The notes below the pieces were generated by a model. The model was not told the DNA's origin and did not search any database. It saw nothing but the letters and a program-made list of their open reading frames with translations. Of a DNA stretch of 64,000 nucleotides, positions 1 through 64,000 are shown piece by piece. How positions within the stretch are numbered: the first letter of the stretch is position 1; every line of letters starts with the position of its first letter. The DNA is from a virus. The stretch spans positions 88,666 through 152,665 of IMG/VR virus record IMGVR_UViG_3300028283_000002, one strand, 5' to 3'. A program made the position numbers and the translations under genes.

Positions 1-620
1 TTATGTTGTGATACCTGCCAGGAATAAGGTTTATAAGGTTCGTCGTAATCCTTAATTTCATTTCTTCTATCTGGATTATTTCTATTATATTCTGTTTGTT
101 TTACAAATTCTTTATATCTCTCCCTATTTTCTGTTTCAGTTAAACCATGATCAGGTTTATAAATACCACTTCTGAAATCTTCTTTTGGTTTTTGTGTCGC
201 CGTTATGAACGGTCTTCCCTGACTGACTATGTTATCAGCCAATTTTCTCACTTCGTCGTGGGTTAATTCTTTACCGTCAACATAATACTTATTATCTTTT
301 CTTGTAACTGCTGGATTTTGTAAAGAAAAATGAGATTTACTCGAATATGTTTTCTCACCTTCCGAATTCCACACTTCTGTTATAGGAACAAAAGGTTCTA
401 ATCTAGAAACTTCCTTTTCATATTCTTTTGCTACATCTTTTATGGACACAAAAGGTTTTTTTTCTTGGTTTTCCTTTTCCTTCAATTCCTCGTAATGGAA
501 TACATTATTTCGTGCATCAGGTTCGGAAGAAGAAACATCTTTATTTAAATGTAAAGTTTCTTGCCACCATCTTACACCAGACTCATTTGGATCGTATTCA
601 CCATCTTTATTTCTTGCCAT
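1..620 (-). CDS. hypothetical protein, runs off the window edge
   Basis: Read manually: open frame from ATG at 620 (MARNKDGEYDPNESGVRWWQE...) to the window edge; absent from the ORF track. Confidence 0.7.
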   Translation of the reverse strand, partial: MARNKDGEYDPNESGVRWWQETLHLNKDVSSSEPDARNNVFHYEELKEKENQEKKPFVSIKDVAKEYEKEVSRLEPFVPITEVWNSEGEKTYSSKSHFSLQNPAVTRKDNKYYVDGKELTHDEVRKLADNIVSQGRPFITATQKPKEDFRSGIYKPDHGLTETENRERYKEFVKQTEYNRNNPDRRNEIKDYDEPYKPYSWQVSQH

Positions 621-1128
621 CACTCATATCTTTAATCTTTTTAACAATCTCTTTTTGTATAGTTTTAGTCAATTCATCTACCATCATCTGCTCAAATTCT
701 TTCATATGCTCTTCATACGTTTTCTTTTTTGTAGACTCAGGTGAATCTGGAAAAGTCTTAGGTAATTCTATATCAACGTCGTAATAATCACCTAACATTT
801 TTAATTTATTCCAATCATTTTTGTGAATAGAATTTCTGTACCATTTAACGTAAAAAACACATAAAGAATTAACAATTAATCCATTCTGTAACAGATAATC
901 GTGACTATCAGAATCTTCCCCACAATCTGTTTCGTGCCATCCTCGCCACCCGTCATCGTTGAATTTTTCTGGTTTGTCTATATCTGAATAATTTGCTGAT
1001 CCTCTTTTAGCAAAGCTAAAAGCAGTCTCTATTAGAAGAGTCAATTCATCGTTGATAGGATCTTTTAACTTTTCTTCTTTCTTAGGTTCCATATATAGAA
1101 GAAACCTAGATGTATCATTCCTGTGCAT
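607..1128 (-). CDS. hypothetical protein
   Basis: 173-aa ORF overlapping both neighbours in a minus-strand run. Confidence 0.7.
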   Translation of the reverse strand: MHRNDTSRFLLYMEPKKEEKLKDPINDELTLLIETAFSFAKRGSANYSDIDKPEKFNDDGWRGWHETDCGEDSDSHDYLLQNGLIVNSLCVFYVKWYRNSIHKNDWNKLKMLGDYYDVDIELPKTFPDSPESTKKKTYEEHMKEFEQMMVDELTKTIQKEIVKKIKDMSDGKK

Positions 1129-1297
1129 TTTTATCTTTTTTAAACCATCCTTTAAATTCTTTCCACGATATAGAATCTGGATTATCTTTCATATCAAACA
1201 TTCCAAAACGAATAGCCAATACAAAAGCTGCACCCATCATCACAAACACCATACAAAATATTAAAAAACAATATAATAAAATCGCTAATCCCATCAT
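1115..1297 (-). CDS. small membrane protein
   Basis: N-terminal hydrophobic stretch followed by a basic tail. Confidence 0.55.
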   Translation of the reverse strand: MMGLAILLYCFLIFCMVFVMMGAAFVLAIRFGMFDMKDNPDSISWKEFKGWFKKDKNAQE

Positions 1298-1372
1298 AAC
1301 TTTATAGTTAATAAAAATTTACTACTTTCTTTTAATTCATCTAATTTAGTAAATCCGTCTTTTCTAGCCATA

Positions 1373-1571
1373 TCAATCAAAACATTTACAGCTACATCTT
1401 CCTATTAATTTTATTAAAACTCTTTCTAATCTTTTAGCTGATTCAACTGTTATATTTTCGTATAATTTAAATCTTATTGGTTCTTCTTTATCATTTAGAA
1501 TTTCAGCAACTACTCTATCAACGTCTTTAATGTTTTTTTTATAATTCACTTTTATAAACGTAATATTTCAT
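1373..1571 (-). pseudogene. collapsed GIY-YIG homing endonuclease remnant
   Basis: Starts MKYYVY then stops; another frame reads ENITVESAKRLERVLIKLIGR, resembling the E-x-x-LI-x-x-IGR helix of phage GIY-YIG nucleases; the YIG segment is missing. Confidence 0.5.
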
Positions 1572-1873
1572 TTAGTTTTTAATTCTCTTTTTCTGTTAAT
1601 AATGATTTCCTCAGCCCTGTAAGCGTCCTGAATATTCATTTTCTTAACGACTATATCTTCACCACCGAAACTTGATATAATCAGTGTAGTCCCCCAGAGA
1701 GAAGTATCTACTTTCACTGCAGCTACATTAAGTATATCCATACTCATACTATCTTTATTCAAAAGACTTTTGTTCCTTTTACTAAATCTAATAATGTCGT
1801 TATCTATCTCTAACACGTAAGGTGTAAAGATAGGACCAAGACGAGTAATATCAGATGTGAATTTATTGTACAT
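1568..1873 (-). CDS. bacterial PH-domain-like protein
   Basis: Beta-strand pattern (...VAAVKVDTSLWGTTLIISSFGG...) followed by a C-terminal helix. Confidence 0.45.
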   Translation of the reverse strand: MYNKFTSDITRLGPIFTPYVLEIDNDIIRFSKRNKSLLNKDSMSMDILNVAAVKVDTSLWGTTLIISSFGGEDIVVKKMNIQDAYRAEEIIINRKRELKTK

Positions 1874-2202
1874 TAGGTAAAAATTATAAGATTGTTTTTT
1901 GTAGAAATAGCAGATAATTTATTCAAAAGATTTCTGAATTTTACGTGATAATTTCCAGATTGTGTCCAATCATCAATAAAAAAATCAATCCTATCAAAGA
2001 TAACCACAGTGTTTTTAGCCCTATCTAAGACTTCAAACAATTTATCGTTAGATTTATCTTTGAAAGAAATGAGAGTAGTTTTATCAGACAACGGGTACAT
2101 AACAGCCATTGTTTCAATCACTATGACGTCTTCGTCTTTAAAATGTTCGAGGAACTTATTTATTTTTTCGTAATACATAATTAGTGATTTTATTTTTAAC
2201 AT
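1873..2202 (-). CDS. hypothetical protein, weak resemblance to a RecA/DnaB-fold fragment
   Basis: VVIFDRID...LLNKLSAISTKNNLIIF; no Walker A. Confidence 0.45.
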   Translation of the reverse strand: MLKIKSLIMYYEKINKFLEHFKDEDVIVIETMAVMYPLSDKTTLISFKDKSNDKLFEVLDRAKNTVVIFDRIDFFIDDWTQSGNYHVKFRNLLNKLSAISTKNNLIIFT

Positions 2203-2291
2203 ACAAATATAATAATAAATTTTGGAATAAAAAATATATTGAAAAATAAACTTCTATCTAATTTTCATTTATATAAAAGAAAAGCTATACT

Positions 2292-2921
2292 ATGAAGATT
2301 TCCGTAATAATGGCGAGTTTCCTCAACATGCCTGGAAGAACACAGTTAGACGCTAAATTCAAAAGAGCAGTCACATCCTTCCTTAAACAATCACACGAAG
2401 ATAAAGAACTTATCATCGTCGCAGACGGCTGCGAGAAAACAATGCAAATATACAACGATAATTTTATAAATTACGATAATATTAAATTAATTCCTATTCC
2501 TAAACAACCACTATACTCCGGTGTTATGAGAAATATAGCATACGAAGTGGCTGAAGGTGATATAGTTACATATCTTGACGCTGATGATGTTATAGGCAAA
2601 AATCATTTATCTAGTATATTAAATCAATTTGATACAGAAAAATACGATTGGATTTATTACGATGATTATATGACTCTTGATAAAGACTTTAAGAAGTTAC
2701 ATGTTAGGGTAGTTGAGCCACGATACGCTTCTATTGGAACTAGTAGTATATCACATAAGAATCCAAAATTATTAAAAGACGGACAGTATCTTAAATTTTC
2801 TACGGGATATGGACACGATTTTGTTTTCGTGATGAAATTAGCTTCTTTGGGATATAGATTTAAGAAACTGGAAAAGATGCCTGAATATATTGTGTGTCAC
2901 TACCAAGGAATGGACGTGTAA
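2292..2921 (+). CDS. glycosyltransferase family 2 (GT-A fold)
   Basis: KISVIMAS, ELIIVADG, RNIA and YLDADD (DxD) motifs. Confidence 0.9.
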   Translation: MKISVIMASFLNMPGRTQLDAKFKRAVTSFLKQSHEDKELIIVADGCEKTMQIYNDNFINYDNIKLIPIPKQPLYSGVMRNIAYEVAEGDIVTYLDADDVIGKNHLSSILNQFDTEKYDWIYYDDYMTLDKDFKKLHVRVVEPRYASIGTSSISHKNPKLLKDGQYLKFSTGYGHDFVFVMKLASLGYRFKKLEKMPEYIVCHYQGMDV

Positions 2922-3736
2922 TTTATCAATTTATCAAATTCGTCATAATTCTTATTGATTATAATAATATATTTATATTGTTTCTCAACTTCTTCTTTTT
3001 GATATTTAATTCTACTGGCAAATTTATCCTTCCAATAAGATGATTTTATCTCGACTATAAGATTAAGTTCACTGATATAGAAATCTGAATGATATACTTT
3101 ATTTATACTATCACATAAGTATTTAATAGATGGTCCTCTTTCAATTTTAATTCTATCATAGTATTTTTCTAAAAAATCTAATTCGTAAGAACCTTGATAA
3201 TAAATGTCTGTGTTTCTAAAATTTTTAATTTTATTACCGGTTGAAAATGATTTAATTAAAATATCATGATTTTGTGTTGGATTATCACATCCATAATTTT
3301 TTCTATATGTTTCTATTCTATCTTCTAAACATTTCTGTGTCTGCATATTATGCTCCACTCCATATTTTTCAACCATAGTGTGTTTGATTTTATTTATCTT
3401 ATCACTACTTTGGAAACAGTTTTTAACCCCGTATAATTTCATATTAGTTTCTTCCCTTTTAATGTTAGAGCATATACCTTTACATAAATACATTTCAGTT
3501 TTGTTTTTTGTAGAATCTATATAAGTTGAATGAAGTATTTCCCTTTCTGTTCCACAAAAATCACATTTAACTCTTATTTTAGATTTACCTGGCGCTAATT
3601 CAATAGGCACATCTATTATGTCACCCAACTTGGTATTATAGAATTGTTCATGTTGTTTATAATGAGGAATATTTCCTCTATTCAATCTAATTTTCACTAT
3701 TTTTGTTAGTATCATCTTTTTTCTTATTTTTATCAA
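2900..3736 (-). CDS. homing-type endonuclease (KYGV-repeat region plus C-terminal PD-(D/E)xK domain)
   Basis: CDFCG zinc motif, KLYGV/EKYGV repeats, YHSDFY...LIVEIKS. Confidence 0.75.
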   Translation of the reverse strand: MIKIRKKMILTKIVKIRLNRGNIPHYKQHEQFYNTKLGDIIDVPIELAPGKSKIRVKCDFCGTEREILHSTYIDSTKNKTEMYLCKGICSNIKREETNMKLYGVKNCFQSSDKINKIKHTMVEKYGVEHNMQTQKCLEDRIETYRKNYGCDNPTQNHDILIKSFSTGNKIKNFRNTDIYYQGSYELDFLEKYYDRIKIERGPSIKYLCDSINKVYHSDFYISELNLIVEIKSSYWKDKFASRIKYQKEEVEKQYKYIIIINKNYDEFDKLINYTSIPW

Positions 3737-3854
3737 TATAATCTTTTATTATCTTATTAACCAATTTGGATTTAGTTATAAGTCCATCCTCGCAGAAATC
3801 ATCGAGTTCTTTAATAACTTCTTCATCTAATGTAAAACTAAAAACTTTCTTCAT
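3687..3854 (-). CDS. ribbon-helix-helix (CopG-like) DNA-binding protein
   Basis: MKKVFSFTLDEEVIKELDDFC...KSKLVNKIIKDY; start reassigned to ATG at 3854, downstream of a TAATATATA motif. Confidence 0.7.
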   Translation of the reverse strand: MKKVFSFTLDEEVIKELDDFCEDGLITKSKLVNKIIKDYIDKNKKKDDTNKNSEN

Positions 3855-3900
3855 ATTATATCTTATTATTTTATAATATATATTAAAAACTAAAAACGAA

Positions 3901-3926
3901 AAAAGATCCCACTGGGGATCTTTTTT
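3901..3926. terminator. intrinsic terminator, possibly bidirectional
   Basis: AAAAGATCCC-ACTG-GGGATCTTTT hairpin with A and T tracts. Confidence 0.75.
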
Positions 3927-3961
3927 CACAATTTAGCAGGTAAAGTTTTAACCAATGGTGG

Positions 3962-4618
3962 TCATCCAACATTTGTAGCTGGCAAAGTTTGTACCACAGG
4001 TAAAGCTGCAGGTGTAATAAAAGTCATATCTTCACCGTAGGCGGTTCCAACACTATTAGTAGCCTTTATTCTAAAATGATATAAAGTGCCAGGAATAAGA
4101 ACTGAAGTACTATTATACCCACCAGAACTTAATTGTAGTGAGCACATCACTGTTTCATTTCCGTTAACAACTCCAAATGAAGCTTCGTAATCGTAAGTGG
4201 TTCCTGTGCCGTAATCAAAATAAACGTGTGTAGATTCACCCAGTGGGTTACAACTACCATTGAGAGTAGCGAATGGTGGTGATACAGCGTTCCAATTAGC
4301 ACCACCTCTAACTTCTTGTGGTCCTTCCGGTGGAGGTGTACTATCCCATCCAACTAACCCGTAAACCCCAGGTGGTAAATCTTCTATAATGCAGTTATAA
4401 TCTTCTGCAGCTAAGATCATTTCCTCGGGTGTATGAGCAGTAATTTGTGGAGCTGGTATGTTCTCAATTGTGCGATACATATTGTTATTAATTTTCAGAT
4501 CCACCTTAAACGGGGCGATGCCGTCTTGTATGTGTATTTTTATCATACCATCAGCCAATCCGTAGCCTGATACAGGTAATACACAACCCCAAAATTTTAA
4601 ATTGTAATTTTCTTCCAT
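3962..4618 (-). CDS. Ig/fibronectin type III-like putative virion surface protein
   Basis: ATLNGSCNP..VYFDYG..LIPGTLYHFRIKATNSVGTAYG matches an FN3 pattern; SprB-like N-terminal part. Confidence 0.7.
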   Translation of the reverse strand: MEENYNLKFWGCVLPVSGYGLADGMIKIHIQDGIAPFKVDLKINNNMYRTIENIPAPQITAHTPEEMILAAEDYNCIIEDLPPGVYGLVGWDSTPPPEGPQEVRGGANWNAVSPPFATLNGSCNPLGESTHVYFDYGTGTTYDYEASFGVVNGNETVMCSLQLSSGGYNSTSVLIPGTLYHFRIKATNSVGTAYGEDMTFITPAALPVVQTLPATNVG

Positions 4619-4845
4619 AGTAATAATTACTTTTTGTCCCTAATAAGAGATTAAGAAAAATTGTTTCGAGTATAATTTAATCTTAACGGGTATCGTATTC
4701 TTCCGAAAAGCATCCTATGAGGATAGGCGTAGATAACCTAATTATTAATATGTCCCTATACGGGTGAGGCTTGTAGCACGTGTAAACACGTATGGTTATT
4801 TAACTGACTAGTCAGTATTTGTTATTCGTCCGTGATATATATAAT

Positions 4846-4873
4846 AAAAAAAGATCCTCTTTTGGAGGATCTT
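4846..4873 (-). terminator. intrinsic terminator
   Basis: AAGATCCTC/GAGGATCTT stem followed by a U tract on the minus strand. Confidence 0.7.
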
Positions 4874-4948
4874 AAAAAGGTGGACCCAGTGTATTGTATA
4901 GTGAAGTGGCACAACTTAACCAAAATCACTGGAAATTACCCACCAAAG

Positions 4949-7660
4949 TTATGAAGGACCTATATAGGTCGTAGGAGAATATTGAACATTCTGAATCTCC
5001 TCGTTTATAAAGTCCTTAGTTACTAAGTACCTGTGATTTATATCACTAGTATCACTGGCGTCTATTCTCACAACACTTAGTTTAATTCCTTTATAATAAT
5101 GAGCCTTTGGAGTACCTCTTAATTTAACCGACCAACCACTTGTGTCCCAGTCTAATATTGCCTGAATACCGATTAGTCCCACTATTTTATACAATCCTGA
5201 CCAGTCTGTATATGTGTTACCACTCAATAGATATAAATCTTCAATATAAATCCAGTCATTAACGTAGAATAAATCTTCTTTTAAATCTATTGTTGTTCCT
5301 GTTCCCCAAGTTGCACCTGTTGTTAATCTATCAATGAATGTACTTAATTTCATATAATATGAATTGTTAAATGTCGAACCTGTTGGGTTTGTTGGAACGT
5401 AAGTTGAAATATCCACTGGTAAATCTATCGGGCCTATTAATAATTGTTCAGTTTTAGCATTAGGTGTACCGTCATTGAACATTACATTAATATTCAATTC
5501 ATTGGAATATAAAGCTATATCAGGTCTTAATATAAAATCCACTGATTGTTTAAACGCTAGATCTTGATCAAGAGCCACTTGTAAAACCAAACCTTTATTC
5601 TCTACAACCATATCGTTAAATATATTTACCAAGAACTTACCTGTGTTTGGCACAGTAATTAGTTGTGATATTGTAGTAGTTATACCAGTTTGACCAGAAT
5701 GTGCTATATTATAATTTGCTATGTCTGTTGAAAACATATTATAAATTTCACTATAATCAACATTAACAGCGTTAAAACTTAAAGCTGGATAATTTTTAGT
5801 ATAATCAATTCCAATTTTAACAGTATCAGAATCAACAAATTGATTGGTTTGATATAATTTTAATATATCTTCCATATTTCTGAGTCTGTTTTTAATTTCA
5901 CTAACATCTGTTTGTGAATAGATTAGGCTTTTAAGTCTAACTATATCGTCGTTCATTGTTATAAATTCAGTAATAATAGTTGAGAACTGTTCGGATAAGA
6001 GAACGTAATTGCTCATAACTTTATTGTAGAGATCGAATCCAAATATATTATAAATCGAAGTTGGATCGTACCTTAATGGTAACATATCGTTATCAACTTT
6101 AAAATCCAAATTCAAGTTATAGATATAAGAATATCCGTCTTGATTAGAGTTAGTAACAAGTTTTTTTGTTAAAGTGATCATTCTGTCGCCAGATGTTCCA
6201 AAGTCGTTATCTGGGTTATCAAGAAATTCAATACCGTAAAGATTTGTATAGACTTTATTTGTACCGTGATCGTGTACTTGGTAGTACCAAAGAATTGCGT
6301 TAAAATCAAAATCTTCAGGTGGATTACCGTTTTGTGAAATAGAATTGAATTCGTCAAAATTTAAAACATTTGAAGCTGCAGTTTGAGCTTTATAATAATG
6401 TTTTAAATTGAAATCCATACATACACCGTCAATATTAGCATCGTCGAAATCATTTAAGAATTCAAAAGCGTCGTCTGCTGCTAATCCAACGTTATTAACT
6501 CTAAGTACACCAAAGTAATCTCCACTATATCTAATAGGATCACCAGTACTCATTTTATACGTTTTATCGTATGTATCAAAATATCCAAAATAAGAACCTG
6601 GATAATCATTAGGATTACTTCTTATAGGAGAACTTAAATTTTCTGAACCTATAATTTCGTCTTGAATCTGGTCATCGAGAATTGGAATAGATAAACCAGG
6701 ATAATAATTTGTATTAGTCTGTGTTTCAAATAAAACTGTTGGGGTCATTCCAGCGTGTGCTGGTATCATCGCTGTAAACTCTGTGAAAGTTTGTTGTGAA
6801 GATTGTACTTTACTAGTAGCTTGAATTTCACCGATATACTGTACTAATTTATGATAACTTAAATAACATATTGTATCTGTAGCGCCGAAAGCAGATGGCG
6901 TTAAAGTGTTGAATAAAGTTATAATTGTTTGATTTGTTGGGGGATTTTGTTCTATCAATGTGATTTCACAAGTTATACCTGTTAATTCAGCGGGTGTAGT
7001 TGAGCCAGAAAAAAGAATATTATCACCAACTCTGAATTTAGAGTAACTATTTATTGTAACTACGGCGTAGCCCAGTGAACCATCAACAGAACAAGCGTAA
7101 TTTTTAACTTCTCTTTCTTTCCAAAGATATTTTCTAAAATAATCTTGATTAGTAACAGTTGAAGCGTTATTGTTATCAAAATCAGAAAGATTTTTATCCC
7201 AATCTATTTTATGTTCAGCTGGTTCCAAGTCTATAATATTGTGTAATCTACACCATTTCCAGAATATTTCTTCTGTTGGTGTTTTTCTTTCCATAGGATT
7301 ATAGAAATCTTTATTAGCAGTAATTCTTGTCTCTCTGAAACAAGCGTCTTGGTTTGCTATGTAGTTTCTAATAGATTCAACTAATTGGTCAGAGTATTTT
7401 GTTGGATTACCAGCGTTTGGATCAAAATTATATGTATTTATACCGCGTGTAGGATCAACAACGTCTTGTTTTGAAAAGTTCAAAACTGGACCAGTGGTTG
7501 GATCGTTGCTTGATGGTATATTTAACAAAACGAATTTTGTAACTTGAACATCAAATGCCTCTTGAAATGGGTAAACATTGAAATCATTTGCTGCTGAAGG
7601 AAATGCTAAGAACGTCGTGCCACGTGTTCTTAAGCTTTTATAAAGGGGACAACTTGCCAT
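4949..7660 (-). CDS. large putative virion structural (baseplate/tail) protein
   Basis: 903 aa, beta-rich, TAATATATA upstream at 7681-7689, multiple [ST]GxT motifs. Confidence 0.65.
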   Translation of the reverse strand: MASCPLYKSLRTRGTTFLAFPSAANDFNVYPFQEAFDVQVTKFVLLNIPSSNDPTTGPVLNFSKQDVVDPTRGINTYNFDPNAGNPTKYSDQLVESIRNYIANQDACFRETRITANKDFYNPMERKTPTEEIFWKWCRLHNIIDLEPAEHKIDWDKNLSDFDNNNASTVTNQDYFRKYLWKEREVKNYACSVDGSLGYAVVTINSYSKFRVGDNILFSGSTTPAELTGITCEITLIEQNPPTNQTIITLFNTLTPSAFGATDTICYLSYHKLVQYIGEIQATSKVQSSQQTFTEFTAMIPAHAGMTPTVLFETQTNTNYYPGLSIPILDDQIQDEIIGSENLSSPIRSNPNDYPGSYFGYFDTYDKTYKMSTGDPIRYSGDYFGVLRVNNVGLAADDAFEFLNDFDDANIDGVCMDFNLKHYYKAQTAASNVLNFDEFNSISQNGNPPEDFDFNAILWYYQVHDHGTNKVYTNLYGIEFLDNPDNDFGTSGDRMITLTKKLVTNSNQDGYSYIYNLNLDFKVDNDMLPLRYDPTSIYNIFGFDLYNKVMSNYVLLSEQFSTIITEFITMNDDIVRLKSLIYSQTDVSEIKNRLRNMEDILKLYQTNQFVDSDTVKIGIDYTKNYPALSFNAVNVDYSEIYNMFSTDIANYNIAHSGQTGITTTISQLITVPNTGKFLVNIFNDMVVENKGLVLQVALDQDLAFKQSVDFILRPDIALYSNELNINVMFNDGTPNAKTEQLLIGPIDLPVDISTYVPTNPTGSTFNNSYYMKLSTFIDRLTTGATWGTGTTIDLKEDLFYVNDWIYIEDLYLLSGNTYTDWSGLYKIVGLIGIQAILDWDTSGWSVKLRGTPKAHYYKGIKLSVVRIDASDTSDINHRYLVTKDFINEEIQNVQYSPTTYIGPS

Positions 7661-7745
7661 TATCTATATGTTTTTTCTTTTATATATTAAAAATGGCGTG
7701 TTACATTTATTTTTTTATTTAGAAGATTTTGATTAATTTTGTACT

Positions 7746-7937
7746 ATGAAACGGGAAATGCGATATATCGTGGAAGTGCCATCTGGCGAGATTATATGGG
7801 TACCTTATAGTATCTTTAACATTCTTGCTGCCTATAACATGCTTGGTTACGATAAAAGAGGATTTCATTTCTTTGTTAACTCTAAAAGAAAAGAAGTTAA
7901 TGAGATTATAAAATACGAAAGTAAAATGGTATCGTAA
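7746..7937 (+). CDS. hypothetical protein
   Basis: 63-aa ORF filling a gap between genes. Confidence 0.45.
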   Translation: MKREMRYIVEVPSGEIIWVPYSIFNILAAYNMLGYDKRGFHFFVNSKRKEVNEIIKYESKMVS

Positions 7938-7948
7938 AAAAAGAAGAG

Positions 7949-8179
7949 TCACTTGGACTCTTCTTTTTCTTTTTTCTTCATACCTAGTATTTCCTGGTCT
8001 TTATCATCAATTTCCATCCATATTCTAAAGCCATCGTCATGATTAAACATAAATAATATATTCACGTCTAACCATAACATAATATCTACAAGAATGTCGT
8101 AAAACCAATTTCTGCCTTTTATATCTTCGTTACAAGGGTTGTAATAAATGGGTATTCCTCTATAATAGGCTTTTTTCAT
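7949..8179 (-). CDS. hypothetical protein
   Basis: 76-aa ORF with a 4-bp overlap with the upstream gene. Confidence 0.6.
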   Translation of the reverse strand: MKKAYYRGIPIYYNPCNEDIKGRNWFYDILVDIMLWLDVNILFMFNHDDGFRIWMEIDDKDQEILGMKKKEKEESK

Positions 8180-9111
8180 TCGTATTCACCGTTTATTTTT
8201 ATAGTATCGTCTTTGTCTTTCTTTGGATCGTAATCGTCTGCTCTCATACAAAATGCGTCTTTTTCATCTTCTTCTGGAAATTCTTCTTTAATAATTTCAA
8301 CTAAATTTTCTAACTGTTTCTTTGTTGGTTTTTTACCGTCTGTTGTGTGCACAAATAAAGGGAGTTTGTCTAAGTACGCTGGTCTCTTCTTTTTCTTTTT
8401 ATCTTCTTCATTAGAATTAATAAAGGCTCCACCATTTTCCTCTTCTATTTCGTCAATTAGTTTTTCCTTTTTCTTTTTATCAATCCATTCTTTATTCAAT
8501 CTTGATTCTTCCATGATTTCTTCTTCATCAGTTACTTCAATATAATCAATATCCTGAACATCCTTTTCCATGTAATCAGCGTATTTAATAGGTGGTTCTG
8601 TAACATCACCAAATTCAGAGTAATCTATTTCGTCTTTACCTAGATCTTCGAATTCTATATCAATCTTGAGAAAATCTTTTAATTTATCACTTAACGTAGA
8701 GTCTTCTATTTCATCGTTTGTTTCCATATAATCTAAGATGACGTCGTCTTCTGAAGCGAAGACATCTTCGTCTTCTACGTATTCTTTATTATACATTCTT
8801 TCTTCGTAATCGTCGTCATCGTCGTCTGATTCTTCAAGAGTTTCGTCTTCGTAGTTGAGTATCATTTCCTCTATCTCTTCCATATTTTCTTCTTCGGCGT
8901 AGATTTTCAGTCTTTCCATAAATGCGTCATAGTGATCATCATCTTCAAAATCAGACTCATCGTCTCTATAACTTAGAATATACTCTTTGAGTTCGTCAAT
9001 ATAATCGTCTTTACCCATGATATATCTAATAACATAGATATAAGGTTTTGTTTGATTATAGTGTGGTTTATCACCACCTACGAAATCGCTAAAACTCGTT
9101 AACTTTGCCAT
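8176..9111 (-). CDS. highly acidic hypothetical protein (candidate internal head protein)
   Basis: D/E-rich; N-terminus MAKLTSFSDF. Confidence 0.7.
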   Translation of the reverse strand: MAKLTSFSDFVGGDKPHYNQTKPYIYVIRYIMGKDDYIDELKEYILSYRDDESDFEDDDHYDAFMERLKIYAEEENMEEIEEMILNYEDETLEESDDDDDDYEERMYNKEYVEDEDVFASEDDVILDYMETNDEIEDSTLSDKLKDFLKIDIEFEDLGKDEIDYSEFGDVTEPPIKYADYMEKDVQDIDYIEVTDEEEIMEESRLNKEWIDKKKKEKLIDEIEEENGGAFINSNEEDKKKKKRPAYLDKLPLFVHTTDGKKPTKKQLENLVEIIKEEFPEEDEKDAFCMRADDYDPKKDKDDTIKINGEYE

Positions 9112-9120
9112 TTTGTTTAG

Positions 9121-9375
9121 TTATTTTTTAACAAATGTTTTTGTATATAAATCGTATTTTATATAAAATAATAGATTATATATTCCACTTTTTTCACATT
9201 TAGTGGCTCCAATTAATTGTGCACCATTTTCTAAATCATCTAATTGTCCAACTTCACCCATAGTCTCATCTAAATCAACATATGCTTTTTGTTCATTTTT
9301 AATATCTTCTATGGCTATTTCCATTCCACGAATAACTTTATTTGTTCTCTCAATAAATTCTTCTTTAGTTATCAT
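9121..9375 (-). CDS. hypothetical protein
   Basis: 84-aa ORF in an operon-like run. Confidence 0.6.
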   Translation of the reverse strand: MITKEEFIERTNKVIRGMEIAIEDIKNEQKAYVDLDETMGEVGQLDDLENGAQLIGATKCEKSGIYNLLFYIKYDLYTKTFVKK

Positions 9376-9389
9376 AATATTATCTTTTT

Positions 9390-9578
9390 TTATTCGACAC
9401 TATAATAAGAAGTCATTACCATAACGTTAGGACCAAAACTGTTGGGTTCAATATCAATTGAACTGATCATTTTTGTTAGATATAATGTATCTCCTTTTTC
9501 TAATTCGTTATTTACTTTATTAACTAATTCATTCATTAATACTGATTCACAATGTTGAATAGTTTTATCGGTGCCCAT
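9390..9578 (-). CDS. hypothetical protein
   Basis: 62-aa ORF directly downstream of TAATATATA (9586-9594). Confidence 0.55.
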   Translation of the reverse strand: MGTDKTIQHCESVLMNELVNKVNNELEKGDTLYLTKMISSIDIEPNSFGPNVMVMTSYYSVE

Positions 9579-9697
9579 TTTATTTTATATATTATTCTAT
9601 AATGGTCCTTATATTATATTTTATATTCAAAGTTTAAATTGGAAAAATATGACTTTAACATATTAATATATAGGCTTAACCAAAATAATTTTAAAAT

Positions 9698-10935
9698 ATG
9701 AATAACGTAATAACAACATATGACGACTTCTTAAATGAAGGATTGTTAGATGATACTAAAGCTAAGATTTTGAAATGGTGGAACAACTTTCAGAATAGAG
9801 ATAATGTAATAAGAAAGATTCATATGTATCTTAACGCTGGTTCGTGGGGAGTCTTTTCATTTTCATAGCCACTCTTATAGCAATGTGGACACCTACTGAT
9901 ATTGGTAGAACTATACAGTCTTTAATTACAAATAACAAGTTAATGTATTGGGCTATTTTTGTCATGTTGAGTAATGTAAATACTGGCGATAAACAATTAA
10001 TGAAAAAAAGAAAAGAATTAGTAGAAAAGAAAATGAAAGAACTCAGAGATATGTTCGCTGAGAAAAATTATACTAGTCATTATTACGTTGTTTTGGGTGA
10101 TAAAAAAGATATTAAATCAGTACTGGATAAACTTAAAGCAGATGATCTTATTACTGATGCAAATATTATTGACGTTGCTGATGTAACATTGGTTGATTTT
10201 TCAAAAACTTATAACATTAAAGATCCAGATAAATCTGTAGATCCTTATGGCGAAGAAGATTGGGCTGATAAAGATGTTGATGAGAGAGAGGCTTTACAAA
10301 TATCAAACGCTGCAAAGAATTTAGAAGATAAATATAAAGTCAATTTCAGAAAAGTAGAAGACGTGGTAGATTATATGGATAATAAATGGGAAGATTTTTC
10401 TGTAGCCAAGAAATTAACAAAATTTGGTAAAACTACATCTAAAATGTGGGACAGAGAATATCAAAGAGGTATAGATAGAGTAAAACAAAGAAGAGAAGAA
10501 AGAAATAGACCACCAGAACCAGTCTTCTTCGATGATGAAGATGATATTCCAGATGATCCTATGGGTGATTATTATTTTAATGAAATGCCAAACGATTTAG
10601 AATATAATAAAGTGCCTTTGACTGACGCCGAAGCAAAAAATTATAATGTCGGTGACGTAATACCAATTGGAGGTGAAGACTATACTATAACTAGAATAGA
10701 TCCAGAAGAAGATGAAGCCTTCGCATATCCAAACAGATTATTACCAAATAATTGGTTAGAAGAAGAAAGAGCTAAAGGCAACGTAAAAGATTTACCAGAT
10801 GGTAATCGTGACGGTCATAATTATCCAAGAGTAGCTGTTAAAATTGAACCACCAAAGAAAAGATTTATGGATAGATTCAAGGACTTTGTAGTTCCTGGAT
10901 TCGATGTAAAACCACCAGAAGTAATGGAAAGATAA
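9698..10935 (+). CDS. membrane-associated hypothetical protein with DPYGEEDW motif; 5' part out of frame
   Basis: ATG at 9698 (MNNVITTYDDFLNEG..., stop 9868) follows TAATATATA and overlaps the 9844-10935 ORF in the -1 frame. Confidence 0.6.
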
Positions 10936-10936
10936 T

Positions 10937-11305
10937 ATGATAAAAGATTTTCAATTATTTATCGAAGCGATTCGTTGGTACGAAAAAGGAAAACTAGGCG
11001 AAAAAGAAGTTAAAGAAGTCACAGAAGAAGTCTTTAGAGTCGGTGATAACGTTGGGCCTATAGATGCATTTAATATTCATAAATGGCACGATGGATACGA
11101 AGTAAAACACCCAGCTCCAGGTGAAAACGGATTTTGGGAAGAATCTAGGGCTTTTAGCAATGAGCCATTAAATCAATATTGGGAAGTTAATGCGGTCTGT
11201 GATTTTAACAGAGATGGATACGATGGTCAATTAATTCAATTAACAGATAAATACCCTTGGTACCAAGCAATGGGTTTTAAAAAAGTAAATAAATATGGCG
11301 AATAA
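10937..11305 (+). CDS. hypothetical protein (candidate internal head protein)
   Basis: N-terminus MIKDFQLFIEA. Confidence 0.7.
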   Translation: MIKDFQLFIEAIRWYEKGKLGEKEVKEVTEEVFRVGDNVGPIDAFNIHKWHDGYEVKHPAPGENGFWEESRAFSNEPLNQYWEVNAVCDFNRDGYDGQLIQLTDKYPWYQAMGFKKVNKYGE

Positions 11306-11966
11306 AATATCAATTAGAGACATAGAAGCAGCCATCAAAGAATCAATGAAAGGCAGTGAAATACAATTTTCAGATTCAGTCTACGAAGAAAAATCTGGCA
11401 AACTTCGCCTCATAATCTTCTTCAATAAACTTTTTACTAGCACCAACGTGGTCCTCTATACTAAACTTCTTTTCGAAGTTGATAAAAATAAAGAATATCT
11501 TGTAGAAAATAGCAGTGGGCAAAATTTCTTTAAATATTTATATGATATTAATTGCCAATATAATATGAAAATTATTGATGATATAAATGATTTTAAGACA
11601 CAATGGAAGAAGATTATAGATAGTAATGAATTTGGTCCAAATTTAAAAGTGTTATCTGAGTTTATAAAGCAACCTTCATTCATCGTTAATGAGTGGTTTA
11701 ATAAGAATGATGTGAAGGATATATCTATGACTGGGTTTAAATATGAACCTAAGATGAAGATAATGCCTTGTAAGATATTATCGTTTCATTTTGTAATGAA
11801 TGTGAATAATTCGGAAGAAGTGGAATTATTTATAAAGAAAGAGGGTAAGAATGATTTTATGTTAACTTTTACTATTAATGGTAAGAAAGTAGATGTAGAG
11901 AAACCAGATTTAAGTGCTTTGGTGCAAACTATTGGAGAAACTCTAAAAGATAATATGGGACAATGA
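11295..11966 (+). CDS. hypothetical protein
   Basis: 223-aa ORF overlapping both neighbours. Confidence 0.75.
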   Translation: MANKISIRDIEAAIKESMKGSEIQFSDSVYEEKSGKLRLIIFFNKLFTSTNVVLYTKLLFEVDKNKEYLVENSSGQNFFKYLYDINCQYNMKIIDDINDFKTQWKKIIDSNEFGPNLKVLSEFIKQPSFIVNEWFNKNDVKDISMTGFKYEPKMKIMPCKILSFHFVMNVNNSEEVELFIKKEGKNDFMLTFTINGKKVDVEKPDLSALVQTIGETLKDNMGQ

Positions 11967-12379
11967 TTAAGTTATTTGAAGCATATAAAAAGAATTTTTC
12001 ATTTGGACATGAAATTGAAAATTTCAAAGATTTCTACGTTGTTGAAAACGTTGGTAAATTATTTGATATGTGCGATAAGAATGGCAACGAAGTTGTAAGA
12101 TACATGACTCTTCTATGTGATAGTAATAAAGTGAAAATAGAAAAGCAAGACGGTAACATTATAAAATTTAGAGGGTACACTTCAACTGATAATATGTCTT
12201 CTGCTTTTTTAAAAACCTTCTGGGACGTGAATATTGAAAAATGGAGATATATAATTTATTTAGTTGATAGTAAAGGTGGGGAATATAGAACATCTGTAAA
12301 CGATAAAATAACCTTTTATAGATCAAAGGGAATAATATCACCTTTAGATCCATATGGAGAGGAGGTTTGGGATGATTAA
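11963..12379 (+). CDS. hypothetical protein with C-terminal DPYGEEVW tag
   Basis: MIKLFEAY...DPYGEEVWDD*. Confidence 0.75.
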   Translation: MIKLFEAYKKNFSFGHEIENFKDFYVVENVGKLFDMCDKNGNEVVRYMTLLCDSNKVKIEKQDGNIIKFRGYTSTDNMSSAFLKTFWDVNIEKWRYIIYLVDSKGGEYRTSVNDKITFYRSKGIISPLDPYGEEVWDD

Positions 12380-12794
12380 AAATTACCTAACATATATAAG
12401 AGAAAATGTTGAATTTGATGAACCCCCTATTAATTTAAAGGATTTCACTCCTAAATACGTTTTTGATTATTATAAAGAAAAATATTGTGAAAAAGATAAG
12501 ATGTTCAGGTACTGTGAATGGACTAAAATGTATGTAGATTTCATATTAAAAACATTAGAAATAGATAAATATATTATATTTAATGGTAATTCGCCAGGTG
12601 AAAGTAATGAACTACATAGTGGTTATATTAAAAAAGTTTTACAACCAGATAATCAAAAAGCTATAATTCATATTATTTTAGATGACGGTATTGAGTACGG
12701 TATGTACCCAGGTGAAACGGTTAGAATATTTGATAAAGAACCAGAAAAGATATATAGAGAAGAAGATCCGTACGGTGAAGAAGAATGGTATTAA
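12372..12794 (+). CDS. hypothetical protein with C-terminal DPYGEEEW tag
   Basis: Probable start at 12372 (MIKNYLTYIRE); ends DPYGEEEWY*. Confidence 0.75.
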   Translation: MIKNYLTYIRENVEFDEPPINLKDFTPKYVFDYYKEKYCEKDKMFRYCEWTKMYVDFILKTLEIDKYIIFNGNSPGESNELHSGYIKKVLQPDNQKAIIHIILDDGIEYGMYPGETVRIFDKEPEKIYREEDPYGEEEWY

Positions 12795-12837
12795 GCAGAG
12801 CCAATTTTAATATATAAAAGAAAAAAGACATCCGCAA

Positions 12838-14676
12838 ATGCAAATAATAAATTTCATAGAACTCCAATATGATAAACTTAGCGAACAAATAAAAAACTGG
12901 TTGCAAGTAACTTATTCTAAATCAGATATAAACTTCAGCGAAGCGTCAACATACGGACAAATACTTAAAGTTGATAAAGAACTTTTTACTCACAATATTA
13001 TTTATAATAAGAACTCTGTTAATCAAATTGCTATAGACTACGCTACTGATGATAGAATCATAGGTAATTTAGCTCGTATAAGTGGACATAATCCAACACG
13101 TCCTATATCAGCAACTGGGACAATCAATCTCAAACTTAAAACAGGTATTGATATTGAAAGCCAAATTGGTGGTTCGAAAATCAAAATAAATAATAGAACT
13201 CTCCTTAAAAATAAATCAAATAGCCTTTATTATAACATAGTTCTAGGTACAGATTACGTTCTATACGACGTTACAGCAGACATGACTATTCAACTTAACG
13301 TTATACAAGGTCAATACGAATCACAACAATTCACAGGACAAGGAGTTAAAAATCAATCATTTAGTGTTAATGTTGATGGTATAACCAACATTGAGAATTT
13401 CAATTTTGCTGTATTTTATAATGGGTTGTTGTTAAGTCCTAAGGTTGGTATGGTTGATATGTTACCTAATGAATTTGCTTTCTTTTCAAGAACTGGTTTT
13501 CAAGGTGGTTTAGATATTTATTTTGGAACTGGTGATTTTGGATTTGTGCCAGGTATTGGTTCTATAATTGAGTGTAGATATTTATTATCAGACGGTAAGA
13601 ATGGTAATATTCTTAATAATAAAGTAAATGATTTCACATTTATTGATTCAGTATATGACGGTAACGGTGATATATTATCAATGGAAACTTTGTTTGATAT
13701 AACAGTAGAAAATGATATAACTTTTGGTGCAGATAAAGAGAACAAAGTTTTCACAAAGAATGTTGTACCTTTTGTATCTAGAAATTTTGTTCTAGCTACA
13801 CCTGATCAATTTATTTACACATTAAAAAAATTAAATATGTTTTCGCTTATCAATGCTTATAATACTCTCGATGAGAACAACGTAAATAATAACACTTATA
13901 TTGATCAATTTATCACTGCTACATTTGGACAGAACGTTCCAAACAGGGATAAAATAAGAGAAAGTTTAAAAGACTTTTTTCCTAACATTTATGATAACGT
14001 TATTTATTTATATTTAATACCAAACGTTAAAAATTATTTTGTTAGTGATTATAATTACTTCACAATACCTTTTGACGCTTTTTATCTTGATGCTAACGAA
14101 AAGAAAAAAGTAATGGATTATCTAAGACAAATGGGAACTTTATCTATTACAACCAATGTTAAGATAGTTGATCCTGTTATCTCAAGATATGTTATAAATG
14201 TTTACGTAAGAAGATTTAGTGACGACTTTGAAGATAATATTAGAAATAAAATAATTGGTATTGTATCTGATTATTTTATCAATGTAAATAGATATGATAG
14301 AATAGTTAAAGCTGATTTAATTACAAAAATAAAAGAGCAAGTGTCTGGCGTTGATAGTGTTAACTTAGATTTTATTTGTAAAAAGAACGAAGATTATCAC
14401 AGAGATCGTAATATTAATGTAGTTAACGCAAATGTAGCGAACACGAACGATCCGACTTTGTTAGCTCCTCCGACCCCAGTGAATCCAGATAGGTATGACC
14501 CAAATAAAGTTTTGGGATTAGATCCAGTTCAAGGAGATATAGTAGCTGATAAGACTGAGTTTGCTGTATTAAGAGGTGGTTGGTACGATAGAAATGGCAT
14601 TTATTATAACGATGTGCCAATTATAAATGGTTTATCTACAATAAATATTGTTTGGACTGGTGTAAGTGTAAAATAA
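12838..14676 (+). CDS. baseplate wedge subunit (T4 gp6-like)
   Basis: LARISGHNP, IYFGTGDFGFVP, YLLSDGKNGN and FGADKE motifs typical of gp6/baseplate J-like proteins. Confidence 0.8.
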   Translation: MQIINFIELQYDKLSEQIKNWLQVTYSKSDINFSEASTYGQILKVDKELFTHNIIYNKNSVNQIAIDYATDDRIIGNLARISGHNPTRPISATGTINLKLKTGIDIESQIGGSKIKINNRTLLKNKSNSLYYNIVLGTDYVLYDVTADMTIQLNVIQGQYESQQFTGQGVKNQSFSVNVDGITNIENFNFAVFYNGLLLSPKVGMVDMLPNEFAFFSRTGFQGGLDIYFGTGDFGFVPGIGSIIECRYLLSDGKNGNILNNKVNDFTFIDSVYDGNGDILSMETLFDITVENDITFGADKENKVFTKNVVPFVSRNFVLATPDQFIYTLKKLNMFSLINAYNTLDENNVNNNTYIDQFITATFGQNVPNRDKIRESLKDFFPNIYDNVIYLYLIPNVKNYFVSDYNYFTIPFDAFYLDANEKKKVMDYLRQMGTLSITTNVKIVDPVISRYVINVYVRRFSDDFEDNIRNKIIGIVSDYFINVNRYDRIVKADLITKIKEQVSGVDSVNLDFICKKNEDYHRDRNINVVNANVANTNDPTLLAPPTPVNPDRYDPNKVLGLDPVQGDIVADKTEFAVLRGGWYDRNGIYYNDVPIINGLSTINIVWTGVSVK

Positions 14677-14705
14677 AATAGAATTAAAATTTTATATATA
14701 GCTTT

Positions 14706-15215
14706 ATGTTGAAAATATATCAAGAATTCTTAGCAGTAAATGAAGAGATGGCAGCATTTGATCCGTCAGATAGATTAAGATGGGCTGTTCATGAAATTAT
14801 GATGCGTCTTAAAGACGGTGCTATTATAAAATTTGCTGATATGAGTAAAGTTTTAAAATCTGATTTTAAAATTGATATCTCAGAAGGAATACTTAAAGAT
14901 ATATTCGACTCGTGGGACAGATACAACGATCCAGATTATAGTTTCTTTAAAAAAGAAGATAAAAACTGGATGGATGCTTTTTGTTTCCAAGGACACGTTA
15001 AACGTAAATGTAGAGATAAACAAAGTTTCGGTAAACATAGAAAGAAAGAAGTAACATATTCAACTGGCAACGCATATGGTTATTGGCGAGGTAATAAATG
15101 GATACCATATAACACTGGTGTAAGTAGAACAGTAAAGGGCACAACTGCTTTTGATGATCTAGAGGATGATAGATGGACGAACCCTTACGGTAAGGGTGTT
15201 TATTATGGTGATTAA
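14706..15215 (+). CDS. hypothetical protein (candidate internal head protein)
   Basis: N-terminus MLKIYQEFLAVNE closely resembles the T4 IP capsid-targeting sequence. Confidence 0.7.
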   Translation: MLKIYQEFLAVNEEMAAFDPSDRLRWAVHEIMMRLKDGAIIKFADMSKVLKSDFKIDISEGILKDIFDSWDRYNDPDYSFFKKEDKNWMDAFCFQGHVKRKCRDKQSFGKHRKKEVTYSTGNAYGYWRGNKWIPYNTGVSRTVKGTTAFDDLEDDRWTNPYGKGVYYGD

Positions 15216-15227
15216 AAAATTTATAAA

Positions 15228-15809
15228 ATGGTGAAGAAATATAAGCAATTTCTGTTTGAATGGGGATACGGAGGTGAAGGTGGTGCAGCTTCTAAAGATC
15301 CTATTAAAGTTAGAAGTGCTATGCTTACAGAAATAGATCCATTAGAAGCCAAAGAAGAAGAAGAAGAGGAAGAAGATAATAGTGATATTCCTATCCTATC
15401 AGATACTAACGAATCAGTTGATAATGAAGAATTAGATCCTTACGGGGAAGAAGTTTGGGACGGTGATTTACCGAGTTATAGTTATAGAGAATGGAATGAC
15501 GGTATATATAGTTTCTTAAAACAATTAAAAAATACATTCATAGATGAATGTCTTGCTGGTCTAGAAAGAGTAGAGCAAAAAGACGCGGAAGAATGGTTAG
15601 ATGATATATTGAATGAAATAGAAGACGGTGATTACGATTTTAGTTCAGATGATATTAGAGCCATACGTGACGATATAGACGATTTACTTGAATTATGTGT
15701 GGATAATGAAGATGATGATAGAGTCGAAGGTCCTGATCCAGATGAGTACTACGATAGAAAACGTGAAGAAGAATACGAAAGATTCGAAAGGGAGTACGAG
15801 GATAAATAA
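15228..15809 (+). CDS. acidic hypothetical protein with internal DPYGEEVW motif
   Basis: Starts MVKKYKQFLFE; D/E-rich. Confidence 0.7.
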   Translation: MVKKYKQFLFEWGYGGEGGAASKDPIKVRSAMLTEIDPLEAKEEEEEEEDNSDIPILSDTNESVDNEELDPYGEEVWDGDLPSYSYREWNDGIYSFLKQLKNTFIDECLAGLERVEQKDAEEWLDDILNEIEDGDYDFSSDDIRAIRDDIDDLLELCVDNEDDDRVEGPDPDEYYDRKREEEYERFEREYEDK

Positions 15810-15820
15810 TATATACACGT

Positions 15821-16078
15821 ATGATAGAAAGAGAATCCCAAATAAAAGAGTTGTTCGACCTTAAACATAGAAAAGATAATGAAATACATCAACATTTCGA
15901 TTACGAGAACGAGTTGATGAATAAGATGATGCCAGAGTACGCCAGAAGAAATGATACAGTAAATGAATTCGTTTTAAGAATTCAAAAATTATTTGTTTGG
16001 GGAATTGAAGCTCAATTAACAATTCGTAATTTTTATAACTATAGCGTGAATAAGTACTACTCCCGTCATTCAAATTAA
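15821..16078 (+). CDS. hypothetical protein, possibly a small baseplate component
   Basis: 85-aa ORF near the gp6-like gene. Confidence 0.6.
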   Translation: MIERESQIKELFDLKHRKDNEIHQHFDYENELMNKMMPEYARRNDTVNEFVLRIQKLFVWGIEAQLTIRNFYNYSVNKYYSRHSN

Positions 16079-16140
16079 TTATAGAAATTACTAAACTTCA
16101 ATATAAAATATTTATATATAGTATAAAAGAAATACTATTT

Positions 16141-17700
16141 ATGATATTATCTGAAGAAGTTAAAATAAGATTAAATTATAAAAATAAAGAACATTTTAAA
16201 AATTTAGGTTATGATATTGATAATAAGTTTATCAATGTCAGGGTTGAACATTTAAATAAAGGTTCTCATGTTATAGTCAAAATTAAATGTGATGAATGTG
16301 AAATAGAAAAAGAAATACAATATTTTGCTTATATAAAATATTTATCAAGAAGTAAGGATAGTAAATATCGTTGTGGTAAATGTAATCAAATAGATAGAAA
16401 AAGCACCAATATTGAAAGATATGGAGAAGATTCTCCTATAAAAATCAAAGAGTTTAGAGATAATAGAAATAAAACCATTATTGATAAATATGGAACTGAT
16501 CACCCTTGCAAAAATAAAGATGTTAAAAATAAGATATTTAATACTAATTTAGAAAGATATGGAGTAAAATATGTCCCTTTAAATGAAGAAATTCGAGATA
16601 AAATTATAAAAACAAATTATATAAAATATGGGGGAGTTAGTAATTTATCTTCGCGAATAGAAAGAGATAAAATAGAAGATATAATGCTAGATAGATACGG
16701 GTTCAAATATTCTTTACAAATAAAATCTATAAGAGACGTTATAGTTGAAAGAGGATTAATTACAAGAAAAAATAAAATCAAAGATGATTATAAGAATATA
16801 ATAGACATTATAGGAACAGATTATACTGTCAAATGTGATTGTGGCAATGATCATGATTTTGTTATAAATTCTTATAATTTTTATCAAAGAATAAAATATG
16901 GTACTACTATATGTACAATATGTAATCCGATTGATAAACATATTTCTGGTTTGGAAATAGATTTTGTTAATTTCATTAAGGATGAGTATAGAGGAGATAT
17001 ATTGATTAATAATAGAGATATAATACCACCACAAGAAATTGATGTTTATTTTCCAGATTTAAAAGTTGGTTTCGAGTTTAATGGATTATATTGGCATAGT
17101 GATGAATATAAGGAAATTGAATATCATAAAAACAAAATAGAAATTGCCAATAAAAAAGGCATTAAACTCTTACATGTTTATGATGATGATTGGAGATATA
17201 AGAAAGATATAATAAAAAATGATATAAGAAGAATAATAAATCCGAATAAAAGTGACATAGAAGAAATATTTGAAGTGAATAATAGTATAGCTGAAATATA
17301 TAACTACAATAATAATTTATACGGGTATTCAACGTCAAGTATAAATATATGTGGAACAAAAGACAATAATGTTGTTAGTATGATGAACATTAAAAAGAGT
17401 AAGAACGATTATGAGATAGTGAGATTGACAGGCGATGATAATTTTGATCAATTATTTAAATATTTTCTAAATAAATATAAACCAAAGAGGGTGGTTGGAT
17501 TTGTAAATAAAGATTGGAGTATTTATAATTTTTATGAAAGAAATGACTTCATGGTGGAAAATGAAACAGAACCAGATTTTCACTATATAATAGATAATAA
17601 AAGGATGAAAAATATTGAAGGAACATTATTCGAAAATCAAATACAGAAAATATATGATTCTGGTAAAATATTTTACAAATTGGAAATACGAGACAAATAA
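16141..17700 (+). CDS. homing-type endonuclease (ERYG/KYG repeats, Vsr/DUF559-like nuclease domain)
   Basis: EIDVYFPDLKVGFEFNGLYWH; CxxC motifs; paralogous to 40867-42396. Confidence 0.8.
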   Translation: MILSEEVKIRLNYKNKEHFKNLGYDIDNKFINVRVEHLNKGSHVIVKIKCDECEIEKEIQYFAYIKYLSRSKDSKYRCGKCNQIDRKSTNIERYGEDSPIKIKEFRDNRNKTIIDKYGTDHPCKNKDVKNKIFNTNLERYGVKYVPLNEEIRDKIIKTNYIKYGGVSNLSSRIERDKIEDIMLDRYGFKYSLQIKSIRDVIVERGLITRKNKIKDDYKNIIDIIGTDYTVKCDCGNDHDFVINSYNFYQRIKYGTTICTICNPIDKHISGLEIDFVNFIKDEYRGDILINNRDIIPPQEIDVYFPDLKVGFEFNGLYWHSDEYKEIEYHKNKIEIANKKGIKLLHVYDDDWRYKKDIIKNDIRRIINPNKSDIEEIFEVNNSIAEIYNYNNNLYGYSTSSINICGTKDNNVVSMMNIKKSKNDYEIVRLTGDDNFDQLFKYFLNKYKPKRVVGFVNKDWSIYNFYERNDFMVENETEPDFHYIIDNKRMKNIEGTLFENQIQKIYDSGKIFYKLEIRDK

Positions 17701-17732
17701 TATTCTATATATAAAAACAAAAGTTAAACCTA

Positions 17733-18119
17733 ATGGTTGAAGAAATAAAAGACGATAATATACATTTTTACGGCAAAGTAGCAAAAATGCCTAAAAATTC
17801 TAAAGCTGCCCAATCTTATACCTTCTTGGAGAAAATAAAAATATCCAAACAGAAGTTGTGGTATATCTTGATCGAAAAGCAAGATAACGAACTTCAAATG
17901 ATCAAGTATAATAATAAAAAGGGATTCAATTTGAGGGCTTTCGTCGATGGTTTAAAAAATTATTACGCTACTAACGAATCTATGAAACAATATATAGATA
18001 GATTAGAAATAGATGGAAACGATAAATTCTCTATCATAAAGAATATTCCCAACGTTGAAATAGACGGGAAGAAATTGATTTCTATCTTAGCGGAAGACCT
18101 TATCAAATTACTTAAATAA
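17733..18119 (+). CDS. hypothetical protein, paralogous to the C-terminal domain of 54505-55302
   Basis: WYILIEKQ...IDGNDKFSIIKNIP vs WYLLTEKQ...ISGNNNFSVVTNIP. Confidence 0.7.
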   Translation: MVEEIKDDNIHFYGKVAKMPKNSKAAQSYTFLEKIKISKQKLWYILIEKQDNELQMIKYNNKKGFNLRAFVDGLKNYYATNESMKQYIDRLEIDGNDKFSIIKNIPNVEIDGKKLISILAEDLIKLLK

Positions 18120-18121
18120 TG

Positions 18122-18931
18122 TTAGGATTTAATTCTTATAAATTCACAGTTTAGAAGAGACTTTATTTCCATCTCTTTTATGATGTCCTTCGATTTTAAT
18201 TTTCCCATTCCATCGTAGTGATGTTTTTCATCATATTCATACGCGACATTATTTTCAGCATCATAACCGTCTAACCAATATCCCAATTCATTTATATGAA
18301 ATTCCCCACCATTTTCAGCATGTTGTATATAACACCCATTTATTTTCATTAAATTGTTAAAATATTGACACGCTATTGGATTATAGTTTGGTATAATTTG
18401 ACCAAATTTGGATTCTATCTCTTTAATTCTAGATAACCTCATTTTCATTTTACTTTCGGTTGTATGAAATTGACCTGTTTTAGTCGATGATATTTTTTCC
18501 TTATGTTCGTTAGTTAAAATTTTTCCTTTATTTCCTTTTGATATTTTCAATTTTGTTTCATCAGACACTTTTCTCCCTTTTTGAGATTTTGACATTTTCT
18601 TTCTTGTTTCTTCTGACGCTTTTTTCCCAAAATTAGGAGACATTTCACCAGTTAATTGTGTTAATTTACCTATTAAAGACATCTTTTTCTTATATTCCAA
18701 AGATTTTTTCTTTCCAGTTTGAGATTTTGACATTTTTAAAAGTGTTTCATTTGAAAATTTTCTACCTTTCAATAATCCACTTATTCTATTTTTAGATTCA
18801 ATTGATAAAGTTTTACCAATATGAGAGCAGGATAAACATTTTCTATTTTTCAATTCAGCTATCGTATAACTCGATTTTCTAGAATAACTAATTTTTTTTC
18901 CGCACATTGGACATTTTCTTATGAGATTCAT
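18122..18931 (-). CDS. NUMOD3-repeat homing endonuclease with PD-(D/E)xK-like C-terminus
   Basis: Repeated SEETRKKMS-type motifs; YWLDGYD...YEYDEKHH. Confidence 0.8.
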   Translation of the reverse strand: MNLIRKCPMCGKKISYSRKSSYTIAELKNRKCLSCSHIGKTLSIESKNRISGLLKGRKFSNETLLKMSKSQTGKKKSLEYKKKMSLIGKLTQLTGEMSPNFGKKASEETRKKMSKSQKGRKVSDETKLKISKGNKGKILTNEHKEKISSTKTGQFHTTESKMKMRLSRIKEIESKFGQIIPNYNPIACQYFNNLMKINGCYIQHAENGGEFHINELGYWLDGYDAENNVAYEYDEKHHYDGMGKLKSKDIIKEMEIKSLLNCEFIRIKS

Positions 18932-18955
18932 AATTATATATATTAATAATTAAAT

Positions 18956-21121
18956 CTAAATTTCGTTTAAAAGTGGTTTTATCTTATTTATAACATCTTC
19001 TGGTGTGATAGTTTTACTACACTCGAATTGTCTATCAGTCCCCTTATGTGCTGGACACCAATCCCAATCCCCTCTATCAAATTCGTATCTCAAATCGTTA
19101 AAACAACCGTTACAAACTTTTTCATTTATAACTCTTACACAATTTTCTTGAAATTCGCAGAATGGTTTACTAAATCCACTGATCATAACAACTTTCTTAC
19201 CGACAGCCCAAGCTACCCATGCTAGACCACTACCAATAGTTACCATAAACTCAGCGTGTCTTATTTGATTTATTCTTCTCTCAATAGATTGATCACCTGT
19301 CTCATTTATAATATTTTTTAAAACAGTTCCTTGTTTACTAATAATAACAACTTTAAGTCCTTGTTTATTAAGATAATCTACAACAGTTTGCCACCCTTTT
19401 GGGTAATGCCAATGTTTAGCGTTGGCTGTAGAATGCTCTGCTATAACCACATATTTATCTTTATAAGGTCTTTCTTTGTTAGGAATAGCAATTTTAGGTA
19501 TAATCTCTTTATATGGTAATCCAAGTATATCAGTAATAGTTTGTTGTAAAGGTACAATTCTATAATCATGTGGTTGTTGATTTCTATCTCCTCCCCAAGG
19601 TGGTGAAAACCAACCTATGTTATAAGTGGCGTATAAATTGTCTGGAGTAGTATCTGGCTTTATGAAGATAATATTCCCGTAAACGCTCTCAAATAAATGA
19701 TTTTGATGAGTAGAGCAATACATTATACATTCATGCTTCTTTCTAAATTCTTCTACAAATGGTATCCAGGCAATTGAGTCACCAAGAGAACTACTATGAA
19801 AAGCTATTAAAATATTTTTACCTTTTGGTTCAAAATCAAATTGTTGTGTATCGTCGCCGCTCACTTTTATTCTCCATTTTCTATAATAAGATGTATTAGG
19901 TTTTGCCCATCTATTAGAAGTCATATCTAATCCGTAAACTGATTTATCAGACCCTTCTGTCATGTCTATAAAATCAACATGGATGTTCTTCTCTGTTAAA
20001 CATTTCATTTCGAAATGTGCCCCGCTAACTCCATCTCTACCATTAAAATGAACGTTATAAGTCATTTTTGGATCGGTATGTGGTTTGGCTATAACTTCAC
20101 TATTAGAGTATGCTTCTATAACATGTTGACGCATGTCTTCACGTGTGAAATTATTTTTAACAGAAATAACAAAATTATAAAAATCATTTAGTTCTTTAAC
20201 TACAACACTCCAATCATATAATTTAGTCGTTTCGTGTACAGCGTCTTTGAAGGCATCGTAATTATTAATTACATTCTTTATTTTACTGGTAACATCAATT
20301 GTATTCCTTATACATTTTTCTAATCCAAGTAATGGTCTCTTACCGTCGTAAGTTCCAACAACTGGTAATCCACAAGCCATAGCCTCAACCAGTGTTAAAT
20401 TAGGATGACCAGCCTCTAATTCAGACGGATGCATGAATATAGTATGATCGTTATAAATATCAACTAATTCTGCTTCACTTGGATCTTTAATAAAATTAAT
20501 TTTCTTGTATTCTAAAAGATCTGGATTAGCGTTAAAAAAGTTTTTATTGTTGTCTGGACCAACTATTGTTATCTCTAAATCTAACTCTTTTGCAGCCTCA
20601 ATAGCGTAACGAAAACCTTTTCTATCAACTGATGGTTCACTAGCGTAACCATTATTAGCCACACAAAGTAATTTATGTTTTTCGTGTTTAATACCTTTAT
20701 CGTAATATATTGAAGTATCTGCACCGTGTTGTATATAAAACAATTTATCAGTTGTATCGAAATAGTCAACAAGAAAATCAGCGTAAGTTATTGAAGCTAC
20801 TGACTTTTTCATAGCCAATAAGTTAGTAGAGTAAAGAGTAGATAGTTTACCGTACCTCACAACGTGATGATCGTGTAAAGAAAAGACGTAAGGAATATTT
20901 CTATCGTTCCACGCCTCAACAGCTTGATTAGCAGCGTGAAAATGTACAATATCGTATTTTAATTTACCGTGTTCGTCATACAGTTCCCAAGGAAAAACTA
21001 CGTCAACTGTATGTCCAAGTTTTTCTAGTTGGAGTTTATAATTCCAAATGACTTTTTCTATTGCCCCCCAACTCTTGGGTGGTATTTCAATGGCACCGAG
21101 ATTTATTTGTGCTATTTTCAT
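18956..21121 (-). CDS. GT4 glycosyltransferase fused to an autotransporter O-heptosyltransferase (Aah/TibC-like) domain
   Basis: IPPKSWGAIE and EAMACGLPVV (GT4); SSSLGDSIAW, GLAWVAWAVGKKVVMISGFS and CNGC..WCP..FEC iron-finger cysteines. Confidence 0.85.
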   Translation of the reverse strand: MKIAQINLGAIEIPPKSWGAIEKVIWNYKLQLEKLGHTVDVVFPWELYDEHGKLKYDIVHFHAANQAVEAWNDRNIPYVFSLHDHHVVRYGKLSTLYSTNLLAMKKSVASITYADFLVDYFDTTDKLFYIQHGADTSIYYDKGIKHEKHKLLCVANNGYASEPSVDRKGFRYAIEAAKELDLEITIVGPDNNKNFFNANPDLLEYKKINFIKDPSEAELVDIYNDHTIFMHPSELEAGHPNLTLVEAMACGLPVVGTYDGKRPLLGLEKCIRNTIDVTSKIKNVINNYDAFKDAVHETTKLYDWSVVVKELNDFYNFVISVKNNFTREDMRQHVIEAYSNSEVIAKPHTDPKMTYNVHFNGRDGVSGAHFEMKCLTEKNIHVDFIDMTEGSDKSVYGLDMTSNRWAKPNTSYYRKWRIKVSGDDTQQFDFEPKGKNILIAFHSSSLGDSIAWIPFVEEFRKKHECIMYCSTHQNHLFESVYGNIIFIKPDTTPDNLYATYNIGWFSPPWGGDRNQQPHDYRIVPLQQTITDILGLPYKEIIPKIAIPNKERPYKDKYVVIAEHSTANAKHWHYPKGWQTVVDYLNKQGLKVVIISKQGTVLKNIINETGDQSIERRINQIRHAEFMVTIGSGLAWVAWAVGKKVVMISGFSKPFCEFQENCVRVINEKVCNGCFNDLRYEFDRGDWDWCPAHKGTDRQFECSKTITPEDVINKIKPLLNEI

Positions 21122-21312
21122 ATTGTTTCCTCCTTTTTATAATTTTCTAGTGGGCACCAATGTGGTATTACCATATCGGCTTCCAATATTTTATTTGCGA
21201 ATTCACAAGTATATTCGTAAATTGGTAAATCGTCATCTAAAGGTTTGCCTTTTATAGAATGAGGACAATAGAAACAATCTTTATCTATTAAGTAACCATC
21301 TGTTATTTTCAT
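21118..21312 (-). CDS. small Cys-containing hypothetical protein
   Basis: CFYCP...C...WCPL; 4-bp overlap with the next gene. Confidence 0.6.
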   Translation of the reverse strand: MKITDGYLIDKDCFYCPHSIKGKPLDDDLPIYEYTCEFANKILEADMVIPHWCPLENYKKEETI

Positions 21313-21349
21313 TTATAACTTTTTCTTTTTTAGATGTTTTTAACATCTT

Positions 21350-24300
21350 TCACTCCACTTCGGTGTCCCTTTCTGTGAATAATCCATTTTCCACAATATC
21401 TTTATAGTTATTCATATTTACATTGAATTTTTGTACATCTAAAACAGTATTTGTTGTAGAATCTAAAAATGTCGCTGTTATATTATAATTATCTGTATTA
21501 GACATAATTACTTTTCTCAAGTAATAACTTCTTTCTTTTACGTAGTGAGTACTAGTTTCAATTTTTCCGTTATTTTCAAATAAGAATTCTATTCTTCTAT
21601 TATCTTTATTATTGGAAGAATTAAACCAAACAATAAAACTATTACCTTGATTTTTAACTGGTAATATTGCTAAATATTCAACTCCCGAAAATATATTAAT
21701 ATTTGAATTATTGAATAATTTTTCTTCGTTAGTTTCTTCAATTATTAGATTTTTGGAGTGCTTTGATAATTTCATATAGAAATAATTTTCCAAGAAATTA
21801 TGTGAACCGTTATTTTCGCATTCTGAATTATAATCCCAAGGAGTTCTTATTACTTTATCAAATACACTAGTGTAAAATTCAGTATTCACTATGAAAAATA
21901 CACTCTTATATAATTTCATATCTCCTTCGTTATAAGACATAAAATATCCTTTTTTATTCTCTTTATCCATCCTATCACATAATTTGTTAATAGTATCTAT
22001 ATTAGATTGATTAAGAATAAAATCGTAACTCACACTTATAACTTTATCGTAACCTGCGGATTTAGCGAATTTTATAGAATTCTCAATGTTATTAAAAACT
22101 GTTAACGATTGATTAAGATCTGAATTCTTTTGTAATCTATCAAGTCTTATTTCCACTTTACCTTGTTGTATAGTTGACCAATATAAATTATATAAAGAGT
22201 GACCAATTAAAGGATTATAAGCGTCATAAATGTAATAATCTACTTTATCTTGTAAATTTTTATTAACTGGATAATGAGAAGCCAATATAATTTTATTACC
22301 AGTCGATTTTAAACTGTCTATGCATAATTCAGTAGTGTCCTCTTTTATCTTAGTGTCTGGATAAGTGAGTACAAGATATATATTTCCTTTTGGTTCAGAT
22401 ACAGGTGATTGAGTCTCAGTAATTATTTCTTTAGATTCTATATCAATTATTTTTGGTTTGGAGTCTTTTGTTAATCTAAGTTCTTTTACGAATAAGAGTT
22501 GATCCTTTATCATATAATCAGCACTAAATCCAATAAAATTTGGATCTGTTTTATAGTAATTTACCCCAGGTGAAACCCAGTTACAATAACCACCGTTATT
22601 GAAAACTAAATTTTCAGCAGTATAAACAATATCACCTGTTTCTATATTCCTAATCAAAACATTCAATTTAACGTCTTTGAGAGGTCCGTTATAAGGTAGA
22701 TATAATCTATTCTCTTCTGGTTTAAAATCTAAATCAAAATCATCTTTAACTGGATATATCGATGTGTCTTTATTGTCATCAATGAGTTCATTTATTTCTT
22801 TCCTAACTTTATCTGAGTCTGGAACTATATCTAACTTTAAAGTTTTTGTAAATAGAAAAGTTCCGTTATGACTCACATCGAAAGAAAATTCTTTATATTT
22901 TTGATGTCCATATATCATTACCCAAATTGGATTATAAGGAGATAAAGAAGACTTAGCAGTATAAATATTTTTAGATTCACCAGCATTAACAACAATTGAG
23001 AAATCCGCTATATCCTGTTGGAAAAAATCACTTAAACAAAAATAAAATTTCTGGTCTTCTTTGTTATACTCAATTATAATATCATCTGGATTTTTATCCT
23101 TTAACAACGTATCAACATTTTTTTTTAAAAAATGTTCAACATTTTCGCCCTGAATAGTTGAAACACCCTCTATTTGAGTGGTCAATCTTGGAGCAATTGC
23201 TTTAGTTCTCCTTTTAAACATATCATTGAACATCAAATCTGAAACGTCCCATAATATAGTATCGTAAGATCTTTTTATATAATCAAAAGCAAATTTTGGA
23301 AACATAATTGACTGAATACCAATTATTTTATTTGTTATATACATCCAATCATTTATATCACCGTGTTTATCAGATACCATTTCTCCTGTTCTTAGATTTC
23401 TATTATCACCAAAAGACATGTAATATATTCCTCTTTCGTTTATATGATCACACGATTGGAACACTTTATCTACAAATTCTTCGATTGGCACAGCCAATTT
23501 ACAATCAGACTCAAATATCATAAGAAAATCTACGTCATCTGTTGCCTCTGTTAAAACAGCTTTTTTAAATGACTGGTAATTTCCGTAATGTGGTCCCTTT
23601 AATGAGTAAGCACCAATTCTACCAACGTCATTTGGCCTGGCGCAAAATTCTCTTGGTGGAGTTTCAGTATATCTCTGATTAATATGTTGAACGTAATCTA
23701 TGCCGTAATCTTTTAATTTTTCTAATTGTTTTATAGAATCGCTTTTTCTATTATCTTCTTCCAATAAAAGATGTACTGCTCTAATTTTATATTTTCTATC
23801 GGTCTTAATATCTCTAGGAAACAAAAAATTCTTAACTAAACCAGCGTCAATATCTTCGTTACCATTAAGATAATGTATTGTTTCTTCTGTATCATACTTC
23901 CTATTATAAACGTCAAGTGGGAATAAGAACTGATGTATTTGATGCTCTAAAGCTTCTTTAATTACAAGTGGATTTAATTCTTTATTCCAACGAAATCCTC
24001 TTGACGTAAAAAGAAATAAATCACAAGCGTCTAACCAATCATCAATATCATCTCTTTCACCGAGAATATTACAATTTTTTGGTTTTATCTTCATTAAAGG
24101 TCTCCAATAATCTTGGAAGTTATCCGCCTGATTACCAATAAAATGGAATTGGATTTTTTCGTTTTTAAGTTTCCTGGCTATTTCGAAGGAGTAGGCTTGA
24201 TTTTTTCTTGGTGTGAACAGACCAACGTTAACAACGTGTTTAAGTTTTGGATCTAGACCGAGTTTTTTCATTGCCTCAGCTTTTCTTTCGGGTGTTGGTA

Positions 24301-24784
24301 TAGATTTTTCAACGGGATATTCTATTACTTCTGTTGGTATTCCGAATTTATTAAATTTGAAGCAGTTATATTGTGATACAAATAAAAATTTATCGGGGAA
24401 CCATATTTTATCGTCAACGTTATAGTCAGATGAATGAGTTGTTTCGAAGATTTTATATTTTCTGTCCAGTTTATAAATGTCTTTAGCTAGATTGAAATCT
24501 ATATTAAATAGTTCTGGTATTTCTTCGAAATGAATGTAATCTGGTTGAACTTTTTCAATTATGTCTAACAATTCTCTTTTATTATCGCCTAGGGTCCAGA
24601 AATGTTCTGGGGCAAGAAGTTTTTTAAGTCTATTTTTTTGAATAATAAAATCGTTTGAGTAATTATTAAATTCTACTACGTAAATATCAATATCATCTTT
24701 AACTAATTCTACTCTTTTAACAAGCACTTGAGGACCACCTCCCGTGGAAAAATGTGGGGAAATTGATAATAATTTTTTCTTCAT
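21350..24784 (-). CDS. multidomain glycosyltransferase (N-terminal GT4 plus further GT-A-like domains)
   Basis: STGGGPQ, NVGLFTPRKNQ, PLVIKEAL; IFESD and SYDF acidic motifs in later domains. Confidence 0.8.
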   Translation of the reverse strand: MKKKLLSISPHFSTGGGPQVLVKRVELVKDDIDIYVVEFNNYSNDFIIQKNRLKKLLAPEHFWTLGDNKRELLDIIEKVQPDYIHFEEIPELFNIDFNLAKDIYKLDRKYKIFETTHSSDYNVDDKIWFPDKFLFVSQYNCFKFNKFGIPTEVIEYPVEKSIPTPERKAEAMKKLGLDPKLKHVVNVGLFTPRKNQAYSFEIARKLKNEKIQFHFIGNQADNFQDYWRPLMKIKPKNCNILGERDDIDDWLDACDLFLFTSRGFRWNKELNPLVIKEALEHQIHQFLFPLDVYNRKYDTEETIHYLNGNEDIDAGLVKNFLFPRDIKTDRKYKIRAVHLLLEEDNRKSDSIKQLEKLKDYGIDYVQHINQRYTETPPREFCARPNDVGRIGAYSLKGPHYGNYQSFKKAVLTEATDDVDFLMIFESDCKLAVPIEEFVDKVFQSCDHINERGIYYMSFGDNRNLRTGEMVSDKHGDINDWMYITNKIIGIQSIMFPKFAFDYIKRSYDTILWDVSDLMFNDMFKRRTKAIAPRLTTQIEGVSTIQGENVEHFLKKNVDTLLKDKNPDDIIIEYNKEDQKFYFCLSDFFQQDIADFSIVVNAGESKNIYTAKSSLSPYNPIWVMIYGHQKYKEFSFDVSHNGTFLFTKTLKLDIVPDSDKVRKEINELIDDNKDTSIYPVKDDFDLDFKPEENRLYLPYNGPLKDVKLNVLIRNIETGDIVYTAENLVFNNGGYCNWVSPGVNYYKTDPNFIGFSADYMIKDQLLFVKELRLTKDSKPKIIDIESKEIITETQSPVSEPKGNIYLVLTYPDTKIKEDTTELCIDSLKSTGNKIILASHYPVNKNLQDKVDYYIYDAYNPLIGHSLYNLYWSTIQQGKVEIRLDRLQKNSDLNQSLTVFNNIENSIKFAKSAGYDKVISVSYDFILNQSNIDTINKLCDRMDKENKKGYFMSYNEGDMKLYKSVFFIVNTEFYTSVFDKVIRTPWDYNSECENNGSHNFLENYFYMKLSKHSKNLIIEETNEEKLFNNSNINIFSGVEYLAILPVKNQGNSFIVWFNSSNNKDNRRIEFLFENNGKIETSTHYVKERSYYLRKVIMSNTDNYNITATFLDSTTNTVLDVQKFNVNMNNYKDIVENGLFTERDTEVE

Positions 24785-25515
24785 CTATTAATTTTTTCTT
24801 TTTTGATTAATTTAAATTTTTTACATTCGTATCTAGTGAAAAAAGACATGCTACATCCGATATGTTCGATAACTTCTTTTCTACTATTGAATACTAATTC
24901 TTCACCATTTGGCGTTTCTATATAATATCTAGTCGCGTCTGGATTAGTTAAACCTGTGTTTTTACCTTTTCTTATTTCACTCCAATGTTTTTTAGTTTCG
25001 TCTGAATGATGTTTTCCAAACATAGGATGCTCTTCACCAACGCATTTTCCTTTTCTGCTTTCTGAAATTTTTTCTATTGTTTCTTTTGATTTATTTTTAC
25101 CAGGATTTTCATCACCTAACCATTTTATTCTTAATTGTTCTTTTTGTTCTTCGGTCATTTTTTGAAGTTTCCTTTTCTCTCTTATTTTCTCTTTTGTTTC
25201 TTCTGGTAAATGTTTACCAAACATAGGGTTATTTTCACCCTTCATTGATCTGAAGGTTCTACCCCCTTCACAAATATTATATCCTATTTTCCAGTTCGTA
25301 GAATTGAGTTCTTTAATCCAGTGGATTTCTCTTTCATCCATGTGTTTTTCATCTGAACAAATTTCCAATGTTTCTTTTTTAAAGTTTTCCTTACCATATT
25401 TTTTGATGGCTAATTTTATTGACGTGCCAGATCCAAAGTACTTAGGATTATCTTTAATGTCTTGGCCAACATATATTTTATCGTTGATCAGATTTGTAAT
25501 TTTATAAATTATCAT
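24781..25515 (-). CDS. GIY-YIG homing endonuclease with NUMOD3 repeats (Seg-like)
   Basis: IIYKITNLINDKIYVGQ, YFGSG, GYNI, NPMFGKH motifs. Confidence 0.9.
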   Translation of the reverse strand: MIIYKITNLINDKIYVGQDIKDNPKYFGSGTSIKLAIKKYGKENFKKETLEICSDEKHMDEREIHWIKELNSTNWKIGYNICEGGRTFRSMKGENNPMFGKHLPEETKEKIREKRKLQKMTEEQKEQLRIKWLGDENPGKNKSKETIEKISESRKGKCVGEEHPMFGKHHSDETKKHWSEIRKGKNTGLTNPDATRYYIETPNGEELVFNSRKEVIEHIGCSMSFFTRYECKKFKLIKKEKINR

Positions 25516-25671
25516 TGTTTTTTATTGTTATATATTAAAAATTAACCGCCTGTTCTTAAATAGGGTGATATATTTTCTATGATATATAATAATTTATATA
25601 TCGTGCAATGGTGGGCAGGTTTAAATTTTCGTTGTTTAATTTTTTAATATATAGAATAAAAATCTGCCACC

Positions 25672-27993
25672 GTGAGTTTCAAAAAATTCCAAATTATTAG
25701 TCCAGATACCATAGGTAGTCCTGATCCAGGGCACATTTATCTTGGTAGAGATAATATAGGGCTTTGGGAAAAATATCCAGACGGTGAATGGGTTTATATT
25801 GTAACTGGCGGTACAACAGGTGCTGGCACTAGTGGTACATCTGGTGAAGCAGGATCATCTGGTAAAGACGGATCATTTATAGGATCATCTGGAATAAGTG
25901 GAAGCTCAGGCATTTCAAGTAGCTCAGGTATTAGTGGTAGTTCAGGTAAATCTGGAACAGACGGAACATCTGGCACTAGTGGATATACAGGATCATCAGG
26001 CACGACAGGCACATCAGGCAAAACTGGTACATCTGGATCAAGTGGAACTAGTGGTAAAACTGGTTCAAGTGGATCATCTGGTAAGGATGGAAATTTTTGG
26101 GGATCTAGCGGCACATCAGCTACATCAGGTATAAACGGAGGATACGGGGGATCATCAAGAAAATGGAGATTTACTACATCAGCAACCCCAGTAACACCTG
26201 GTTATTTTAACGCGACTGGAACAACTTTCAACTTAAATGATATAAACTGTATTAGAATAAATGGTCAAGATTTTGATAACCAGAGTGTTAATTCGTGGTT
26301 AAGTTCCTGGGTTAATGGTGTATTAAAAATAGAGGAGTGGGGTAATGCTCAAAATTTTGGAATATATTCGATAATAAGTGGTATTACTACAAATATTTAC
26401 AATATTATAGGCGATTTTTACGAAATAAGTGGAATAACAACATTTAGCGCAGATGGCACTTTAACCAATGGAATAGATTATTTAATATCTTATGTACCTG
26501 GTTCTATGGTGTCTAGTAGTGGAAAAAATGGAACTAGTGGTTCTTCAGGTATTGGGGTGGATTATTTAGATATAACTATTATAACGGCTTATACATATAC
26601 AATATTACCAAGTGATAAATTTTTAATAGTCAATACATTTTCACTTATAGATGGTGAAATAATATTACCCCCTTGTAATGGCAGTGGGAGAGTTATAAAA
26701 ATAAAAAGCGATAATCATAAACCTATAAATATAGTTCCAAATACATTTCTTTGGTATATTGTAGATACTGGTTATACTATATCTGATTATATAGATACTG
26801 AGTTTTTCGCTCCTTGGGCTGGAAATTCAATAGGAAATCCAAAATATTTATTGAGTCAGGGAGTTATAGATCTTGTAGATGTTGTATCGCAAGATCAAAG
26901 CTTGGGAAATGGTGGATTATGGAACATTTTAAATGAAGAAAATAGAAGTGTGACAATATTAACAGGTTATACTGAACTACATGGTAACGATTTAATTCCA
27001 AGATATCTAGTGTGCTCTGGTGGAACTTATAATATATTATTACCTGAAGCTAATAGAACTGGTGTAATTTTCAATTTTAAAAACGCGAGTACAGGTGTGA
27101 TCACAATTAACGCACAACCAAGTGAATATATAGATGGATTATCCACTTTAGTATTACCTTCTTATGTCTCTTTAGTTGACTCTGGTTATTACAATTGGAG
27201 CATATTCGAAGATATAGATGAAGGTGGAGCTGGATCTAGTGGAACTAGTGGACATAGTGGATCATCTGGATCTAGTGGATTTGGCAGTCCTGGTGACTCT
27301 GGTTCAAGTGGCACTAGTGGATATGGTGGAACATCTGGATCTAGTGGGTTTGGCAGTCCTGGTGACTCTGGATCTTCAGGAACAACCGGCACTTCAGGTA
27401 CGTCTGGAATATCTGGCACAAGTGGATCTTCTGGTACAACAGGTACATCAGGTAGTTCCGGGATAGGTAGTTCTGGAACAAGCGGTAGTTCAGGTTGGAG
27501 TGGTGGGAGTTCAGGTACTAGTGGTTGGAGTGGTGGGAGTTCAGGTACTAGTGGTTGGAGTGGTGGGAGTTCAGGTACTAGTGGTTGGAGTGGTGGGAGT
27601 TCAGGTACTAGTGGTTCATCAGGTTCATCAGGGACAAGTGGATCTTCAGGATCATCTGGTATATATATAATTGATATAGAAGAATTGAATTTTAATGTGG
27701 AAGTTTCAGGTGAAACAAATATTTTTTTGGACGATTATGCTTGGTACCCATATGAAGTCAGTGGATTAACGTTGAGAACACCAAATGGAACTTGTTATGT
27801 TGATATGATGATAAGTGGAACTAGTGTTTTAAGTATAAGCGGAATGACTAATATAACAGGAAGTACAAATTTAAATATTTATTATTCAACTGAAAATTAC
27901 ACAGTAAATATTGGAAATAAATTCTATATTAAAATTAATAATAATATTAATGCTGTATATCTAATTGGATCAACTAAAATTAGAAGAATTTAA
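25672..27993 (+). CDS. Gly-Ser-Ser/Gly-Thr-Ser triplet-repeat fibre-like virion protein
   Basis: Long G-X-X collagen-like tracts of S/T; TAATATATA at 25645-25653. Confidence 0.75.
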   Translation: MSFKKFQIISPDTIGSPDPGHIYLGRDNIGLWEKYPDGEWVYIVTGGTTGAGTSGTSGEAGSSGKDGSFIGSSGISGSSGISSSSGISGSSGKSGTDGTSGTSGYTGSSGTTGTSGKTGTSGSSGTSGKTGSSGSSGKDGNFWGSSGTSATSGINGGYGGSSRKWRFTTSATPVTPGYFNATGTTFNLNDINCIRINGQDFDNQSVNSWLSSWVNGVLKIEEWGNAQNFGIYSIISGITTNIYNIIGDFYEISGITTFSADGTLTNGIDYLISYVPGSMVSSSGKNGTSGSSGIGVDYLDITIITAYTYTILPSDKFLIVNTFSLIDGEIILPPCNGSGRVIKIKSDNHKPINIVPNTFLWYIVDTGYTISDYIDTEFFAPWAGNSIGNPKYLLSQGVIDLVDVVSQDQSLGNGGLWNILNEENRSVTILTGYTELHGNDLIPRYLVCSGGTYNILLPEANRTGVIFNFKNASTGVITINAQPSEYIDGLSTLVLPSYVSLVDSGYYNWSIFEDIDEGGAGSSGTSGHSGSSGSSGFGSPGDSGSSGTSGYGGTSGSSGFGSPGDSGSSGTTGTSGTSGISGTSGSSGTTGTSGSSGIGSSGTSGSSGWSGGSSGTSGWSGGSSGTSGWSGGSSGTSGWSGGSSGTSGSSGSSGTSGSSGSSGIYIIDIEELNFNVEVSGETNIFLDDYAWYPYEVSGLTLRTPNGTCYVDMMISGTSVLSISGMTNITGSTNLNIYYSTENYTVNIGNKFYIKINNNINAVYLIGSTKIRRI
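27493..27612 (+). repeat. four exact tandem copies of a 30-bp unit (GGTTGGAGTGGTGGGAGTTCAGGTACTAGT; GWSGGSSGTS)
   Basis: Directly visible; in frame within 25672-27993. Confidence 0.95.
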
Positions 27994-28646
27994 TGAAAAG
28001 AAGATTTGTTTATAAGCGTAGCAGATACATACCTTATGATAAATTAGACTACGGATATTTGTATAATTGGTATGTTGTATCAGATGTTAGAAATATAACT
28101 AACATCGGTTGGCATGTACCGAGCTTGGCTGAATGGGAAACATTAAGATTTGCTGTAGGATCTTACCCAAGTGGTCTAGGATCAGGGTACCCCCTAATAG
28201 AAACTGGTTCAACTTATTGGCAACCACCTATCACAAACGCTACAAACTCAACTGGATTTAATGGGAGACCAAATGGTACAAGATTAGTTAATGGATCATT
28301 TTCTGGCGGGCACACTTATGGTCACTGGTGGTCAAGTACAGATGTTTTTGGCACTAATGCATATGAAAAATATTTATTCGATTCAAATTATCTTAATCAA
28401 ACAAATCCAGATAAAAAAACAGGATCAAGCTTACGTCTCATAAAAGATGTAACATCAGTAATACCTGGTGGATATACTGGAAACAACGGACTGCAGTACA
28501 CTTCTGTTATAATAGACACCCAAGAATGGTTATCGGAAAATCTTACTGAGACTCAATATAGAAACGGTGATTCTATCCCAAATGTAACAAATAATACAGA
28601 TTGGTCCCTTTTATCAACTGGTGCTATTTGTACCTATTTATTTTAA
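27993..28646 (+). CDS. FISUMP (Fibrobacter succinogenes major paralogous) domain protein
   Basis: YGYLYNW, GWHVPSLAEW, WWSST, SLRLIKD, QEWLSENL motifs. Confidence 0.8.
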   Translation: MKRRFVYKRSRYIPYDKLDYGYLYNWYVVSDVRNITNIGWHVPSLAEWETLRFAVGSYPSGLGSGYPLIETGSTYWQPPITNATNSTGFNGRPNGTRLVNGSFSGGHTYGHWWSSTDVFGTNAYEKYLFDSNYLNQTNPDKKTGSSLRLIKDVTSVIPGGYTGNNGLQYTSVIIDTQEWLSENLTETQYRNGDSIPNVTNNTDWSLLSTGAICTYLF

Positions 28647-30964
28647 TCTTGTGAATTATTGTTATTAATACTAGATTTATTTGTTATAGCAGACTGTACC
28701 AGTCTTGTTGTACCTCCGAATGACGTGAAATTAATAGTTTTATCGGTACTCTTAGTCCAACCAAAATCAAGAGCCAGATCCTTAACATTAACAATATTAG
28801 GTATAGCTATAATACTTTGCAATTTAGCTATTTCTACTCTTTCTAAAAGAATAACAGTATTACCAACTGTAGCTGGTGTCTGGTAAGCGTAATTTATCTG
28901 AACACCAAGATTCGTCAAACTGGATACAACAGCGTCTATTTGAGCGTTTGTTATTCCGCCCTTTATCCAAACTATAACATTTCTATAAGAATCAAGAGTG
29001 CCTCTCGCTCCAGGTTGTAATAAAGGAATACCATCGGCATTAAATTGTGGTGGTATAATATCATTTATTCCACCACTTCTTTCCGCTGCCACCTGTGCTG
29101 ATGCTTTTGCGTCCGCTGAAGTTACACCACCAGTTGCATTCGGTACATCTTTTAAAGCTAGATCAGCACTAGTATTACCAGATGAAATTGATGGCGTTGT
29201 TTTAACATCTAAGAATTTAAGATTTTCAAATATTTTAAATTTACCTGAATAAAGTAATGTTTTTGTTTTATAATTACTGGCGTTTAAAATAATATAGAAG
29301 TTATCTGACTTTTCTTTAGTCATTTGTTTCAAGATAGGTATATCTTCTTGATTAACTTTAAAGACAACTACACCAATATCAAATTTATTTTCATCTGTCT
29401 GGAAATAAATTTCTTTTTCTACTGTTTTAGTATCAGATTTAAAAACTAAATTTAATTTAGAATTAAGCAACACTTTACTTAAATTATAAGGAGTTATTGG
29501 GGAAGTAGGTGTATCTTGTTTTGCCATTTGAAATTTGATAATATTATCAAAGGGGGTTAATATTATATTTAATAATCCCATACCTTTGTAATCACTATCT
29601 GTTCCAGGATTCCAATTATTCGCTAATATTTTATAATTGTTTATAAGAATAGGGAAAGGAACTTTAACTAGATTAATATCAACATTTGTAGTAGTAGTTT
29701 TCAAATCATACACCTTATCGTATTTGTAATTATAAATCTTAGGTTTAGATAAATTATCAACAGTTAATCTCGCTAACGTCTTACCATATTTTAATAAATT
29801 ATTCGTAAGCCCAATACTAGCAAATCTACTAAATGAACTACTATCCACTAAATCTATAACCTTCATTTCTACATCAATGGCGGCAGTTGTATTAGAATAT
29901 TTAATAATAGGTCTATATTCAATCTTTTGTGCAAAATTTTCTGTTACTAAAAATGTAATCGGAAACCCACTTATTAAATTTTCTTCGTATAAAGTTACGA
30001 CGTATTCGATATTTATCTTTCTTCCCTGTGATTCAAGATTATTAACGAAGTTATCCATGTTCTCATTTGAGTTATCGTAAACTCCATATATTTCAAAGAA
30101 ATCCCCTTGTGTAGATTCTTCAACCATTACACCTAATGTTTGGTACTCTGGTTGTATAGATAAAGAAGTTTTATAAGTATCACCTAGATAATAATAAGGA
30201 ACACTAAAAACTGTCTGTTTAGATGATATAAACGAAAACTCTAAATAAATAGGAGCACTCATATTTAATCCAACACTATCTGTTAAATGATCGTTAACAC
30301 TATCTGGTGTTACAACATTTGTTGTTGGATTTATATTTCTTTGATTAGCAGTGTCTTGTACGCTAGGAACATAGAATGTTAAATATTTACCCCATTCTTT
30401 TTGGTTGTATGTAAATGGAGTGGCTAGGTCCATTAATTGATCGGCGTATTCAATAACGCCACTAACACTTTGTGCTTGTGTTTTATCAAAATAGAAATTG
30501 GAAAGTGGGTATTGTTTTTTACCTAAATAATCAAGGGCTTGAATTTTTAAATAGAAACCGTAATATACACCAAAATTATAACTAGACGGAAAGTATAATG
30601 TTACTTTATCGTAAAGCATCGGAGCAGTAGAATAATTCTGTAACTTTAAGAAGTTGAATTTAGTAGGATCTACTTTTGAATATTTTTTAGTTGTTGCGTC
30701 TATTACGAATAAGTTATGATCAATATCATTGATATTAGTTGTAGATAAGAAGTTTCGAGTATTTTTTGTAAGGTCTGACCATACAATATAATTTTCTGTT
30801 ACGTTTAAACTACTGTAATCCCATTCTAATAAAACATTTTGGTCTAGATTTAAATATTTTTTAGCCATTGTTGCACATTTCTTTTTCGTTATATATAAAA
30901 AATGGCAACACACAAAAACAAAAAACCCCAACAAAAATTGCTGGGGTTTCTTTTTTACATCCAC
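28643..30964 (-). CDS. putative virion structural protein (true start probably ~30868, MAKKYLNL)
   Basis: Long beta-rich ORF; the annotated 5' end crosses a terminator and a TATATA motif. Confidence 0.6.
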   Translation of the reverse strand: MDVKKKPQQFLLGFFVFVCCHFLYITKKKCATMAKKYLNLDQNVLLEWDYSSLNVTENYIVWSDLTKNTRNFLSTTNINDIDHNLFVIDATTKKYSKVDPTKFNFLKLQNYSTAPMLYDKVTLYFPSSYNFGVYYGFYLKIQALDYLGKKQYPLSNFYFDKTQAQSVSGVIEYADQLMDLATPFTYNQKEWGKYLTFYVPSVQDTANQRNINPTTNVVTPDSVNDHLTDSVGLNMSAPIYLEFSFISSKQTVFSVPYYYLGDTYKTSLSIQPEYQTLGVMVEESTQGDFFEIYGVYDNSNENMDNFVNNLESQGRKINIEYVVTLYEENLISGFPITFLVTENFAQKIEYRPIIKYSNTTAAIDVEMKVIDLVDSSSFSRFASIGLTNNLLKYGKTLARLTVDNLSKPKIYNYKYDKVYDLKTTTTNVDINLVKVPFPILINNYKILANNWNPGTDSDYKGMGLLNIILTPFDNIIKFQMAKQDTPTSPITPYNLSKVLLNSKLNLVFKSDTKTVEKEIYFQTDENKFDIGVVVFKVNQEDIPILKQMTKEKSDNFYIILNASNYKTKTLLYSGKFKIFENLKFLDVKTTPSISSGNTSADLALKDVPNATGGVTSADAKASAQVAAERSGGINDIIPPQFNADGIPLLQPGARGTLDSYRNVIVWIKGGITNAQIDAVVSSLTNLGVQINYAYQTPATVGNTVILLERVEIAKLQSIIAIPNIVNVKDLALDFGWTKSTDKTINFTSFGGTTRLVQSAITNKSSINNNNSQD
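30921..30956. terminator. intrinsic terminator
   Basis: AAACCCCA..TGGGGTTT hairpin with flanking A and T tracts. Confidence 0.65.
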
Positions 30965-31170
30965 TTTTTACGTTTCTCATCAAACTCTTTTTCAAGTTTG
31001 GTTAAACTGTAACTCCATGTTTCAGGAAAATCAAGTAACCTGTACTTTTGATTCCTTACTTCTTGGTGAATGTTTCTAGGTTCTGCTTCAATAAAGTAAT
31101 ATTGAGCACGGTAACCTCTTCGGTTTACCATATCGACTCTCCAAAGTCGAAGTTTATCATTTGTTTTCAT
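30955..31170 (-). CDS. hypothetical protein
   Basis: 71-aa ORF. Confidence 0.55.
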   Translation of the reverse strand: MKTNDKLRLWRVDMVNRRGYRAQYYFIEAEPRNIHQEVRNQKYRLLDFPETWSYSLTKLEKEFDEKRKKWM

Positions 31171-31254
31171 AACTCAAGATCTACTTGAGTTATGATGAGT
31201 TATATTTTTTCATATTACTATATATACAATATTTTTAGTGTAGTTTGGACAATT

Positions 31255-32298
31255 TTAACGTCTTCCACCGCCACCACCGCCACCACGCATTCCACCACCT
31301 CCGCCACTAGAGCCACCACGCATCCCACTACCACTTGATCCACCACTTCTACCTGCTGGTGAGTAAGAACCACCTCCTCTAGATGGAGTTGAATAACTAC
31401 CACTACTTCTGGTAGGTGAAGAATAATTACCAGTTCCTCTTTGTTGTGAAGGAGAATTATAACCCCTATTATAACCAGGATTTTGTCTCTGTGAAGGAGA
31501 ATTATATCCTCTATTATTAGGAGTTTGTGAAGGAGATCTATATCCAGGATTTACTGTCCTAGTACGAGGACTCACATATTCTTGGCTAGACCTAGCTTGA
31601 CGATACTGAGCAGGATAATAACTCTTAGCGTTATTATATCTTTGTTGCTGATTATTTCTTTGTTGTGTACTAACACCCCTATTAACAGGTTGCCTACTTT
31701 GTAAAGCTCTATTACTTGGTGTTCTAGTATTTATTCCACTCCTTGTATTCACAACAGTTCTTGGGTTCACGCCAGTTGTTCTGGTATTCCTATACATATC
31801 ATTTCTTTTACCATTATAGTTGTTACGACCGTAACCAACATCCCTGTGTCTTCCCATATATGTATTATAATGAGCACCATAGTTACCGTAACCGTAATAA
31901 CCGTAATACCCACCGTAATATCCCCATCCGTAATAAGGATAACCCCAGTAACCACCGTACCAATAAGGATTGTACCATCCGAACCCGTAGTAATATGGTG
32001 AGTAATAAGGAGCATATCCCCAACTATATCCCATATAGTAATAAGGACTATAAACGGACACGTAGAAAGGATCTGGATCAAATATATTAACGTAGAGATT
32101 CTTTTCCGCGTTATACACTGTACCAAAACCAAACTTGTTCTCGTCGTAATACTTTGTAGTATCTACCGAAGTTGAATCTGGAGGTGAAGTATATGATAAA
32201 TCATCGGTGTAATATGATTGTGGGTTAACTGTAGCGTTACGCGTAGCAGTACAACCGACAAAGATCAATAAAATCAGAAATAAGAAAATCTTTTTCAT
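31255..32298 (-). CDS. lipoprotein with Tyr/Gly-rich and RGG/Ser low-complexity regions
   Basis: Lipobox in MKKIFLFLILLIFVGC; NRGYNSPSQ repeats; GGGMRGG tail. Confidence 0.8.
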   Translation of the reverse strand: MKKIFLFLILLIFVGCTATRNATVNPQSYYTDDLSYTSPPDSTSVDTTKYYDENKFGFGTVYNAEKNLYVNIFDPDPFYVSVYSPYYYMGYSWGYAPYYSPYYYGFGWYNPYWYGGYWGYPYYGWGYYGGYYGYYGYGNYGAHYNTYMGRHRDVGYGRNNYNGKRNDMYRNTRTTGVNPRTVVNTRSGINTRTPSNRALQSRQPVNRGVSTQQRNNQQQRYNNAKSYYPAQYRQARSSQEYVSPRTRTVNPGYRSPSQTPNNRGYNSPSQRQNPGYNRGYNSPSQQRGTGNYSSPTRSSGSYSTPSRGGGSYSPAGRSGGSSGSGMRGGSSGGGGGMRGGGGGGGRR

Positions 32299-32331
32299 AA
32301 TTATTTGATTATTTTATATATTATATAACAA

Positions 32332-32964
32332 TTATTGTGACAAAGGTTTTAATTCGTTCGGAGTTATCTTTTGGAACATCCAATGATCATCCGTTGTAAC
32401 ATGTCCTTTTCTAACATATTTAGCGATAGATTTTTCAAACTCTTCAAATGAAAAACTAGAAGCCAATCTAATAACAAACCCCTCTTGTATTTCAGTATTT
32501 ATTTTGAAATTCTCAATAAACTCTTTGTTATAAATACCTCTCCATAAAACTGGGACGTGTTCTAATCCAAGAAATTTACTAAAAGTAACTGTATCATCCC
32601 ACGATAAACAAGTATCATCTTCGTCCCAAATAGAAAATACCATAAAATAAGAAGGAAGACTTTTATATGATAATGAATGTTGAGCGTAAAGATTTTCACC
32701 ACAAATTTTCCAATCATCTGGAATATTATATTTGATATTCCCCCAAAGTCCTTTAACCCAGTGTCTTGAAGGATGATCAGCACTATCTAACGAACGGGCG
32801 TGAATACAATCATTCATAAGAGTCGTATTTTCACCATCTAACTTCTCGCTTATTACTATTTCCTTTCCATTAAAAAAATCAATGTTTTTATGTATTCTAT
32901 CGTCACTTGTGGCTCCAGGGCTCCAGGGAACGTGCGCCGTGCGCGGGTATTTACGTTTCATCAC
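32332..32964 (-). CDS. RNA ligase family nucleotidyltransferase
   Basis: KYPRTAH, EKLDGEN (motif I), GEN, EGFVIR, AKYV. Confidence 0.85.
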   Translation of the reverse strand: MMKRKYPRTAHVPWSPGATSDDRIHKNIDFFNGKEIVISEKLDGENTTLMNDCIHARSLDSADHPSRHWVKGLWGNIKYNIPDDWKICGENLYAQHSLSYKSLPSYFMVFSIWDEDDTCLSWDDTVTFSKFLGLEHVPVLWRGIYNKEFIENFKINTEIQEGFVIRLASSFSFEEFEKSIAKYVRKGHVTTDDHWMFQKITPNELKPLSQ

Positions 32965-33252
32965 TTTTAATTTTTTTAATTATAAAATTTATTAAATCAT
33001 TTTTATATTCTTTTAATTCTTTCTCCCATATATATATTATTTTATATCCTTTACTTTCAGCTAATAATTTTTTATTTAAATCCTTTTCCCACAATTCTTT
33101 AGCTATAGCACTTTTAAACGGGTGTGGTAAAATATCAGTTTCTTTATAAATTAAAGGGTTAGCGTGCCAAAAATCTCCATTTATTTCTATTAATAAGTTC
33201 GTATTGGTAATTCTAATATCATATGAATTTTTATTTATCCAATATTGTTTTG
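32951..33252 (-). pseudogene. 5'-truncated Vsr/DUF559-like endonuclease domain
   Basis: Startless frame SKQYWINKNSYDIRI..IEINGDFWHANP..YIWEKE, paralogous to the C-terminus of 35896-36819. Confidence 0.7.
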
Positions 33253-33593
33253 ACTACTTGTAATGATTGTGGGACACAGTATATAAGACATCTACCATCA
33301 CTTATATACTGTGTCCCACAATCATTACAAGTAGTCAGAGGTTTCAATGGTGTTGTTTTCTTACCTTTTATAAAATTACTCCACTGTTTATGATATTTCT
33401 TTTTATAATGTTCACAATTTCTTTCAGATTGTGATAAATAACATTCTGAATCACAAGCCATTCCAGCGTCACTACCAGGATATAAATAATCTAAAAAACA
33501 AGAACCTTCTGGGCATTCACAGATTTCCCAATTCTCTTCACCGTAAGGATCAAGTTCTTTTTTAGAATCAAACATTTTAAATTTTTTTATCAT
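33231..33593 (-). CDS. Cys-rich hypothetical protein with DPYGEENW motif
   Basis: MIKKFKMFDSKKELDPYGEENWE. Confidence 0.65.
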   Translation of the reverse strand: MIKKFKMFDSKKELDPYGEENWEICECPEGSCFLDYLYPGSDAGMACDSECYLSQSERNCEHYKKKYHKQWSNFIKGKKTTPLKPLTTCNDCGTQYISDGRCLIYCVPQSLQVVKTILDK

Positions 33594-33712
33594 TACAAAT
33601 ATACTTATTTTTGTCCACTTAAAAAAATTAATTTAAACTAACATTTATATTGATATATATTAAAAATAACAACAATAAAAAAGATATATAAGGAGAAAAA
33701 TTTAATTCAATT

Positions 33713-34621
33713 ATGAGAAACCAGAAGATAAGGACTTTCTACAAAAAAGAAATGGCTTTAAATGATATAGTCGCAGAAAACTACTCAATGTCCCCCAACA
33801 AACCAAAGTTGTTCATGGATCACGTAGAAAAGAAAGACAAGAAAGACCTCCTTATCGTTGACGAAGACTTTGACCCCTTCAGCCGTGAAGATTTCTATAT
33901 CGCTCATACAAAAGAATACGTTGACGCTTTTTTCGATAATATTCCAAACCTTAACGTTAGTAATAAATTAAAATGGACACCAGAATTTGCTGATACTGTA
34001 AGATACACAAACTCATCACTTTACGCTGCTATTAAACATAGTATTGATTATCCTGATATAGTTAGTTTATCCCCGACTGCTGGATTTCACCACGCTATGC
34101 CACATAGAGGATTTGATTTCTGTACTTTTTCTGGTCAAGTTATAGCTTCTGCTAAAATATACCAACAATACAAATTGGCTGGTGCTTACATAGATTTAGA
34201 TGCCCATTTTGGTAACTCCATTGGAGATAGTATGAACTTTGTTAAAGATTTAGATAAGGCTATTGTGATGAACATTAACCCAGAAGATTACCACGATTGG
34301 TACATTAAAAATCTAAACAGAGATCTTAAAATTCTAGAAAATAAGATATTAAATAAAGAAGTAGATTATTTAGTGTTTGCTCACGGTGCTGATAGCACAG
34401 AAGATGATGATCTTGGCGACGGTCAATTAACTGATAAGGGTTGGGTTAGAGTTAGTGAAATAGTTTATAATTTCATTAACGAAATTGATTTAAAATTAGG
34501 AAGACCTATCCCATTAACTCTATCTTTATTTGGCGGATACAGAAGACATGACTTCGATAGTGTGTTGGACTTGCATTTAACGGATATAGAAAAATGCCAC
34601 AGTATCCTCTGTAAAAATTAA
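33713..34621 (+). CDS. Zn-dependent histone deacetylase (HDAC/AcuC) family protein
   Basis: GFHHA, FCTF, IDLDAHFGN, GAD...DDLG, GGY motifs. Confidence 0.88.
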   Translation: MRNQKIRTFYKKEMALNDIVAENYSMSPNKPKLFMDHVEKKDKKDLLIVDEDFDPFSREDFYIAHTKEYVDAFFDNIPNLNVSNKLKWTPEFADTVRYTNSSLYAAIKHSIDYPDIVSLSPTAGFHHAMPHRGFDFCTFSGQVIASAKIYQQYKLAGAYIDLDAHFGNSIGDSMNFVKDLDKAIVMNINPEDYHDWYIKNLNRDLKILENKILNKEVDYLVFAHGADSTEDDDLGDGQLTDKGWVRVSEIVYNFINEIDLKLGRPIPLTLSLFGGYRRHDFDSVLDLHLTDIEKCHSILCKN

Positions 34622-34645
34622 TTCTAAAATTTAATATATAGTGGC

Positions 34646-35923
34646 ATGAAATACCTTGGTACTATATTAGAAGAATTGGGTGTTAAATCATTACCAGTTT
34701 CGTCTTATTTAAATTGGAGTGATTTAGAATTCGATAAGATTAGAAAAACTAGGGGCGATAAATATAAAAAATATGGAGGTAAAGAATTAGCAGATGAAAG
34801 AAGATCTTTAAAGAAGAAAATTAAAGCTGATATAGATGAAATAAAAAAATTAAAAGATACTGGCATTTTCTTTATCGAGAAAGAGTCTTTTCTAATGCAA
34901 TTTTTCACTCTTTACTTCTACAACGTTAGGTACAAAAAACCAATATCTGATATATTTAAAAAATGGGGAATCGATCCACTCGCAGCTAAAACACATTTCA
35001 GTTTAGAAGATAGATTAAACAGAATGCACTTTCTTAAAGGCGTTGATCCTCAGTTGAGGGGGACGGGTCTGGCGGAATTACTTTACAAAGAATTTATACA
35101 TTATATAGGATGGGCTACATCAAATGCTGACGCCAAACCAGGTGTTAAAGTTATATGGTCAAAATTAGCTAAGGACGATGATTTTTATACTGTTGTAACT
35201 TATTTTGATGTATTGGCTATAAGTAAGAAAAAAGGATATACAGAAGAAGAAATAAGACAAATTGTAAATAGATTTTTAGAATCTAAAGTTGAAGACGTTT
35301 ATAAATATAAGGGCAAGACAGTCATAGACGACGAACTTCTTGAAATGTTCCCCGAACTAAAAGATAAATATTACAGAAAAGGTAAAGTAGTTAAAAGATA
35401 TGAGAACATTATAAAGAAAGAATTGAAATATCTTCCTTTTATAAACGATTCATTAATTATAGACGTCAAGGGGAACGAAGAATATTGTTTGATTAGAGAT
35501 GTATATTTCACACACGGTAAAATATATTACTGGGGTGTGGTTAGATCAGGCGATATAATCATCTCACCTTATATCGAAGACGGGGAAATAGGGTTCAGTA
35601 AAGTTCTTTGGAAAGAAGTAGATGGTTACGATAAATATACTATATTACAACAAGACGTTGATGTAGTTGGCATCATACCAAACTCTAATGATATAAGATT
35701 AACTAGGAGAAATGTTAGTGTGCAAGATATGATAGATGGTGTAAGATTATCATACATACCTAGGAGAGTTGTATATAGTGGTGAGGAGTTAGATAGATTA
35801 GTCTTTTCGAGAACAAGAGTTAAAAACGCCATTGAAGTAAGAATATCTTATAAAGACGAAAGAAGAAAATTACAACTCATTAAGAATCACGAGTATTATA
35901 AAAGAATGTTCATCGCTAGATAA
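34646..35923 (+). CDS. protein with GNAT-like acetyltransferase motif A
   Basis: GVDPQLRGTGLAELLY, then S-x-x-x-AK..IWSKL; follows TAATATATA (34632-34640). Confidence 0.55.
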   Translation: MKYLGTILEELGVKSLPVSSYLNWSDLEFDKIRKTRGDKYKKYGGKELADERRSLKKKIKADIDEIKKLKDTGIFFIEKESFLMQFFTLYFYNVRYKKPISDIFKKWGIDPLAAKTHFSLEDRLNRMHFLKGVDPQLRGTGLAELLYKEFIHYIGWATSNADAKPGVKVIWSKLAKDDDFYTVVTYFDVLAISKKKGYTEEEIRQIVNRFLESKVEDVYKYKGKTVIDDELLEMFPELKDKYYRKGKVVKRYENIIKKELKYLPFINDSLIIDVKGNEEYCLIRDVYFTHGKIYYWGVVRSGDIIISPYIEDGEIGFSKVLWKEVDGYDKYTILQQDVDVVGIIPNSNDIRLTRRNVSVQDMIDGVRLSYIPRRVVYSGEELDRLVFSRTRVKNAIEVRISYKDERRKLQLIKNHEYYKRMFIAR

Positions 35924-36819
35924 TTGATTAGATTATCGTCGTTCAAATCCTTTATATCATTTTCCCAAATATAAAACACCTTATAACCAAAGGATTCTGC
36001 TAATACCTTTTTATTTAAATCCCTTCTCCATATAGTTTTTACTCTTTCTTTTTTAAATGGGAATTTCAAAACGTCGTTCTCGTTATAAAGAACAGGATTA
36101 GCGTGCCATAGATCGCTATTAACATCTATCAGAGTATTCTTTATCTTTATATCAAAGAACTTCCTTCCAACCATGAATCTCTTAGTGTATGTTATATTCA
36201 ATTTATCAAGACAGTTTGTAACCTTAGACTCTATTGAAGAATATATTTTATCAAGAAGAAAGTCTTTTTGCTCATCTGATAAGTTAATCCAATGATTATA
36301 ACATATTTTATATAAACTCTTTAATTCATTTTGTACTTCTTCGTCTATGGTATCATTTTTCATATCTAACGTTTTAGATATGAATAGATCACGTAGATTT
36401 ATGAAATTCTGTATGTTTTTAGAAGCATTTAGATTTTTTAAACGTTTCTTATTTTTAACAGATTGGAGTTTAGATACGTTATCCACTCCGTATTTGGTCA
36501 TACAAGTTTTTTTGTATTTCTTGGTTGATATTTGTTTGGAACTTACTTTCATAGTTCTTCTTTTGATATTGTAATAATCTAGAAGAAATATTATGTTATT
36601 GTAACTTATGAGATGATCTTTTCTGATCTCAGGAAGACTTTTAAGTTTGACGACGTATTCATCGAAGAGAGTATTTTTAGTACTTATCATGGGGAAGTTA
36701 TAAGATAGAAATTCAATTTTGATTCCTTCTTTTGTCCATACTTTCATGTTCTTGTTACACCTATAAATATGGCGACCGTCGTAGCGATTGATTCTATTTT
36801 TACAAAAAGGACAGTGCAT
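35896..36819 (-). CDS. homing-type endonuclease (Vsr/DUF559-like), possibly with a degenerate active site
   Basis: CPFC..H..C, KYGVDN, IDVNSDLWHANP, YIWEND. Confidence 0.7.
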   Translation of the reverse strand: MHCPFCKNRINRYDGRHIYRCNKNMKVWTKEGIKIEFLSYNFPMISTKNTLFDEYVVKLKSLPEIRKDHLISYNNIIFLLDYYNIKRRTMKVSSKQISTKKYKKTCMTKYGVDNVSKLQSVKNKKRLKNLNASKNIQNFINLRDLFISKTLDMKNDTIDEEVQNELKSLYKICYNHWINLSDEQKDFLLDKIYSSIESKVTNCLDKLNITYTKRFMVGRKFFDIKIKNTLIDVNSDLWHANPVLYNENDVLKFPFKKERVKTIWRRDLNKKVLAESFGYKVFYIWENDIKDLNDDNLINYLAMNILL

Positions 36820-36902
36820 CTTCTCACGTATATATAAATAGTGAGAAGTTGGATAACTTCATATTTTTCAGTTGGAAAACTATCGAAAAATGAGAAAAAT
36901 TA

Positions 36903-36911
36903 TAATATATA
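36903..36911 (+). promoter_or_regulatory. phage late-promoter-like motif TAATATATA (representative copy)
   Basis: Recurs upstream of the sheath, tube (42832), hub (44601), gp6 (12808), fibre (25645) and other genes on both strands. Confidence 0.65.
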
Positions 36912-36978
36912 TAGTATTAAACGTATTAAATTGTATGTGAGTCGTGGGACAAACATAGTAAAAAATAATTAAAAAAAT

Positions 36979-39900
36979 ATGCCAATAAGTAACAAAGATT
37001 TAGGAAAGTACAAACGTCCAGGTATTTTCATCGAAGAGATAGATCTATCGATGATTGAACGTCCAATTCAGGAAGTACTAATCAACTTAGTGCCTGGCTT
37101 CTCTAAGAAGGGTCCTTTCAATAAGCCTGTTAGGGTTAATAGCCCACAGGAATTTGAGGACATTTTTGGACCAGTGGACAAAAACCTTGAAAACAAAGGT
37201 TCATACTTCCACAGATTTGTAGAGGATATGTTGACTGTGGGTCCCGTTTGGGCACTCAATTTATTGAAGACTGATCCTACTAGAGATCAATTGGAATGGG
37301 AATCTATCTCAGTTTCAGCTCAGTACGATAACGGTCCTAAGAACTCTTCGCCTTACGAAAGATTTTTCAATAGACAAGATTTCTGGGAAAGAGATGTAGA
37401 ATCCTTTATGGATATCGTTGATCTAGAATTTATTGATCACCCTACAACTCAACCAAATCCAGCACATGATTTGTTCAGTATAACAAACATGGGGGATAAG
37501 AAAATTACATTGTTCACGTTCAAATCTTCAATTACTGGATTTGACGTATCAGCCGAAAGTTGGTACGGTGGAGCTGATAAAGTTCCTTTATTCATGAACG
37601 CAAAAGATTACATCTCAGATTATATGATTAGTGTGTTATCAGTTGTTGGTGATTATACAGATTACGCAACTTTGAGTGTTGACCCATATTGGGGTAAATA
37701 TTTCAACGCTAATGGTTTAATCAAAGGACAAGTTCAAAACTTTGTTAGTGATAGATTAACAACAGTTAACGCTTATTATGATGTGTGTTTAATTCCAAAT
37801 TTTAGAGATACATCTGGAAGAGATATGTATATCAAGAATGTTATTAACGTAGCGACCGAACAAACTGGTTTATTCTGTTATTACAACGAAGAATATCTGT
37901 TAAATTCAGATTTCTACAAAGGTAACATTGATACAATCGGTGCAACTTTAGTTCTCACAGAAGACGTTATTAATAATGTTATTCCAAAGACTTCAATTGA
38001 TTTTATGTCTTATAAAACCAATTTAAGTGAAAGTGTTGGTTACGCTGAAAGAGGATTAGATTACGTTGGAAATCCATTCGGAAACTACAGCGAAGATATG
38101 ATAACATCATGGGTTAGTGGCAGAACAGGTCAATATACAAACTGGTACACTAACATAGCTCCAACAGCAGTAACTAATATGTATTCTACTGTTATAACAG
38201 GCGTTGTTTCATCAGCCATTACTTTAACAAGTATAACTGGTGTTGAAGTTGACGATACTATTTATTTCAGTAAATCATTCGGTATCTTAGAAAAAGATTT
38301 ACCATATTATGTTTTAACAATTGATGGTGCTAATATTACAATATCTAAAACCAAAGGTGGCCCAATTTTAACAGGACTTTCTTCTGGAACAAATGTTTTC
38401 GCTTATAGTTTAAAACAAAAATTCTACGACGCTATTGGAAGTTTATCTTATAATATCAACACTGGATATACATTATCTGATAGTGTATTATTCTTGGAAC
38501 CATTTGTTGTAAACAATAGTGCACAAACATATAGTAGATATGATATTGTATATTTAAGTACAGATTATACAACTATTCATACAGTAAAAGGAAATCAAGT
38601 AACTGGTACATCACCAAGTAAACCAAACTTCCTTTTAAGTAACGCTAATACAATTATCCTAGGATATATGAAAATTCAATATGATTTAGTTTCCAGTGTA
38701 ACACCAACTTTCACAAAAACTTGGTACCCTGTTACAGTAGATGAAACTAAATATTTAGTTTTAGTAGATGGTACAGACGTTTCAGCAGTATCTGGTGTAA
38801 CAGTCGCTGGTATCAAATATTTAGATCTATATTTCTTAGGAACATCTGGATCAACAGACTATACCAATTATCTCAAATTAAGAAAATCAAAAATTTTCAC
38901 TGAGATTTATACCAATTTATTGACTGGTAGATCTGTTATAATTAATAAATTAGATGGAAGTAAATATTCTGTAACAGCTACAGTATTTGAAGCTACAACT
39001 ACATCAGATGCTCACGTCATCATATACTTCGATAGTTTAACAGCTACAAATCCATTTAATTATTACGTAAGTGGTAGTTTCTTAATCTATTACATAGACT
39101 ATGAATTAGATTTCTATTTAAGATCAAATAGTCTTTCGAGTATAATTACAACAACTGGAGTAGTAAATGGATTAGCCGCAGATACAGGTATAGTTGCTAA
39201 ATACTCAACATTATATCAAGATTATTACAATGGTATAATAAATAACGGTGATTACATTTATCAAAACAACGATAGTGGAACAACAGTAAAAATTTATTTG
39301 AAAATGTTCTTAAATTCAGATAAGAACTTAACAATTAAATTTGCTAGTGCACCAGAAGGTGATCCAGATACTACATTAACTAACGTTAGTGTAAATTATC
39401 GAGACGCTGATGGTAACATAGCTTTAATAATTTATTCAAATAAATCAAGTTACAAACAATCACTTGAAATTGAAAACACAAGTTATATCACAGACTTTAA
39501 TAACGTAAACTATGTTTATGTTGATAAGACTAGATATGCAGAAATAACAAAAGGCTGGTACTTAGAAGCATATTACGACACTTCGTATTATGATTCTCCA
39601 GGTGAAGGTTATATCTTAGGAGCAGTTCCAAGAAAACTTGTTCGTATAACAAAGACAGCTATTGATACTGTAGATCCAATGTTAAAAATCTTATACGCTG
39701 ACGGCCCAATTAGAATTTTAAGTAACCCAACAGGTTCTACTTACGATTATTACACCTCAGCCTATATGTCGATTGATAACTATGTTGGTGAATACAATGG
39801 TTTAACATTAAAACCGTTCACAGTACATCCAGATTCAATGCCAAATAACACAGACGCTAGATTAGATAGCATAATGAGTGTGTTAGACAAATCAACAAAC

Positions 39901-40836
39901 TTAGCAAAAGGTTTGGCTAATAAGAACAGAATCACATGGAGATACTTAGTAGACTCCTTCGGATTAGGTCTTACCGCCTTATCAAAACAAGAATTCGTTG
40001 ATCTCTGCGGTATGAAACTCAACTGTCTTGGTTTCATCAATATGCCAAGTGCAAGACAATTTAAAACATCAATCAACCCAAGTTTTATCAATGATGATAG
40101 AACAATAAATACTACATATATCAAAGAAGGTGGAAATCCAGATCTTAATCCAAGCTTCGAATATAGTTTTGGTAACGGTGTTGGTATGAGTTGTGTAGGT
40201 TATTTCTTCCCTTATGTTAAGGACGTAAATGATACTACCAAGTTTATACCACCTGCAGCTAAAATCTGTAAAACCTACATGAAGAAATTCACTGGTGGTT
40301 TAGGAAACGCTTATCCATGGCAAATCATAGCAGGTCCACAGTTCTCATTAATAACAGACATTTCAACAACTGAAATGAGATTTACTAATGAAGATCTTGA
40401 AAACTTCTACGCAATGGGAGCCAATCCAATTGTTTACTCACTCAACAGAGGGTACAATATCAACTCAGAAAGCTCAGCACAGGTTTATCCACTTAGCTCA
40501 CTAAGTTATATTCACTCAAGAGAAGTTCTCATAGAACTTGAAAATAGACTCTACGATATGTTACTTAACTATCATTGGAGATTTAACACTCCTGAAATTA
40601 GAGCTGAAATCAAGTTCAGAGCAGACCAAATCTGTAAAGAACTTCTAGACTCAAATGCACTCTATGACTTCAAGAACGTTTGTGATAAAACAAACAATAC
40701 TGACTATATCATAGACCTACAAATGGGTGTGTTAGATACCTACATAGAAATTATCAAAGGAATGGGTATCATTGTGAATAACATTACAATTCTCAAAAAG
40801 GGAACCATCGAATCTGGTGGTTTCTTACCTCAATAA
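36979..40836 (+). CDS. tail sheath protein with a large insertion
   Basis: RPGIFIEEID, GFSKKGPFN, FEDIFG at the N-terminus; VCDKTNNT and IEIIKG at the C-terminus (T4 gp18-like). Confidence 0.92.
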   Translation: MPISNKDLGKYKRPGIFIEEIDLSMIERPIQEVLINLVPGFSKKGPFNKPVRVNSPQEFEDIFGPVDKNLENKGSYFHRFVEDMLTVGPVWALNLLKTDPTRDQLEWESISVSAQYDNGPKNSSPYERFFNRQDFWERDVESFMDIVDLEFIDHPTTQPNPAHDLFSITNMGDKKITLFTFKSSITGFDVSAESWYGGADKVPLFMNAKDYISDYMISVLSVVGDYTDYATLSVDPYWGKYFNANGLIKGQVQNFVSDRLTTVNAYYDVCLIPNFRDTSGRDMYIKNVINVATEQTGLFCYYNEEYLLNSDFYKGNIDTIGATLVLTEDVINNVIPKTSIDFMSYKTNLSESVGYAERGLDYVGNPFGNYSEDMITSWVSGRTGQYTNWYTNIAPTAVTNMYSTVITGVVSSAITLTSITGVEVDDTIYFSKSFGILEKDLPYYVLTIDGANITISKTKGGPILTGLSSGTNVFAYSLKQKFYDAIGSLSYNINTGYTLSDSVLFLEPFVVNNSAQTYSRYDIVYLSTDYTTIHTVKGNQVTGTSPSKPNFLLSNANTIILGYMKIQYDLVSSVTPTFTKTWYPVTVDETKYLVLVDGTDVSAVSGVTVAGIKYLDLYFLGTSGSTDYTNYLKLRKSKIFTEIYTNLLTGRSVIINKLDGSKYSVTATVFEATTTSDAHVIIYFDSLTATNPFNYYVSGSFLIYYIDYELDFYLRSNSLSSIITTTGVVNGLAADTGIVAKYSTLYQDYYNGIINNGDYIYQNNDSGTTVKIYLKMFLNSDKNLTIKFASAPEGDPDTTLTNVSVNYRDADGNIALIIYSNKSSYKQSLEIENTSYITDFNNVNYVYVDKTRYAEITKGWYLEAYYDTSYYDSPGEGYILGAVPRKLVRITKTAIDTVDPMLKILYADGPIRILSNPTGSTYDYYTSAYMSIDNYVGEYNGLTLKPFTVHPDSMPNNTDARLDSIMSVLDKSTNLAKGLANKNRITWRYLVDSFGLGLTALSKQEFVDLCGMKLNCLGFINMPSARQFKTSINPSFINDDRTINTTYIKEGGNPDLNPSFEYSFGNGVGMSCVGYFFPYVKDVNDTTKFIPPAAKICKTYMKKFTGGLGNAYPWQIIAGPQFSLITDISTTEMRFTNEDLENFYAMGANPIVYSLNRGYNINSESSAQVYPLSSLSYIHSREVLIELENRLYDMLLNYHWRFNTPEIRAEIKFRADQICKELLDSNALYDFKNVCDKTNNTDYIIDLQMGVLDTYIEIIKGMGIIVNNITILKKGTIESGGFLPQ

Positions 40837-40850
40837 ATTAAATTGGGAAT

Positions 40851-40885
40851 AAAAAAAGGAGGAAATTTATTCCTCCTTTTTTTTA
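40851..40885. terminator. bidirectional intrinsic terminator
   Basis: AAAAAAAGGAGGAA/TTCCTCCTTTTTTT between convergent genes. Confidence 0.8.
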
Positions 40886-42396
40886 TAAATATATTTCAGA
40901 TGTCCTGAATCATATATTCTATATATTTTACGTTCTAACATTATTTCGTGTTCGGTTTTATTTGGATCTGCTCCATTTTTAATCAGAACATCTTTTCTAA
41001 ATCCGAATCTATGTTTTCTGAATCCGTCGAATACATAATAATAATTAGGCTTAGTTTTATGAACCAGTTTAAATCCTAATTTCTCATATAAATCACCAGA
41101 TGACCAACTTCTATCGGCATAACTTATAACTTCGTTCGGACTATAATGATCAATAAAATATTTAAATAATCTACTAGCTCCTCCTATAACATTAGTGTTC
41201 AATTTATTACAAAATCTAATCATTTCATATGACCCCTCTATTGATTTAGTTCCCATAGATTTTCTTTGGAAACCGAATGTCATCAGAGAAACTAGTTCTT
41301 CTTGATAAAATAGTCCAATTTTAAATTGTGAACCAATAAATCCTTGTAGATGATTTTGATTTAGAAAATCTCTAATGATTTTATTATCTGTTATTTCTCT
41401 GATTTCACATTTTCTAGCGTATATTTTTTTAGATTTTCCAAGTAAATTTAATATTCTGGATTTAATAATATCTTGTTTAAACATCCAATCATCTTGATAC
41501 ACATGAATTAATTTAATATCATTTTTTTCTGATAGTTCGGTTTTTTCTAAGTGATAATTAGGAGATTTATATAGTTCATTATGCCAATATACACCATTGA
41601 ATTCAAATGATATTTTCAATTCTGGTATATAAATATCTAATTCGGAACCTATAATATTTCTATTATTTAATAATATTTCACCATTATAATTATTTTTAAT
41701 AAAGTTTTGAAGTTGAATTTCTTGACCACTATTACTAAAAGAATTTATAGGATTACATATCGTACATATTTCAGTGTTAATTTTTTTTCTATTTCTAAAA
41801 GAATACATATCTATTTCAAAATCATGACCTTTATTACAATGAAATCTAAAAGATTTTTTATTATAATCCACTTCAAATAAATTCAAATGTTTATATTTTT
41901 CTAAATTTTTTTTTATTTTTGTTTTAATGAAAGATGATGTGGATTTTTTTATAATTTCAAAATTATTTTTAGGGCTATTCCCGCCATATCTTTCATTGTT
42001 TGTTTTGATCATCTTAGCTTTAATATCGATGTTCATTCCCGGTGTTTTGGTTCCAAACTTTTCATAAGATTTTTTTTCTTTTATATCTTTAATCTTTGGA
42101 TCACTACTTATACATGGTATGGAGCAATAATCATAATATCCTAAAGTTGAATTACGATATTTAGTTTCATTGTTACAATTTGGATTTTTACATGATGTTT
42201 TTTCTTTTATATCATGCACATAATGATACATCTTTTCTTTAAATAGAATATCATTTAATTTTTCACTACAATAATTAATAACATCAACATATATTTCTGG
42301 ATAATTTTTTTTAACATATCTTTCATTATACATTCTTCCGGAATTTCCATTATGATTTTTTATAAAATCCTTGATTTCATTGTCATTCATATTCAT
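40867..42396 (-). CDS. homing-type endonuclease (Vsr-like nuclease plus C-terminal domain), between sheath and tube genes
   Basis: ELDIYIPELKISFEFNGVYWH, GGASRLF, SYADRSWS, RIYDSG. Confidence 0.82.
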   Translation of the reverse strand: MNMNDNEIKDFIKNHNGNSGRMYNERYVKKNYPEIYVDVINYCSEKLNDILFKEKMYHYVHDIKEKTSCKNPNCNNETKYRNSTLGYYDYCSIPCISSDPKIKDIKEKKSYEKFGTKTPGMNIDIKAKMIKTNNERYGGNSPKNNFEIIKKSTSSFIKTKIKKNLEKYKHLNLFEVDYNKKSFRFHCNKGHDFEIDMYSFRNRKKINTEICTICNPINSFSNSGQEIQLQNFIKNNYNGEILLNNRNIIGSELDIYIPELKISFEFNGVYWHNELYKSPNYHLEKTELSEKNDIKLIHVYQDDWMFKQDIIKSRILNLLGKSKKIYARKCEIREITDNKIIRDFLNQNHLQGFIGSQFKIGLFYQEELVSLMTFGFQRKSMGTKSIEGSYEMIRFCNKLNTNVIGGASRLFKYFIDHYSPNEVISYADRSWSSGDLYEKLGFKLVHKTKPNYYYVFDGFRKHRFGFRKDVLIKNGADPNKTEHEIMLERKIYRIYDSGHLKYIYKKKEE

Positions 42397-42461
42397 ATGT
42401 TTCTTTTATCCCTTATATATAAAAGAAAAAATATGAAGTTTTAATATTAATATATAGTTAT

Positions 42462-42764
42462 ATGAAACTTTCAATAGAAGAATATGATGTACTTTATAAG
42501 AAACTAGAATATAAATTTAAGGAATCTGGTGATGAACTAGTTGATAAAATTAAAGATCAGAAAGATCTATCACTGGATGATATTATAATATACTTTTAGA
42601 AAAAGCGATAATGATATAATAAAAAAGTTGGCTGATATGGCTGGACTTAAGGATTATGCTCCTGTTAAATATGGTAATATTAAAGCCAAAAAACAAAGAG
42701 ATTTAAGAGAATTAAAAGAAGAATATGTAGTCAAATTTGATAATTTTATGAAAAATTTAATTTA
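42462..42764 (+). pseudogene. small gene broken by a +1 frameshift
   Basis: MKLSIEEYD...IIYF* (TAG 42597-42599) continues in the +1 frame as RKSDNDIIKKLADM...VKFDNFMKNLI*; TAATATATA upstream. Confidence 0.5.
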
Positions 42765-42873
42765 ATATATATTGATATATAAAAAAATAACAAAATAATA
42801 TCAATATATATCTGAGGAACAATAGCAATATTAATATATACTAGAAAAGATATAAAAAAATAATAATAAAAAC

Positions 42874-43467
42874 ATGGGATTAGGACATTTTACCAACGTA
42901 GCAACAGCAACAAATATGTGGGAACCAGTATTTAAGAGTTTGTTTGAAATTCAAATTGACTTACCCCCACTTATCAATTTAGGGCCTGATATCAAATCAA
43001 TTTTAATAGAGAACGCCACAAGCGTACCTTTACCATCATACCCAAAAATTGAAGTAAAACCACAAAGGTTTAAATACTCAACTCGTATCTACCCAACACT
43101 ACCAGGTCAAACTCACTTAACAGAACAACAAATTAAATTCAATTTGAACGAATCTGTAAACGTGAGACAAAACGTAAGTGGTGTAGTAGCAGGTAGAGTT
43201 CCAGTATTTAGAGCAATAAAAGACTGGTACGACCTCATTTGGAACAACGAAACAGGACAACTAAATTATAAAGGAAACTTAGTAGGCACTGTTACAATCG
43301 ACCAACACGATAAGGAAGGACTAGTCGTAAGACGTGTTATATGGCATAACGCTTTTATAACAGGATTCTCAGGTTGGGACGAAGGTCTCTCATGGGAATC
43401 AGTAACAGAAATCCACGATCTAACTGCTTCATTTGCAGTGGACTATTTTGAGGACTTCTATTATTAA
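42874..43467 (+). CDS. tail tube protein (T4 gp19-like)
   Basis: WYDLIWNNETG..YKGN, LSWES, FAVDYFED; follows the sheath gene. Confidence 0.8.
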   Translation: MGLGHFTNVATATNMWEPVFKSLFEIQIDLPPLINLGPDIKSILIENATSVPLPSYPKIEVKPQRFKYSTRIYPTLPGQTHLTEQQIKFNLNESVNVRQNVSGVVAGRVPVFRAIKDWYDLIWNNETGQLNYKGNLVGTVTIDQHDKEGLVVRRVIWHNAFITGFSGWDEGLSWESVTEIHDLTASFAVDYFEDFYY

Positions 43468-43568
43468 GATTTAATCTAAATAAATATAAGATAAAAATAT
43501 AAGGCTTTAAGTCTTATATTTTTGCCAAAAAATAGCTCTGATTACTGAGAAGAAAAAATAAAAAGAAT

Positions 43569-44393
43569 ATGGAAAAGTTGTGTAGAGTTTGTGGAAAATT
43601 GAAAGAGATTAACAATTTTGTTAAAAACGATAAAATGGCTGATGGTTATCGAAATGAGTGTAAAGAGTGTTTGAATGGATTATACAAAGATAAAGATAAA
43701 ATAAGAGAACGTAATTTAGAAAAGGAAATCAAACTTGATGGAAATAAAGTCTGTCGAATTTGTAAAATTGAAAAATCTTTGAATGAATTTCATATAAAAA
43801 GAGGCACACCAGATGGACATCGTCATGAATGTAAAGAATGTGTTAAAAGTATTCAAAAGAAATATAAAGAAATTCCTAATTATAAAGAAAAAGAAAAAGA
43901 ATACGATAAAAAAAGATACGATAAAATAAAAGATAAAATCCTTGAAAGAAAAAAAGAACATTATCAAGAAAATAAAGCTAAATTATTAGCTTATAAAGAA
44001 GAATATAGAAATACCCCAGAATATAAAATTCAATATAAAAACTGGAGATCCGAAAACAAAGAACTCTTAGCTAGACTCCAAGCAAATTATCGTAAAAAAT
44101 ATCCTCACATTATAGCATGGCGATCAGTCCTTTATTCAACTCTTAAACGTCTCGATACTCCAAAAGAAGGACACACAATAGATATGTTAGGTTATTCAGC
44201 GTTAGAATTAAAAGAACATATTGAAAAACAATTTCTTGATGGTATGACTTGGGATAATCACTGTGAATGGCATATTGATCATATAAAGGCTGTTGTTAAT
44301 TTTGATAATAACGCTGATATAAGAGAAGTCTGTGCTTTAGAAAATTTACAACCTTTGTGGGCTTTTGATAATTTAAGTAAAAACAGGTATTAA
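43569..44393 (+). CDS. HNH homing endonuclease
   Basis: Two zinc-finger repeats; MTWDN..WHIDHI...NLQPLWAFDNLSK. Confidence 0.88.
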   Translation: MEKLCRVCGKLKEINNFVKNDKMADGYRNECKECLNGLYKDKDKIRERNLEKEIKLDGNKVCRICKIEKSLNEFHIKRGTPDGHRHECKECVKSIQKKYKEIPNYKEKEKEYDKKRYDKIKDKILERKKEHYQENKAKLLAYKEEYRNTPEYKIQYKNWRSENKELLARLQANYRKKYPHIIAWRSVLYSTLKRLDTPKEGHTIDMLGYSALELKEHIEKQFLDGMTWDNHCEWHIDHIKAVVNFDNNADIREVCALENLQPLWAFDNLSKNRY

Positions 44394-44424
44394 ACTTTTT
44401 TAATCTTTTACTATATAAATGTTT

Positions 44425-44565
44425 ATGAGAAAAATCATATACTTCTTTATATTCATTTTCCTTTTATCCTTATTGGTTTCATGTATGCCGAAATATAATT
44501 GTTCTGCTTACGGTGAGAAACAGAGGTACCAAAGGCCGCCTGCTTATTGGAATCAAAAAAGATGA
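44425..44565 (+). CDS. small lipoprotein (46 aa)
   Basis: MRKIIYFFIFIFLLSLLVSC-MPKYNCSAYG...; below the ORF-track length cutoff. Confidence 0.6.
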   Translation: MRKIIYFFIFIFLLSLLVSCMPKYNCSAYGEKQRYQRPPAYWNQKR

Positions 44566-44650
44566 TTTCTAAATAAACTTTAGACAGGCCGCCGCTCCTT
44601 TAATATATAATATTGAAAGGAACAACCTATAAAAAAAAAGTAAACAAAAA

Positions 44651-45580
44651 ATGGAAGAAAAAAAGGACGCATTAGAGAAATTTATTTCCGAATCAACAAA
44701 ACCAACACAAACACAAATTATTCAAGAAGAGCCCCTAGTTGGAGGCGGTAATACACTAAATTATATTACAGTAGATTTGAGTGTACTCCCAGCGGGAGCA
44801 TTTTACAAACCAGGTACAGTAGTTATGATTAGAGCCGCTTCAGTATCAGAAGTACAAGCTTATTCCGCTGTAGATGATCAAAATTTTCTTGATGTTACAG
44901 ACAAGATGAATGAAATGCTTGGAAGATGTGTTAGAATTAAACATCCAGGTGGACTAGTAGGAACATATAAAGATCTGAAAGATAATGATAGATTATTCTT
45001 AATCTTTATGATTAGAGAATTAACATTCCAAAAGAATAGTAATTTAGCTAAAGACGTTACTTGTGGAAACTGTAAACACGAATTTAAAATTCAGTTTAGA
45101 TCAACACCAGGACCAGATAGTCCAAAAACATTTTCAAATTACGAAATGGACCCAGAACTCGAGCCATATTTCAACAAACAAGATAGAACATTTGATTTTG
45201 CTTTAGGTGAAAAATTATGGAAATTGGCTCCACCATGTATCAGTCTTCAAGAAATTTTCTTTAAGAATATTAAAGAGAAGGTAACTGCTGATAAGACACC
45301 AAATGTATCATTCTTGAAAATTATACCATTTACTCTCTGGGATAGAAAATCTATTACAGAAGACGGTATTAAAGCCAAGGAAGAAGAATTTAAGAACTTA
45401 GATATGGACACCTTCTTATTTTTAGATGAAGTAGTAAGTAAGATGTTATTTGGTATCAAGGAATTGAAAATGAGTTGTCCAGTGTGTGGTGAGGAGGTCC
45501 ACACGGACATGACGTTTCCCAAGGGGGCCTCAAGTATTTTCAAACCAGGTATTAAGTTACTCGATAGATTCAAGAAGTAA
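44651..45580 (+). CDS. baseplate hub protein (T4 gp26-like)
   Basis: LPAGAFY, DRLFLIFMIR, CGNC and CPVC zinc pairs; follows the tube gene. Confidence 0.7.
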   Translation: MEEKKDALEKFISESTKPTQTQIIQEEPLVGGGNTLNYITVDLSVLPAGAFYKPGTVVMIRAASVSEVQAYSAVDDQNFLDVTDKMNEMLGRCVRIKHPGGLVGTYKDLKDNDRLFLIFMIRELTFQKNSNLAKDVTCGNCKHEFKIQFRSTPGPDSPKTFSNYEMDPELEPYFNKQDRTFDFALGEKLWKLAPPCISLQEIFFKNIKEKVTADKTPNVSFLKIIPFTLWDRKSITEDGIKAKEEEFKNLDMDTFLFLDEVVSKMLFGIKELKMSCPVCGEEVHTDMTFPKGASSIFKPGIKLLDRFKK

Positions 45581-45659
45581 AATAGAAGATTTCGAAAAAT
45601 CTGTATTCTCAGTCTTTACAGTTTCTTGGGAAAATTTAACAGGTAATAAATTCGAATTC

Positions 45660-45884
45660 ATGAACCAACTTCAAATGCCTACAATTGTTGTAGATGGTTG
45701 GCCTTATTACGAATTTGAAAGATATATTAAGTTGTTAAATGAAAAGAACGAAAACGAAAAGAAACGACACGAAGATAGTGAAAAGAATCAACCTAATATG
45801 CCTAATATGAATAGTATAGGCAATCTAGCTAAAAGCTTTAATCCATCAAATTATAAGCTACCTAATTTTAACTCCCCATTCTAA
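45660..45884 (+). CDS. baseplate hub assembly protein (T4 gp51-like)
   Basis: WPYYEFERYIKLL motif directly after the gp26-like gene. Confidence 0.6.
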   Translation: MNQLQMPTIVVDGWPYYEFERYIKLLNEKNENEKKRHEDSEKNQPNMPNMNSIGNLAKSFNPSNYKLPNFNSPF

Positions 45885-45900
45885 AAATGGGGATTTTTTA
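45872..45900. terminator. intrinsic terminator between convergent genes
   Basis: TCCCCATT/AATGGGGA hairpin plus T tract. Confidence 0.6.
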
Positions 45901-46492
45901 TTTTATTAACAATATCATTTACTTCAGCTTTCCAGTCTTCTTCTGTATTAATAATAAAATCTGAATTTTTTATTTTATAATCCTGACTCATAAGTTTACT
46001 TAACCTATTATCTATTTCATCGTCAGTATAATTATTCCTGTGTTTTAATCTTTTTCTAATTGTGTCCATATTAGCGTAAGCACAAATAATATAATCATAA
46101 TCCTTTTCCACTTTATGCTCAAAAATTAAAGCTGATTCGTAAAATATCATTTTACCGTTATGTCTCGAGACGAAGTCGTACCAATCTTGTCTTAAATGAA
46201 TTTTGAATATCTTATTTAATTTCTCTAATTCTCTCTTATCGTTAAAGACTATGTTAGCAATATATTTAGTATTATAAATTCCGTCTTTATAAGATTCTTC
46301 ACCAAACTCTTTAATTATTTCTTTTTTTAGTTCAGCATTTGTATTAGCTATTTTCTTAGCCTCAACGTCACTATAATAAACTGAGTAACCTTTATCTTCT
46401 AAATATTTACAGACTGTTGATTTACCTGAAGCAATTCCACCAGTTACGGCTACAGTTATAGGTTTGATAAAAGATTCGAATGTTATTATCAT
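45881..46492 (-). CDS. coaE: dephospho-CoA kinase
   Basis: AVTGGIASGKSTV, IANIVFND, ESALIFE, DFIIN. Confidence 0.92.
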   Translation of the reverse strand: MIITFESFIKPITVAVTGGIASGKSTVCKYLEDKGYSVYYSDVEAKKIANTNAELKKEIIKEFGEESYKDGIYNTKYIANIVFNDKRELEKLNKIFKIHLRQDWYDFVSRHNGKMIFYESALIFEHKVEKDYDYIICAYANMDTIRKRLKHRNNYTDDEIDNRLSKLMSQDYKIKNSDFIINTEEDWKAEVNDIVNKIKNPHF

Positions 46493-46938
46493 AATCCTTT
46501 TCTGATTTGAGTTGAGCTTATATCTTCAACGTCTTTTGTAGCAATCATATATATTGTTTCTATATCTGGGGCAACGCCTTTATTATAATTATCTACAGCT
46601 TTCTCCCATTCAAAATCTTTTGGATTTCTCATACCCCTTAACATATATTTAGCACCTATCTTCTTACAAAAATCAACTGTTAAACCATTGTAAGAATCGA
46701 CTACAATCTTAGGATTGTTAATCTTACTTTTTATAATCTCTTTTCTTTCTTCAATAGTATAATGACCTTTCTTATCTTCATTTATACCTATTGCTATCAC
46801 AATCTTATCGAAGAGTGGAAGAAATCTTTCAACTAATTGAATATGACCATCATGTATTGGGTCGAAAGATCCTGGAAATACAGCAATTCTATCACCGTAT
46901 TTAAATTTTTCGTTATATGATTTTATTCTCATAGACAT
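46489..46938 (-). CDS. coaD: phosphopantetheine adenylyltransferase
   Basis: AVFPGSFDPIHDGH, GLTVDF, RGMR..DFEWE, ISST. Confidence 0.93.
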   Translation of the reverse strand: MSMRIKSYNEKFKYGDRIAVFPGSFDPIHDGHIQLVERFLPLFDKIVIAIGINEDKKGHYTIEERKEIIKSKINNPKIVVDSYNGLTVDFCKKIGAKYMLRGMRNPKDFEWEKAVDNYNKGVAPDIETIYMIATKDVEDISSTQIRKGL

Positions 46939-47029
46939 TATATATAAATTTACGAATTTAGATTTTAAAAATGGAGAATTTTATTTTTATATATAGCCCT
47001 ATATACTAAAAAATAATAACAAAAGTGAG

Positions 47030-47284
47030 ATGGGAACGATCGTCAAGACATACGAAGAGTGGGGATTTTTTAAAAAGGAATTAACCCCAGATGAAGAATA
47101 TCAAAAACAAAAGAAACAAGCTTTAAGAGATAAGGTAAAACCAGGAAACGCCCCAGAAGTAGAACCAGGTGAAGAAGAAGATGACGATAAGCCATCTACT
47201 AAAAAAGTTAACGATCAAGATGATTACGGTGAAGAATTTTGGGAGGATGAAGCAGGAGATAAAAATAGAAAATCACCTTGTTAA
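47030..47284 (+). CDS. acidic small protein with DDYGEEFW motif
   Basis: MGTIVKTYEEW; FKKELTPDEEY shared with 47684-47896. Confidence 0.7.
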   Translation: MGTIVKTYEEWGFFKKELTPDEEYQKQKKQALRDKVKPGNAPEVEPGEEEDDDKPSTKKVNDQDDYGEEFWEDEAGDKNRKSPC

Positions 47285-47302
47285 AAAATTAATTAAAAAG
47301 TT

Positions 47303-47668
47303 ATGGCAGATTTAAAAAAATTCGAAGATTTCGAATATAATGAAGAAGAAGATGACGACGCAGTTCAATTCAAAGAGGGAGACAAAGTTGTATATCTTAG
47401 ACCTGGTTATAAACACGATAATGAAGTAGGTACAATTAGACGTATTCGTAAAGACGGTAGATATAGTATTTTATTAGACGATGATACCCATTTCGCTGCT
47501 AGTGCTGAATATGTTTTCCCATCTTCAAAGAAAAGAAAAGTAAAAAAGAACGATAGGCATTATAACTATTACGATGATTGCGGGCAAGGTGGCGGTGGTT
47601 GTGGCGGTGGTTATGGACCAGTTGACTACGGCGGTTGTGGTGGTGGTGGAAATAATAATCACTGTTAA
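47303..47668 (+). CDS. SH3/KOW-like domain protein with Gly/Cys-rich tail
   Basis: FKEGDKVV..GTI..YSILLDD; tail CGQGGGGCGGG..GGCGGGG..HC. Confidence 0.65.
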   Translation: MADLKKFEDFEYNEEEDDDAVQFKEGDKVVYLRPGYKHDNEVGTIRRIRKDGRYSILLDDDTHFAASAEYVFPSSKKRKVKKNDRHYNYYDDCGQGGGGCGGGYGPVDYGGCGGGGNNNHC

Positions 47669-47683
47669 AAATAAATAATTACT

Positions 47684-47896
47684 ATGGAAAACTTAACTAC
47701 ATTCGAAGAATTTTCCTTTTTCAGAAAGAAAGAGTTAACTCCAGATGAGGAATATAGAAGACAGTCTAAAGAAGCTGAAAGAAATAGACCCAGAAATCCT
47801 GATACGAAATATTCTAAATTTTGGGGTATTTACGATGACGGTATGGAGGAAGAGGAAGAAGAGGAAGAAGAACAAATTGAATACGATACACCATGA
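47684..47896 (+). CDS. acidic small protein, paralog of 47030-47284
   Basis: MENLTTFEEF..KKELTPDEEY. Confidence 0.7.
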   Translation: MENLTTFEEFSFFRKKELTPDEEYRRQSKEAERNRPRNPDTKYSKFWGIYDDGMEEEEEEEEEQIEYDTP

Positions 47897-48756
47897 ACAA
47901 CGAAATAGCATTTTTTGATTTAGATGGAACCTTGTGGAATATCAAGAATGACGACATATGGATAATAGATAAAGAAAAACCATTTAGACCAGTTATCATT
48001 CTTAATCATCTTGATTTTTCCTTGATCAAAGCAGGAAGATATAGAAAAGATGAATTACCATTAGATTACAACGGTCAAATATATTACATTAGTAAAGATT
48101 TATTTGAAAAAATTAAAAAGAAATCTGGAAGTGAAAATATCGAAAGATTCGGTATTTCTTTTATACCTATGCTTAGAAAAGAAATTCTCGATAAAAGAGA
48201 AGTTGATATACTTAGCCATAACATTGAGCATCTTAGGTATAATAAGTTCGTAGATATTGGTTTACTTACAGCTAGATCAAATCAAAGGAACCATTCAGAT
48301 CTTGTTAATAAACTTAGATTAGAATTAAAGAAAATAGGAATAGAAATAAGTAAAATATTCTTTGTTGGTAGTGGAGTTCATAGTGGAGTAGATCCTAAAT
48401 TGAAAAGTTTCGTTCTACTGGAACATCTTTTAGGACTTAAAATTAAAGATGGTAGATTTATATCTGTTAAACAAGACTGGTATAAGAAAGTTAGTTTCTA
48501 CGACGACGATAGTAAAAACATTGATTACGCCAACGATATTCAAGATTGTTTTGAAGAACTTTTAAGAAAGACAGACGACGAACTTTTTAGAATTATAATA
48601 GATAGAATTGAGACATTCGAATTAACACTTGATACTTATCTTGTAAGTGATAATGAAGTAAATAGATTTAAGAAGAGTTCTGTAACGTTAAGACCACCTT
48701 TAAGATTTCCTATAAAAGAAAGTCTAAAAAATTATAATGATTTTTTAAGGAAATGA
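47893..48756 (+). CDS. HAD-superfamily hydrolase
   Basis: FFDLDGTLW (motif I), LLTAR (motif II), FYDDD (motif IV). Confidence 0.75.
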   Translation: MNNEIAFFDLDGTLWNIKNDDIWIIDKEKPFRPVIILNHLDFSLIKAGRYRKDELPLDYNGQIYYISKDLFEKIKKKSGSENIERFGISFIPMLRKEILDKREVDILSHNIEHLRYNKFVDIGLLTARSNQRNHSDLVNKLRLELKKIGIEISKIFFVGSGVHSGVDPKLKSFVLLEHLLGLKIKDGRFISVKQDWYKKVSFYDDDSKNIDYANDIQDCFEELLRKTDDELFRIIIDRIETFELTLDTYLVSDNEVNRFKKSSVTLRPPLRFPIKESLKNYNDFLRK

Positions 48757-49295
48757 TAACTAAATTCAAATTAAAAAACTGCATTCTTTTATGTAAAAAT
48801 TGTCATAATAAATTACATTATAGTATTAATTCTAATGTAGATAAAAAAGATAAAAAGATATTTTTAGAATATAAAGGTGTAAATGGTTGTATAATATGTG
48901 GATATAACGAATGTGTAGCATCTTTAGAATTTCATCATAAAGACCCAAAAGATAAATTATTTCTTATATCAAATAAAAGTCATTACTATAAATCAATAGA
49001 AAGTTTAAAAATTGAAATAGAAAAAGAAATAAATAAATGTGATGTTTTATGTTCAAATTGTCATGCTGAATCTCACCTCAACGATGGATTTTATGCATCA
49101 CACGAAGAAGAAATAATAAAGAAATCTAAAAATATGATTGAAAAAATGATGAAAATAGATAGAGATATCATTTTATATCTTTTCAAGAATGGTTATAGAC
49201 AAATTGATATATCGAATGAATTGGGGATTAAAAGAGGAATAGTATCATCTATTTTCAAAGAATTAGGGCTTCCTAAAAAAACCATTGAACATTGA
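48753..49295 (+). CDS. HNH endonuclease with C-terminal HTH, N-terminally truncated
   Basis: CIICGY..LEFHH..CDVLCSNCH; the ORF opens with the tail of a second HNH repeat (LCKNCH). Confidence 0.75.
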   Translation: MITKFKLKNCILLCKNCHNKLHYSINSNVDKKDKKIFLEYKGVNGCIICGYNECVASLEFHHKDPKDKLFLISNKSHYYKSIESLKIEIEKEINKCDVLCSNCHAESHLNDGFYASHEEEIIKKSKNMIEKMMKIDRDIILYLFKNGYRQIDISNELGIKRGIVSSIFKELGLPKKTIEH

Positions 49296-49323
49296 AAAAC
49301 CAGACTAAAAAGTCTGGTTTTTC
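49294..49323. terminator. bidirectional intrinsic terminator
   Basis: AAAAACCAGACT-AAAA-AGTCTGGTTTTT perfect stem. Confidence 0.85.
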
Positions 49324-49324
49324 A

Positions 49325-50010
49325 CACTTACCTCATTACCTGTCTTCCTCCAGGATTGACTTTCGTCTTATCGGATTCATATTTGGACTTTTATTTTGTG
49401 AATGTTACCATTCACGAGATAAGTTTTTTGCTCTTAAACTAAATGGTGGTTAAAACTCTTGAAAATTTAATCCCTTTTCGGCTTTCTGAAGGCCTACTTC
49501 GGTTTGGATTATCTGTCCCATTGCTGGGTCAAACCATTTAAAGATTGAAACTTTGAAGAAGTAAAGATGAGTTCAGAATACTCAAAATTATTTTTTCAAA
49601 CTTTCAAAGAACTTTTAAAAAACTAAAAGAACTGGTCATTATCTGCGCAATATCCTCTCTAGGAGGAATAGACAGGATGAGCCTTGGATATATCTTTCAG
49701 CGTTTCAAAGAACTATAAGAACTAAGTCGTAATAGCTGTTACATTTCACAGTAACAAATTAAGTGCGAAGGGCCTCCACCTTTCGGTCATACACAGTCTC
49801 ACTTTCCTCACACACTATTACAGCCGACTGAACCTAAACTTGTACTCAGTCCTATAAGAGCTTAAAAATGGAAGCGAGTGCCCTACTCGCAAATGAGGGA
49901 AAATAAAGCCTAGTATATAGGGAATTTAAGCCTCATATAACTATCCATATCATTACCCAATTAAGGGCTACTTGGAATCGTTTACCATTTATATTCAAAG
50001 AACTTGCTTC
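49325..50010 (-). ncRNA. putative large structured non-coding RNA (or cluster of RNAs), family not recognised
   Basis: No ORF; appears GC-richer than flanks; upstream promoter, boxA copies, GNRA hairpins on the minus strand, long-range stems, downstream terminator. Confidence 0.7.
49994..50004 (-). promoter_or_regulatory. boxA-like antitermination element AGTTCTTTGAA (identical copies at 49704-49714 and 49603-49613)
   Basis: Three exact 11-mers matching the rrn boxA variant GTTCTTTGA; the first lies ~15 nt after a promoter. Confidence 0.65.
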
Positions 50011-50021
50011 GAATTCTTATA

Positions 50022-50053
50022 CAAAGATAAGAAGTCTTGTTGAGATAAAAAAA
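50022..50053 (-). promoter_or_regulatory. Bacteroidota sigma-A type promoter (TATCTTTG -7 element)
   Basis: TTTTTTATCTC-spacer-TATCTTTGTAT, repeated at 50174-50205. Confidence 0.65.
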
Positions 50054-50173
50054 TCTTTTGAAAGAATTTTTATCAAATTTTAAAATACCTACTTGTGGGT
50101 TGAATGGTTATCTCGCCTTTCAGTATTCAGTCAGTCTGTGGACTGAAAATTTGATTATCTCATTTTGACTATA

Positions 50174-50205
50174 CAAAGATACGCCACTTTCACGAGATAA
50201 AAAAA
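50174..50205 (-). promoter_or_regulatory. second tandem Bacteroidota-type promoter (TATCTTTG)
   Basis: Same architecture as 50022-50053. Confidence 0.6.
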
Positions 50206-50337
50206 TTATTTGATAAATTTTTTAAAACAACACTAAACAAAGAGCTTTTACTAAATCGTCAGTAATAACAGATTTTATATATTATATATACCTGAGAAAT
50301 TCCTTTGTTTTAAAAAAATTCAAGAAAATATAAAACT

Positions 50338-50505
50338 TTGAAAGACAAACCTTTAGATAAAAAAGAGACTATTTGGCTTTGTCCAGACTGTGATGGGAAA
50401 GGTTATATTGAAAAAGGACAATGTCCATTATGTAAAGGTAAAGGTGAACTTAGATTTACCACTTCCTCTCAAAAGGATTTCGAAGATCCCCAGCCTTCTG
50501 ATTAA
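50338..50505 (+). CDS. small DnaJ-type zinc-finger protein
   Basis: TTG start; CPDCDGKG...CPLCKGKG; 55 aa, below the ORF-track cutoff. Confidence 0.55.
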   Translation: MKDKPLDKKETIWLCPDCDGKGYIEKGQCPLCKGKGELRFTTSSQKDFEDPQPSD

Positions 50506-52726
50506 ATGGTGATAAGAAAGGTATAGGTTTTATATCAGGCTTAACTTTAGGATAAAATCTTTTATACGCTCCACTAAATGATTGAAAATCAACCATTGAT
50601 CCGTCGTCTTTACTACCTAAGAATTTAAGTATAACTTGTTTCTCTTTTTCGGTTATATCGTAATCTGAATAAGTATCTACCATATTTCTGTAATAGTTAT
50701 TATCAAATAAACTACTTAAATTTATAAGAGACATTACACAATCATCGTTGCCTGTTTCTGAACGATAAGTTATATCCCCTCCTGGTGTTTCTTTCTTAGA
50801 GAAAGATTTTAATTCTATGATATTCTTTTCGTTATGAAGAACTAAATTATCTTTCTTAACAGCGTCTTGAAAATCTTTTAAAAGTAATTTCTTATTATAA
50901 CCTATAAGTAATCCTATCTTTGGTTTCTGATCTGTTTCTCTATGTTTATATCTGGCAAATATAGCGTCCATAAAATCATTATTATCATTGAATACGTGGC
51001 GCATGTTATTAACCAAATCGTTACCTAAATTTTTATTCATTTCCACTACTATCTTAACTTTCTCTGGGTCAAAGATTTCAAAAACTAAAAGGTATAATAT
51101 ATGAGCAACTTCATTTATAGAGTAAACGTTATTTCTAAATAAACCTATTTGTTCTAGTTTAAATAAGTCATATTTATTTGAATAAAAGTCTTTCTTTTTT
51201 TCTATGAGTTTTTCGTCCTTCATCATTAATCTAAAGATATTGAATACAGTATAATCTAAACCTAATCCTTCAGCCAAATCTATACCTATCGTGATATAAT
51301 AGTCTTTAGCTTTGGCTAAATCAAATATTTCTGGATGATCTAACATGAAAGTTAGACTGTCGTATGGAAGAGTTAATTTCTTTTCAAAATTTTCTAAATG
51401 AGGAGTTCCAAATTCGTACTGTTCGTTCATGAAACTTTCAAACATAACACTATCGAATAACAATTTATCATCTGTAATGAACTGAATCTCGTACTCCTGA
51501 TTGAACATCGCTTTACCACCAATAAGAGATGTTTGTTCTTCTTGCCAGTTAGTTATTCTTACGACTTCGGGTAAAGGTATGACCTCATTTATTCTTATTG
51601 TTCTAATTTCGTCGATTCTACAATTTTCCCTAACTGTTTTACCATCGTCTTCAAAGAATTTAATGAAATACCAAGTTTCTTGTTCAAGTCTTTTACTATA
51701 CATTTCGTAACCTAGTTCTTGTAATCTATTTAATATTTCATCTTGTGTAACGTTATATTGACGCATTTTATGTTCAAGAAACATAAACTTTGTATCTCTT
51801 CTACCTTTAACTTGATGCCAGTAGACACGCATAGCCTCGTATTTATTCCATCTTGGGTCTTCTTTTGGTCTTTCAGCGTCTACTAATAATTCCCAGAATA
51901 AATTATAACCGTCAGGTGTTGATGTTATAATAATTTTAGAATTTTCTACCTGTACAACAGTAGGTACAACAGCACCGTAGTACTGACGTACAATATTCTC
52001 AGGAACTTTCGCGAACTCATCGAGATACAACAAGTCAATGGTAAAACCGATAGATGGATCTTTAGATCTCGCCTGACTTTGAATTCTACTATTATTATCA
52101 AAGGCTATCTGTTTTTCGTTCCAGTTTGTTACACCTGTCTTTAAGAAGAAAGGTAACAATTTATAAATATCCTTTATCTTTCTGATAATTTCTTTTACTG
52201 TATCACCTTTATTAGCCACGATCATAACACCTTTATCATCATTAAACATCACAAGATGTAGAATAACAATGGATGCTGAAACCGTATTTAAACTTAATAT
52301 ATCGTTTGTATAATAACTATGTTCATTTGAACTAATGGACAGATCGAACATTGAAACATTATGTTTTAATTTTTTGATAGATTTAACTTTAGAAGGGCCT
52401 AGCTTAGTTAGAACGATATCGTTAGTTGTTAGATCTTTAACAAATTTGATCATGTGTCCTTCGCAAAAAATAGTATGTATATCGGCACATTCTAGTTTTA
52501 GTCCATTTTCGAGTTCTAGTTCGTGTATAGCGTATGGTTGAGTAAAATTTATTTCTTCGATTGGAACAAAGCCGTAGTCTGTTTCGACCAATAAATTTTT
52601 AATTGGTAGAATATTGATCACTTTTTTCAAAGGATCATCTTCGTCAAATTTAGTATTTTTATATTCGTATTTTTCAATTAGTTCTATTAACCAGTATATT
52701 ATATTTTTTAAAAAATTTTTAAACAT
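50456..52726 (-). CDS. terL: terminase large subunit, C-terminal part, fused to a split-intein C-fragment
   Basis: LLYLDEFA (Walker B), IIITSTPDG, FNQEY, IGIDLAEG, NDDCVMS; Walker A absent and replaced by a Hint fragment ending ILSLN/T. Confidence 0.9.
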   Translation of the reverse strand: MFKNFLKNIIYWLIELIEKYEYKNTKFDEDDPLKKVINILPIKNLLVETDYGFVPIEEINFTQPYAIHELELENGLKLECADIHTIFCEGHMIKFVKDLTTNDIVLTKLGPSKVKSIKKLKHNVSMFDLSISSNEHSYYTNDILSLNTVSASIVILHLVMFNDDKGVMIVANKGDTVKEIIRKIKDIYKLLPFFLKTGVTNWNEKQIAFDNNSRIQSQARSKDPSIGFTIDLLYLDEFAKVPENIVRQYYGAVVPTVVQVENSKIIITSTPDGYNLFWELLVDAERPKEDPRWNKYEAMRVYWHQVKGRRDTKFMFLEHKMRQYNVTQDEILNRLQELGYEMYSKRLEQETWYFIKFFEDDGKTVRENCRIDEIRTIRINEVIPLPEVVRITNWQEEQTSLIGGKAMFNQEYEIQFITDDKLLFDSVMFESFMNEQYEFGTPHLENFEKKLTLPYDSLTFMLDHPEIFDLAKAKDYYITIGIDLAEGLGLDYTVFNIFRLMMKDEKLIEKKKDFYSNKYDLFKLEQIGLFRNNVYSINEVAHILYLLVFEIFDPEKVKIVVEMNKNLGNDLVNNMRHVFNDNNDFMDAIFARYKHRETDQKPKIGLLIGYNKKLLLKDFQDAVKKDNLVLHNEKNIIELKSFSKKETPGGDITYRSETGNDDCVMSLINLSSLFDNNYYRNMVDTYSDYDITEKEKQVILKFLGSKDDGSMVDFQSFSGAYKRFYPKVKPDIKPIPFLSPFNQKAGDLRNPFERKW
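52286..52726 (-). mobile_element. intein C-fragment (atypically split, long IntC)
   Basis: ELENGLKLECADIH (block B-like), MFDL..SYYTNDILSLN (blocks F/G); no N-terminal Cys/Ser block A. Confidence 0.8.
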
Positions 52727-53720
52727 AATTTATTTTATATTTTAAATGACCTGAATCATATATTCTATATATATTTTTTTCTATCATTATTTCGTGTTCG
52801 GTTTTATTAGGATCGGCCCCGTTTTTAACCAATATGTCTTTTCTGAATCCGAATCTATATTTTCTAATTCCGTCTATTACATAATAATAATTAGGCTTAG
52901 TTTTATGAATCAACTTAAATCCGTTATTTTCTATATATTCTATAACTCTGTAAGTATCAAATATAGAAGGTAAATAATGCCCAGCGTATATTAATTTTTC
53001 ATTAATACCTTTTTTCTTTAAAGCTTCTCTATTATCGTCACAAATAGAAAGTTCATGTAGATTGAGATAATCTAATCCTATTTCATTTAATCTTGGAAGC
53101 ACTGATATAAGTTTATCCACTTGCCAGAATTCAGATGGCACTTCGACACAAATCTTATCAAATATTTTTTTACAATATACAAGTTTATCAATTATATCTT
53201 CTCTATATCCTGTGGCAGCTAGATCAAATCTAATTTCATTTATACCGTGTTCTTTTAATTTAATACAATCTTCTTCTGTAACAAGAGTACCATTAGTATA
53301 AATCCATTTATAAAGATTGAGCTGTTCAAAATTTTCGTTGATGAAATCCAACCATTCATATACTTTATCAAGGTACATAAAAGGTTCTCCTCCAGAAAAT
53401 GATATACCTGTTATTCTAGGATTTTTATAAATAACTCTTTTTAAATCATCCAATGAATGTATATCATCGTTACCACCGTTTGCCCATATAAATTCATCAA
53501 CTCCGTGTCTTGATATTTGTGGACAAGAAGCGCATTTAAGGTTACAACTAACACCTATATAAACACAAATCCATTGTCCACTTTTACAAGCGTAGCAACC
53601 TTCTGATAATTTTTTTCCAACTGGTACTATGGTGGCTCCAGAGTTTGATATTTCAATTTTATCTATAATTCTCTGTCTTAATGAGTCTGATATATTCCTG
53701 GCATCTACATATTCTATCAT
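52719..53720 (-). CDS. radical SAM protein with a fused endonuclease-derived C-terminal tail
   Basis: CNLKCASC, SFSGGEP, YTNG, EIRFD; last ~60 aa nearly identical to the C-terminus of 40867-42396. Confidence 0.85.
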   Translation of the reverse strand: MIEYVDARNISDSLRQRIIDKIEISNSGATIVPVGKKLSEGCYACKSGQWICVYIGVSCNLKCASCPQISRHGVDEFIWANGGNDDIHSLDDLKRVIYKNPRITGISFSGGEPFMYLDKVYEWLDFINENFEQLNLYKWIYTNGTLVTEEDCIKLKEHGINEIRFDLAATGYREDIIDKLVYCKKIFDKICVEVPSEFWQVDKLISVLPRLNEIGLDYLNLHELSICDDNREALKKKGINEKLIYAGHYLPSIFDTYRVIEYIENNGFKLIHKTKPNYYYVIDGIRKYRFGFRKDILVKNGADPNKTEHEIMIEKNIYRIYDSGHLKYKINYV

Positions 53721-54439
53721 ATTGAGTTATTATTTTTTTCATCGTATATAACAAATATTTCCCCTAATTCATCTTTCAGTTCTTCTTCAATGTTATTAAC
53801 AAGTATATTTCTTATATTTATATTTTTACTATCTAATTTAACTTTATTATCAACCTTATTATTCTCAGTATAAAAAACGTTGTTAAACTGATTATTATTT
53901 AAGAAGATATCGATTTTATTTTTATATTCAGCTTTATCTAACAACTCACTATTTATTGTAATATCTATAAAATCTTTAGTTAGATTAATTTTTTCAATAT
54001 CATCAATTTCTTTTATTATATATTCTACGAACCTGGGGCTAAACTTGTTTGGAATGAATTTAATTTTATTATCTTTTATTATATTATAACCAATCTGATC
54101 TGTACTATCTTTGTTCAGTTGAAATAATGATATGTCTTTAATTTCGTAATTCAGTTTATCAACTACTTTGATGTATTCGTTAAATAAAGGATAGCAGTAA
54201 TCATTACCAATCATAAATACATTTGAAAACTGAGTCAGAACACCAAGAATTCTTTTTACTTCGTTAATAAGAGAGAAAGTGGTGTGTTTATTATTATAAA
54301 AGAAATCCCCATTAATAATGACTTCGTGCTCTTTCGAACCAGATTTCATTAATGTTTGTATGAAATCTCGGAAGAAATCTAATTGAGATTTAGATAATTT
54401 TGGGTGTCCAAATTTTATATTGGTGAGTATAAAAATCAT
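53717..54439 (-). CDS. degenerate Mre11/SbcD/gp47-like metallophosphoesterase
   Basis: TNIKFG (for SDxHxG), INGDFF, IGND (for GNHD). Confidence 0.55.
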   Translation of the reverse strand: MIFILTNIKFGHPKLSKSQLDFFRDFIQTLMKSGSKEHEVIINGDFFYNNKHTTFSLINEVKRILGVLTQFSNVFMIGNDYCYPLFNEYIKVVDKLNYEIKDISLFQLNKDSTDQIGYNIIKDNKIKFIPNKFSPRFVEYIIKEIDDIEKINLTKDFIDITINSELLDKAEYKNKIDIFLNNNQFNNVFYTENNKVDNKVKLDSKNINIRNILVNNIEEELKDELGEIFVIYDEKNNNSI

Positions 54440-54504
54440 AAACTATTTATGAGAAATGTGGTTAAAAGTTTAATAAAAAACCCAGTCGTTTGGCTGGGTT
54501 AGAT

Positions 54505-55302
54505 TTACTTTTTAATTCCTGATAGTAAGGCAATTAAACTATTTAATAGTTGTTTATGAATATTTTGTGGTATATTAGTTACAACTGAGAAATTATTATT
54601 ACCTGATATTTTAATTTGTCCAAAACTTTCATTTAATAATCTATCTTGTTTCGTGTTTTTCAAAAAATGTCCTACAAGTGCATTCATAAATGGTTGTATT
54701 TCAAAAGCTTTATCGTTATTCCTTATGACATGAATTTCACCTTGCTTTTCTGTTAAAAGGTACCAGTAATCTTCTTTAGATAAAAGTCTTTTTTCAAACA
54801 TTGTATTTATTTCTGAAAATTTAACGTCTTTATAATAAATTAATTTACCAATGGTTTTAATTCTTTCAATGGTTAAATCTACTTGATTATCAGGTGTATT
54901 TTTTTCAGTTTCTTCTTCTTCGTCTTCGATTACTGTTTTCTTTTTCTGTTGCACTCTTTCTACTGGCTTTTCAGTTTTTTGTGGCGGAGGTGTTTGTGTT
55001 GATGGTACTGGAGCGATAGCAGCCTCTGTAAATTTTCTTATTGTAGTTTTATTTTCAAACGCTCTATTTTTTGGATAATGCTCTGTAACATCATCAATAG
55101 TAATTTTAACAGCCCCTCCATTTTTACCTTTTATAAGGAAGTAGTTTTCATATACACCAGATACTTCGCCTCTAATTTCTCTGTTGTTATAGACAGCAAC
55201 AAGAATATCACCTACTTTAACTGAGTTTACGTTCTCAGTAATAGGCAAATCTTCCACTTTTATATTAGCGTTATATAAGTTATATAATTCGTGCAATTCC
55301 AT
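54505..55302 (-). CDS. hypothetical protein (putative head-associated)
   Basis: 265 aa; ITEN and LNES-type possible prohead protease sites; C-domain paralogous to 17733-18119. Confidence 0.65.
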   Translation of the reverse strand: MELHELYNLYNANIKVEDLPITENVNSVKVGDILVAVYNNREIRGEVSGVYENYFLIKGKNGGAVKITIDDVTEHYPKNRAFENKTTIRKFTEAAIAPVPSTQTPPPQKTEKPVERVQQKKKTVIEDEEEETEKNTPDNQVDLTIERIKTIGKLIYYKDVKFSEINTMFEKRLLSKEDYWYLLTEKQGEIHVIRNNDKAFEIQPFMNALVGHFLKNTKQDRLLNESFGQIKISGNNNFSVVTNIPQNIHKQLLNSLIALLSGIKK

Positions 55303-55380
55303 ATTTCTTTCTAAAAATAAAGGTCTATCATCATTGGAGAGGTAGATAGACCCTTATTCGTATTATTTTTTTATTTTATA

Positions 55381-55899
55381 TTATATAGCCTGTCCACCAC
55401 CTTGTGCTGGAGGTATCTGAGCTGCTGTCTGTTGTGCTCCCTGTGCGGGAACTTGTGCTTGTCCGCCTTGTGGCACTTGTGCTTGTGGTTGTGCTCCTGG
55501 TTGTCCTTGTGCCTGTGGTTGAGCAGGTAATTGAGCTTGAGCAGGTTGTGTTTCGTCAAGATCTTCTGTTTGTGATTGTGGACCTTGTGCTTGAGCACCT
55601 TGAGCCTTTGCGTATTGATCACCCAAGATTAAGTTAACAGGAAGGTTTTCGATGCTAACATAAGATGTGATGATATAATCTGCAATTTCTTCTGATAATT
55701 CAACGTCAGAATAGAACTGGCTGATGTTTTTACCACTTTCGTCTTTTACTTTCTTTTTGAAAGCGTTAACGAGAGACATAGGAATATCAATACGTTTTCT
55801 AACTCTATAAACGTCGTCGACAGCTTGAACGTTTTCAGTCAAAGGTGTGATATTTCTTTTACCTTGAAATTCTCCAAATTCGTATAAATTCTTGTTCAT
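55381..55899 (-). CDS. hypothetical protein with Gln/Ala/Pro/Gly-rich tail
   Basis: MNKNLYEFGEF..LTEN; AQPQAQG-type repeats; TAATATATA at 55922-55930. Confidence 0.7.
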   Translation of the reverse strand: MNKNLYEFGEFQGKRNITPLTENVQAVDDVYRVRKRIDIPMSLVNAFKKKVKDESGKNISQFYSDVELSEEIADYIITSYVSIENLPVNLILGDQYAKAQGAQAQGPQSQTEDLDETQPAQAQLPAQPQAQGQPGAQPQAQVPQGGQAQVPAQGAQQTAAQIPPAQGGGQAI

Positions 55900-55949
55900 A
55901 ATTTTAACTTTATTTTTTATGTATATATTAATATTTTATTCTGTTTTTT

Positions 55950-56261
55950 TTAATATTTGTTTCTTTTACTTCTTTTACTTACTTTTAAGTAATGTTTCAT
56001 TTCACCGTTCTTTTCTATTGAAGTTACATCCATTATTATATAACCCAAAGGCGTAATCAAATTTGTAATTCTATCCATAATTAGATCTTCGTCGTTATCG
56101 TATTCGTCTTTATCTTTATTATTTTCAATCTTATCTAATATATCTAAAATTTCTTTTTTATAATTTTTTGGGAAACATTTGGCAAATTTCTTAACTGATA
56201 TAAATATGTTTAATGGTACATCAATAGAAATTTCTTCAAACAATTTAATGTATTCTCCCAT
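55950..56261 (-). CDS. hypothetical protein (candidate internal head protein)
   Basis: N-terminus MGEYIKLFEE. Confidence 0.65.
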   Translation of the reverse strand: MGEYIKLFEEISIDVPLNIFISVKKFAKCFPKNYKKEILDILDKIENNKDKDEYDNDEDLIMDRITNLITPLGYIIMDVTSIEKNGEMKHYLKVSKRSKRNKY

Positions 56262-56290
56262 AATACTATATATTGAAGTTTAAAACTGGT

Positions 56291-57109
56291 TTATTTTCCC
56301 CATCTCCAATTCCATATATCGTAATGTACTGAAACACCCACACTCCAACCAAATCTCGGATTAGCTAAATTGTAATCAGTATTCAATCCAAACCCAACAT
56401 AAGGACCAAATCCAAAATTAGGTCTTGGCTTAGGTGGTTTTTCGGGTTGTTTTTCAATTATATACGCTCCTTCCAATCCAGTTATTTTTAATAAAGGAGA
56501 TTTATTAATAATAAACACTTCATATTTATCTTTGTATTCTCTAAACCCATATATTAAATTCATTGTTGTTAAGTTAGTACAAAACAATGTTGTATCTGGT
56601 TTTAATATCCATTTTTTAGTTACGTCATCAGGATAAGCAAAAAATCTACTTTCACCGTCAAGTTTTTGTGAAAAACTGGAGTCAGCGTAATTAAAATCAA
56701 ACTTTAACCCATATTTATTTGTTTGTTTATCAACTATAATTAATTGATTACCAGCGGTTATACCAGCCAGATTAGCGCTCACTTTAGCGTCGATAGCAGC
56801 GATTACGTCGCCTTTAACTTTACTTAATTGATTATAAAGATATTCATTATATTTTTTTAAATCTTTAAGTTCGTTAACAACGTAATTATCTTTGGATATT
56901 TCGTAAGCGTTTAATTTCTTATTAAATTCAGATGTTATGCTATCTCTCATAGCGCTCCAATTTTGAGCATCTTGCTTTTGTTGATATTCCCACGTAGCTC
57001 TTTCATTTCTTAGAGTACTACATGTAGTGAAGAATAAAGTAAATCCTATAATACAAAGCACAAAAAGTGCTATAGGATAATATTTTTTAATAATTTCCAG
57101 TGTAGTCAT
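56291..57109 (-). CDS. membrane-anchored coiled-coil protein, possible spanin-like lysis protein
   Basis: N-terminal TM segment, coiled coil, C-terminal amphipathic beta-hairpin FGFGPYVGFG..VGVSVHY. Confidence 0.5.
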   Translation of the reverse strand: MTTLEIIKKYYPIALFVLCIIGFTLFFTTCSTLRNERATWEYQQKQDAQNWSAMRDSITSEFNKKLNAYEISKDNYVVNELKDLKKYNEYLYNQLSKVKGDVIAAIDAKVSANLAGITAGNQLIIVDKQTNKYGLKFDFNYADSSFSQKLDGESRFFAYPDDVTKKWILKPDTTLFCTNLTTMNLIYGFREYKDKYEVFIINKSPLLKITGLEGAYIIEKQPEKPPKPRPNFGFGPYVGFGLNTDYNLANPRFGWSVGVSVHYDIWNWRWGK

Positions 57110-57149
57110 AATTAATTTTTATTTTATATATTAAAAGGTTTTAGTCCTA

Positions 57150-59213
57150 TCAGAGATTACTCATATTTTGTTGAGGAGCCTTTAACGGTAATTCTCCGTA
57201 TTTTTTAGTTATTACTCTAGTATTTATATAATTGGTTTTCACCGTTCTATTAGTTAATATAGAAGTCTTATTACATCCACCAAAGATACCTGTTACCCAT
57301 ACTCCGCTCCAAAATACACCGTAGAAATTACCTTCGTGGAATGTGCCACCATAAAATCCGCCGAACCAAGGACCAGTTACACAGTCAACGTATCCGTTAT
57401 AAAAATTACCACCGTAAAAATCACCACCGTACCAATTTATATATGAAGACGCCGCTGGATGTCCAAATGTACCATTGTTAAAAGTTCCACCGCTCCAATT
57501 TATAGATGGTTCTATGCTATTTATTTGAACACCTAATGTACCACTATTCCAAATACCAGTTTCCCAATAAACGTTATGAAAATAAGAATTATTAACTATT
57601 CCGTTTTTAAATGTTCCATTTAACCAATTACTATTTGTAAATGTACCGTACCTAAATGTACCATCGTACCAGAGACTACCATCTGTGAAAGTGCCGTCGT
57701 TAAATGTTCCACCACTCCATACACTATTACTAAACATACCACCATTAAAAGTTCCAGATTTCCACCCTTTACTGTTGTTGGAATAATTTACAGTTTCTCC
57801 TGATATACTAATGGCATTATTACCAGAATTAAATATTCCGCCATTAAATGTGCCACCACTCCAATAAGAATTAGATATTTTCCCACCGTTAAATACACCG
57901 TTATTCCAATTTATATCTATAAGATTTCCATCGTAACAAGTGCCATTAATCCAGTTGGTGTTCAATAGAGTTCCACCATTACAGGTGCCGTTGTACCAAT
58001 TACATTGGGTCATGTTACCACCGTTAAATTTACCATCAGCCCATTCAGTATTAATAATATTTCCACCACTAAATGTGCCTCCACTCCAAATACTGTTACT
58101 CATAGTGCCTCCTTGAAACAAGCCAGTTCTCCAAGTTGATCCAGAGAAAATTCCGTCGTTGAAAACCCCATCCCTCCATTCTTTACCTATAAAACTACCA
58201 CCATTCCAAATTCCGTTGTACCATACATCTTGTGTAAAAGTACCTCCACTCCATATACCGTTAAACCAATAACAATCAGAGTCGAGGGGAGTATTATAAA
58301 AAATACCACCGTTTATAGTTGAGTTTTTTATTTCAGAATTTGTAAATAATCCACCATTTATAGTACATTCAGTTAAAACACAATTTTCATAATGACCATT
58401 ATCAATTTGACAATTATGTAGATGATTATAATATATGTAATTATAACCGTAACTATTATTATTATTCGTGTAATAAGAAGAAACAGGAGTAGGATCTTGA
58501 TTTAATGTGTCTGTTCCTTTATACACATAAGGTTTATAAACTGATGCTGTATTACCTGTATTTGTAGATGAATTTGTGGTAATATATAAATTATCATATT
58601 TATCTTTATATCGCATAAAGAAAGATACTCCACTAAAGACAACAGCTTGAACTAAATTTATATCTATAGCAGCGTCAGTTGGTGTATTAAAAATAGCATT
58701 AATTATTTCAGCTCCATTTATTTCACCTCCAGTTAAAGTTATATTTTTTATGTAAATTTCACTTATATAATGATCATATATTTTTTTATTAACAAATCTA
58801 TCATCGTAATATCTATCAATTGTTATTTCATTATTCTTATCATTTATTTCAATCACTTTATAACCTTGTAACTGTGGGAGATATATAAAATTTGTACATC
58901 CAGAAAATTCCAAATAATTATCTATAATCATACTATCTGTCATTCCTGTGTTTGATCCATTTTTATTAAACATTATAAATATTTTATCACCAACTCTTAT
59001 ATTTGAATTTATTTCAGTATATAATTTTATTTTTCCACCGTTGTTAGTAATCACAGGTAATAATTTTACGGCGTTTGGTGCCTGTGAATAATTGGTATTA
59101 TTGAATACATTGATCTTTTCTTGTTGTGGCACGGTTTGCACTACTTCTTGAACAGTTTGTGTTCCAGTTGTTGTTATTACTAAATCTTGTGAAAAAATAT
59201 CAGCCGTTGGCAT
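57150..59213 (-). CDS. beta-solenoid repeat virion protein
   Basis: Many W-x-x-G-T-F-N-G-G pentapeptide-based repeats; TAATATATA at 59235-59243. Confidence 0.7.
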   Translation of the reverse strand: MPTADIFSQDLVITTTGTQTVQEVVQTVPQQEKINVFNNTNYSQAPNAVKLLPVITNNGGKIKLYTEINSNIRVGDKIFIMFNKNGSNTGMTDSMIIDNYLEFSGCTNFIYLPQLQGYKVIEINDKNNEITIDRYYDDRFVNKKIYDHYISEIYIKNITLTGGEINGAEIINAIFNTPTDAAIDINLVQAVVFSGVSFFMRYKDKYDNLYITTNSSTNTGNTASVYKPYVYKGTDTLNQDPTPVSSYYTNNNNSYGYNYIYYNHLHNCQIDNGHYENCVLTECTINGGLFTNSEIKNSTINGGIFYNTPLDSDCYWFNGIWSGGTFTQDVWYNGIWNGGSFIGKEWRDGVFNDGIFSGSTWRTGLFQGGTMSNSIWSGGTFSGGNIINTEWADGKFNGGNMTQCNWYNGTCNGGTLLNTNWINGTCYDGNLIDINWNNGVFNGGKISNSYWSGGTFNGGIFNSGNNAISISGETVNYSNNSKGWKSGTFNGGMFSNSVWSGGTFNDGTFTDGSLWYDGTFRYGTFTNSNWLNGTFKNGIVNNSYFHNVYWETGIWNSGTLGVQINSIEPSINWSGGTFNNGTFGHPAASSYINWYGGDFYGGNFYNGYVDCVTGPWFGGFYGGTFHEGNFYGVFWSGVWVTGIFGGCNKTSILTNRTVKTNYINTRVITKKYGELPLKAPQQNMSNL

Positions 59214-59302
59214 TTATAAGGTTTTATTTTACTCTATATATTAAATTTTGAAAACTAAATCACAAAAAAATAATATAATTTAAAAATAAGTGAATAAGTA
59301 GC

Positions 59303-59638
59303 ATGAATGACGATGTAGAAAGTAAAAAGAAAGAACTGAAAGAAAGACTTGAAAGTGACCTATACGTTGATAGGTACAGCTCTTTCAGAGAGTCTGTTGA
59401 ACTCATTAACAAAGCACTTGAGTCTTTTAATATTAATTATCAATACACTTATAACGAATTTTGTTCTGACTTTACAAATGAATGTTTAAAATACATTGAC
59501 GAACACCCAAAAGTGGATATGACAGATCCACAACAAATGATGGTATATACTTTCCCGATAGTTATGTCGATAGTGGATCGTGCAAAAAATAAATACGGAA
59601 TTAAAGATGATAAATCTAATAGTACGCCTATTGAATAA
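59303..59638 (+). CDS. hypothetical protein
   Basis: 111-aa ORF. Confidence 0.65.
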   Translation: MNDDVESKKKELKERLESDLYVDRYSSFRESVELINKALESFNINYQYTYNEFCSDFTNECLKYIDEHPKVDMTDPQQMMVYTFPIVMSIVDRAKNKYGIKDDKSNSTPIE

Positions 59639-59781
59639 TAGGTTCAAAAAGAAGATGGATAAATACAATAAACCTTTGACTAAAAAGAAATTAGTCAAAA
59701 AGAAATTAATGCCTCTTGTTTATGGAGGTATTCCAAAACCACCAATTCCTAAAATTAGAACAGTTGGTGAGTAAAAAGTAA

Positions 59782-60411
59782 TTGACGAACATGATTAATT
59801 TTATAGCAAACAAACTAAATGATAGATATAAAAGGCTTTTAGAAAGAGATATAGAAAGACAAATAGCTGAAGACGAAAGAAAAAAAGCTGAAGAAGAAAG
59901 ATTAGCAAATATACCACTAAATATTCCAGATAATAAATGGTGGATTAGCGATAACCCAATAGAAGAAGATAAGTGGTACGACGGTGTATTCTCAAGTGGT
60001 ACCACAATACCATCTAGTAAATGGTCAAACGGAACTTGGTTAGGAGTGTCTGGATCATCTGGTTACGGAGTATCAGGGAGCGCAGGAGTATCAGGCAGTG
60101 CTGGTGTATCAGGAACAAGAGGATTAAGTGGTTCATCTGGATTTTGTGGGACTTCCAGTTATTCCGATCCAGGTATAAAGTACGCTGAATATTTAGCCGA
60201 ACAAATTAATAAATCGATAAATTATCAAGAATATATAGCAGAACAACTTGATAAAAGTATCCAATATAGTGAATATGTGGCAGAACATCTTGATGTAACA
60301 AATTACACAAATTGGAAGAACGGTTACGCAGCACACACTAAACCAAAAAAAGAAGTTAAAAGGGTTTATAGTGAAGAAGATCCTTACGGAGAAGAAGATT
60401 GGTCAGTATGA
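59782..60411 (+). CDS. mosaic hypothetical protein with C-terminal DPYGEEDW tag
   Basis: SG repeats, YxEYxAE repeats, ends VYSEEDPYGEEDWSV. Confidence 0.7.
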   Translation: MTNMINFIANKLNDRYKRLLERDIERQIAEDERKKAEEERLANIPLNIPDNKWWISDNPIEEDKWYDGVFSSGTTIPSSKWSNGTWLGVSGSSGYGVSGSAGVSGSAGVSGTRGLSGSSGFCGTSSYSDPGIKYAEYLAEQINKSINYQEYIAEQLDKSIQYSEYVAEHLDVTNYTNWKNGYAAHTKPKKEVKRVYSEEDPYGEEDWSV

Positions 60412-60728
60412 TGAAAATAAGAAACGTTATTGAGAACGATATAGTTGAAGATATATCAGTTTATAAAAATATATATCAAGACTTCATAAATTTGATCAAA
60501 ACAGAGATAGACGAAAACTACGTTCCTAGTTTCACTTTTAACGAATTTTGTGCTATGTTGATAAATAATTTCGAAGGTGTCGACGAAGATATAAATGATT
60601 ATTCAGAAACTAAAGGTAAACCGTTGACTACTAAGTTATTAAACTCACTTATGAAGATAACAATTGATGAGTTTAAAAATGATGAGGATGCTAGTGAAAA
60701 AATAGCTAAAATTATCAAAAATATCTAA
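60399..60728 (+). CDS. hypothetical protein
   Basis: ORF overlapping the previous gene; FTFNEFC resembles YTYNEFC of 59303-59638. Confidence 0.6.
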   Translation: MVSMMKIRNVIENDIVEDISVYKNIYQDFINLIKTEIDENYVPSFTFNEFCAMLINNFEGVDEDINDYSETKGKPLTTKLLNSLMKITIDEFKNDEDASEKIAKIIKNI

Positions 60729-60905
60729 CGAATTAAGTGTTTCGGACCGCATTTTTTTAATATATAATGTGTATTAAATTTTCAAACTTTAACGAGAGTT
60801 TAGTATAGAATAAATGTGGTTCTGCAGAACACTAAAGGCTTTTTCAGGCATTAAATGGAGTAATGGGAGTTATGGCTTTCATTGATAAAAAAAATCGTAT
60901 GCATT

Positions 60906-61937
60906 ATGGCAGAGTACAAAGACAAAGATGAAAATTGGATGTTTGATTCATCAAGTGATGACCAAAACCAAGAATTGGCTTTCTTAAACAAAGAAACCAA
61001 AAACCAAGACGGTATTTATCGTCCAAACGTAAAAGACGCAGCAGACCCTAAGGGTGCTGGTTACAAAGCAACAATCAGATTTCTTAGAAACGTATTTTTA
61101 GATGGCACTGGAACAGGTCCAGCAGCTATTACAAAGCACGTTCACTATGTTAAACCAGAAGGTTCTTTAGAGGACTATCCAGATTTAGCAGGTTATTATG
61201 ATTGTGAAAAGAATGTTTCTCAACAAACACCATGTCCATTGTGTCAGACTTATTGGAAACTTTTTAAATCCAATAATCAGGCAGATGTTATTAAGTCAAG
61301 TTTAATCAAGAGGAGTACTAAATTTTATTCCTATATTATGGTTATCGAAGACGAACAACACCCAGAGTTGGTTGGTAAAATTTTAGTTTATCCTTACGGT
61401 GCTAAGATCAAGGGAAAAATCAATTCAGAAATTAACGGTGATGTTAGTGGTGAAAAATGTAACATTTTCGACTTCGTAACAGGTAAGGATTTTAGACTTA
61501 TTATTAAAATAGTCAAGACTCCAAATCCAAACGGTAGTGGCACAGTTGATATGCCAAACTACGACACCAGTACATTCTTACCATCTTCACCTATAAAGAT
61601 TTGGAACGAGAAAACAAATAAATTTGTTACTCCTCCAACAACAGAGGACGAAAACGGTAAAATTATGCTCACAGACAAGAAATGGCAGGCTAAGATCAGA
61701 GAAATCATTTTAGCTCGTCCAGCTAACGTAAATCTTGACGACCATACACCTTCCAAGGATGGATGGGACGACGCTAAGAGATCAAATGTGGAGAAAATTG
61801 TTCAGGTTCTTAACGGAAACAGTGTTCAATATGCTGAATCGTCAGTAAAGAAATCTAGTGTGAAAACACCAGCGGCAGAAGTAATTGAAGAGGAATCTTT
61901 CGACGATCTCTTTGATTTCGAAGCAGATGATAAGTAA
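60906..61937 (+). CDS. single-stranded DNA-binding protein (T4 gp32-like)
   Basis: ATIRFL, CPLC, YSYIMVIED..PELVGKI..YG.KI, GKDFRL, NYDTS.F, acidic tail; start reassigned to MAEYKD. Confidence 0.88.
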   Translation: MAEYKDKDENWMFDSSSDDQNQELAFLNKETKNQDGIYRPNVKDAADPKGAGYKATIRFLRNVFLDGTGTGPAAITKHVHYVKPEGSLEDYPDLAGYYDCEKNVSQQTPCPLCQTYWKLFKSNNQADVIKSSLIKRSTKFYSYIMVIEDEQHPELVGKILVYPYGAKIKGKINSEINGDVSGEKCNIFDFVTGKDFRLIIKIVKTPNPNGSGTVDMPNYDTSTFLPSSPIKIWNEKTNKFVTPPTTEDENGKIMLTDKKWQAKIREIILARPANVNLDDHTPSKDGWDDAKRSNVEKIVQVLNGNSVQYAESSVKKSSVKTPAAEVIEEESFDDLFDFEADDK

Positions 61938-61956
61938 TCTAATTTTCATTTGAAAA

Positions 61957-61990
61957 GAAAAGCCCTCAAAAAAATTGAGGGCTTTTTTTT
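61957..61990 (+). terminator. intrinsic terminator
   Basis: AAAGCCCTCAA/TTGAGGGCTTT plus T tract. Confidence 0.8.
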
Positions 61991-62002
61991 ATATATAGTG
62001 TT

Positions 62003-62260
62003 ATGGAAAAATATATTAAAAAATTCGAACAAGTTAGCGAAGAATCTGATAGAATAAAACTATTAGAAGAGGAGATAATAAAAAGAGATGAATTGATTTA
62101 TTCAATGATGAGAAATCTATCTCACGGTTATATGAATTTTATGGCTGATAAAACCATAGATATAGATGAAATGCGTAGAAGATTCAAAACGGAAGAAGTT
62201 GTAAATAGACCAATAGTGAGAGAAAGAATTGACCTCTTACATAAAGATATTATAGGATAA
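62003..62260 (+). CDS. hypothetical protein (candidate internal head protein)
   Basis: N-terminus MEKYIKKFEQ. Confidence 0.65.
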   Translation: MEKYIKKFEQVSEESDRIKLLEEEIIKRDELIYSMMRNLSHGYMNFMADKTIDIDEMRRRFKTEEVVNRPIVRERIDLLHKDIIG

Positions 62261-62802
62261 TGAAAGTATTTAAAGTCAACGAGTTATTCGAAATGAGTCA
62301 GACTTATGAATATAAACCTGTTTCTGAAAAGAGGAGTGGTTTCAAAAACATGACTACTTATGTTTATAATTTTGTTTCAGACGACGGCACTGAATACATG
62401 GTAGATATAGTATTATATTCAAAAACTGTTCTTAACGTGAAAACAAATAAATTAAAAACTAAAGTTTTTGCGACCACTTGTTTTGCTAATAAGGAAAACT
62501 ATAACAGAGGTAAAAGATTTAAATGGAAATACAAATTAACTAATAAACATGATGCTATTAAAGTTTTAAATACTGTTATAAAGATTATAAAAGATTTTTC
62601 AGATAGTCATAATATGGATGAATTTGGAATTAATACATCGAAAGATAGGTTAGAAACATATAAATATATTTTCAACAAATATTTTAAAGGTTGGAAAGTA
62701 TTTGTTTCTATTGATGATTCGTATTATTTAGATACAAGATTTAATATAATCTGCTCAAAAGAGACTAAAGAAGATAATCCAGATAATTTTAGAGTGGATT
62801 AA
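62260..62802 (+). CDS. hypothetical protein (candidate internal head protein)
   Basis: N-terminus MKVFKVNELFE. Confidence 0.65.
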   Translation: MKVFKVNELFEMSQTYEYKPVSEKRSGFKNMTTYVYNFVSDDGTEYMVDIVLYSKTVLNVKTNKLKTKVFATTCFANKENYNRGKRFKWKYKLTNKHDAIKVLNTVIKIIKDFSDSHNMDEFGINTSKDRLETYKYIFNKYFKGWKVFVSIDDSYYLDTRFNIICSKETKEDNPDNFRVD

Positions 62803-63029
62803 AAATTATTACTTACAATAAAATTCGCTAATTCTCTAACACTTGATATTTCATAATCATTTATTTCCAATCCAGTTATAGACGTGTCACCTACTAATTC
62901 TGGCTTAATGGTGTTATTGAATAATACGACACTATGATAATCCACTCCTTCTTTACCCAGCACCATTATAAATTTTTGTTCTGTATCTGATCCATTTATC
63001 AATTTTAAAATATCACCCAAATTATACAT
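62799..63029 (-). CDS. hypothetical protein
   Basis: 76-aa ORF. Confidence 0.55.
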   Translation of the reverse strand: MYNLGDILKLINGSDTEQKFIMVLGKEGVDYHSVVLFNNTIKPELVGDTSITGLEINDYEISSVRELANFIVSNNF

Positions 63030-63038
63030 TTTTTCTTA

Positions 63039-63890
63039 TTATTTTTTCAAAGGCATTGTCGGTCCAGTTATAACAAACTCTCTTTTCACCTTTTCCACCA
63101 TTTTTTCACCCGTTTTTATTCCTATAAATGTTCCTCTACTACTTATATAATAATAACCCTTGGTCATTGATTCGTGTACGTTATCACCTATATTATCAAA
63201 TTGTTCAAAAACCAAATCAAATCCGGATTCTTTTAAACTATGCAATATCCACTCTCTCGTTATCCAAAACGACCTAACCCATCCTTGACTAGTATTAGCG
63301 TTTTCCCACCCAGCGAAGTTATGTGACTCTTTTGTTTCTAATGGTATATTCTCTGGATATTCCCAAAACCATCTACCATCTACACCGTTTTCCTTAGTCA
63401 TATCTTTCAAATTCCAATTTATACTTTCTTCAAAATCAGGATCTAAAGGTCTTTCCGTAGCGAAATGTGTTTGTATTATTAATACCTTTTTTGTGATTTT
63501 AGAAATCATATTTATAAACTCTCTTGGTTTATCTAAATGATATAACAATCCACCACAATATACAGCGTCAAATTCACCATATTTTTTAGAATTCCAAACG
63601 TCATCTTTATAAAATTCAACGTTATCAAGTTTATATCTTCTCTTGTTTTCCAAACATTGTTGATAATTAATGTTTCTCACTTCTACTCCAACAGATTTAA
63701 ACCCCATTTTTACAAATTCGATAGCGTATCCTCCATCCAGACACCCCAAGTCTAAAATGTTATAGTCTTGCTTATCTTTCGGAAAAACGACGTCTAAAAC
63801 TCTTTTAGTTGATTTAAACCAAGGCTTGTTGGCTGTAATCTTTTCGTCTATTTTTACTTCTACCCCGTTCTCAATTAGTGCGTGTTTCAT
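63039..63890 (-). CDS. class I SAM-dependent methyltransferase
   Basis: ILDLGCLDGGY, GVE, FDAVYCGGLLYH. Confidence 0.85.
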   Translation of the reverse strand: MKHALIENGVEVKIDEKITANKPWFKSTKRVLDVVFPKDKQDYNILDLGCLDGGYAIEFVKMGFKSVGVEVRNINYQQCLENKRRYKLDNVEFYKDDVWNSKKYGEFDAVYCGGLLYHLDKPREFINMISKITKKVLIIQTHFATERPLDPDFEESINWNLKDMTKENGVDGRWFWEYPENIPLETKESHNFAGWENANTSQGWVRSFWITREWILHSLKESGFDLVFEQFDNIGDNVHESMTKGYYYISSRGTFIGIKTGEKMVEKVKREFVITGPTMPLKK

Positions 63891-64000
63891 ATTTAATCTA
63901 ATTTTTCTAACAACTTATATAAGAATATTTTAACTTTTTCTATTGTTGTTAATTTTCTATGTTTAGATAGTGTTTGGTAATATAATTTACCTATATTTAT

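Follow-up and report, generated by a model that had tools for sequence, protein, structure and literature searches.

The capsid targeting sequence (CTS) of phage T4, carried by IPI-III and Alt, is MKTYQEFIAE. An XB tail, C-terminal in SspB, tethers the adaptors SspB and RssB to the N-domain of ClpX, and RimK modifies ribosomal protein S6 at its Glu-Glu tail. The internal proteins of T4 share only the CTS, which takes them into the scaffolding core (PMC3012670). Encapsulin cargo-loading peptides are short and terminal, are found on unrelated cargo, dock inside an HK97-fold shell and are portable to foreign proteins (PMC11664910, PMC8229669), and the acidic tail EDWGE of the LysW carrier protein is read by the RimK-family ligases LysX and ArgX (PMC10433800). 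A full-text literature search for DPYGEE, the core of the peptide analysed here, returned only unrelated eukaryotic papers, and no publication describing the tag was found.

An earlier note on this DNA had reported seven copies of a DPYGEExW peptide in the window, i.e. the whole stretch of 64,000 nucleotides analysed. A six-frame regex scan detected exactly these seven, with the same coordinates and strands, all of them in frame within ORFs. DPYGEEDW (10240-10263, + strand) is internal (residue 120 of 350) in m30 (9883-10935, +), which is the downstream part of a gene that a frame change has broken in two: the CTS-like N-terminus MNNVITTYDDFLNE is on the upstream fragment (9698-9868), and the counterpart of the two in phage LR756501 is a single fused ORF of 414 aa. 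The orphan ORF m31 (11963-12379, +, 138 aa) starts with MIKLFEAYKK and bears DPYGEEVW (12347-12370, +), then DD and the stop; this tail, GATGATTAA (W-D-D-stop), overlaps the ATG ATT AAA (M-I-K) of the next gene. Just 2 homologues of m31 were found among 5.8 billion proteins, and no Pfam or PHROG family matched it. A second orphan, m32 (12372-12794, +, 140 aa), has a scaffold-repeat-like start (MIKNYLTYIRE) and DPYGEEEW (12765-12788, +) followed by Y and the stop, and lies directly upstream of a baseplate wedge gene (12838-14676); its single-sequence AF2 model (mean pLDDT 39.6) was unusable. In m33 (15228-15809, +, 193 aa), an MVKKYKQFLFE N-terminus is followed by an acidic low-complexity arm, DPYGEEVW (15435-15458, +, residues 70-77) and a helical domain. 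All seven fixed residues are kept in m33 orthologues at 38-45% identity. The AF2 model of this protein gave pLDDT values of 44-50 for residues 1-85 and 75-87 for residues 86-160; the tag is predicted to be unstructured (pLDDT <50), adjoining a confidently modelled domain.

The Cys-rich m34 (33231-33593, −, 120 aa) belongs to the N-terminal class, where MIKKFKMFDSKKEL is followed by DPYGEENW (33528-33551, −) and then by the payload. The sole variant copy, DDYGEEFW (47219-47242, +), stands 13 residues before the stop of m35 (47030-47284, +, 84 aa). Finally, m36 (59791-60411, +, 206 aa) comprises a coiled coil, a collagen-like G-x-S run, three scaffold-repeat copies (Y-x-E-Y-[ILV]-A-E, residues about 122-175, 51-65% identical by BLASTP to the protease-scaffold repeats of LR756501) and the terminal KRVYSEE-DPYGEEDW-SV-stop (motif at 60379-60402, +). 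The three copies that had been placed near a C-terminus do have a stop codon 1-2 residues after the motif (tails DD, Y and SV). CTS-like N-termini, claimed for six of the seven carriers, were found directly in m31 to m35, and in m30 only via the upstream fragment; m36 is the one without. Tagged genes are interspersed in the window with baseplate and fibre genes. Immediately upstream of the window is a run of ten consecutive tagged genes, the last of which, m29 (N-terminal part of a 483-aa ORF at 3-623, −), has its C-terminal DPYGEENW-EN-stop 822 bases before the window.

The 152.7-kb contig contains 36 copies of the motif (7 in the window), for a chance expectation of 9e-5 calculated from the residue frequencies of its 47,031 coding residues. 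Protein shuffles (n=200) yielded zero copies, and a reversed-pattern control 0 matches. The 735-kb phage LR756501, about 95% identical to the contig, has 103 copies, and its 87 carriers represent about 8% of its proteins (about one in twelve); two IMG/VR relatives have 37 and 11 copies. The most divergent motif-positive phages are IMG/VR contigs of 20-42% G+C. The motif was absent (0 copies) from four further Mahaphage-clade huge phages (LR756502, LR756504, LR756500 and LR745206), from Lak-A2, and from ten more distant contigs with a prohead protease 61-68% identical. The search of host proteomes that the earlier note had proposed gave only single matches at chance level among 185,579 species genomes (GTDB). 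We conclude that the tag is limited to one lineage of T4-related huge phages.

The full tag is ~20 residues long, P-x(3-5)-[KR]-[VI]-[FY]-[ST]-x-x-DPYGEExW-[DE][DE], and DPYGEExW is its invariant core, with seven positions invariant across about 200 copies. It is found at C-termini, directly after a CTS-like N-terminus, or between modules; about 40% of the copies are internal by crude gene calls, some of them between fused modules. The residues after the Trp vary (DD, EN, EE, KE, TS, SV, Y or none), and position -3 is commonly Ser or Thr in C-terminal copies, or else N, R, K or C, Ser/Thr being absent there in the N-terminal class. In motif-masked all-against-all BLASTP, no match was found at E<=0.01 among the carriers of the contig, nor at E<=1e-4 among the 87 carriers of LR756501, meaning that the carriers are otherwise unrelated, as had been stated, and that the conserved stretch of ~20 residues is a portable peptide and no larger homologous domain. 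Based on this and on the enrichment across the genome and its close relatives, the claim therefore withstands the two objections that the earlier note had itself raised, that the motif might be part of one larger homologous domain or might not be enriched elsewhere.

Synonymous codon variation between copies was also borne out. Between the contig and LR756501, 28 orthologous copies could be compared: synonymous codon differences were as frequent in the motif as in the flanks (23.1% vs 20.4%, p=0.44), whereas none of 196 fixed-position residues had changed, compared with 195 of 1148 residues (17%) in the flanks. Conservation is therefore at the peptide level, and no nucleotide conservation beyond the needs of the peptide, of the kind expected from a DNA repeat or mobile junction, was found in this comparison. 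The copies nevertheless share an apparent founder codon form, GAT CCT TAC GGT GAA GAA, which points to a common DNA origin and a spread at the DNA level; TAC makes up 60-74% of the Tyr codons in the motif vs 33% genome-wide. C-terminal copies are rich in GGA (24% against 4%) and GAG codons, and contain GGAG-like (Shine-Dalgarno-like) runs at a distance of 5-10 bases from the following start codon.

Part of the copies are accompanied by an N-terminal tag, M-I-K-x-[FY]-x-x-[FY]-[IL]-x-E, which reproduces a single unit of a 14-residue repeat (N-I-K-Y-S-E-Y-I-A-E-x-L-D-K) found in the protease-scaffold fusion; this fusion joins the prohead protease to 11-13 scaffold repeats that end in I-A-E. The core of this repeat is 23x more frequent per position at N-termini than internally. 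A CTS-like N-terminus was present in 28 of the 87 carriers of LR756501 vs 45 of its 966 other proteins (odds ratio 9.7, p=5e-14), and the stricter scaffold-core pattern gave an odds ratio of 4.0 (p=3e-4). The link between the two peptides, already suspected from the window, is thus supported (odds ratio 4-10), while two thirds of the carriers are without the N-terminal tag. A position-weight matrix of the scaffold repeat, built from too few training repeats, gave a weak enrichment at N-termini and was outperformed by the simple core pattern. Mini-copies of parts of the capsid, portal, protease, scaffold or sheath were enriched among carriers as well (8/87, vs 12/962 for the remaining proteins; odds ratio 8.0, p=9e-5). 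These phages encode a T4-type prohead protease, terminase and baseplate, with terminase and baseplate wedge genes in the window; the contig, about 21% of a genome, is itself without the protease gene. Scores against PF03420 were 24.1 bits for LR756501, below the 27-bit cut-off, and 57.6 bits for Lak-A2. No fixed protease site precedes the C-terminal tags. Integral membrane proteins account for 7 of the 87 carriers, the same rate as in other proteins, with the tag on the cytoplasmic side, and for 2 of 49 bearers of the N-terminal tag vs a 9.9% background (p=0.23, not decisive). Such carriers are unlikely capsid cargo, and their background rate does not fit well with a simple head loading of every carrier.

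Compared to the T4 CTS, the likeness lies in a short portable peptide found on diverse proteins, in a T4-related phage with a T4-type prohead protease and scaffold (phage-encoded in LR756501), and the accompanying N-terminal tag closely resembles the CTS while copying the scaffold repeat. DPYGEExW itself is no MKTYQEFIAE-like N-terminal peptide ending (L/I)-x-E; the separate N-terminal tag, on 28/87 carriers, is. Unlike the CTS, DPYGEExW is acidic with Tyr and Trp anchors, is placed C-terminally, behind the N-terminal tag or between two modules, would outlast removal of the N-terminal tag, and marks about 8% of the proteome, membrane proteins included. Encapsulin cargo peptides are likewise short terminal peptides on unrelated proteins, but encapsulins have one or few cargo types encoded beside the shell gene, whereas the >80 carriers here are encoded all over the genome, and the phage capsid protein is not known to have a binding site for the tag. 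Like the XB tail, which holds different proteins on one machine, the tag is a short conserved peptide ending a flexible tail; it differs by its sequence, by far more numerous carriers, and in that no unfoldase partner was identified. With LysW it shares an acidic Trp tail. Of the complete megaphages tested, only those of the motif-positive lineage have a RimK-type ligase, although homologues of this ligase also exist with no motif nearby. LysW, however, is a single dedicated carrier whose Glu acceptor is fixed at the C-terminus. This acceptor, also a feature of S6, was not found in the phage tags, which end variably and of which many are N-terminal or internal. The invariant Ser/Thr/Lys nucleophile that graspetides (microviridin type) pair with Asp or Glu was not found either: Ser/Thr at -3 is frequent, not invariant, so that a microviridin-type cross-link is not general.

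The tag behaves like an undescribed address label. We tentatively read it as a label by which carriers dock on a single conserved receptor, encoded by the phage and most probably belonging to the head-assembly pathway; the existence of this receptor, its phage origin and its part in head assembly are inferred. The tag would have been copied at the DNA level onto >80 unrelated genes in one T4-related huge-phage lineage, and has since been kept by selection on the peptide. Exposed on flexible ends or linkers, it would dock on the receptor at the prohead core or an assembly site. The N-terminal tag, a mimic of one scaffold-repeat unit, would work beside it, and the T4-type prohead protease would remove this N-terminal tag after the Glu. 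In the N-terminal class, DPYGEExW is downstream of the presumed protease site; it would therefore stay on the mature protein, and would not be a simply removable loading signal.

The main alternative, which seems rather unlikely, is that the tag tethers its carriers to a cytoplasmic hub (an unfoldase/protease, a chaperone or another enzyme) while the variable domain binds its own target, or that it is a degron timing the turnover of accessory proteins. The position of the tag at either free terminus on flexible tails, the membrane-protein carriers at background rate with the tag always cytoplasmic, the two thirds of carriers without CTS-like N-terminus, and the nature of the carriers, mostly small orphan accessory proteins often encoded in short-gene arrays, all agree with a hub. 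A hub alone, however, leaves the enrichment in N-terminal tags and virion mini-copies unexplained, host genomes make no use of the motif, and no candidate hub was found in a search that did not systematically cover phage ClpX-like and Lon-like genes. As for a degron, the internal copies are in places where a terminal degron would fail. We give little chance to a self-contained structural cap, i.e. a hairpin or strand-turn-helix that stabilises, solubilises or protects ends with no partner. The acidic tag would aid solubility, beta-propeller blades carry LVKT-DPYGEExW as a strand-turn element, and the same eight residues form such an element inside Lactobacillaceae enolase (IISIE-DPYGEEDW). Yet seven invariant positions in about 200 copies and in orthologues down to 38% identity exceed what capping or solubility needs, the tag is confined to one lineage, and it is modelled as unstructured in m33. 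A mimicry of enolase was considered and judged a local structural coincidence, because that enolase segment is normally buried.

Covalent modification, in which the Glu/Asp carboxylates of the tag would be the substrate of a RimK-type ATP-grasp ligase specific to the lineage, also seems improbable. Such a ligase is encoded at 86972-88534 in LR756501 (PF08443 RimK, E=1.7e-20; RimK ligases are its nearest solved structures), next to a gene matching PF00152, and LR756501 and three relatives have in common a conserved cluster of a class II aminoacyl-tRNA-synthetase-like core, the RimK-like protein, a tagged protein (669 aa in LR756501) and a 265-aa protein. The ligase itself occurs in LR756501, G001, G003 and L393, four complete motif-negative megaphages lack it, and the tail read by LysX and ArgX is similarly acidic and Trp-containing. 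On the other hand, ligase homologues (46-47% identity) occur in contigs with no motif within 10 kb, about 30 other genes have the same phyletic pattern, such ligases could equally act on DNA or metabolites, and the last residue of the tails varies (D, E, N, K, S, V, Y or none), which leaves no fixed acceptor. A complex prediction with the ligase (P0002 residues 130-516, 58-row alignment), a 35-residue tail alignment and ATP gave no answer (score 0.00) and is evidence neither for nor against. The least probable reading, to which we attach hardly any weight, is a nucleic-acid element (a cassette-shuffling recombination junction, or a ribosome-binding or coupling signal) with the peptide as a by-product. 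The tail of m31 that reads M-I-K in the next frame, the GGAG-like runs before the next start and the founder codon form would suit it, but it is largely refuted by synonymous sites that drift like the flanks around a constant peptide. Moreover, N-terminal and internal copies have no start downstream, every copy is in frame on the coding strand, and the reversed-pattern control gave nothing.

No reader of the tag was found; three candidates (an SH3-like insert of the scaffold, the RimK-type ligase and a GNAT-like family) fail strict co-occurrence. The SH3-like insert (residues about 570-640 of the LR756501 protease-scaffold) is the only scaffold feature that differs between LR756501, where it is present, and LR756504, where it is missing. 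Because it is acidic and recurs, at 37-69% identity, in contigs without the motif or a comparable tag, it was discarded as a specific reader. The GNAT-like SCM...YMDR family has 10 copies in LR756501 but 14 in the motif-negative LR756504, and was rejected too; 3 of the 10 are next to tagged genes vs 1.45 expected (p=0.16, not significant). A phyletic profile (presence in LR756501, G001 and G003, absence from LR756504, G006, G007 and G009) retained 29 genes, a number that is largely due to the overlap of the contigs around the head module, and was undiscriminating.

If one receptor reads the tag, the largest phages described treat roughly 8% of their proteins as a single group, which would reveal a logic of sorting or loading behind the many orphan genes that make these genomes huge. 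For scale, 735 kb was the record for a phage genome in 2020, and an 841-kb genome was preprinted in 2025. The eight-residue peptide would then be a direct handle for fishing out the machinery, and would offer a portable loading of foreign proteins. A wider scheme, which we consider possible but rather doubtful, is that the Mahaphage clade uses a proteome-wide address code, with lineage-specific tags and co-evolving receptors sorting accessory proteins to one destination. The accessory proteins sorted would number in the dozens, be unrelated to each other and include mini-copies of parts of the capsid, portal and sheath, and the destination could be, e.g., the prohead core or an assembly site. 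If true, this would be protein sorting more extensive than any known from bacterial viruses. The link to virion mini-copies and the different tags of sister lineages suggest a general, evolving mechanism and not the curiosity of one genome. Three observations are new here: the N-terminal tag mirrors the scaffold repeat, virion mini-copies are enriched 8-fold among carriers, and the sister phage LR756504 has another C-terminal tag, RKxRIExL, on 27 mostly unrelated proteins, which fits with lineage-specific pairs of tag and receptor.

All seven copies of DPYGEExW that the earlier note had placed in the window were recovered, each in frame within an ORF on the coding strand, and the whole viral contig (152,665 bp, 30% G+C, ∼21% complete according to CheckV), of which the window is the final 64 kb (88,666–152,665), holds 36 copies in 34 ORFs. 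Residue frequencies predict 9×10−5 copies in the contig by chance, and 200 shuffles gave none. Genes of the window include a T4-type large terminase, a baseplate wedge protein, a sheath, collagen-like fibres, large glycosyltransferases and homing endonucleases. The tail-sheath-like protein of the contig (1,285 residues) is 95% identical to its counterpart in LR756501.1, a 735,411-bp record labelled ‘uncultured phage’, a member of the Mahaphage clade with Bacteroidetes as predicted host, whose genome exceeded in size all phage genomes described by 2020 (PMC7162821); a preprint has since reported an 841-kb phage genome. In LR756501, the back-translated pattern matched at 103 places, and its reversed control nowhere. 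With a crude gene call over this whole genome, 87 of 1,053 genes carry 101 copies: 40 at most 5 residues from the C-terminus, 19 among the first 35 residues, and the remaining 42 in the interior. Copy numbers in two IMG/VR relatives are 37 and 11, so the motif is enriched elsewhere in the genome and in its relatives. IMG/VR holds at least 112 loci and at least 246 copies (G+C 20–42% among the matches listed). Some of these loci (L013, L019, L064, L086, L117 and others) encode a multi-copy paralogous family of 170–360 aa, starting MIKNFKIFEQL...DI-DPYGEEDW-NDDNDTPIITLAKKQNKPLDQI, meaning that the tag is also found on expanded families, not on orphans alone.

Once the motif was masked, BLASTP detected no match among the carriers, in the contig and in LR756501 alike, in keeping with the claim that they share no other similarity. 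Most carriers belong to no Pfam or PHROG family, and for one of them, m31 (11963–12379, plus strand), a search of 5.8 billion proteins gave two homologues. Conservation acts on the peptide and not on a DNA repeat, as had been proposed: when 28 copies of the contig were compared with their LR756501 orthologues, codons differed synonymously at similar rates in the motif and in its flanks (23.1% versus 20.4%, p = 0.44), while the seven fixed residues are changed at 0 of 196 sites, versus 17% in the flanks. The motif is also intact in orthologues of m33 (15228–15809, plus strand) that are only 38–45% identical. A nucleic-acid element is hardly credible given such drift. Codon usage does keep a trace of DNA-level events: a founder form, GAT CCT TAC GGT GAA GAA, can be recognised, and Tyr is encoded by TAC in 60–74% of the motifs versus 33% genome-wide, which indicates that the tag spread through DNA copying. 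GGA and GAG codons are over-represented in C-terminal copies alone, where they form GGAG-like runs immediately 5′ of the next gene; the start of that gene often overlaps the tail, W-D-D-stop (GATGATTAA) encoding M-I-K in the following frame.

At 12347–12379 and at gene junctions across the contig, overlapping starts are directly preceded by strong Shine-Dalgarno-like runs (GGAGAGGAG, AAGGAG). These runs are unexpected here, since Bacteroidetes, the predicted host, are not known to make much use of such sites. Another local feature concerns ORFs 9698–9868 and 9883–10935, which together equal one 414-residue ORF of LR756501; a frame change, which may be genuine or an artefact of assembly, separates the capsid-targeting-like N-terminal fragment (9698–9868) from the tagged remainder (9883–10935).

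The motif was absent, even with 1 or 2 mismatches allowed, from four huge phages of the same clade (LR756504, LR756502, LR756500 and LR745206), from Lak-A2, and from ten large contigs encoding a prohead protease that is 61–68% identical. Among prokaryotes (one genome per species, 185,579 species), 72 single matches were found, about equal to the ∼70 that we estimate by chance, so DPYGEExW is not a host system; the search of host proteomes suggested by the earlier note thus yielded chance-level matches only. These include an enolase segment of Lactobacillaceae, beta-propeller hairpins and a few small contigs in Bacteroidota bins. The Lactobacillaceae enolase paralogue (GTDB loci L125, L138–L140 and others) includes IISIE-DPYGEEDW, letter for letter, where enolases universally have their SIEDP..DW segment, and several GTDB beta-propeller proteins have LVKT-DPYGEExW hairpins; both hint at a local conformation open to the tag. 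The 3–8 kb contigs of 31–36% G+C that carry canonical C-terminal tags at loci L126, L182, L190 and L150, in bins of Bacteroidota/Bacteroidales and Hyphomicrobiales MAGs, are probably pieces of these phages that were binned wrongly.

We conclude that DPYGEExW is, as the earlier note proposed, a real and portable short peptide motif, very strongly selected and lineage-specific. A full-text search of the literature returned no description of a DPYGEE motif. Aligned tails gave a longer consensus, P-x(3-5)-[KR]-[VI]-[FY]-[ST]-x-x-DPYGEExW-[DE][DE]. In the N-terminal class, the start M-I-K-K-F-K-[IL]-F-E is followed by 4–8 residues and then the motif, and some internal copies are placed between fused modules (contig carriers m14 and m18). 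The sole usable structure model, that of m33, was built on a three-sequence alignment: residues 1–85, tag included, have a pLDDT of 44–50, and a helical domain follows at 75–87.

Many proteins of these phages have a second, N-terminal tag. The LR756501.1 prohead protease (73913–76336; L198/L203) is fused to a scaffold of 11–13 repeats of 14 residues, N-I-K-Y-S-E-Y-I-A-E-x-L-D-K, and the N-terminal tags (MIKNYSKYIKE, MITNFSTYINE, etc.) are single repeat units; m36 (59791–60411, plus strand) has three. Per position, N-termini show the repeat core [FY]-x-x-[FY]-[ILV]-x-E 23 times as often as protein interiors in LR756501, and 8 times as often in both LR756504 and the contig. Copying of the scaffold repeat provides a mechanism for the resemblance of this tag to the T4 capsid targeting sequence: the tag would co-assemble with the scaffold repeats, then be cut after Glu. 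In LR756501, it is enriched on DPYGEExW carriers (odds ratio 9.7, p = 5×10−14; 4.0 with a stricter pattern). Twenty small proteins of this genome are mini-copies of capsid-like, portal-like, protease-scaffold or sheath pieces, scattered along it (e.g. at 11314, 48028, 145891, 276342, 542326, 552409 and 553796), and 8 of the 20 carry DPYGEExW (odds ratio 8.0, p = 9×10−5). Except for one 13-residue match, they are 30–48% identical to the resident genes, and jointly they almost tile the capsid protein. One is a protease-domain paralogue changed in the stretches where the catalytic His and Ser presumably lie.

One common partner probably reads DPYGEExW, and a receptor tied to head assembly is our leading, still tentative, candidate. 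Simple head loading is argued against by three observations: two thirds of the carriers have no N-terminal tag; 7 of the 87 LR756501 carriers are integral membrane proteins with a cytoplasmic tag, the same rate as for other proteins; and in the N-terminal class the mature protein would retain the motif, which lies downstream of the presumed cleavage site. A cytoplasmic hub or a degron is a less likely possibility, for which the cytoplasmic side of the membrane carriers would be suitable, and which alone would not account for the association with head-protein mini-copies. A structural cap that needs no partner would suit the conformation hinted at by enolase and beta-propellers, and seems improbable for a tag lying in the low-pLDDT part of m33.

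Modification by a ligase is also improbable, even though a chemically attractive lead exists: RimK-family enzymes recognise acidic tails, EDWGE of LysW among them (PMC10433800). A conserved minus-strand cluster (LR756501.1 83360–89503, L204 and L394; 115067–119844 in the motif-positive relative G001) encodes a class II aminoacyl-tRNA-synthetase-like core (291 aa), a RimK-type ATP-grasp ligase (520 aa; PF08443, E = 1.7×10−20) whose closest solved structures are RimK ligases and whose Lys-rich N-terminal extension contains DDPLPYGGQPYEGF, a 265-aa paralogue, and tagged proteins. The latter number two in LR756501 (210 and 669 aa), of which the 669-aa protein alone is shared with the relatives G001, G003 and L393. 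Ligase and synthetase-like gene are both absent from LR756504, and the ligase family also from LR756502, LR756500 and Lak-A2, all motif-negative megaphages. However, ligase homologues at 46–47% identity have no motif within 10 kb. Two other candidate readers were discarded. An SH3-like insert of the scaffold, missing in LR756504, is acidic and also occurs in contigs with neither the motif nor a comparable tag, and a GNAT-like family is more expanded in motif-negative LR756504, with no significant adjacency to tagged genes. None of the three co-occurs strictly with the motif.

The motif-negative sister phage LR756504.1 (loci L237–L268) has a C-terminal tag of its own, [RK][KR]-x-[RK]-I-[ED]-x-L, 0–5 residues before the stop. 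It is carried by 27 proteins, which fall into 20 similarity clusters, and never appeared in shuffles; ∼45 proteins of this phage start with MKY[LI]K-x-[FY]-E.

What the first reader, a model, noticed from the sequence alone, without database searches (positions are those of the whole stretch)
49294..50205. rRNA-operon-style non-coding transcription unit: tandem host promoters, three boxA elements and a large structured RNA
Seen on the minus strand: two near-identical promoters (TTTTTTATCTC...TATCTTTGTAT at ~50174 and ~50022) and AGTTCTTTGAA three times (49994, 49704, 49603). GNRA-capped hairpins include GUGAAUG-GUAA-CAUUCAC (49398-49415), CCCA-GCAA-UGGG inside a GGUUUG/CAAACC stem (49501-49535), ACC-GAAA-GGU (49778-49787) and GAC-GAAA-GUC (49358-49367). 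Long-range pairings are 49331-49351 with 49662-49681, 49729-49735 with 49815-49821, and 49866-49871 with 49985-49990. A perfect terminator closes the unit at 49294-49323, and there is no ORF of 60 aa or more. Known: boxA recruits NusB/E antitermination on untranslated stable RNAs, and phages carry large ncRNAs (ROOL, GOLLD). Inference: a ~0.7 kb highly expressed structured RNA or processed set of RNAs, possibly a new class, or a Nus-factor sponge.
Basis: partly seen in the sequence, partly recalled or inferred. Interest (0 to 1): 0.85.

Follow-up and report, generated by a model that had tools for sequence, protein, structure and literature searches.

The report
Megaphage rRNA-style operon of structured RNAs
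A gene-free kilobase next to the terminase gene of a huge (about 700 kb) phage looks like a small imitation of its host's ribosomal-RNA operon: host-type promoters and three copies of the host's boxA anti-termination signal lead a string of separately folded RNAs that match no known RNA family.

Summary
Window 49296-50337 is the largest ORF-free gap of the 152-kb contig. On the minus strand it has two tandem promoters with the Bacteroidota -7 box (TAnnTTTG), three exact AGTTCTTTGAA and a perfect terminator.

The motif is a genuine boxA. Its extended form lies in the 16S-23S spacer of 59 of 59 matching genomes, almost all Ignavibacteria, the likely host. In the complete 735-kb relative LR756501 the same signals accompany the tRNA array.

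It is not one 0.7-kb RNA. It is a string of modules, each closed by its own helix: sRNA-A, B1, B2 and RNA-C. Compensatory changes support them. Close relatives shuffle, duplicate or lose them. Relatives carry a further ~320-nt structured RNA after boxA3 that this window lacks.

B2 also occurs in five other large phage contigs, beside tRNA, tmRNA, SRP RNA and GOLLD genes. No module matches Rfam.

Best reading: a host-transcribed, Nus-antiterminated operon of stable phage RNAs. Their functions are unknown. No transcript data could be obtained.

The scan has noted rRNA-style boxA-led phage RNAs before on other DNA (phiEco32-like coliphages, a GOLLD phage).

The parts
50170..50205 (-). Promoter P1: T-tract TTTTTTTATCTC (50205-50194) and -7 box TATCTTTG (50181-50174)
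   Evidence: Unique pattern, 2 copies against 0 expected. In relatives only the 'nn' of TAnnTTTG varies (TATCTTTG, TACTTTTG, TAAATTTG). The same promoter type is found in the LR756501 tRNA region.
50072..50161 (-). sRNA-A: about 90-nt three-hairpin RNA. Inner closing stem 50155-50146 with 50081-50072. Outer arm GAGAUAA (50161-50155) pairs with UUAUCUC (50048-50042). Invariant loop GGCGAGAUAACC.
   Evidence: Present in all 8 variants. Hairpin 1 covaries. The closing stem appears in the minimum-energy folds of the window, L004, L005 and L008 with different sequences. Duplex tests.
50018..50053 (-). Promoter P2, a duplicate of P1; -7 box 50029-50022
   Evidence: (D1). P2 is present in the window, LR756501 and L017. 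Other relatives have one promoter, and L017 has three.
49994..50004 (-). boxA1 (AGTTCTTTGAA), 25 nt after the P2 -7 box
   Evidence: Same core as the leader and spacer boxA of Ignavibacteria rRNA operons.
49866..49990 (-). Module B1, closed by AAAUGG (49990-49985) with CCAUUU (49871-49866). Contains hairpin GCGAG..CUCGC (49890-49874).
   Evidence: In relatives the closing helix has other sequences at the same place (UAUGGAUAG/CUAUCCAUA, AUAAAUGA/UCAUUUAU, AAAUGAAAG/CUUUCAUUU). Internal hairpins show compensatory changes.
49720..49851 (-). Module B2. Outer stem 49851-49844 with 49727-49720. Small hairpin with invariant loop UAGGUUCAGUC. Core helices 49822-49814 with 49736-49728. Variable apical hairpin ACC-GAAA-GGU.
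   Evidence: Covariance model R1 scores 121 bits here and 76-111 bits in 9 other loci. On 9 distinct sequences, 92.8% of cells pair, 9 pairs change on both sides, and the covariation score is 0.321 against 0.132 shuffled (0 of 500).
49704..49714 (-). boxA2 (AGTTCTTTGAA)
   Evidence: L017 has TAGTTCATTGAAA at the same place.
49614..49703 (-). Spacer without counterpart in the aligned relatives.
   Evidence: Unalignable to LR756501 and the other relatives. The near-identical metagenome contig L082 spans it. Duplex test.
49585..49617 (-). boxA3 block: AAAGTTCTTTGAAAGTTTGAAAAAATAATTTTG (boxA3 core 49613-49603)
   Evidence: Conserved in every variant. Relatives read GTTCTTTGAAAGATTGAAA, identical over 19-24 nt to the 16S-23S spacer boxA of Ignavibacteria. 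In relatives it is followed by a ~320-nt structured RNA that is missing here.
49501..49535 (-). Hairpin GGUUUG..CCCA-GCAA-UGGG..CAAACC, without counterpart in the aligned relatives
   Evidence: Seen in the sequence. No match elsewhere in IMG/VR. No comparative support.
49327..49492 (-). RNA-C. Conserved start CCUUCAGAAAG (49492-49482). Closing helix CUUAUC (49423-49418) with GGUAAG (49332-49327). GUAA-capped hairpin 49415-49398. GAC-GAAA-GUC 49367-49358. CCUG-GAGGAAGA-CAGG 49354-49339.
   Evidence: On 7 sequences, 33 pairs including the terminator, 15 with changes on both sides against 5.5 +/- 1.7 in shuffles (0 of 500).
49295..49322 (-). Intrinsic terminator (two-way hairpin); it overlaps the stop codon of the convergent HNH gene
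   Evidence: Perfect inverted repeat (I3). In relatives, 8 of 14 stem pairs change on both sides (helix 4).
50236..50245 (-). Degenerate fourth boxA-like word (GCTCTTTGTT) upstream of P1
   Evidence: The aligned position reads AAAGTTCTTTGAAT in L014, where it precedes a copy of B2. Whether it is transcribed here is unknown.
50338..50505 (+). Boundary gene: conserved 55-aa zinc-ribbon protein (CPDCDGKGY..CPLCKGKGE..SSQKDFEDPQPSD). It overlaps the terminase 3' end.
   Evidence: weak DnaJ_CXXCXGXG hit; conserved in L001, L004, L005, L008, L014, L017.
48753..49295 (+). Boundary gene: HNH endonuclease, not present at this place in LR756501
   Evidence: PHROG HNH families, E = 1e-21. LR756501 has a different 105-aa ORF here.

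Best explanation
The unit (about 49295-50205, minus strand) is a self-contained operon of stable, untranslated phage RNAs built on the plan of the host's rRNA operon.

How it most likely works:
1. Host RNA polymerase starts at P1 and P2, which carry the Bacteroidota-type -7 box (inferred).
2. The nascent boxA copies recruit host NusB/NusE and the other Nus factors. Polymerase then crosses about 0.85 kb of untranslated, hairpin-rich RNA without Rho-dependent or premature termination (inferred from sequence identity with host rRNA boxA).
3. A new boxA stands before successive modules, as the spacer boxA stands before 23S rRNA.
4. Each module (sRNA-A, B1, B2, RNA-C) folds into a domain closed by its own terminal helix (shown by covariation). 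Each is probably released as a separate small RNA (inferred).
5. Transcription stops at the terminator at 49322-49295.

What the RNAs do is unknown. My best guess is that they are trans-acting stable RNAs or RNA-protein particles of the same functional sphere as the tRNA, tmRNA, SRP and GOLLD genes beside which module B2 sits in other large phages.

This window is a deletion variant. It lacks the ~320-nt structured RNA that all other relatives carrying the unit have after boxA3.
For: Non-coding and constrained:
- It is the largest ORF-free gap of the contig.
- It is 97.5% identical to LR756501, against 88-92% for the flanking genes.

Genuine boxA:
- A metagenome scan with the boxA3 core placed at least 28 of 120 hits in rRNA operons.
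- The 24-nt spacer version is in 59 genomes, 59 of 59 inside the 16S-23S spacer, almost all Ignavibacteria.
- Host leaders also show tandem TAnnTTTG promoters followed by boxA.

Same signals on known stable RNAs:
- In the 735-kb relative, 4 of 12 GTTCTTTGAA lie on the tRNA strand within 3.5 kb, in and just upstream of the tRNA array. One follows a P1-type promoter directly and one stands just before tRNA-Cys.
- The phage has no NusB, S10 or RNase III gene of its own.

Structure: covariation for RNA-C, B2 and B1.

Modularity:
- Modules are rearranged among relatives. B2 lies upstream of P1 in L014 and L044. Other modules replace it in L004 and L005. Promoter copy number is 1 to 3.
- B2 recurs behind promoter plus boxA beside SRP RNA, GOLLD, tmRNA and tRNAs in other phages.

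Terminator conserved with compensatory changes.
Against: - Start sites, processing and abundance are therefore all inferred.
- The -33 region is a T-tract, not the TTGACA of the host rRNA promoters. A phage factor could be involved.
- The closing helices are short and A/U-rich, and individually of modest significance.
- Covariation rests on 5-9 related sequences.
- Relatives L010 and L011 lack the whole unit and this window lacks the largest RNA, so the cargo is dispensable at least in part.
- No function can be assigned to any module.
Confidence: 0.65

Rival explanations
1. One large (about 0.85 kb) ornate RNA acts as a single molecule, in the manner of GOLLD or ROOL. The boxA copies merely secure its synthesis.
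For: The whole stretch is structured and is bounded by promoters and one terminator. Large phage RNAs exist (PMC12286853). L216 shows GOLLD behind the same kind of promoter plus boxA.
Against: Each module has its own closing helix. Modules are permuted, replaced or deleted among phages that are 74-94% identical in terminase. B2 alone occurs in unrelated contexts. The only module-spanning pairing proposed has no counterpart in the aligned relatives. There is no Rfam match.
Confidence: 0.1
2. Nus-factor sponge: strong promoters pump out boxA copies that titrate host NusB/NusE and shut down host rRNA synthesis. The folded parts are only stabilisers.
For: Three to four boxA copies lie within 0.7 kb behind tandem promoters. 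The phage has no Nus genes of its own.
Against: The folded modules are more strongly conserved than a stabiliser would need and covary. boxA stands before modules as in rRNA operons. In the relative's tRNA array the same boxA is used where plain anti-termination is the obvious role. A sponge would also starve the phage's own boxA-dependent operons.
Confidence: 0.08
3. The elements act only in cis. B2 and its neighbours would be leader structures that modify RNA polymerase or guide processing of the operon, like the HK022 put or EAR processive anti-termination RNAs. They would not be trans-acting products.
For: In five other phages B2 is the first structured element after promoter plus boxA, ahead of tRNA, SRP or GOLLD genes.
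Against: In this window nothing recognisable lies downstream for B2 to serve. The unit ends at a terminator facing a convergent gene. In every homologue B2 is enclosed by an outer stem that covaries completely, which suggests excision as a discrete RNA.
Confidence: 0.1
4. A DNA-level element: a replication origin, packaging site or regulatory region next to the terminase gene. The repeats would be protein-binding sites.
For: It is an AT-rich ORF-free region with repeated words next to the terminase gene.
Against: All repeats share one strand. The repeat is identical to host rRNA boxA over up to 24 nt. Many compensatory base-pair changes point to selection on RNA. Relatives L010 and L011 lack the whole region, so it cannot be an essential packaging site or origin.
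Confidence: 0.04

Closest known systems
Bacterial rrn operon expression signals (tandem P1/P2 promoters, leader and spacer boxA, Nus-factor antitermination complex, stems flanking each rRNA)
   Same: Tandem host-type promoters. boxA soon after the promoter and again before later RNAs. An untranslated structured transcript. Each RNA is enclosed by a helix formed from its flanks. The boxA3 block is identical over 19-24 nt to the 16S-23S spacer boxA of Ignavibacteria.
   Different: The cargo is not rRNA or tRNA but small RNAs of unknown kind. The -33 region is a T-tract rather than the host rRNA promoters' TTGACA. No boxB or boxC could be defined. It is phage-borne.
boxA-dependent antitermination of other untranslated transcripts, such as CRISPR arrays (Stringer et al. 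2020, from my own knowledge; the use of boxA for long arrays is in PMC7862264) and suhB (PMC5725501)
   Same: boxA is placed at the start of a long untranslated RNA to keep Rho from stopping it.
   Different: Here there are several boxA copies inside one unit, in a phage, with no repeats or spacers. The gammaproteobacterial consensus GYTCTTTAANA (PMC5725501) differs at one position (G instead of A at position 8).
Large phage-borne structured RNAs GOLLD and ROOL (Rfam RF02032, RF03087; PMC12286853)
   Same: Phage-encoded, highly structured, function unknown, found near tRNA genes. In contig L216 GOLLD sits behind the same kind of promoter plus boxA, one gene away from a B2 copy.
   Different: No module here matches GOLLD, ROOL or any Rfam family. 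The relatives' 320-nt RNA has no Rfam match either and is not GOLLD-like by a sequence profile. The RNAs here are small modules, not one giant RNA.
Phage tRNA / stable-RNA gene arrays of huge phages (PMC7162821)
   Same: The same promoter type and boxA accompany the tRNA array of the 735-kb relative. B2 lies in such arrays in other phages.
   Different: This unit holds no tRNA, tmRNA or SRP RNA.
Earlier notes of this scan: phiEco32-like coliphages with rRNA-style promoter-boxA arrays driving a ~0.85-kb RNA, and a giant lake phage with a boxA-led GOLLD
   Same: The same principle: a phage copies the host's rRNA promoter and boxA grammar to express a non-coding RNA.
   Different: Different phage group, host phylum, boxA variant and RNA. 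Here the arrangement is a modular string rather than one RNA. Those notes were not re-tested here.

Membership tests
rRNA-type boxA antitermination site | Sequence matches the boxA of the host's own rRNA operons | tested here: met
   The GTTCTTTGAA core equals the leader and spacer boxA of Ignavibacteria rRNA operons. The extended block is identical over 19-24 nt. All 59 genome hits lie in the 16S-23S spacer.
rRNA-type boxA antitermination site | Lies on the transcribed strand, downstream of a promoter, in an untranslated transcript | tested here: met
   All three copies are on the minus strand, 25-420 nt after the P2 -7 box, in an ORF-free stretch. The promoter itself is inferred from sequence.
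rRNA-type boxA antitermination site | Bound by NusB-NusE and confers resistance to Rho termination | not testable with these tools
   Needs binding and read-through assays.
rRNA-type boxA antitermination site | Accompanying boxB hairpin and boxC | tested here: inconclusive
   Host leaders have a small hairpin between P2 and boxA. In the phage the 90-nt sRNA-A takes that place after P1 and nothing does after P2. No boxC could be defined.
Bacteroidota primary-sigma promoter (-33 TTTG / -7 TAnnTTTG; consensus from my own knowledge) | -7 box TAnnTTTG | tested here: met
   TATCTTTG occurs twice. In relatives only the nn positions vary. Host rRNA promoters show the same box.
Bacteroidota primary-sigma promoter (-33 TTTG / -7 TAnnTTTG; consensus from my own knowledge) | -33 element at the right distance, and a mapped start site | tested here: inconclusive
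   A T-tract (TTTTTTTA) stands where host rRNA promoters have TTGACA. No start-site data.
GOLLD, ROOL, HEARO, OLE, raiA, RNase P, tmRNA, SRP, 6S, group I/II introns and all other Rfam 15 families | Score at or above the family's gathering threshold | tested here: not met
   There are 0 hits at gathering score in the window. Only chance-level hits at E up to 10 on 49000-50600.
tRNA / tmRNA | Cloverleaf or tmRNA recognised by ARAGORN | tested here: not met
   No gene in the window, in the syntenic loci L001-L017 scanned, or in the whole contig.
Intrinsic terminator | G+C-containing hairpin followed by a U run, conserved at the end of the unit | tested here: met
   Perfect 14-bp inverted repeat with flanking A and T runs. 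8 of 14 pairs covary in relatives.
Candidate new motif 'B2' (named here) | Outer stem, hairpin with loop UAGGUUCAGUC, and three-way core with GUGAGGAAAGUGAG and CCUUCGCA | tested here: met
   The window copy scores 121 bits with model R1. There are 9 distinct homologues with covariation.

The most novel reading that the evidence does not exclude
Large phages of Ignavibacteria and other Bacteroidota carry a cassette system of previously undescribed stable RNAs. These are B2, which is spread over several phage lineages beside tRNA, tmRNA, SRP and GOLLD genes, plus sRNA-A, B1, RNA-C and the ~320-nt RNA of the relatives. All are expressed by hijacking the host's rRNA antitermination machinery. At least one of them would act on the host translation or RNA-processing apparatus as a new class of functional RNA.
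Probability: 0.3. Interest if true: 0.8.

Novelty: new variant of a known kind. Interest (0 to 1): 0.66.

Why it matters
If it holds, the largest known phages do more than carry tRNAs. They keep whole operons of stable RNAs that borrow the host's rRNA expression grammar (promoters, boxA, flanking stems).

The finding has three uses:
- The 24-nt identity of a phage boxA block with Ignavibacteria rRNA spacers gives a sequence-based host clue for an uncultured 700-kb phage.
- It supplies several well-delimited candidate RNA classes for structural and functional study: B2, RNA-C, B1, sRNA-A, and the 320-nt RNA of the relatives.
- It makes a concrete question testable: does Nus-dependent antitermination also serve as a folding and expression device for viral non-coding RNAs outside lambda-type gene regulation?

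Tried and rejected
- **Known RNA families.** Rfam at gathering score on the window, and at E up to 10 on the region, on LR756501 and on five relatives. Nothing beyond chance.
- **tRNA and tmRNA.** ARAGORN found none.
- **Coding reading.** The small plus-strand ORFs and the 138-aa antisense ORF of L004 have no Pfam or PHROG family. The L004 ORF is broken in the close relative L005.
- **RNase P or tmRNA likeness of the relatives' 320-nt RNA and of B2's GAGGAAAGU.** This was only an impression by eye. No model supports it and I dropped it.
- **GOLLD 5'-half homology of the 320-nt RNA.** The nhmmer search was negative.
- **sRNA-A and RNA-C in other phages.** Pattern scans of IMG/VR gave only this clade plus chance hits in unrelated or coding DNA.
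- **Similarity of the modules to host rRNA operon DNA.** Only the boxA block matches.
- **Phage-encoded NusB, S10 or RNase III.** None in the contig or in the 735-kb relative.
- **More copies of B2 in the genome.** It is single-copy.
- **The same boxA word in more distant megaphages (LR745206, LR756502, LR756504).** No enrichment.
- **Covariance model of the whole 320-nt RNA.** Not attempted, because the alignment exceeds the size for which calibration is allowed.
Full report
**Setting.** The window is the last 64 kb of a 152,665-bp IMG/VR virus contig estimated to be 21% complete. Its nearest GenBank relative is LR756501, a 735-kb uncultured phage: 96% identity over the part of the region that aligns, and terminase 94% identical at the protein level. 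The finding lies between the large terminase gene (50456-52726, minus) and a convergent HNH endonuclease gene (48753-49295, plus). The stretch 49296-50455 is by far the largest ORF-free gap of the contig (1160 nt; the next largest is 477 nt). Its upstream 118 nt in fact hold a conserved 55-aa zinc-ribbon gene on the plus strand (50338-50505). The non-coding unit is therefore about 49295-50337.

**The observation.**
- AGTTCTTTGAA occurs three times, all on the minus strand, against 0.14 expected. These are the only copies in the 152-kb contig.
- The 36-nt pattern TTTTTTTATCTC-N12-TATCTTTGTATA occurs twice, 152 nt apart, against 0 expected.
- The unit ends in a perfect 14-bp hairpin.
- There is no minus-strand ORF of 30 aa or more. 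The short plus-strand ORFs have no family.

**Conservation.** The 5' 600 nt (49718-50320) are 97.5% identical to LR756501. The flanking protein genes are 88-92% identical. From 49717 to the terminator the two phages cannot be aligned, apart from the boxA3 block and the 3' end.

**Relatives.** Terminase-guided retrieval gave 14 IMG/VR loci. L004/L012, L005/L006, L008, L014 and L017 have a syntenic unit downstream of the terminase gene. So do LR756501 and the metagenome contigs L044 and L082; L082 is 99.9% identical to the window. L010 and L011 (terminase 69% identical) lack the unit altogether: the terminase stop is followed at once by a convergent 287-aa ORF.

The alignment shows these conserved blocks:
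- P1 followed by a ~90-nt RNA (sRNA-A);
- a boxA followed by module B1;
- variable middle modules;
- the block AAAGTTCTTTGAAAG(A/T)(T/A)TGAAAAAATAATTT (boxA3);
- in every variant except the window and L082, a GC-richer RNA of 310-340 nt;
- a 3' module (RNA-C) and the terminator.

**The motif is boxA.** At least 28 hits lie in rRNA operons. Most of these are 340-500 nt after the 16S 3' end and 125-180 nt before the 23S 5' end. Three are 100-154 nt upstream of the 16S start.

The 24-nt spacer version GTTCTTTGAAAGATTGAAAGAGTA is present in 59 species genomes, in all 59 inside the 16S-23S spacer. The record titles are almost all Ignavibacteria, Ignavibacteriales, Melioribacter or Stygiobacter, or unclassified 'Bacteroidetes' bins. 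Phage relatives carry GTTCTTTGAAAGATTGAAA, and up to 24 of 24 nt are identical in L008. Nothing else in the unit resembles host rRNA operon DNA.

The host rRNA leaders have two tandem TAnnTTTG boxes about 110 nt apart, each with TTGACA upstream. A small hairpin and the leader boxA GTTCTTTGA(A/T)AGAGTGA follow. The phage unit therefore has the grammar of the likely host's rRNA operon, and that host is probably an Ignavibacteria member. The motif differs at one position from the gammaproteobacterial consensus GYTCTTTAANA (PMC5725501).

**The promoters.** The -7 box fits TAnnTTTG, the Bacteroidota consensus as I know it. Among relatives only the two free positions vary: TATCTTTG, TACTTTTG, TAAATTTG. 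The -33 region is a T-tract rather than TTGACA. Copy number varies from one (L004, L005, L008, L014, L044) to three (L017). Similar T-tract plus TAnnTTTG sites stand before several protein genes of the contig. These are sequence inferences; no start site is known.

**Independent support from the complete relative.** LR756501 has 12 copies of GTTCTTTGAA. Two are in this unit. Four are clustered on one strand within 3.5 kb, in and just upstream of the tRNA gene array, which holds 11-12 tRNAs on that strand. There, a P1-type promoter (AATAATTTTTTTA..TAATTTTG) is followed within 5 nt by boxA and a tRNA-like sequence. Another boxA stands just before tRNA-Cys, and a third P1-like promoter is 77% identical to P1. 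The phage therefore uses these signals for known stable RNAs. Neither the contig nor the 735-kb genome encodes NusB, S10 or RNase III, so host factors would be needed.

**Structure.** The unit is a chain of separately closed domains.
- *sRNA-A (50161-50072).* Three hairpins inside an A/U-rich closing stem. The stem is found with different sequences in the window, L004, L005 and L008.
Relatives have UAUGGAUAG/CUAUCCAUA, AUAAAUGA/UCAUUUAU and AAAUGAAAG/CUUUCAUUU at the same place. The internal hairpins covary.
On 9 distinct sequences 92.8% of cells pair, 9 of 23 pairs change on both sides, and the covariation score is 0.321 against 0.132 +/- 0.024 in shuffles (0 of 500) and at most 0.097 for slid partners. 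An outer stem differs completely in sequence between homologues yet always pairs, and a 4-bp hairpin presents the invariant loop UAGGUUCAGUC.
- *RNA-C (49492-49327) with the terminator.* 33 pairs, 15 with changes on both sides, against 5.5 +/- 1.7 in shuffles (0 of 500).
- *The relatives' 320-nt RNA.* 87 predicted pairs, 22 with changes on both sides, against 9.9 +/- 2.0 (0 of 500).

These counts come from 5-9 related sequences and are not formal probabilities. The slid-partner controls are clearly lower in every case.

Its 5' arm has no counterpart in the aligned relatives. Its 3' arm forms the covarying hairpin CCUG..CAGG (CCAG..CUGG in L014, GCUCA..UGAGC in L017) and part of the RNA-C closing helix.

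**Modularity.**
- B2 follows B1 in the window, LR756501 and L017.
- In L014 and L044 a shorter B2 lies upstream of P1, behind a further boxA.
- L004, L005 and L044 have another boxA-led module instead.
- The window lacks the 320-nt RNA.

Beyond this clade, the B2 core is found in five more large IMG/VR contigs, with model scores of 76-98 bits. In each it lies behind a TAnnTTTG promoter and a boxA-like word.
- In L216 it is directly followed by a small SRP RNA (RF00169, 47 bits). Then come a promoter, a boxA and a GOLLD RNA (RF02032, 186 bits), with a tRNA array upstream.
- In L215 and L219 a tmRNA gene lies upstream.
- In L215 and L218 tRNA genes lie downstream.

B2 is thus a recurrent member of phage stable-RNA loci. 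sRNA-A and RNA-C were found only in this clade.

**What it is not.** No Rfam family reaches threshold. There is no tRNA or tmRNA. A profile of the 320-nt RNA does not find the GOLLD region of L216. Resemblances to RNase P that I saw by eye have no model support.

**Mechanism.**
- *Shown:* the stretch is non-coding and constrained; its words equal host rRNA boxA; it folds into conserved domains; it ends at a conserved terminator; the same signals accompany tRNA genes in the relative.
- *Inferred:* host polymerase starts at P1 and P2; boxA loads the host Nus complex so that the untranslated RNA escapes Rho and pausing; repeated boxA copies reload the complex before later modules, as the spacer boxA does before 23S; the modules are released as small stable RNAs.
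- *Unknown:* their targets.

The sponge, single-RNA, cis-leader and DNA-element readings are weighed in the rival explanations.

**Novelty.** Expression of untranslated RNAs through boxA is known for rRNA, for CRISPR arrays (from my own knowledge; see PMC7862264) and for lambda-type phages. Large phage RNAs such as GOLLD are known (PMC12286853). Earlier notes of this scan describe rRNA-style boxA-led RNAs in phiEco32-like coliphages and a boxA-led GOLLD in a giant lake phage (not re-tested here).

What is new here:
- a modular, cassette-like string of several unknown RNA motifs in a megaphage;
- the near-exact copy of an Ignavibacteria spacer boxA;
- the B2 motif shared among large phages.

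I found no paper describing these. The paper library is incomplete, so this is not proof of absence.

Noticed in passing
window 50338-50505 (+): A conserved small zinc-ribbon protein (two CxxCxGxG-like knuckles and a conserved tail SSQKDFEDPQPSD) is encoded convergently with the terminase gene and overlaps its last 50 nt. Present in L001, L004, L005, L008, L014 and L017. A near-palindromic TATATATAATATATA (50290-50276) lies just upstream and may be its promoter.
   Followed up: partly
L001:3590-3930 (-), and the same RNA in L004, L005, L008, L014, L017, L044: A ~320-nt GC-richer structured RNA follows boxA3 in every relative with the unit but is missing from this window. It has 87 predicted pairs, 22 with compensatory changes, and no Rfam match. 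It is a candidate new large RNA class.
   Followed up: partly
L216:4390-5494 (-): On a 229-kb phage contig: promoter, boxA-like word, B2, a small SRP RNA (RF00169), a second promoter plus boxA, then a GOLLD RNA (RF02032), with 13 tRNA genes upstream. A phage-borne SRP RNA next to GOLLD is unusual.
   Followed up: partly
L215:3511-3867 (-) and L219:8857-9210 (+): tmRNA genes lie 0.7-1.6 kb upstream of B2 copies on the same strand. An unidentified structured RNA follows B2 in both, and tRNA genes follow it in L215.
   Followed up: no
L208 (LR756501 185500-192000): The tRNA array (11-12 genes) of the 735-kb relative carries four copies of the host-type boxA and P1-like promoters. After one promoter plus boxA comes a tRNA-Leu-like 5' half that ARAGORN did not call.
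   Followed up: partly
window 48753-49295 (+): The HNH endonuclease gene is not present at this place in LR756501, which has a different 105-aa ORF. Its presence coincides with the rearranged 3' half of the RNA unit and the loss of the 320-nt RNA. A homing-endonuclease-linked exchange is possible.
   Followed up: no
L029, L030, L042, L043, L048, L049, L063 and about 15 more metagenome loci: About 22 contigs of 38-47% GC share CTCATTTTAACCGTTCTTTGAAAGTGTGAAAG.. followed by AAGGTTTAGGG. This is a boxA-like word in a recurrent context that is not next to the 16S or 23S marker sites I checked. Its identity is unknown.
   Followed up: no
L010 and L011, 8271-8290: Two relatives (terminase 69% identical) lack the whole RNA unit. 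The terminase stop is followed within 5 nt by a convergent 287-aa ORF of the same length as window 47893-48756 (orthology not tested).
   Followed up: no
L004:8904-9081, L005:5915-6092, L044:528-705: Another boxA-led module (GGAAGGGGAAUAGUCUGUGGAUGCUUGAGGAGCCGCAGGGGAAACAGACG...) takes the place of B2 in three relatives. Its structure was not analysed.
   Followed up: no
LR745206 (W02) 419806 and 420365 (+): Two GTTCTTTGAA words lie 559 nt apart on one strand in a more distant 635-kb phage. They could mark another boxA-led unit.
   Followed up: no
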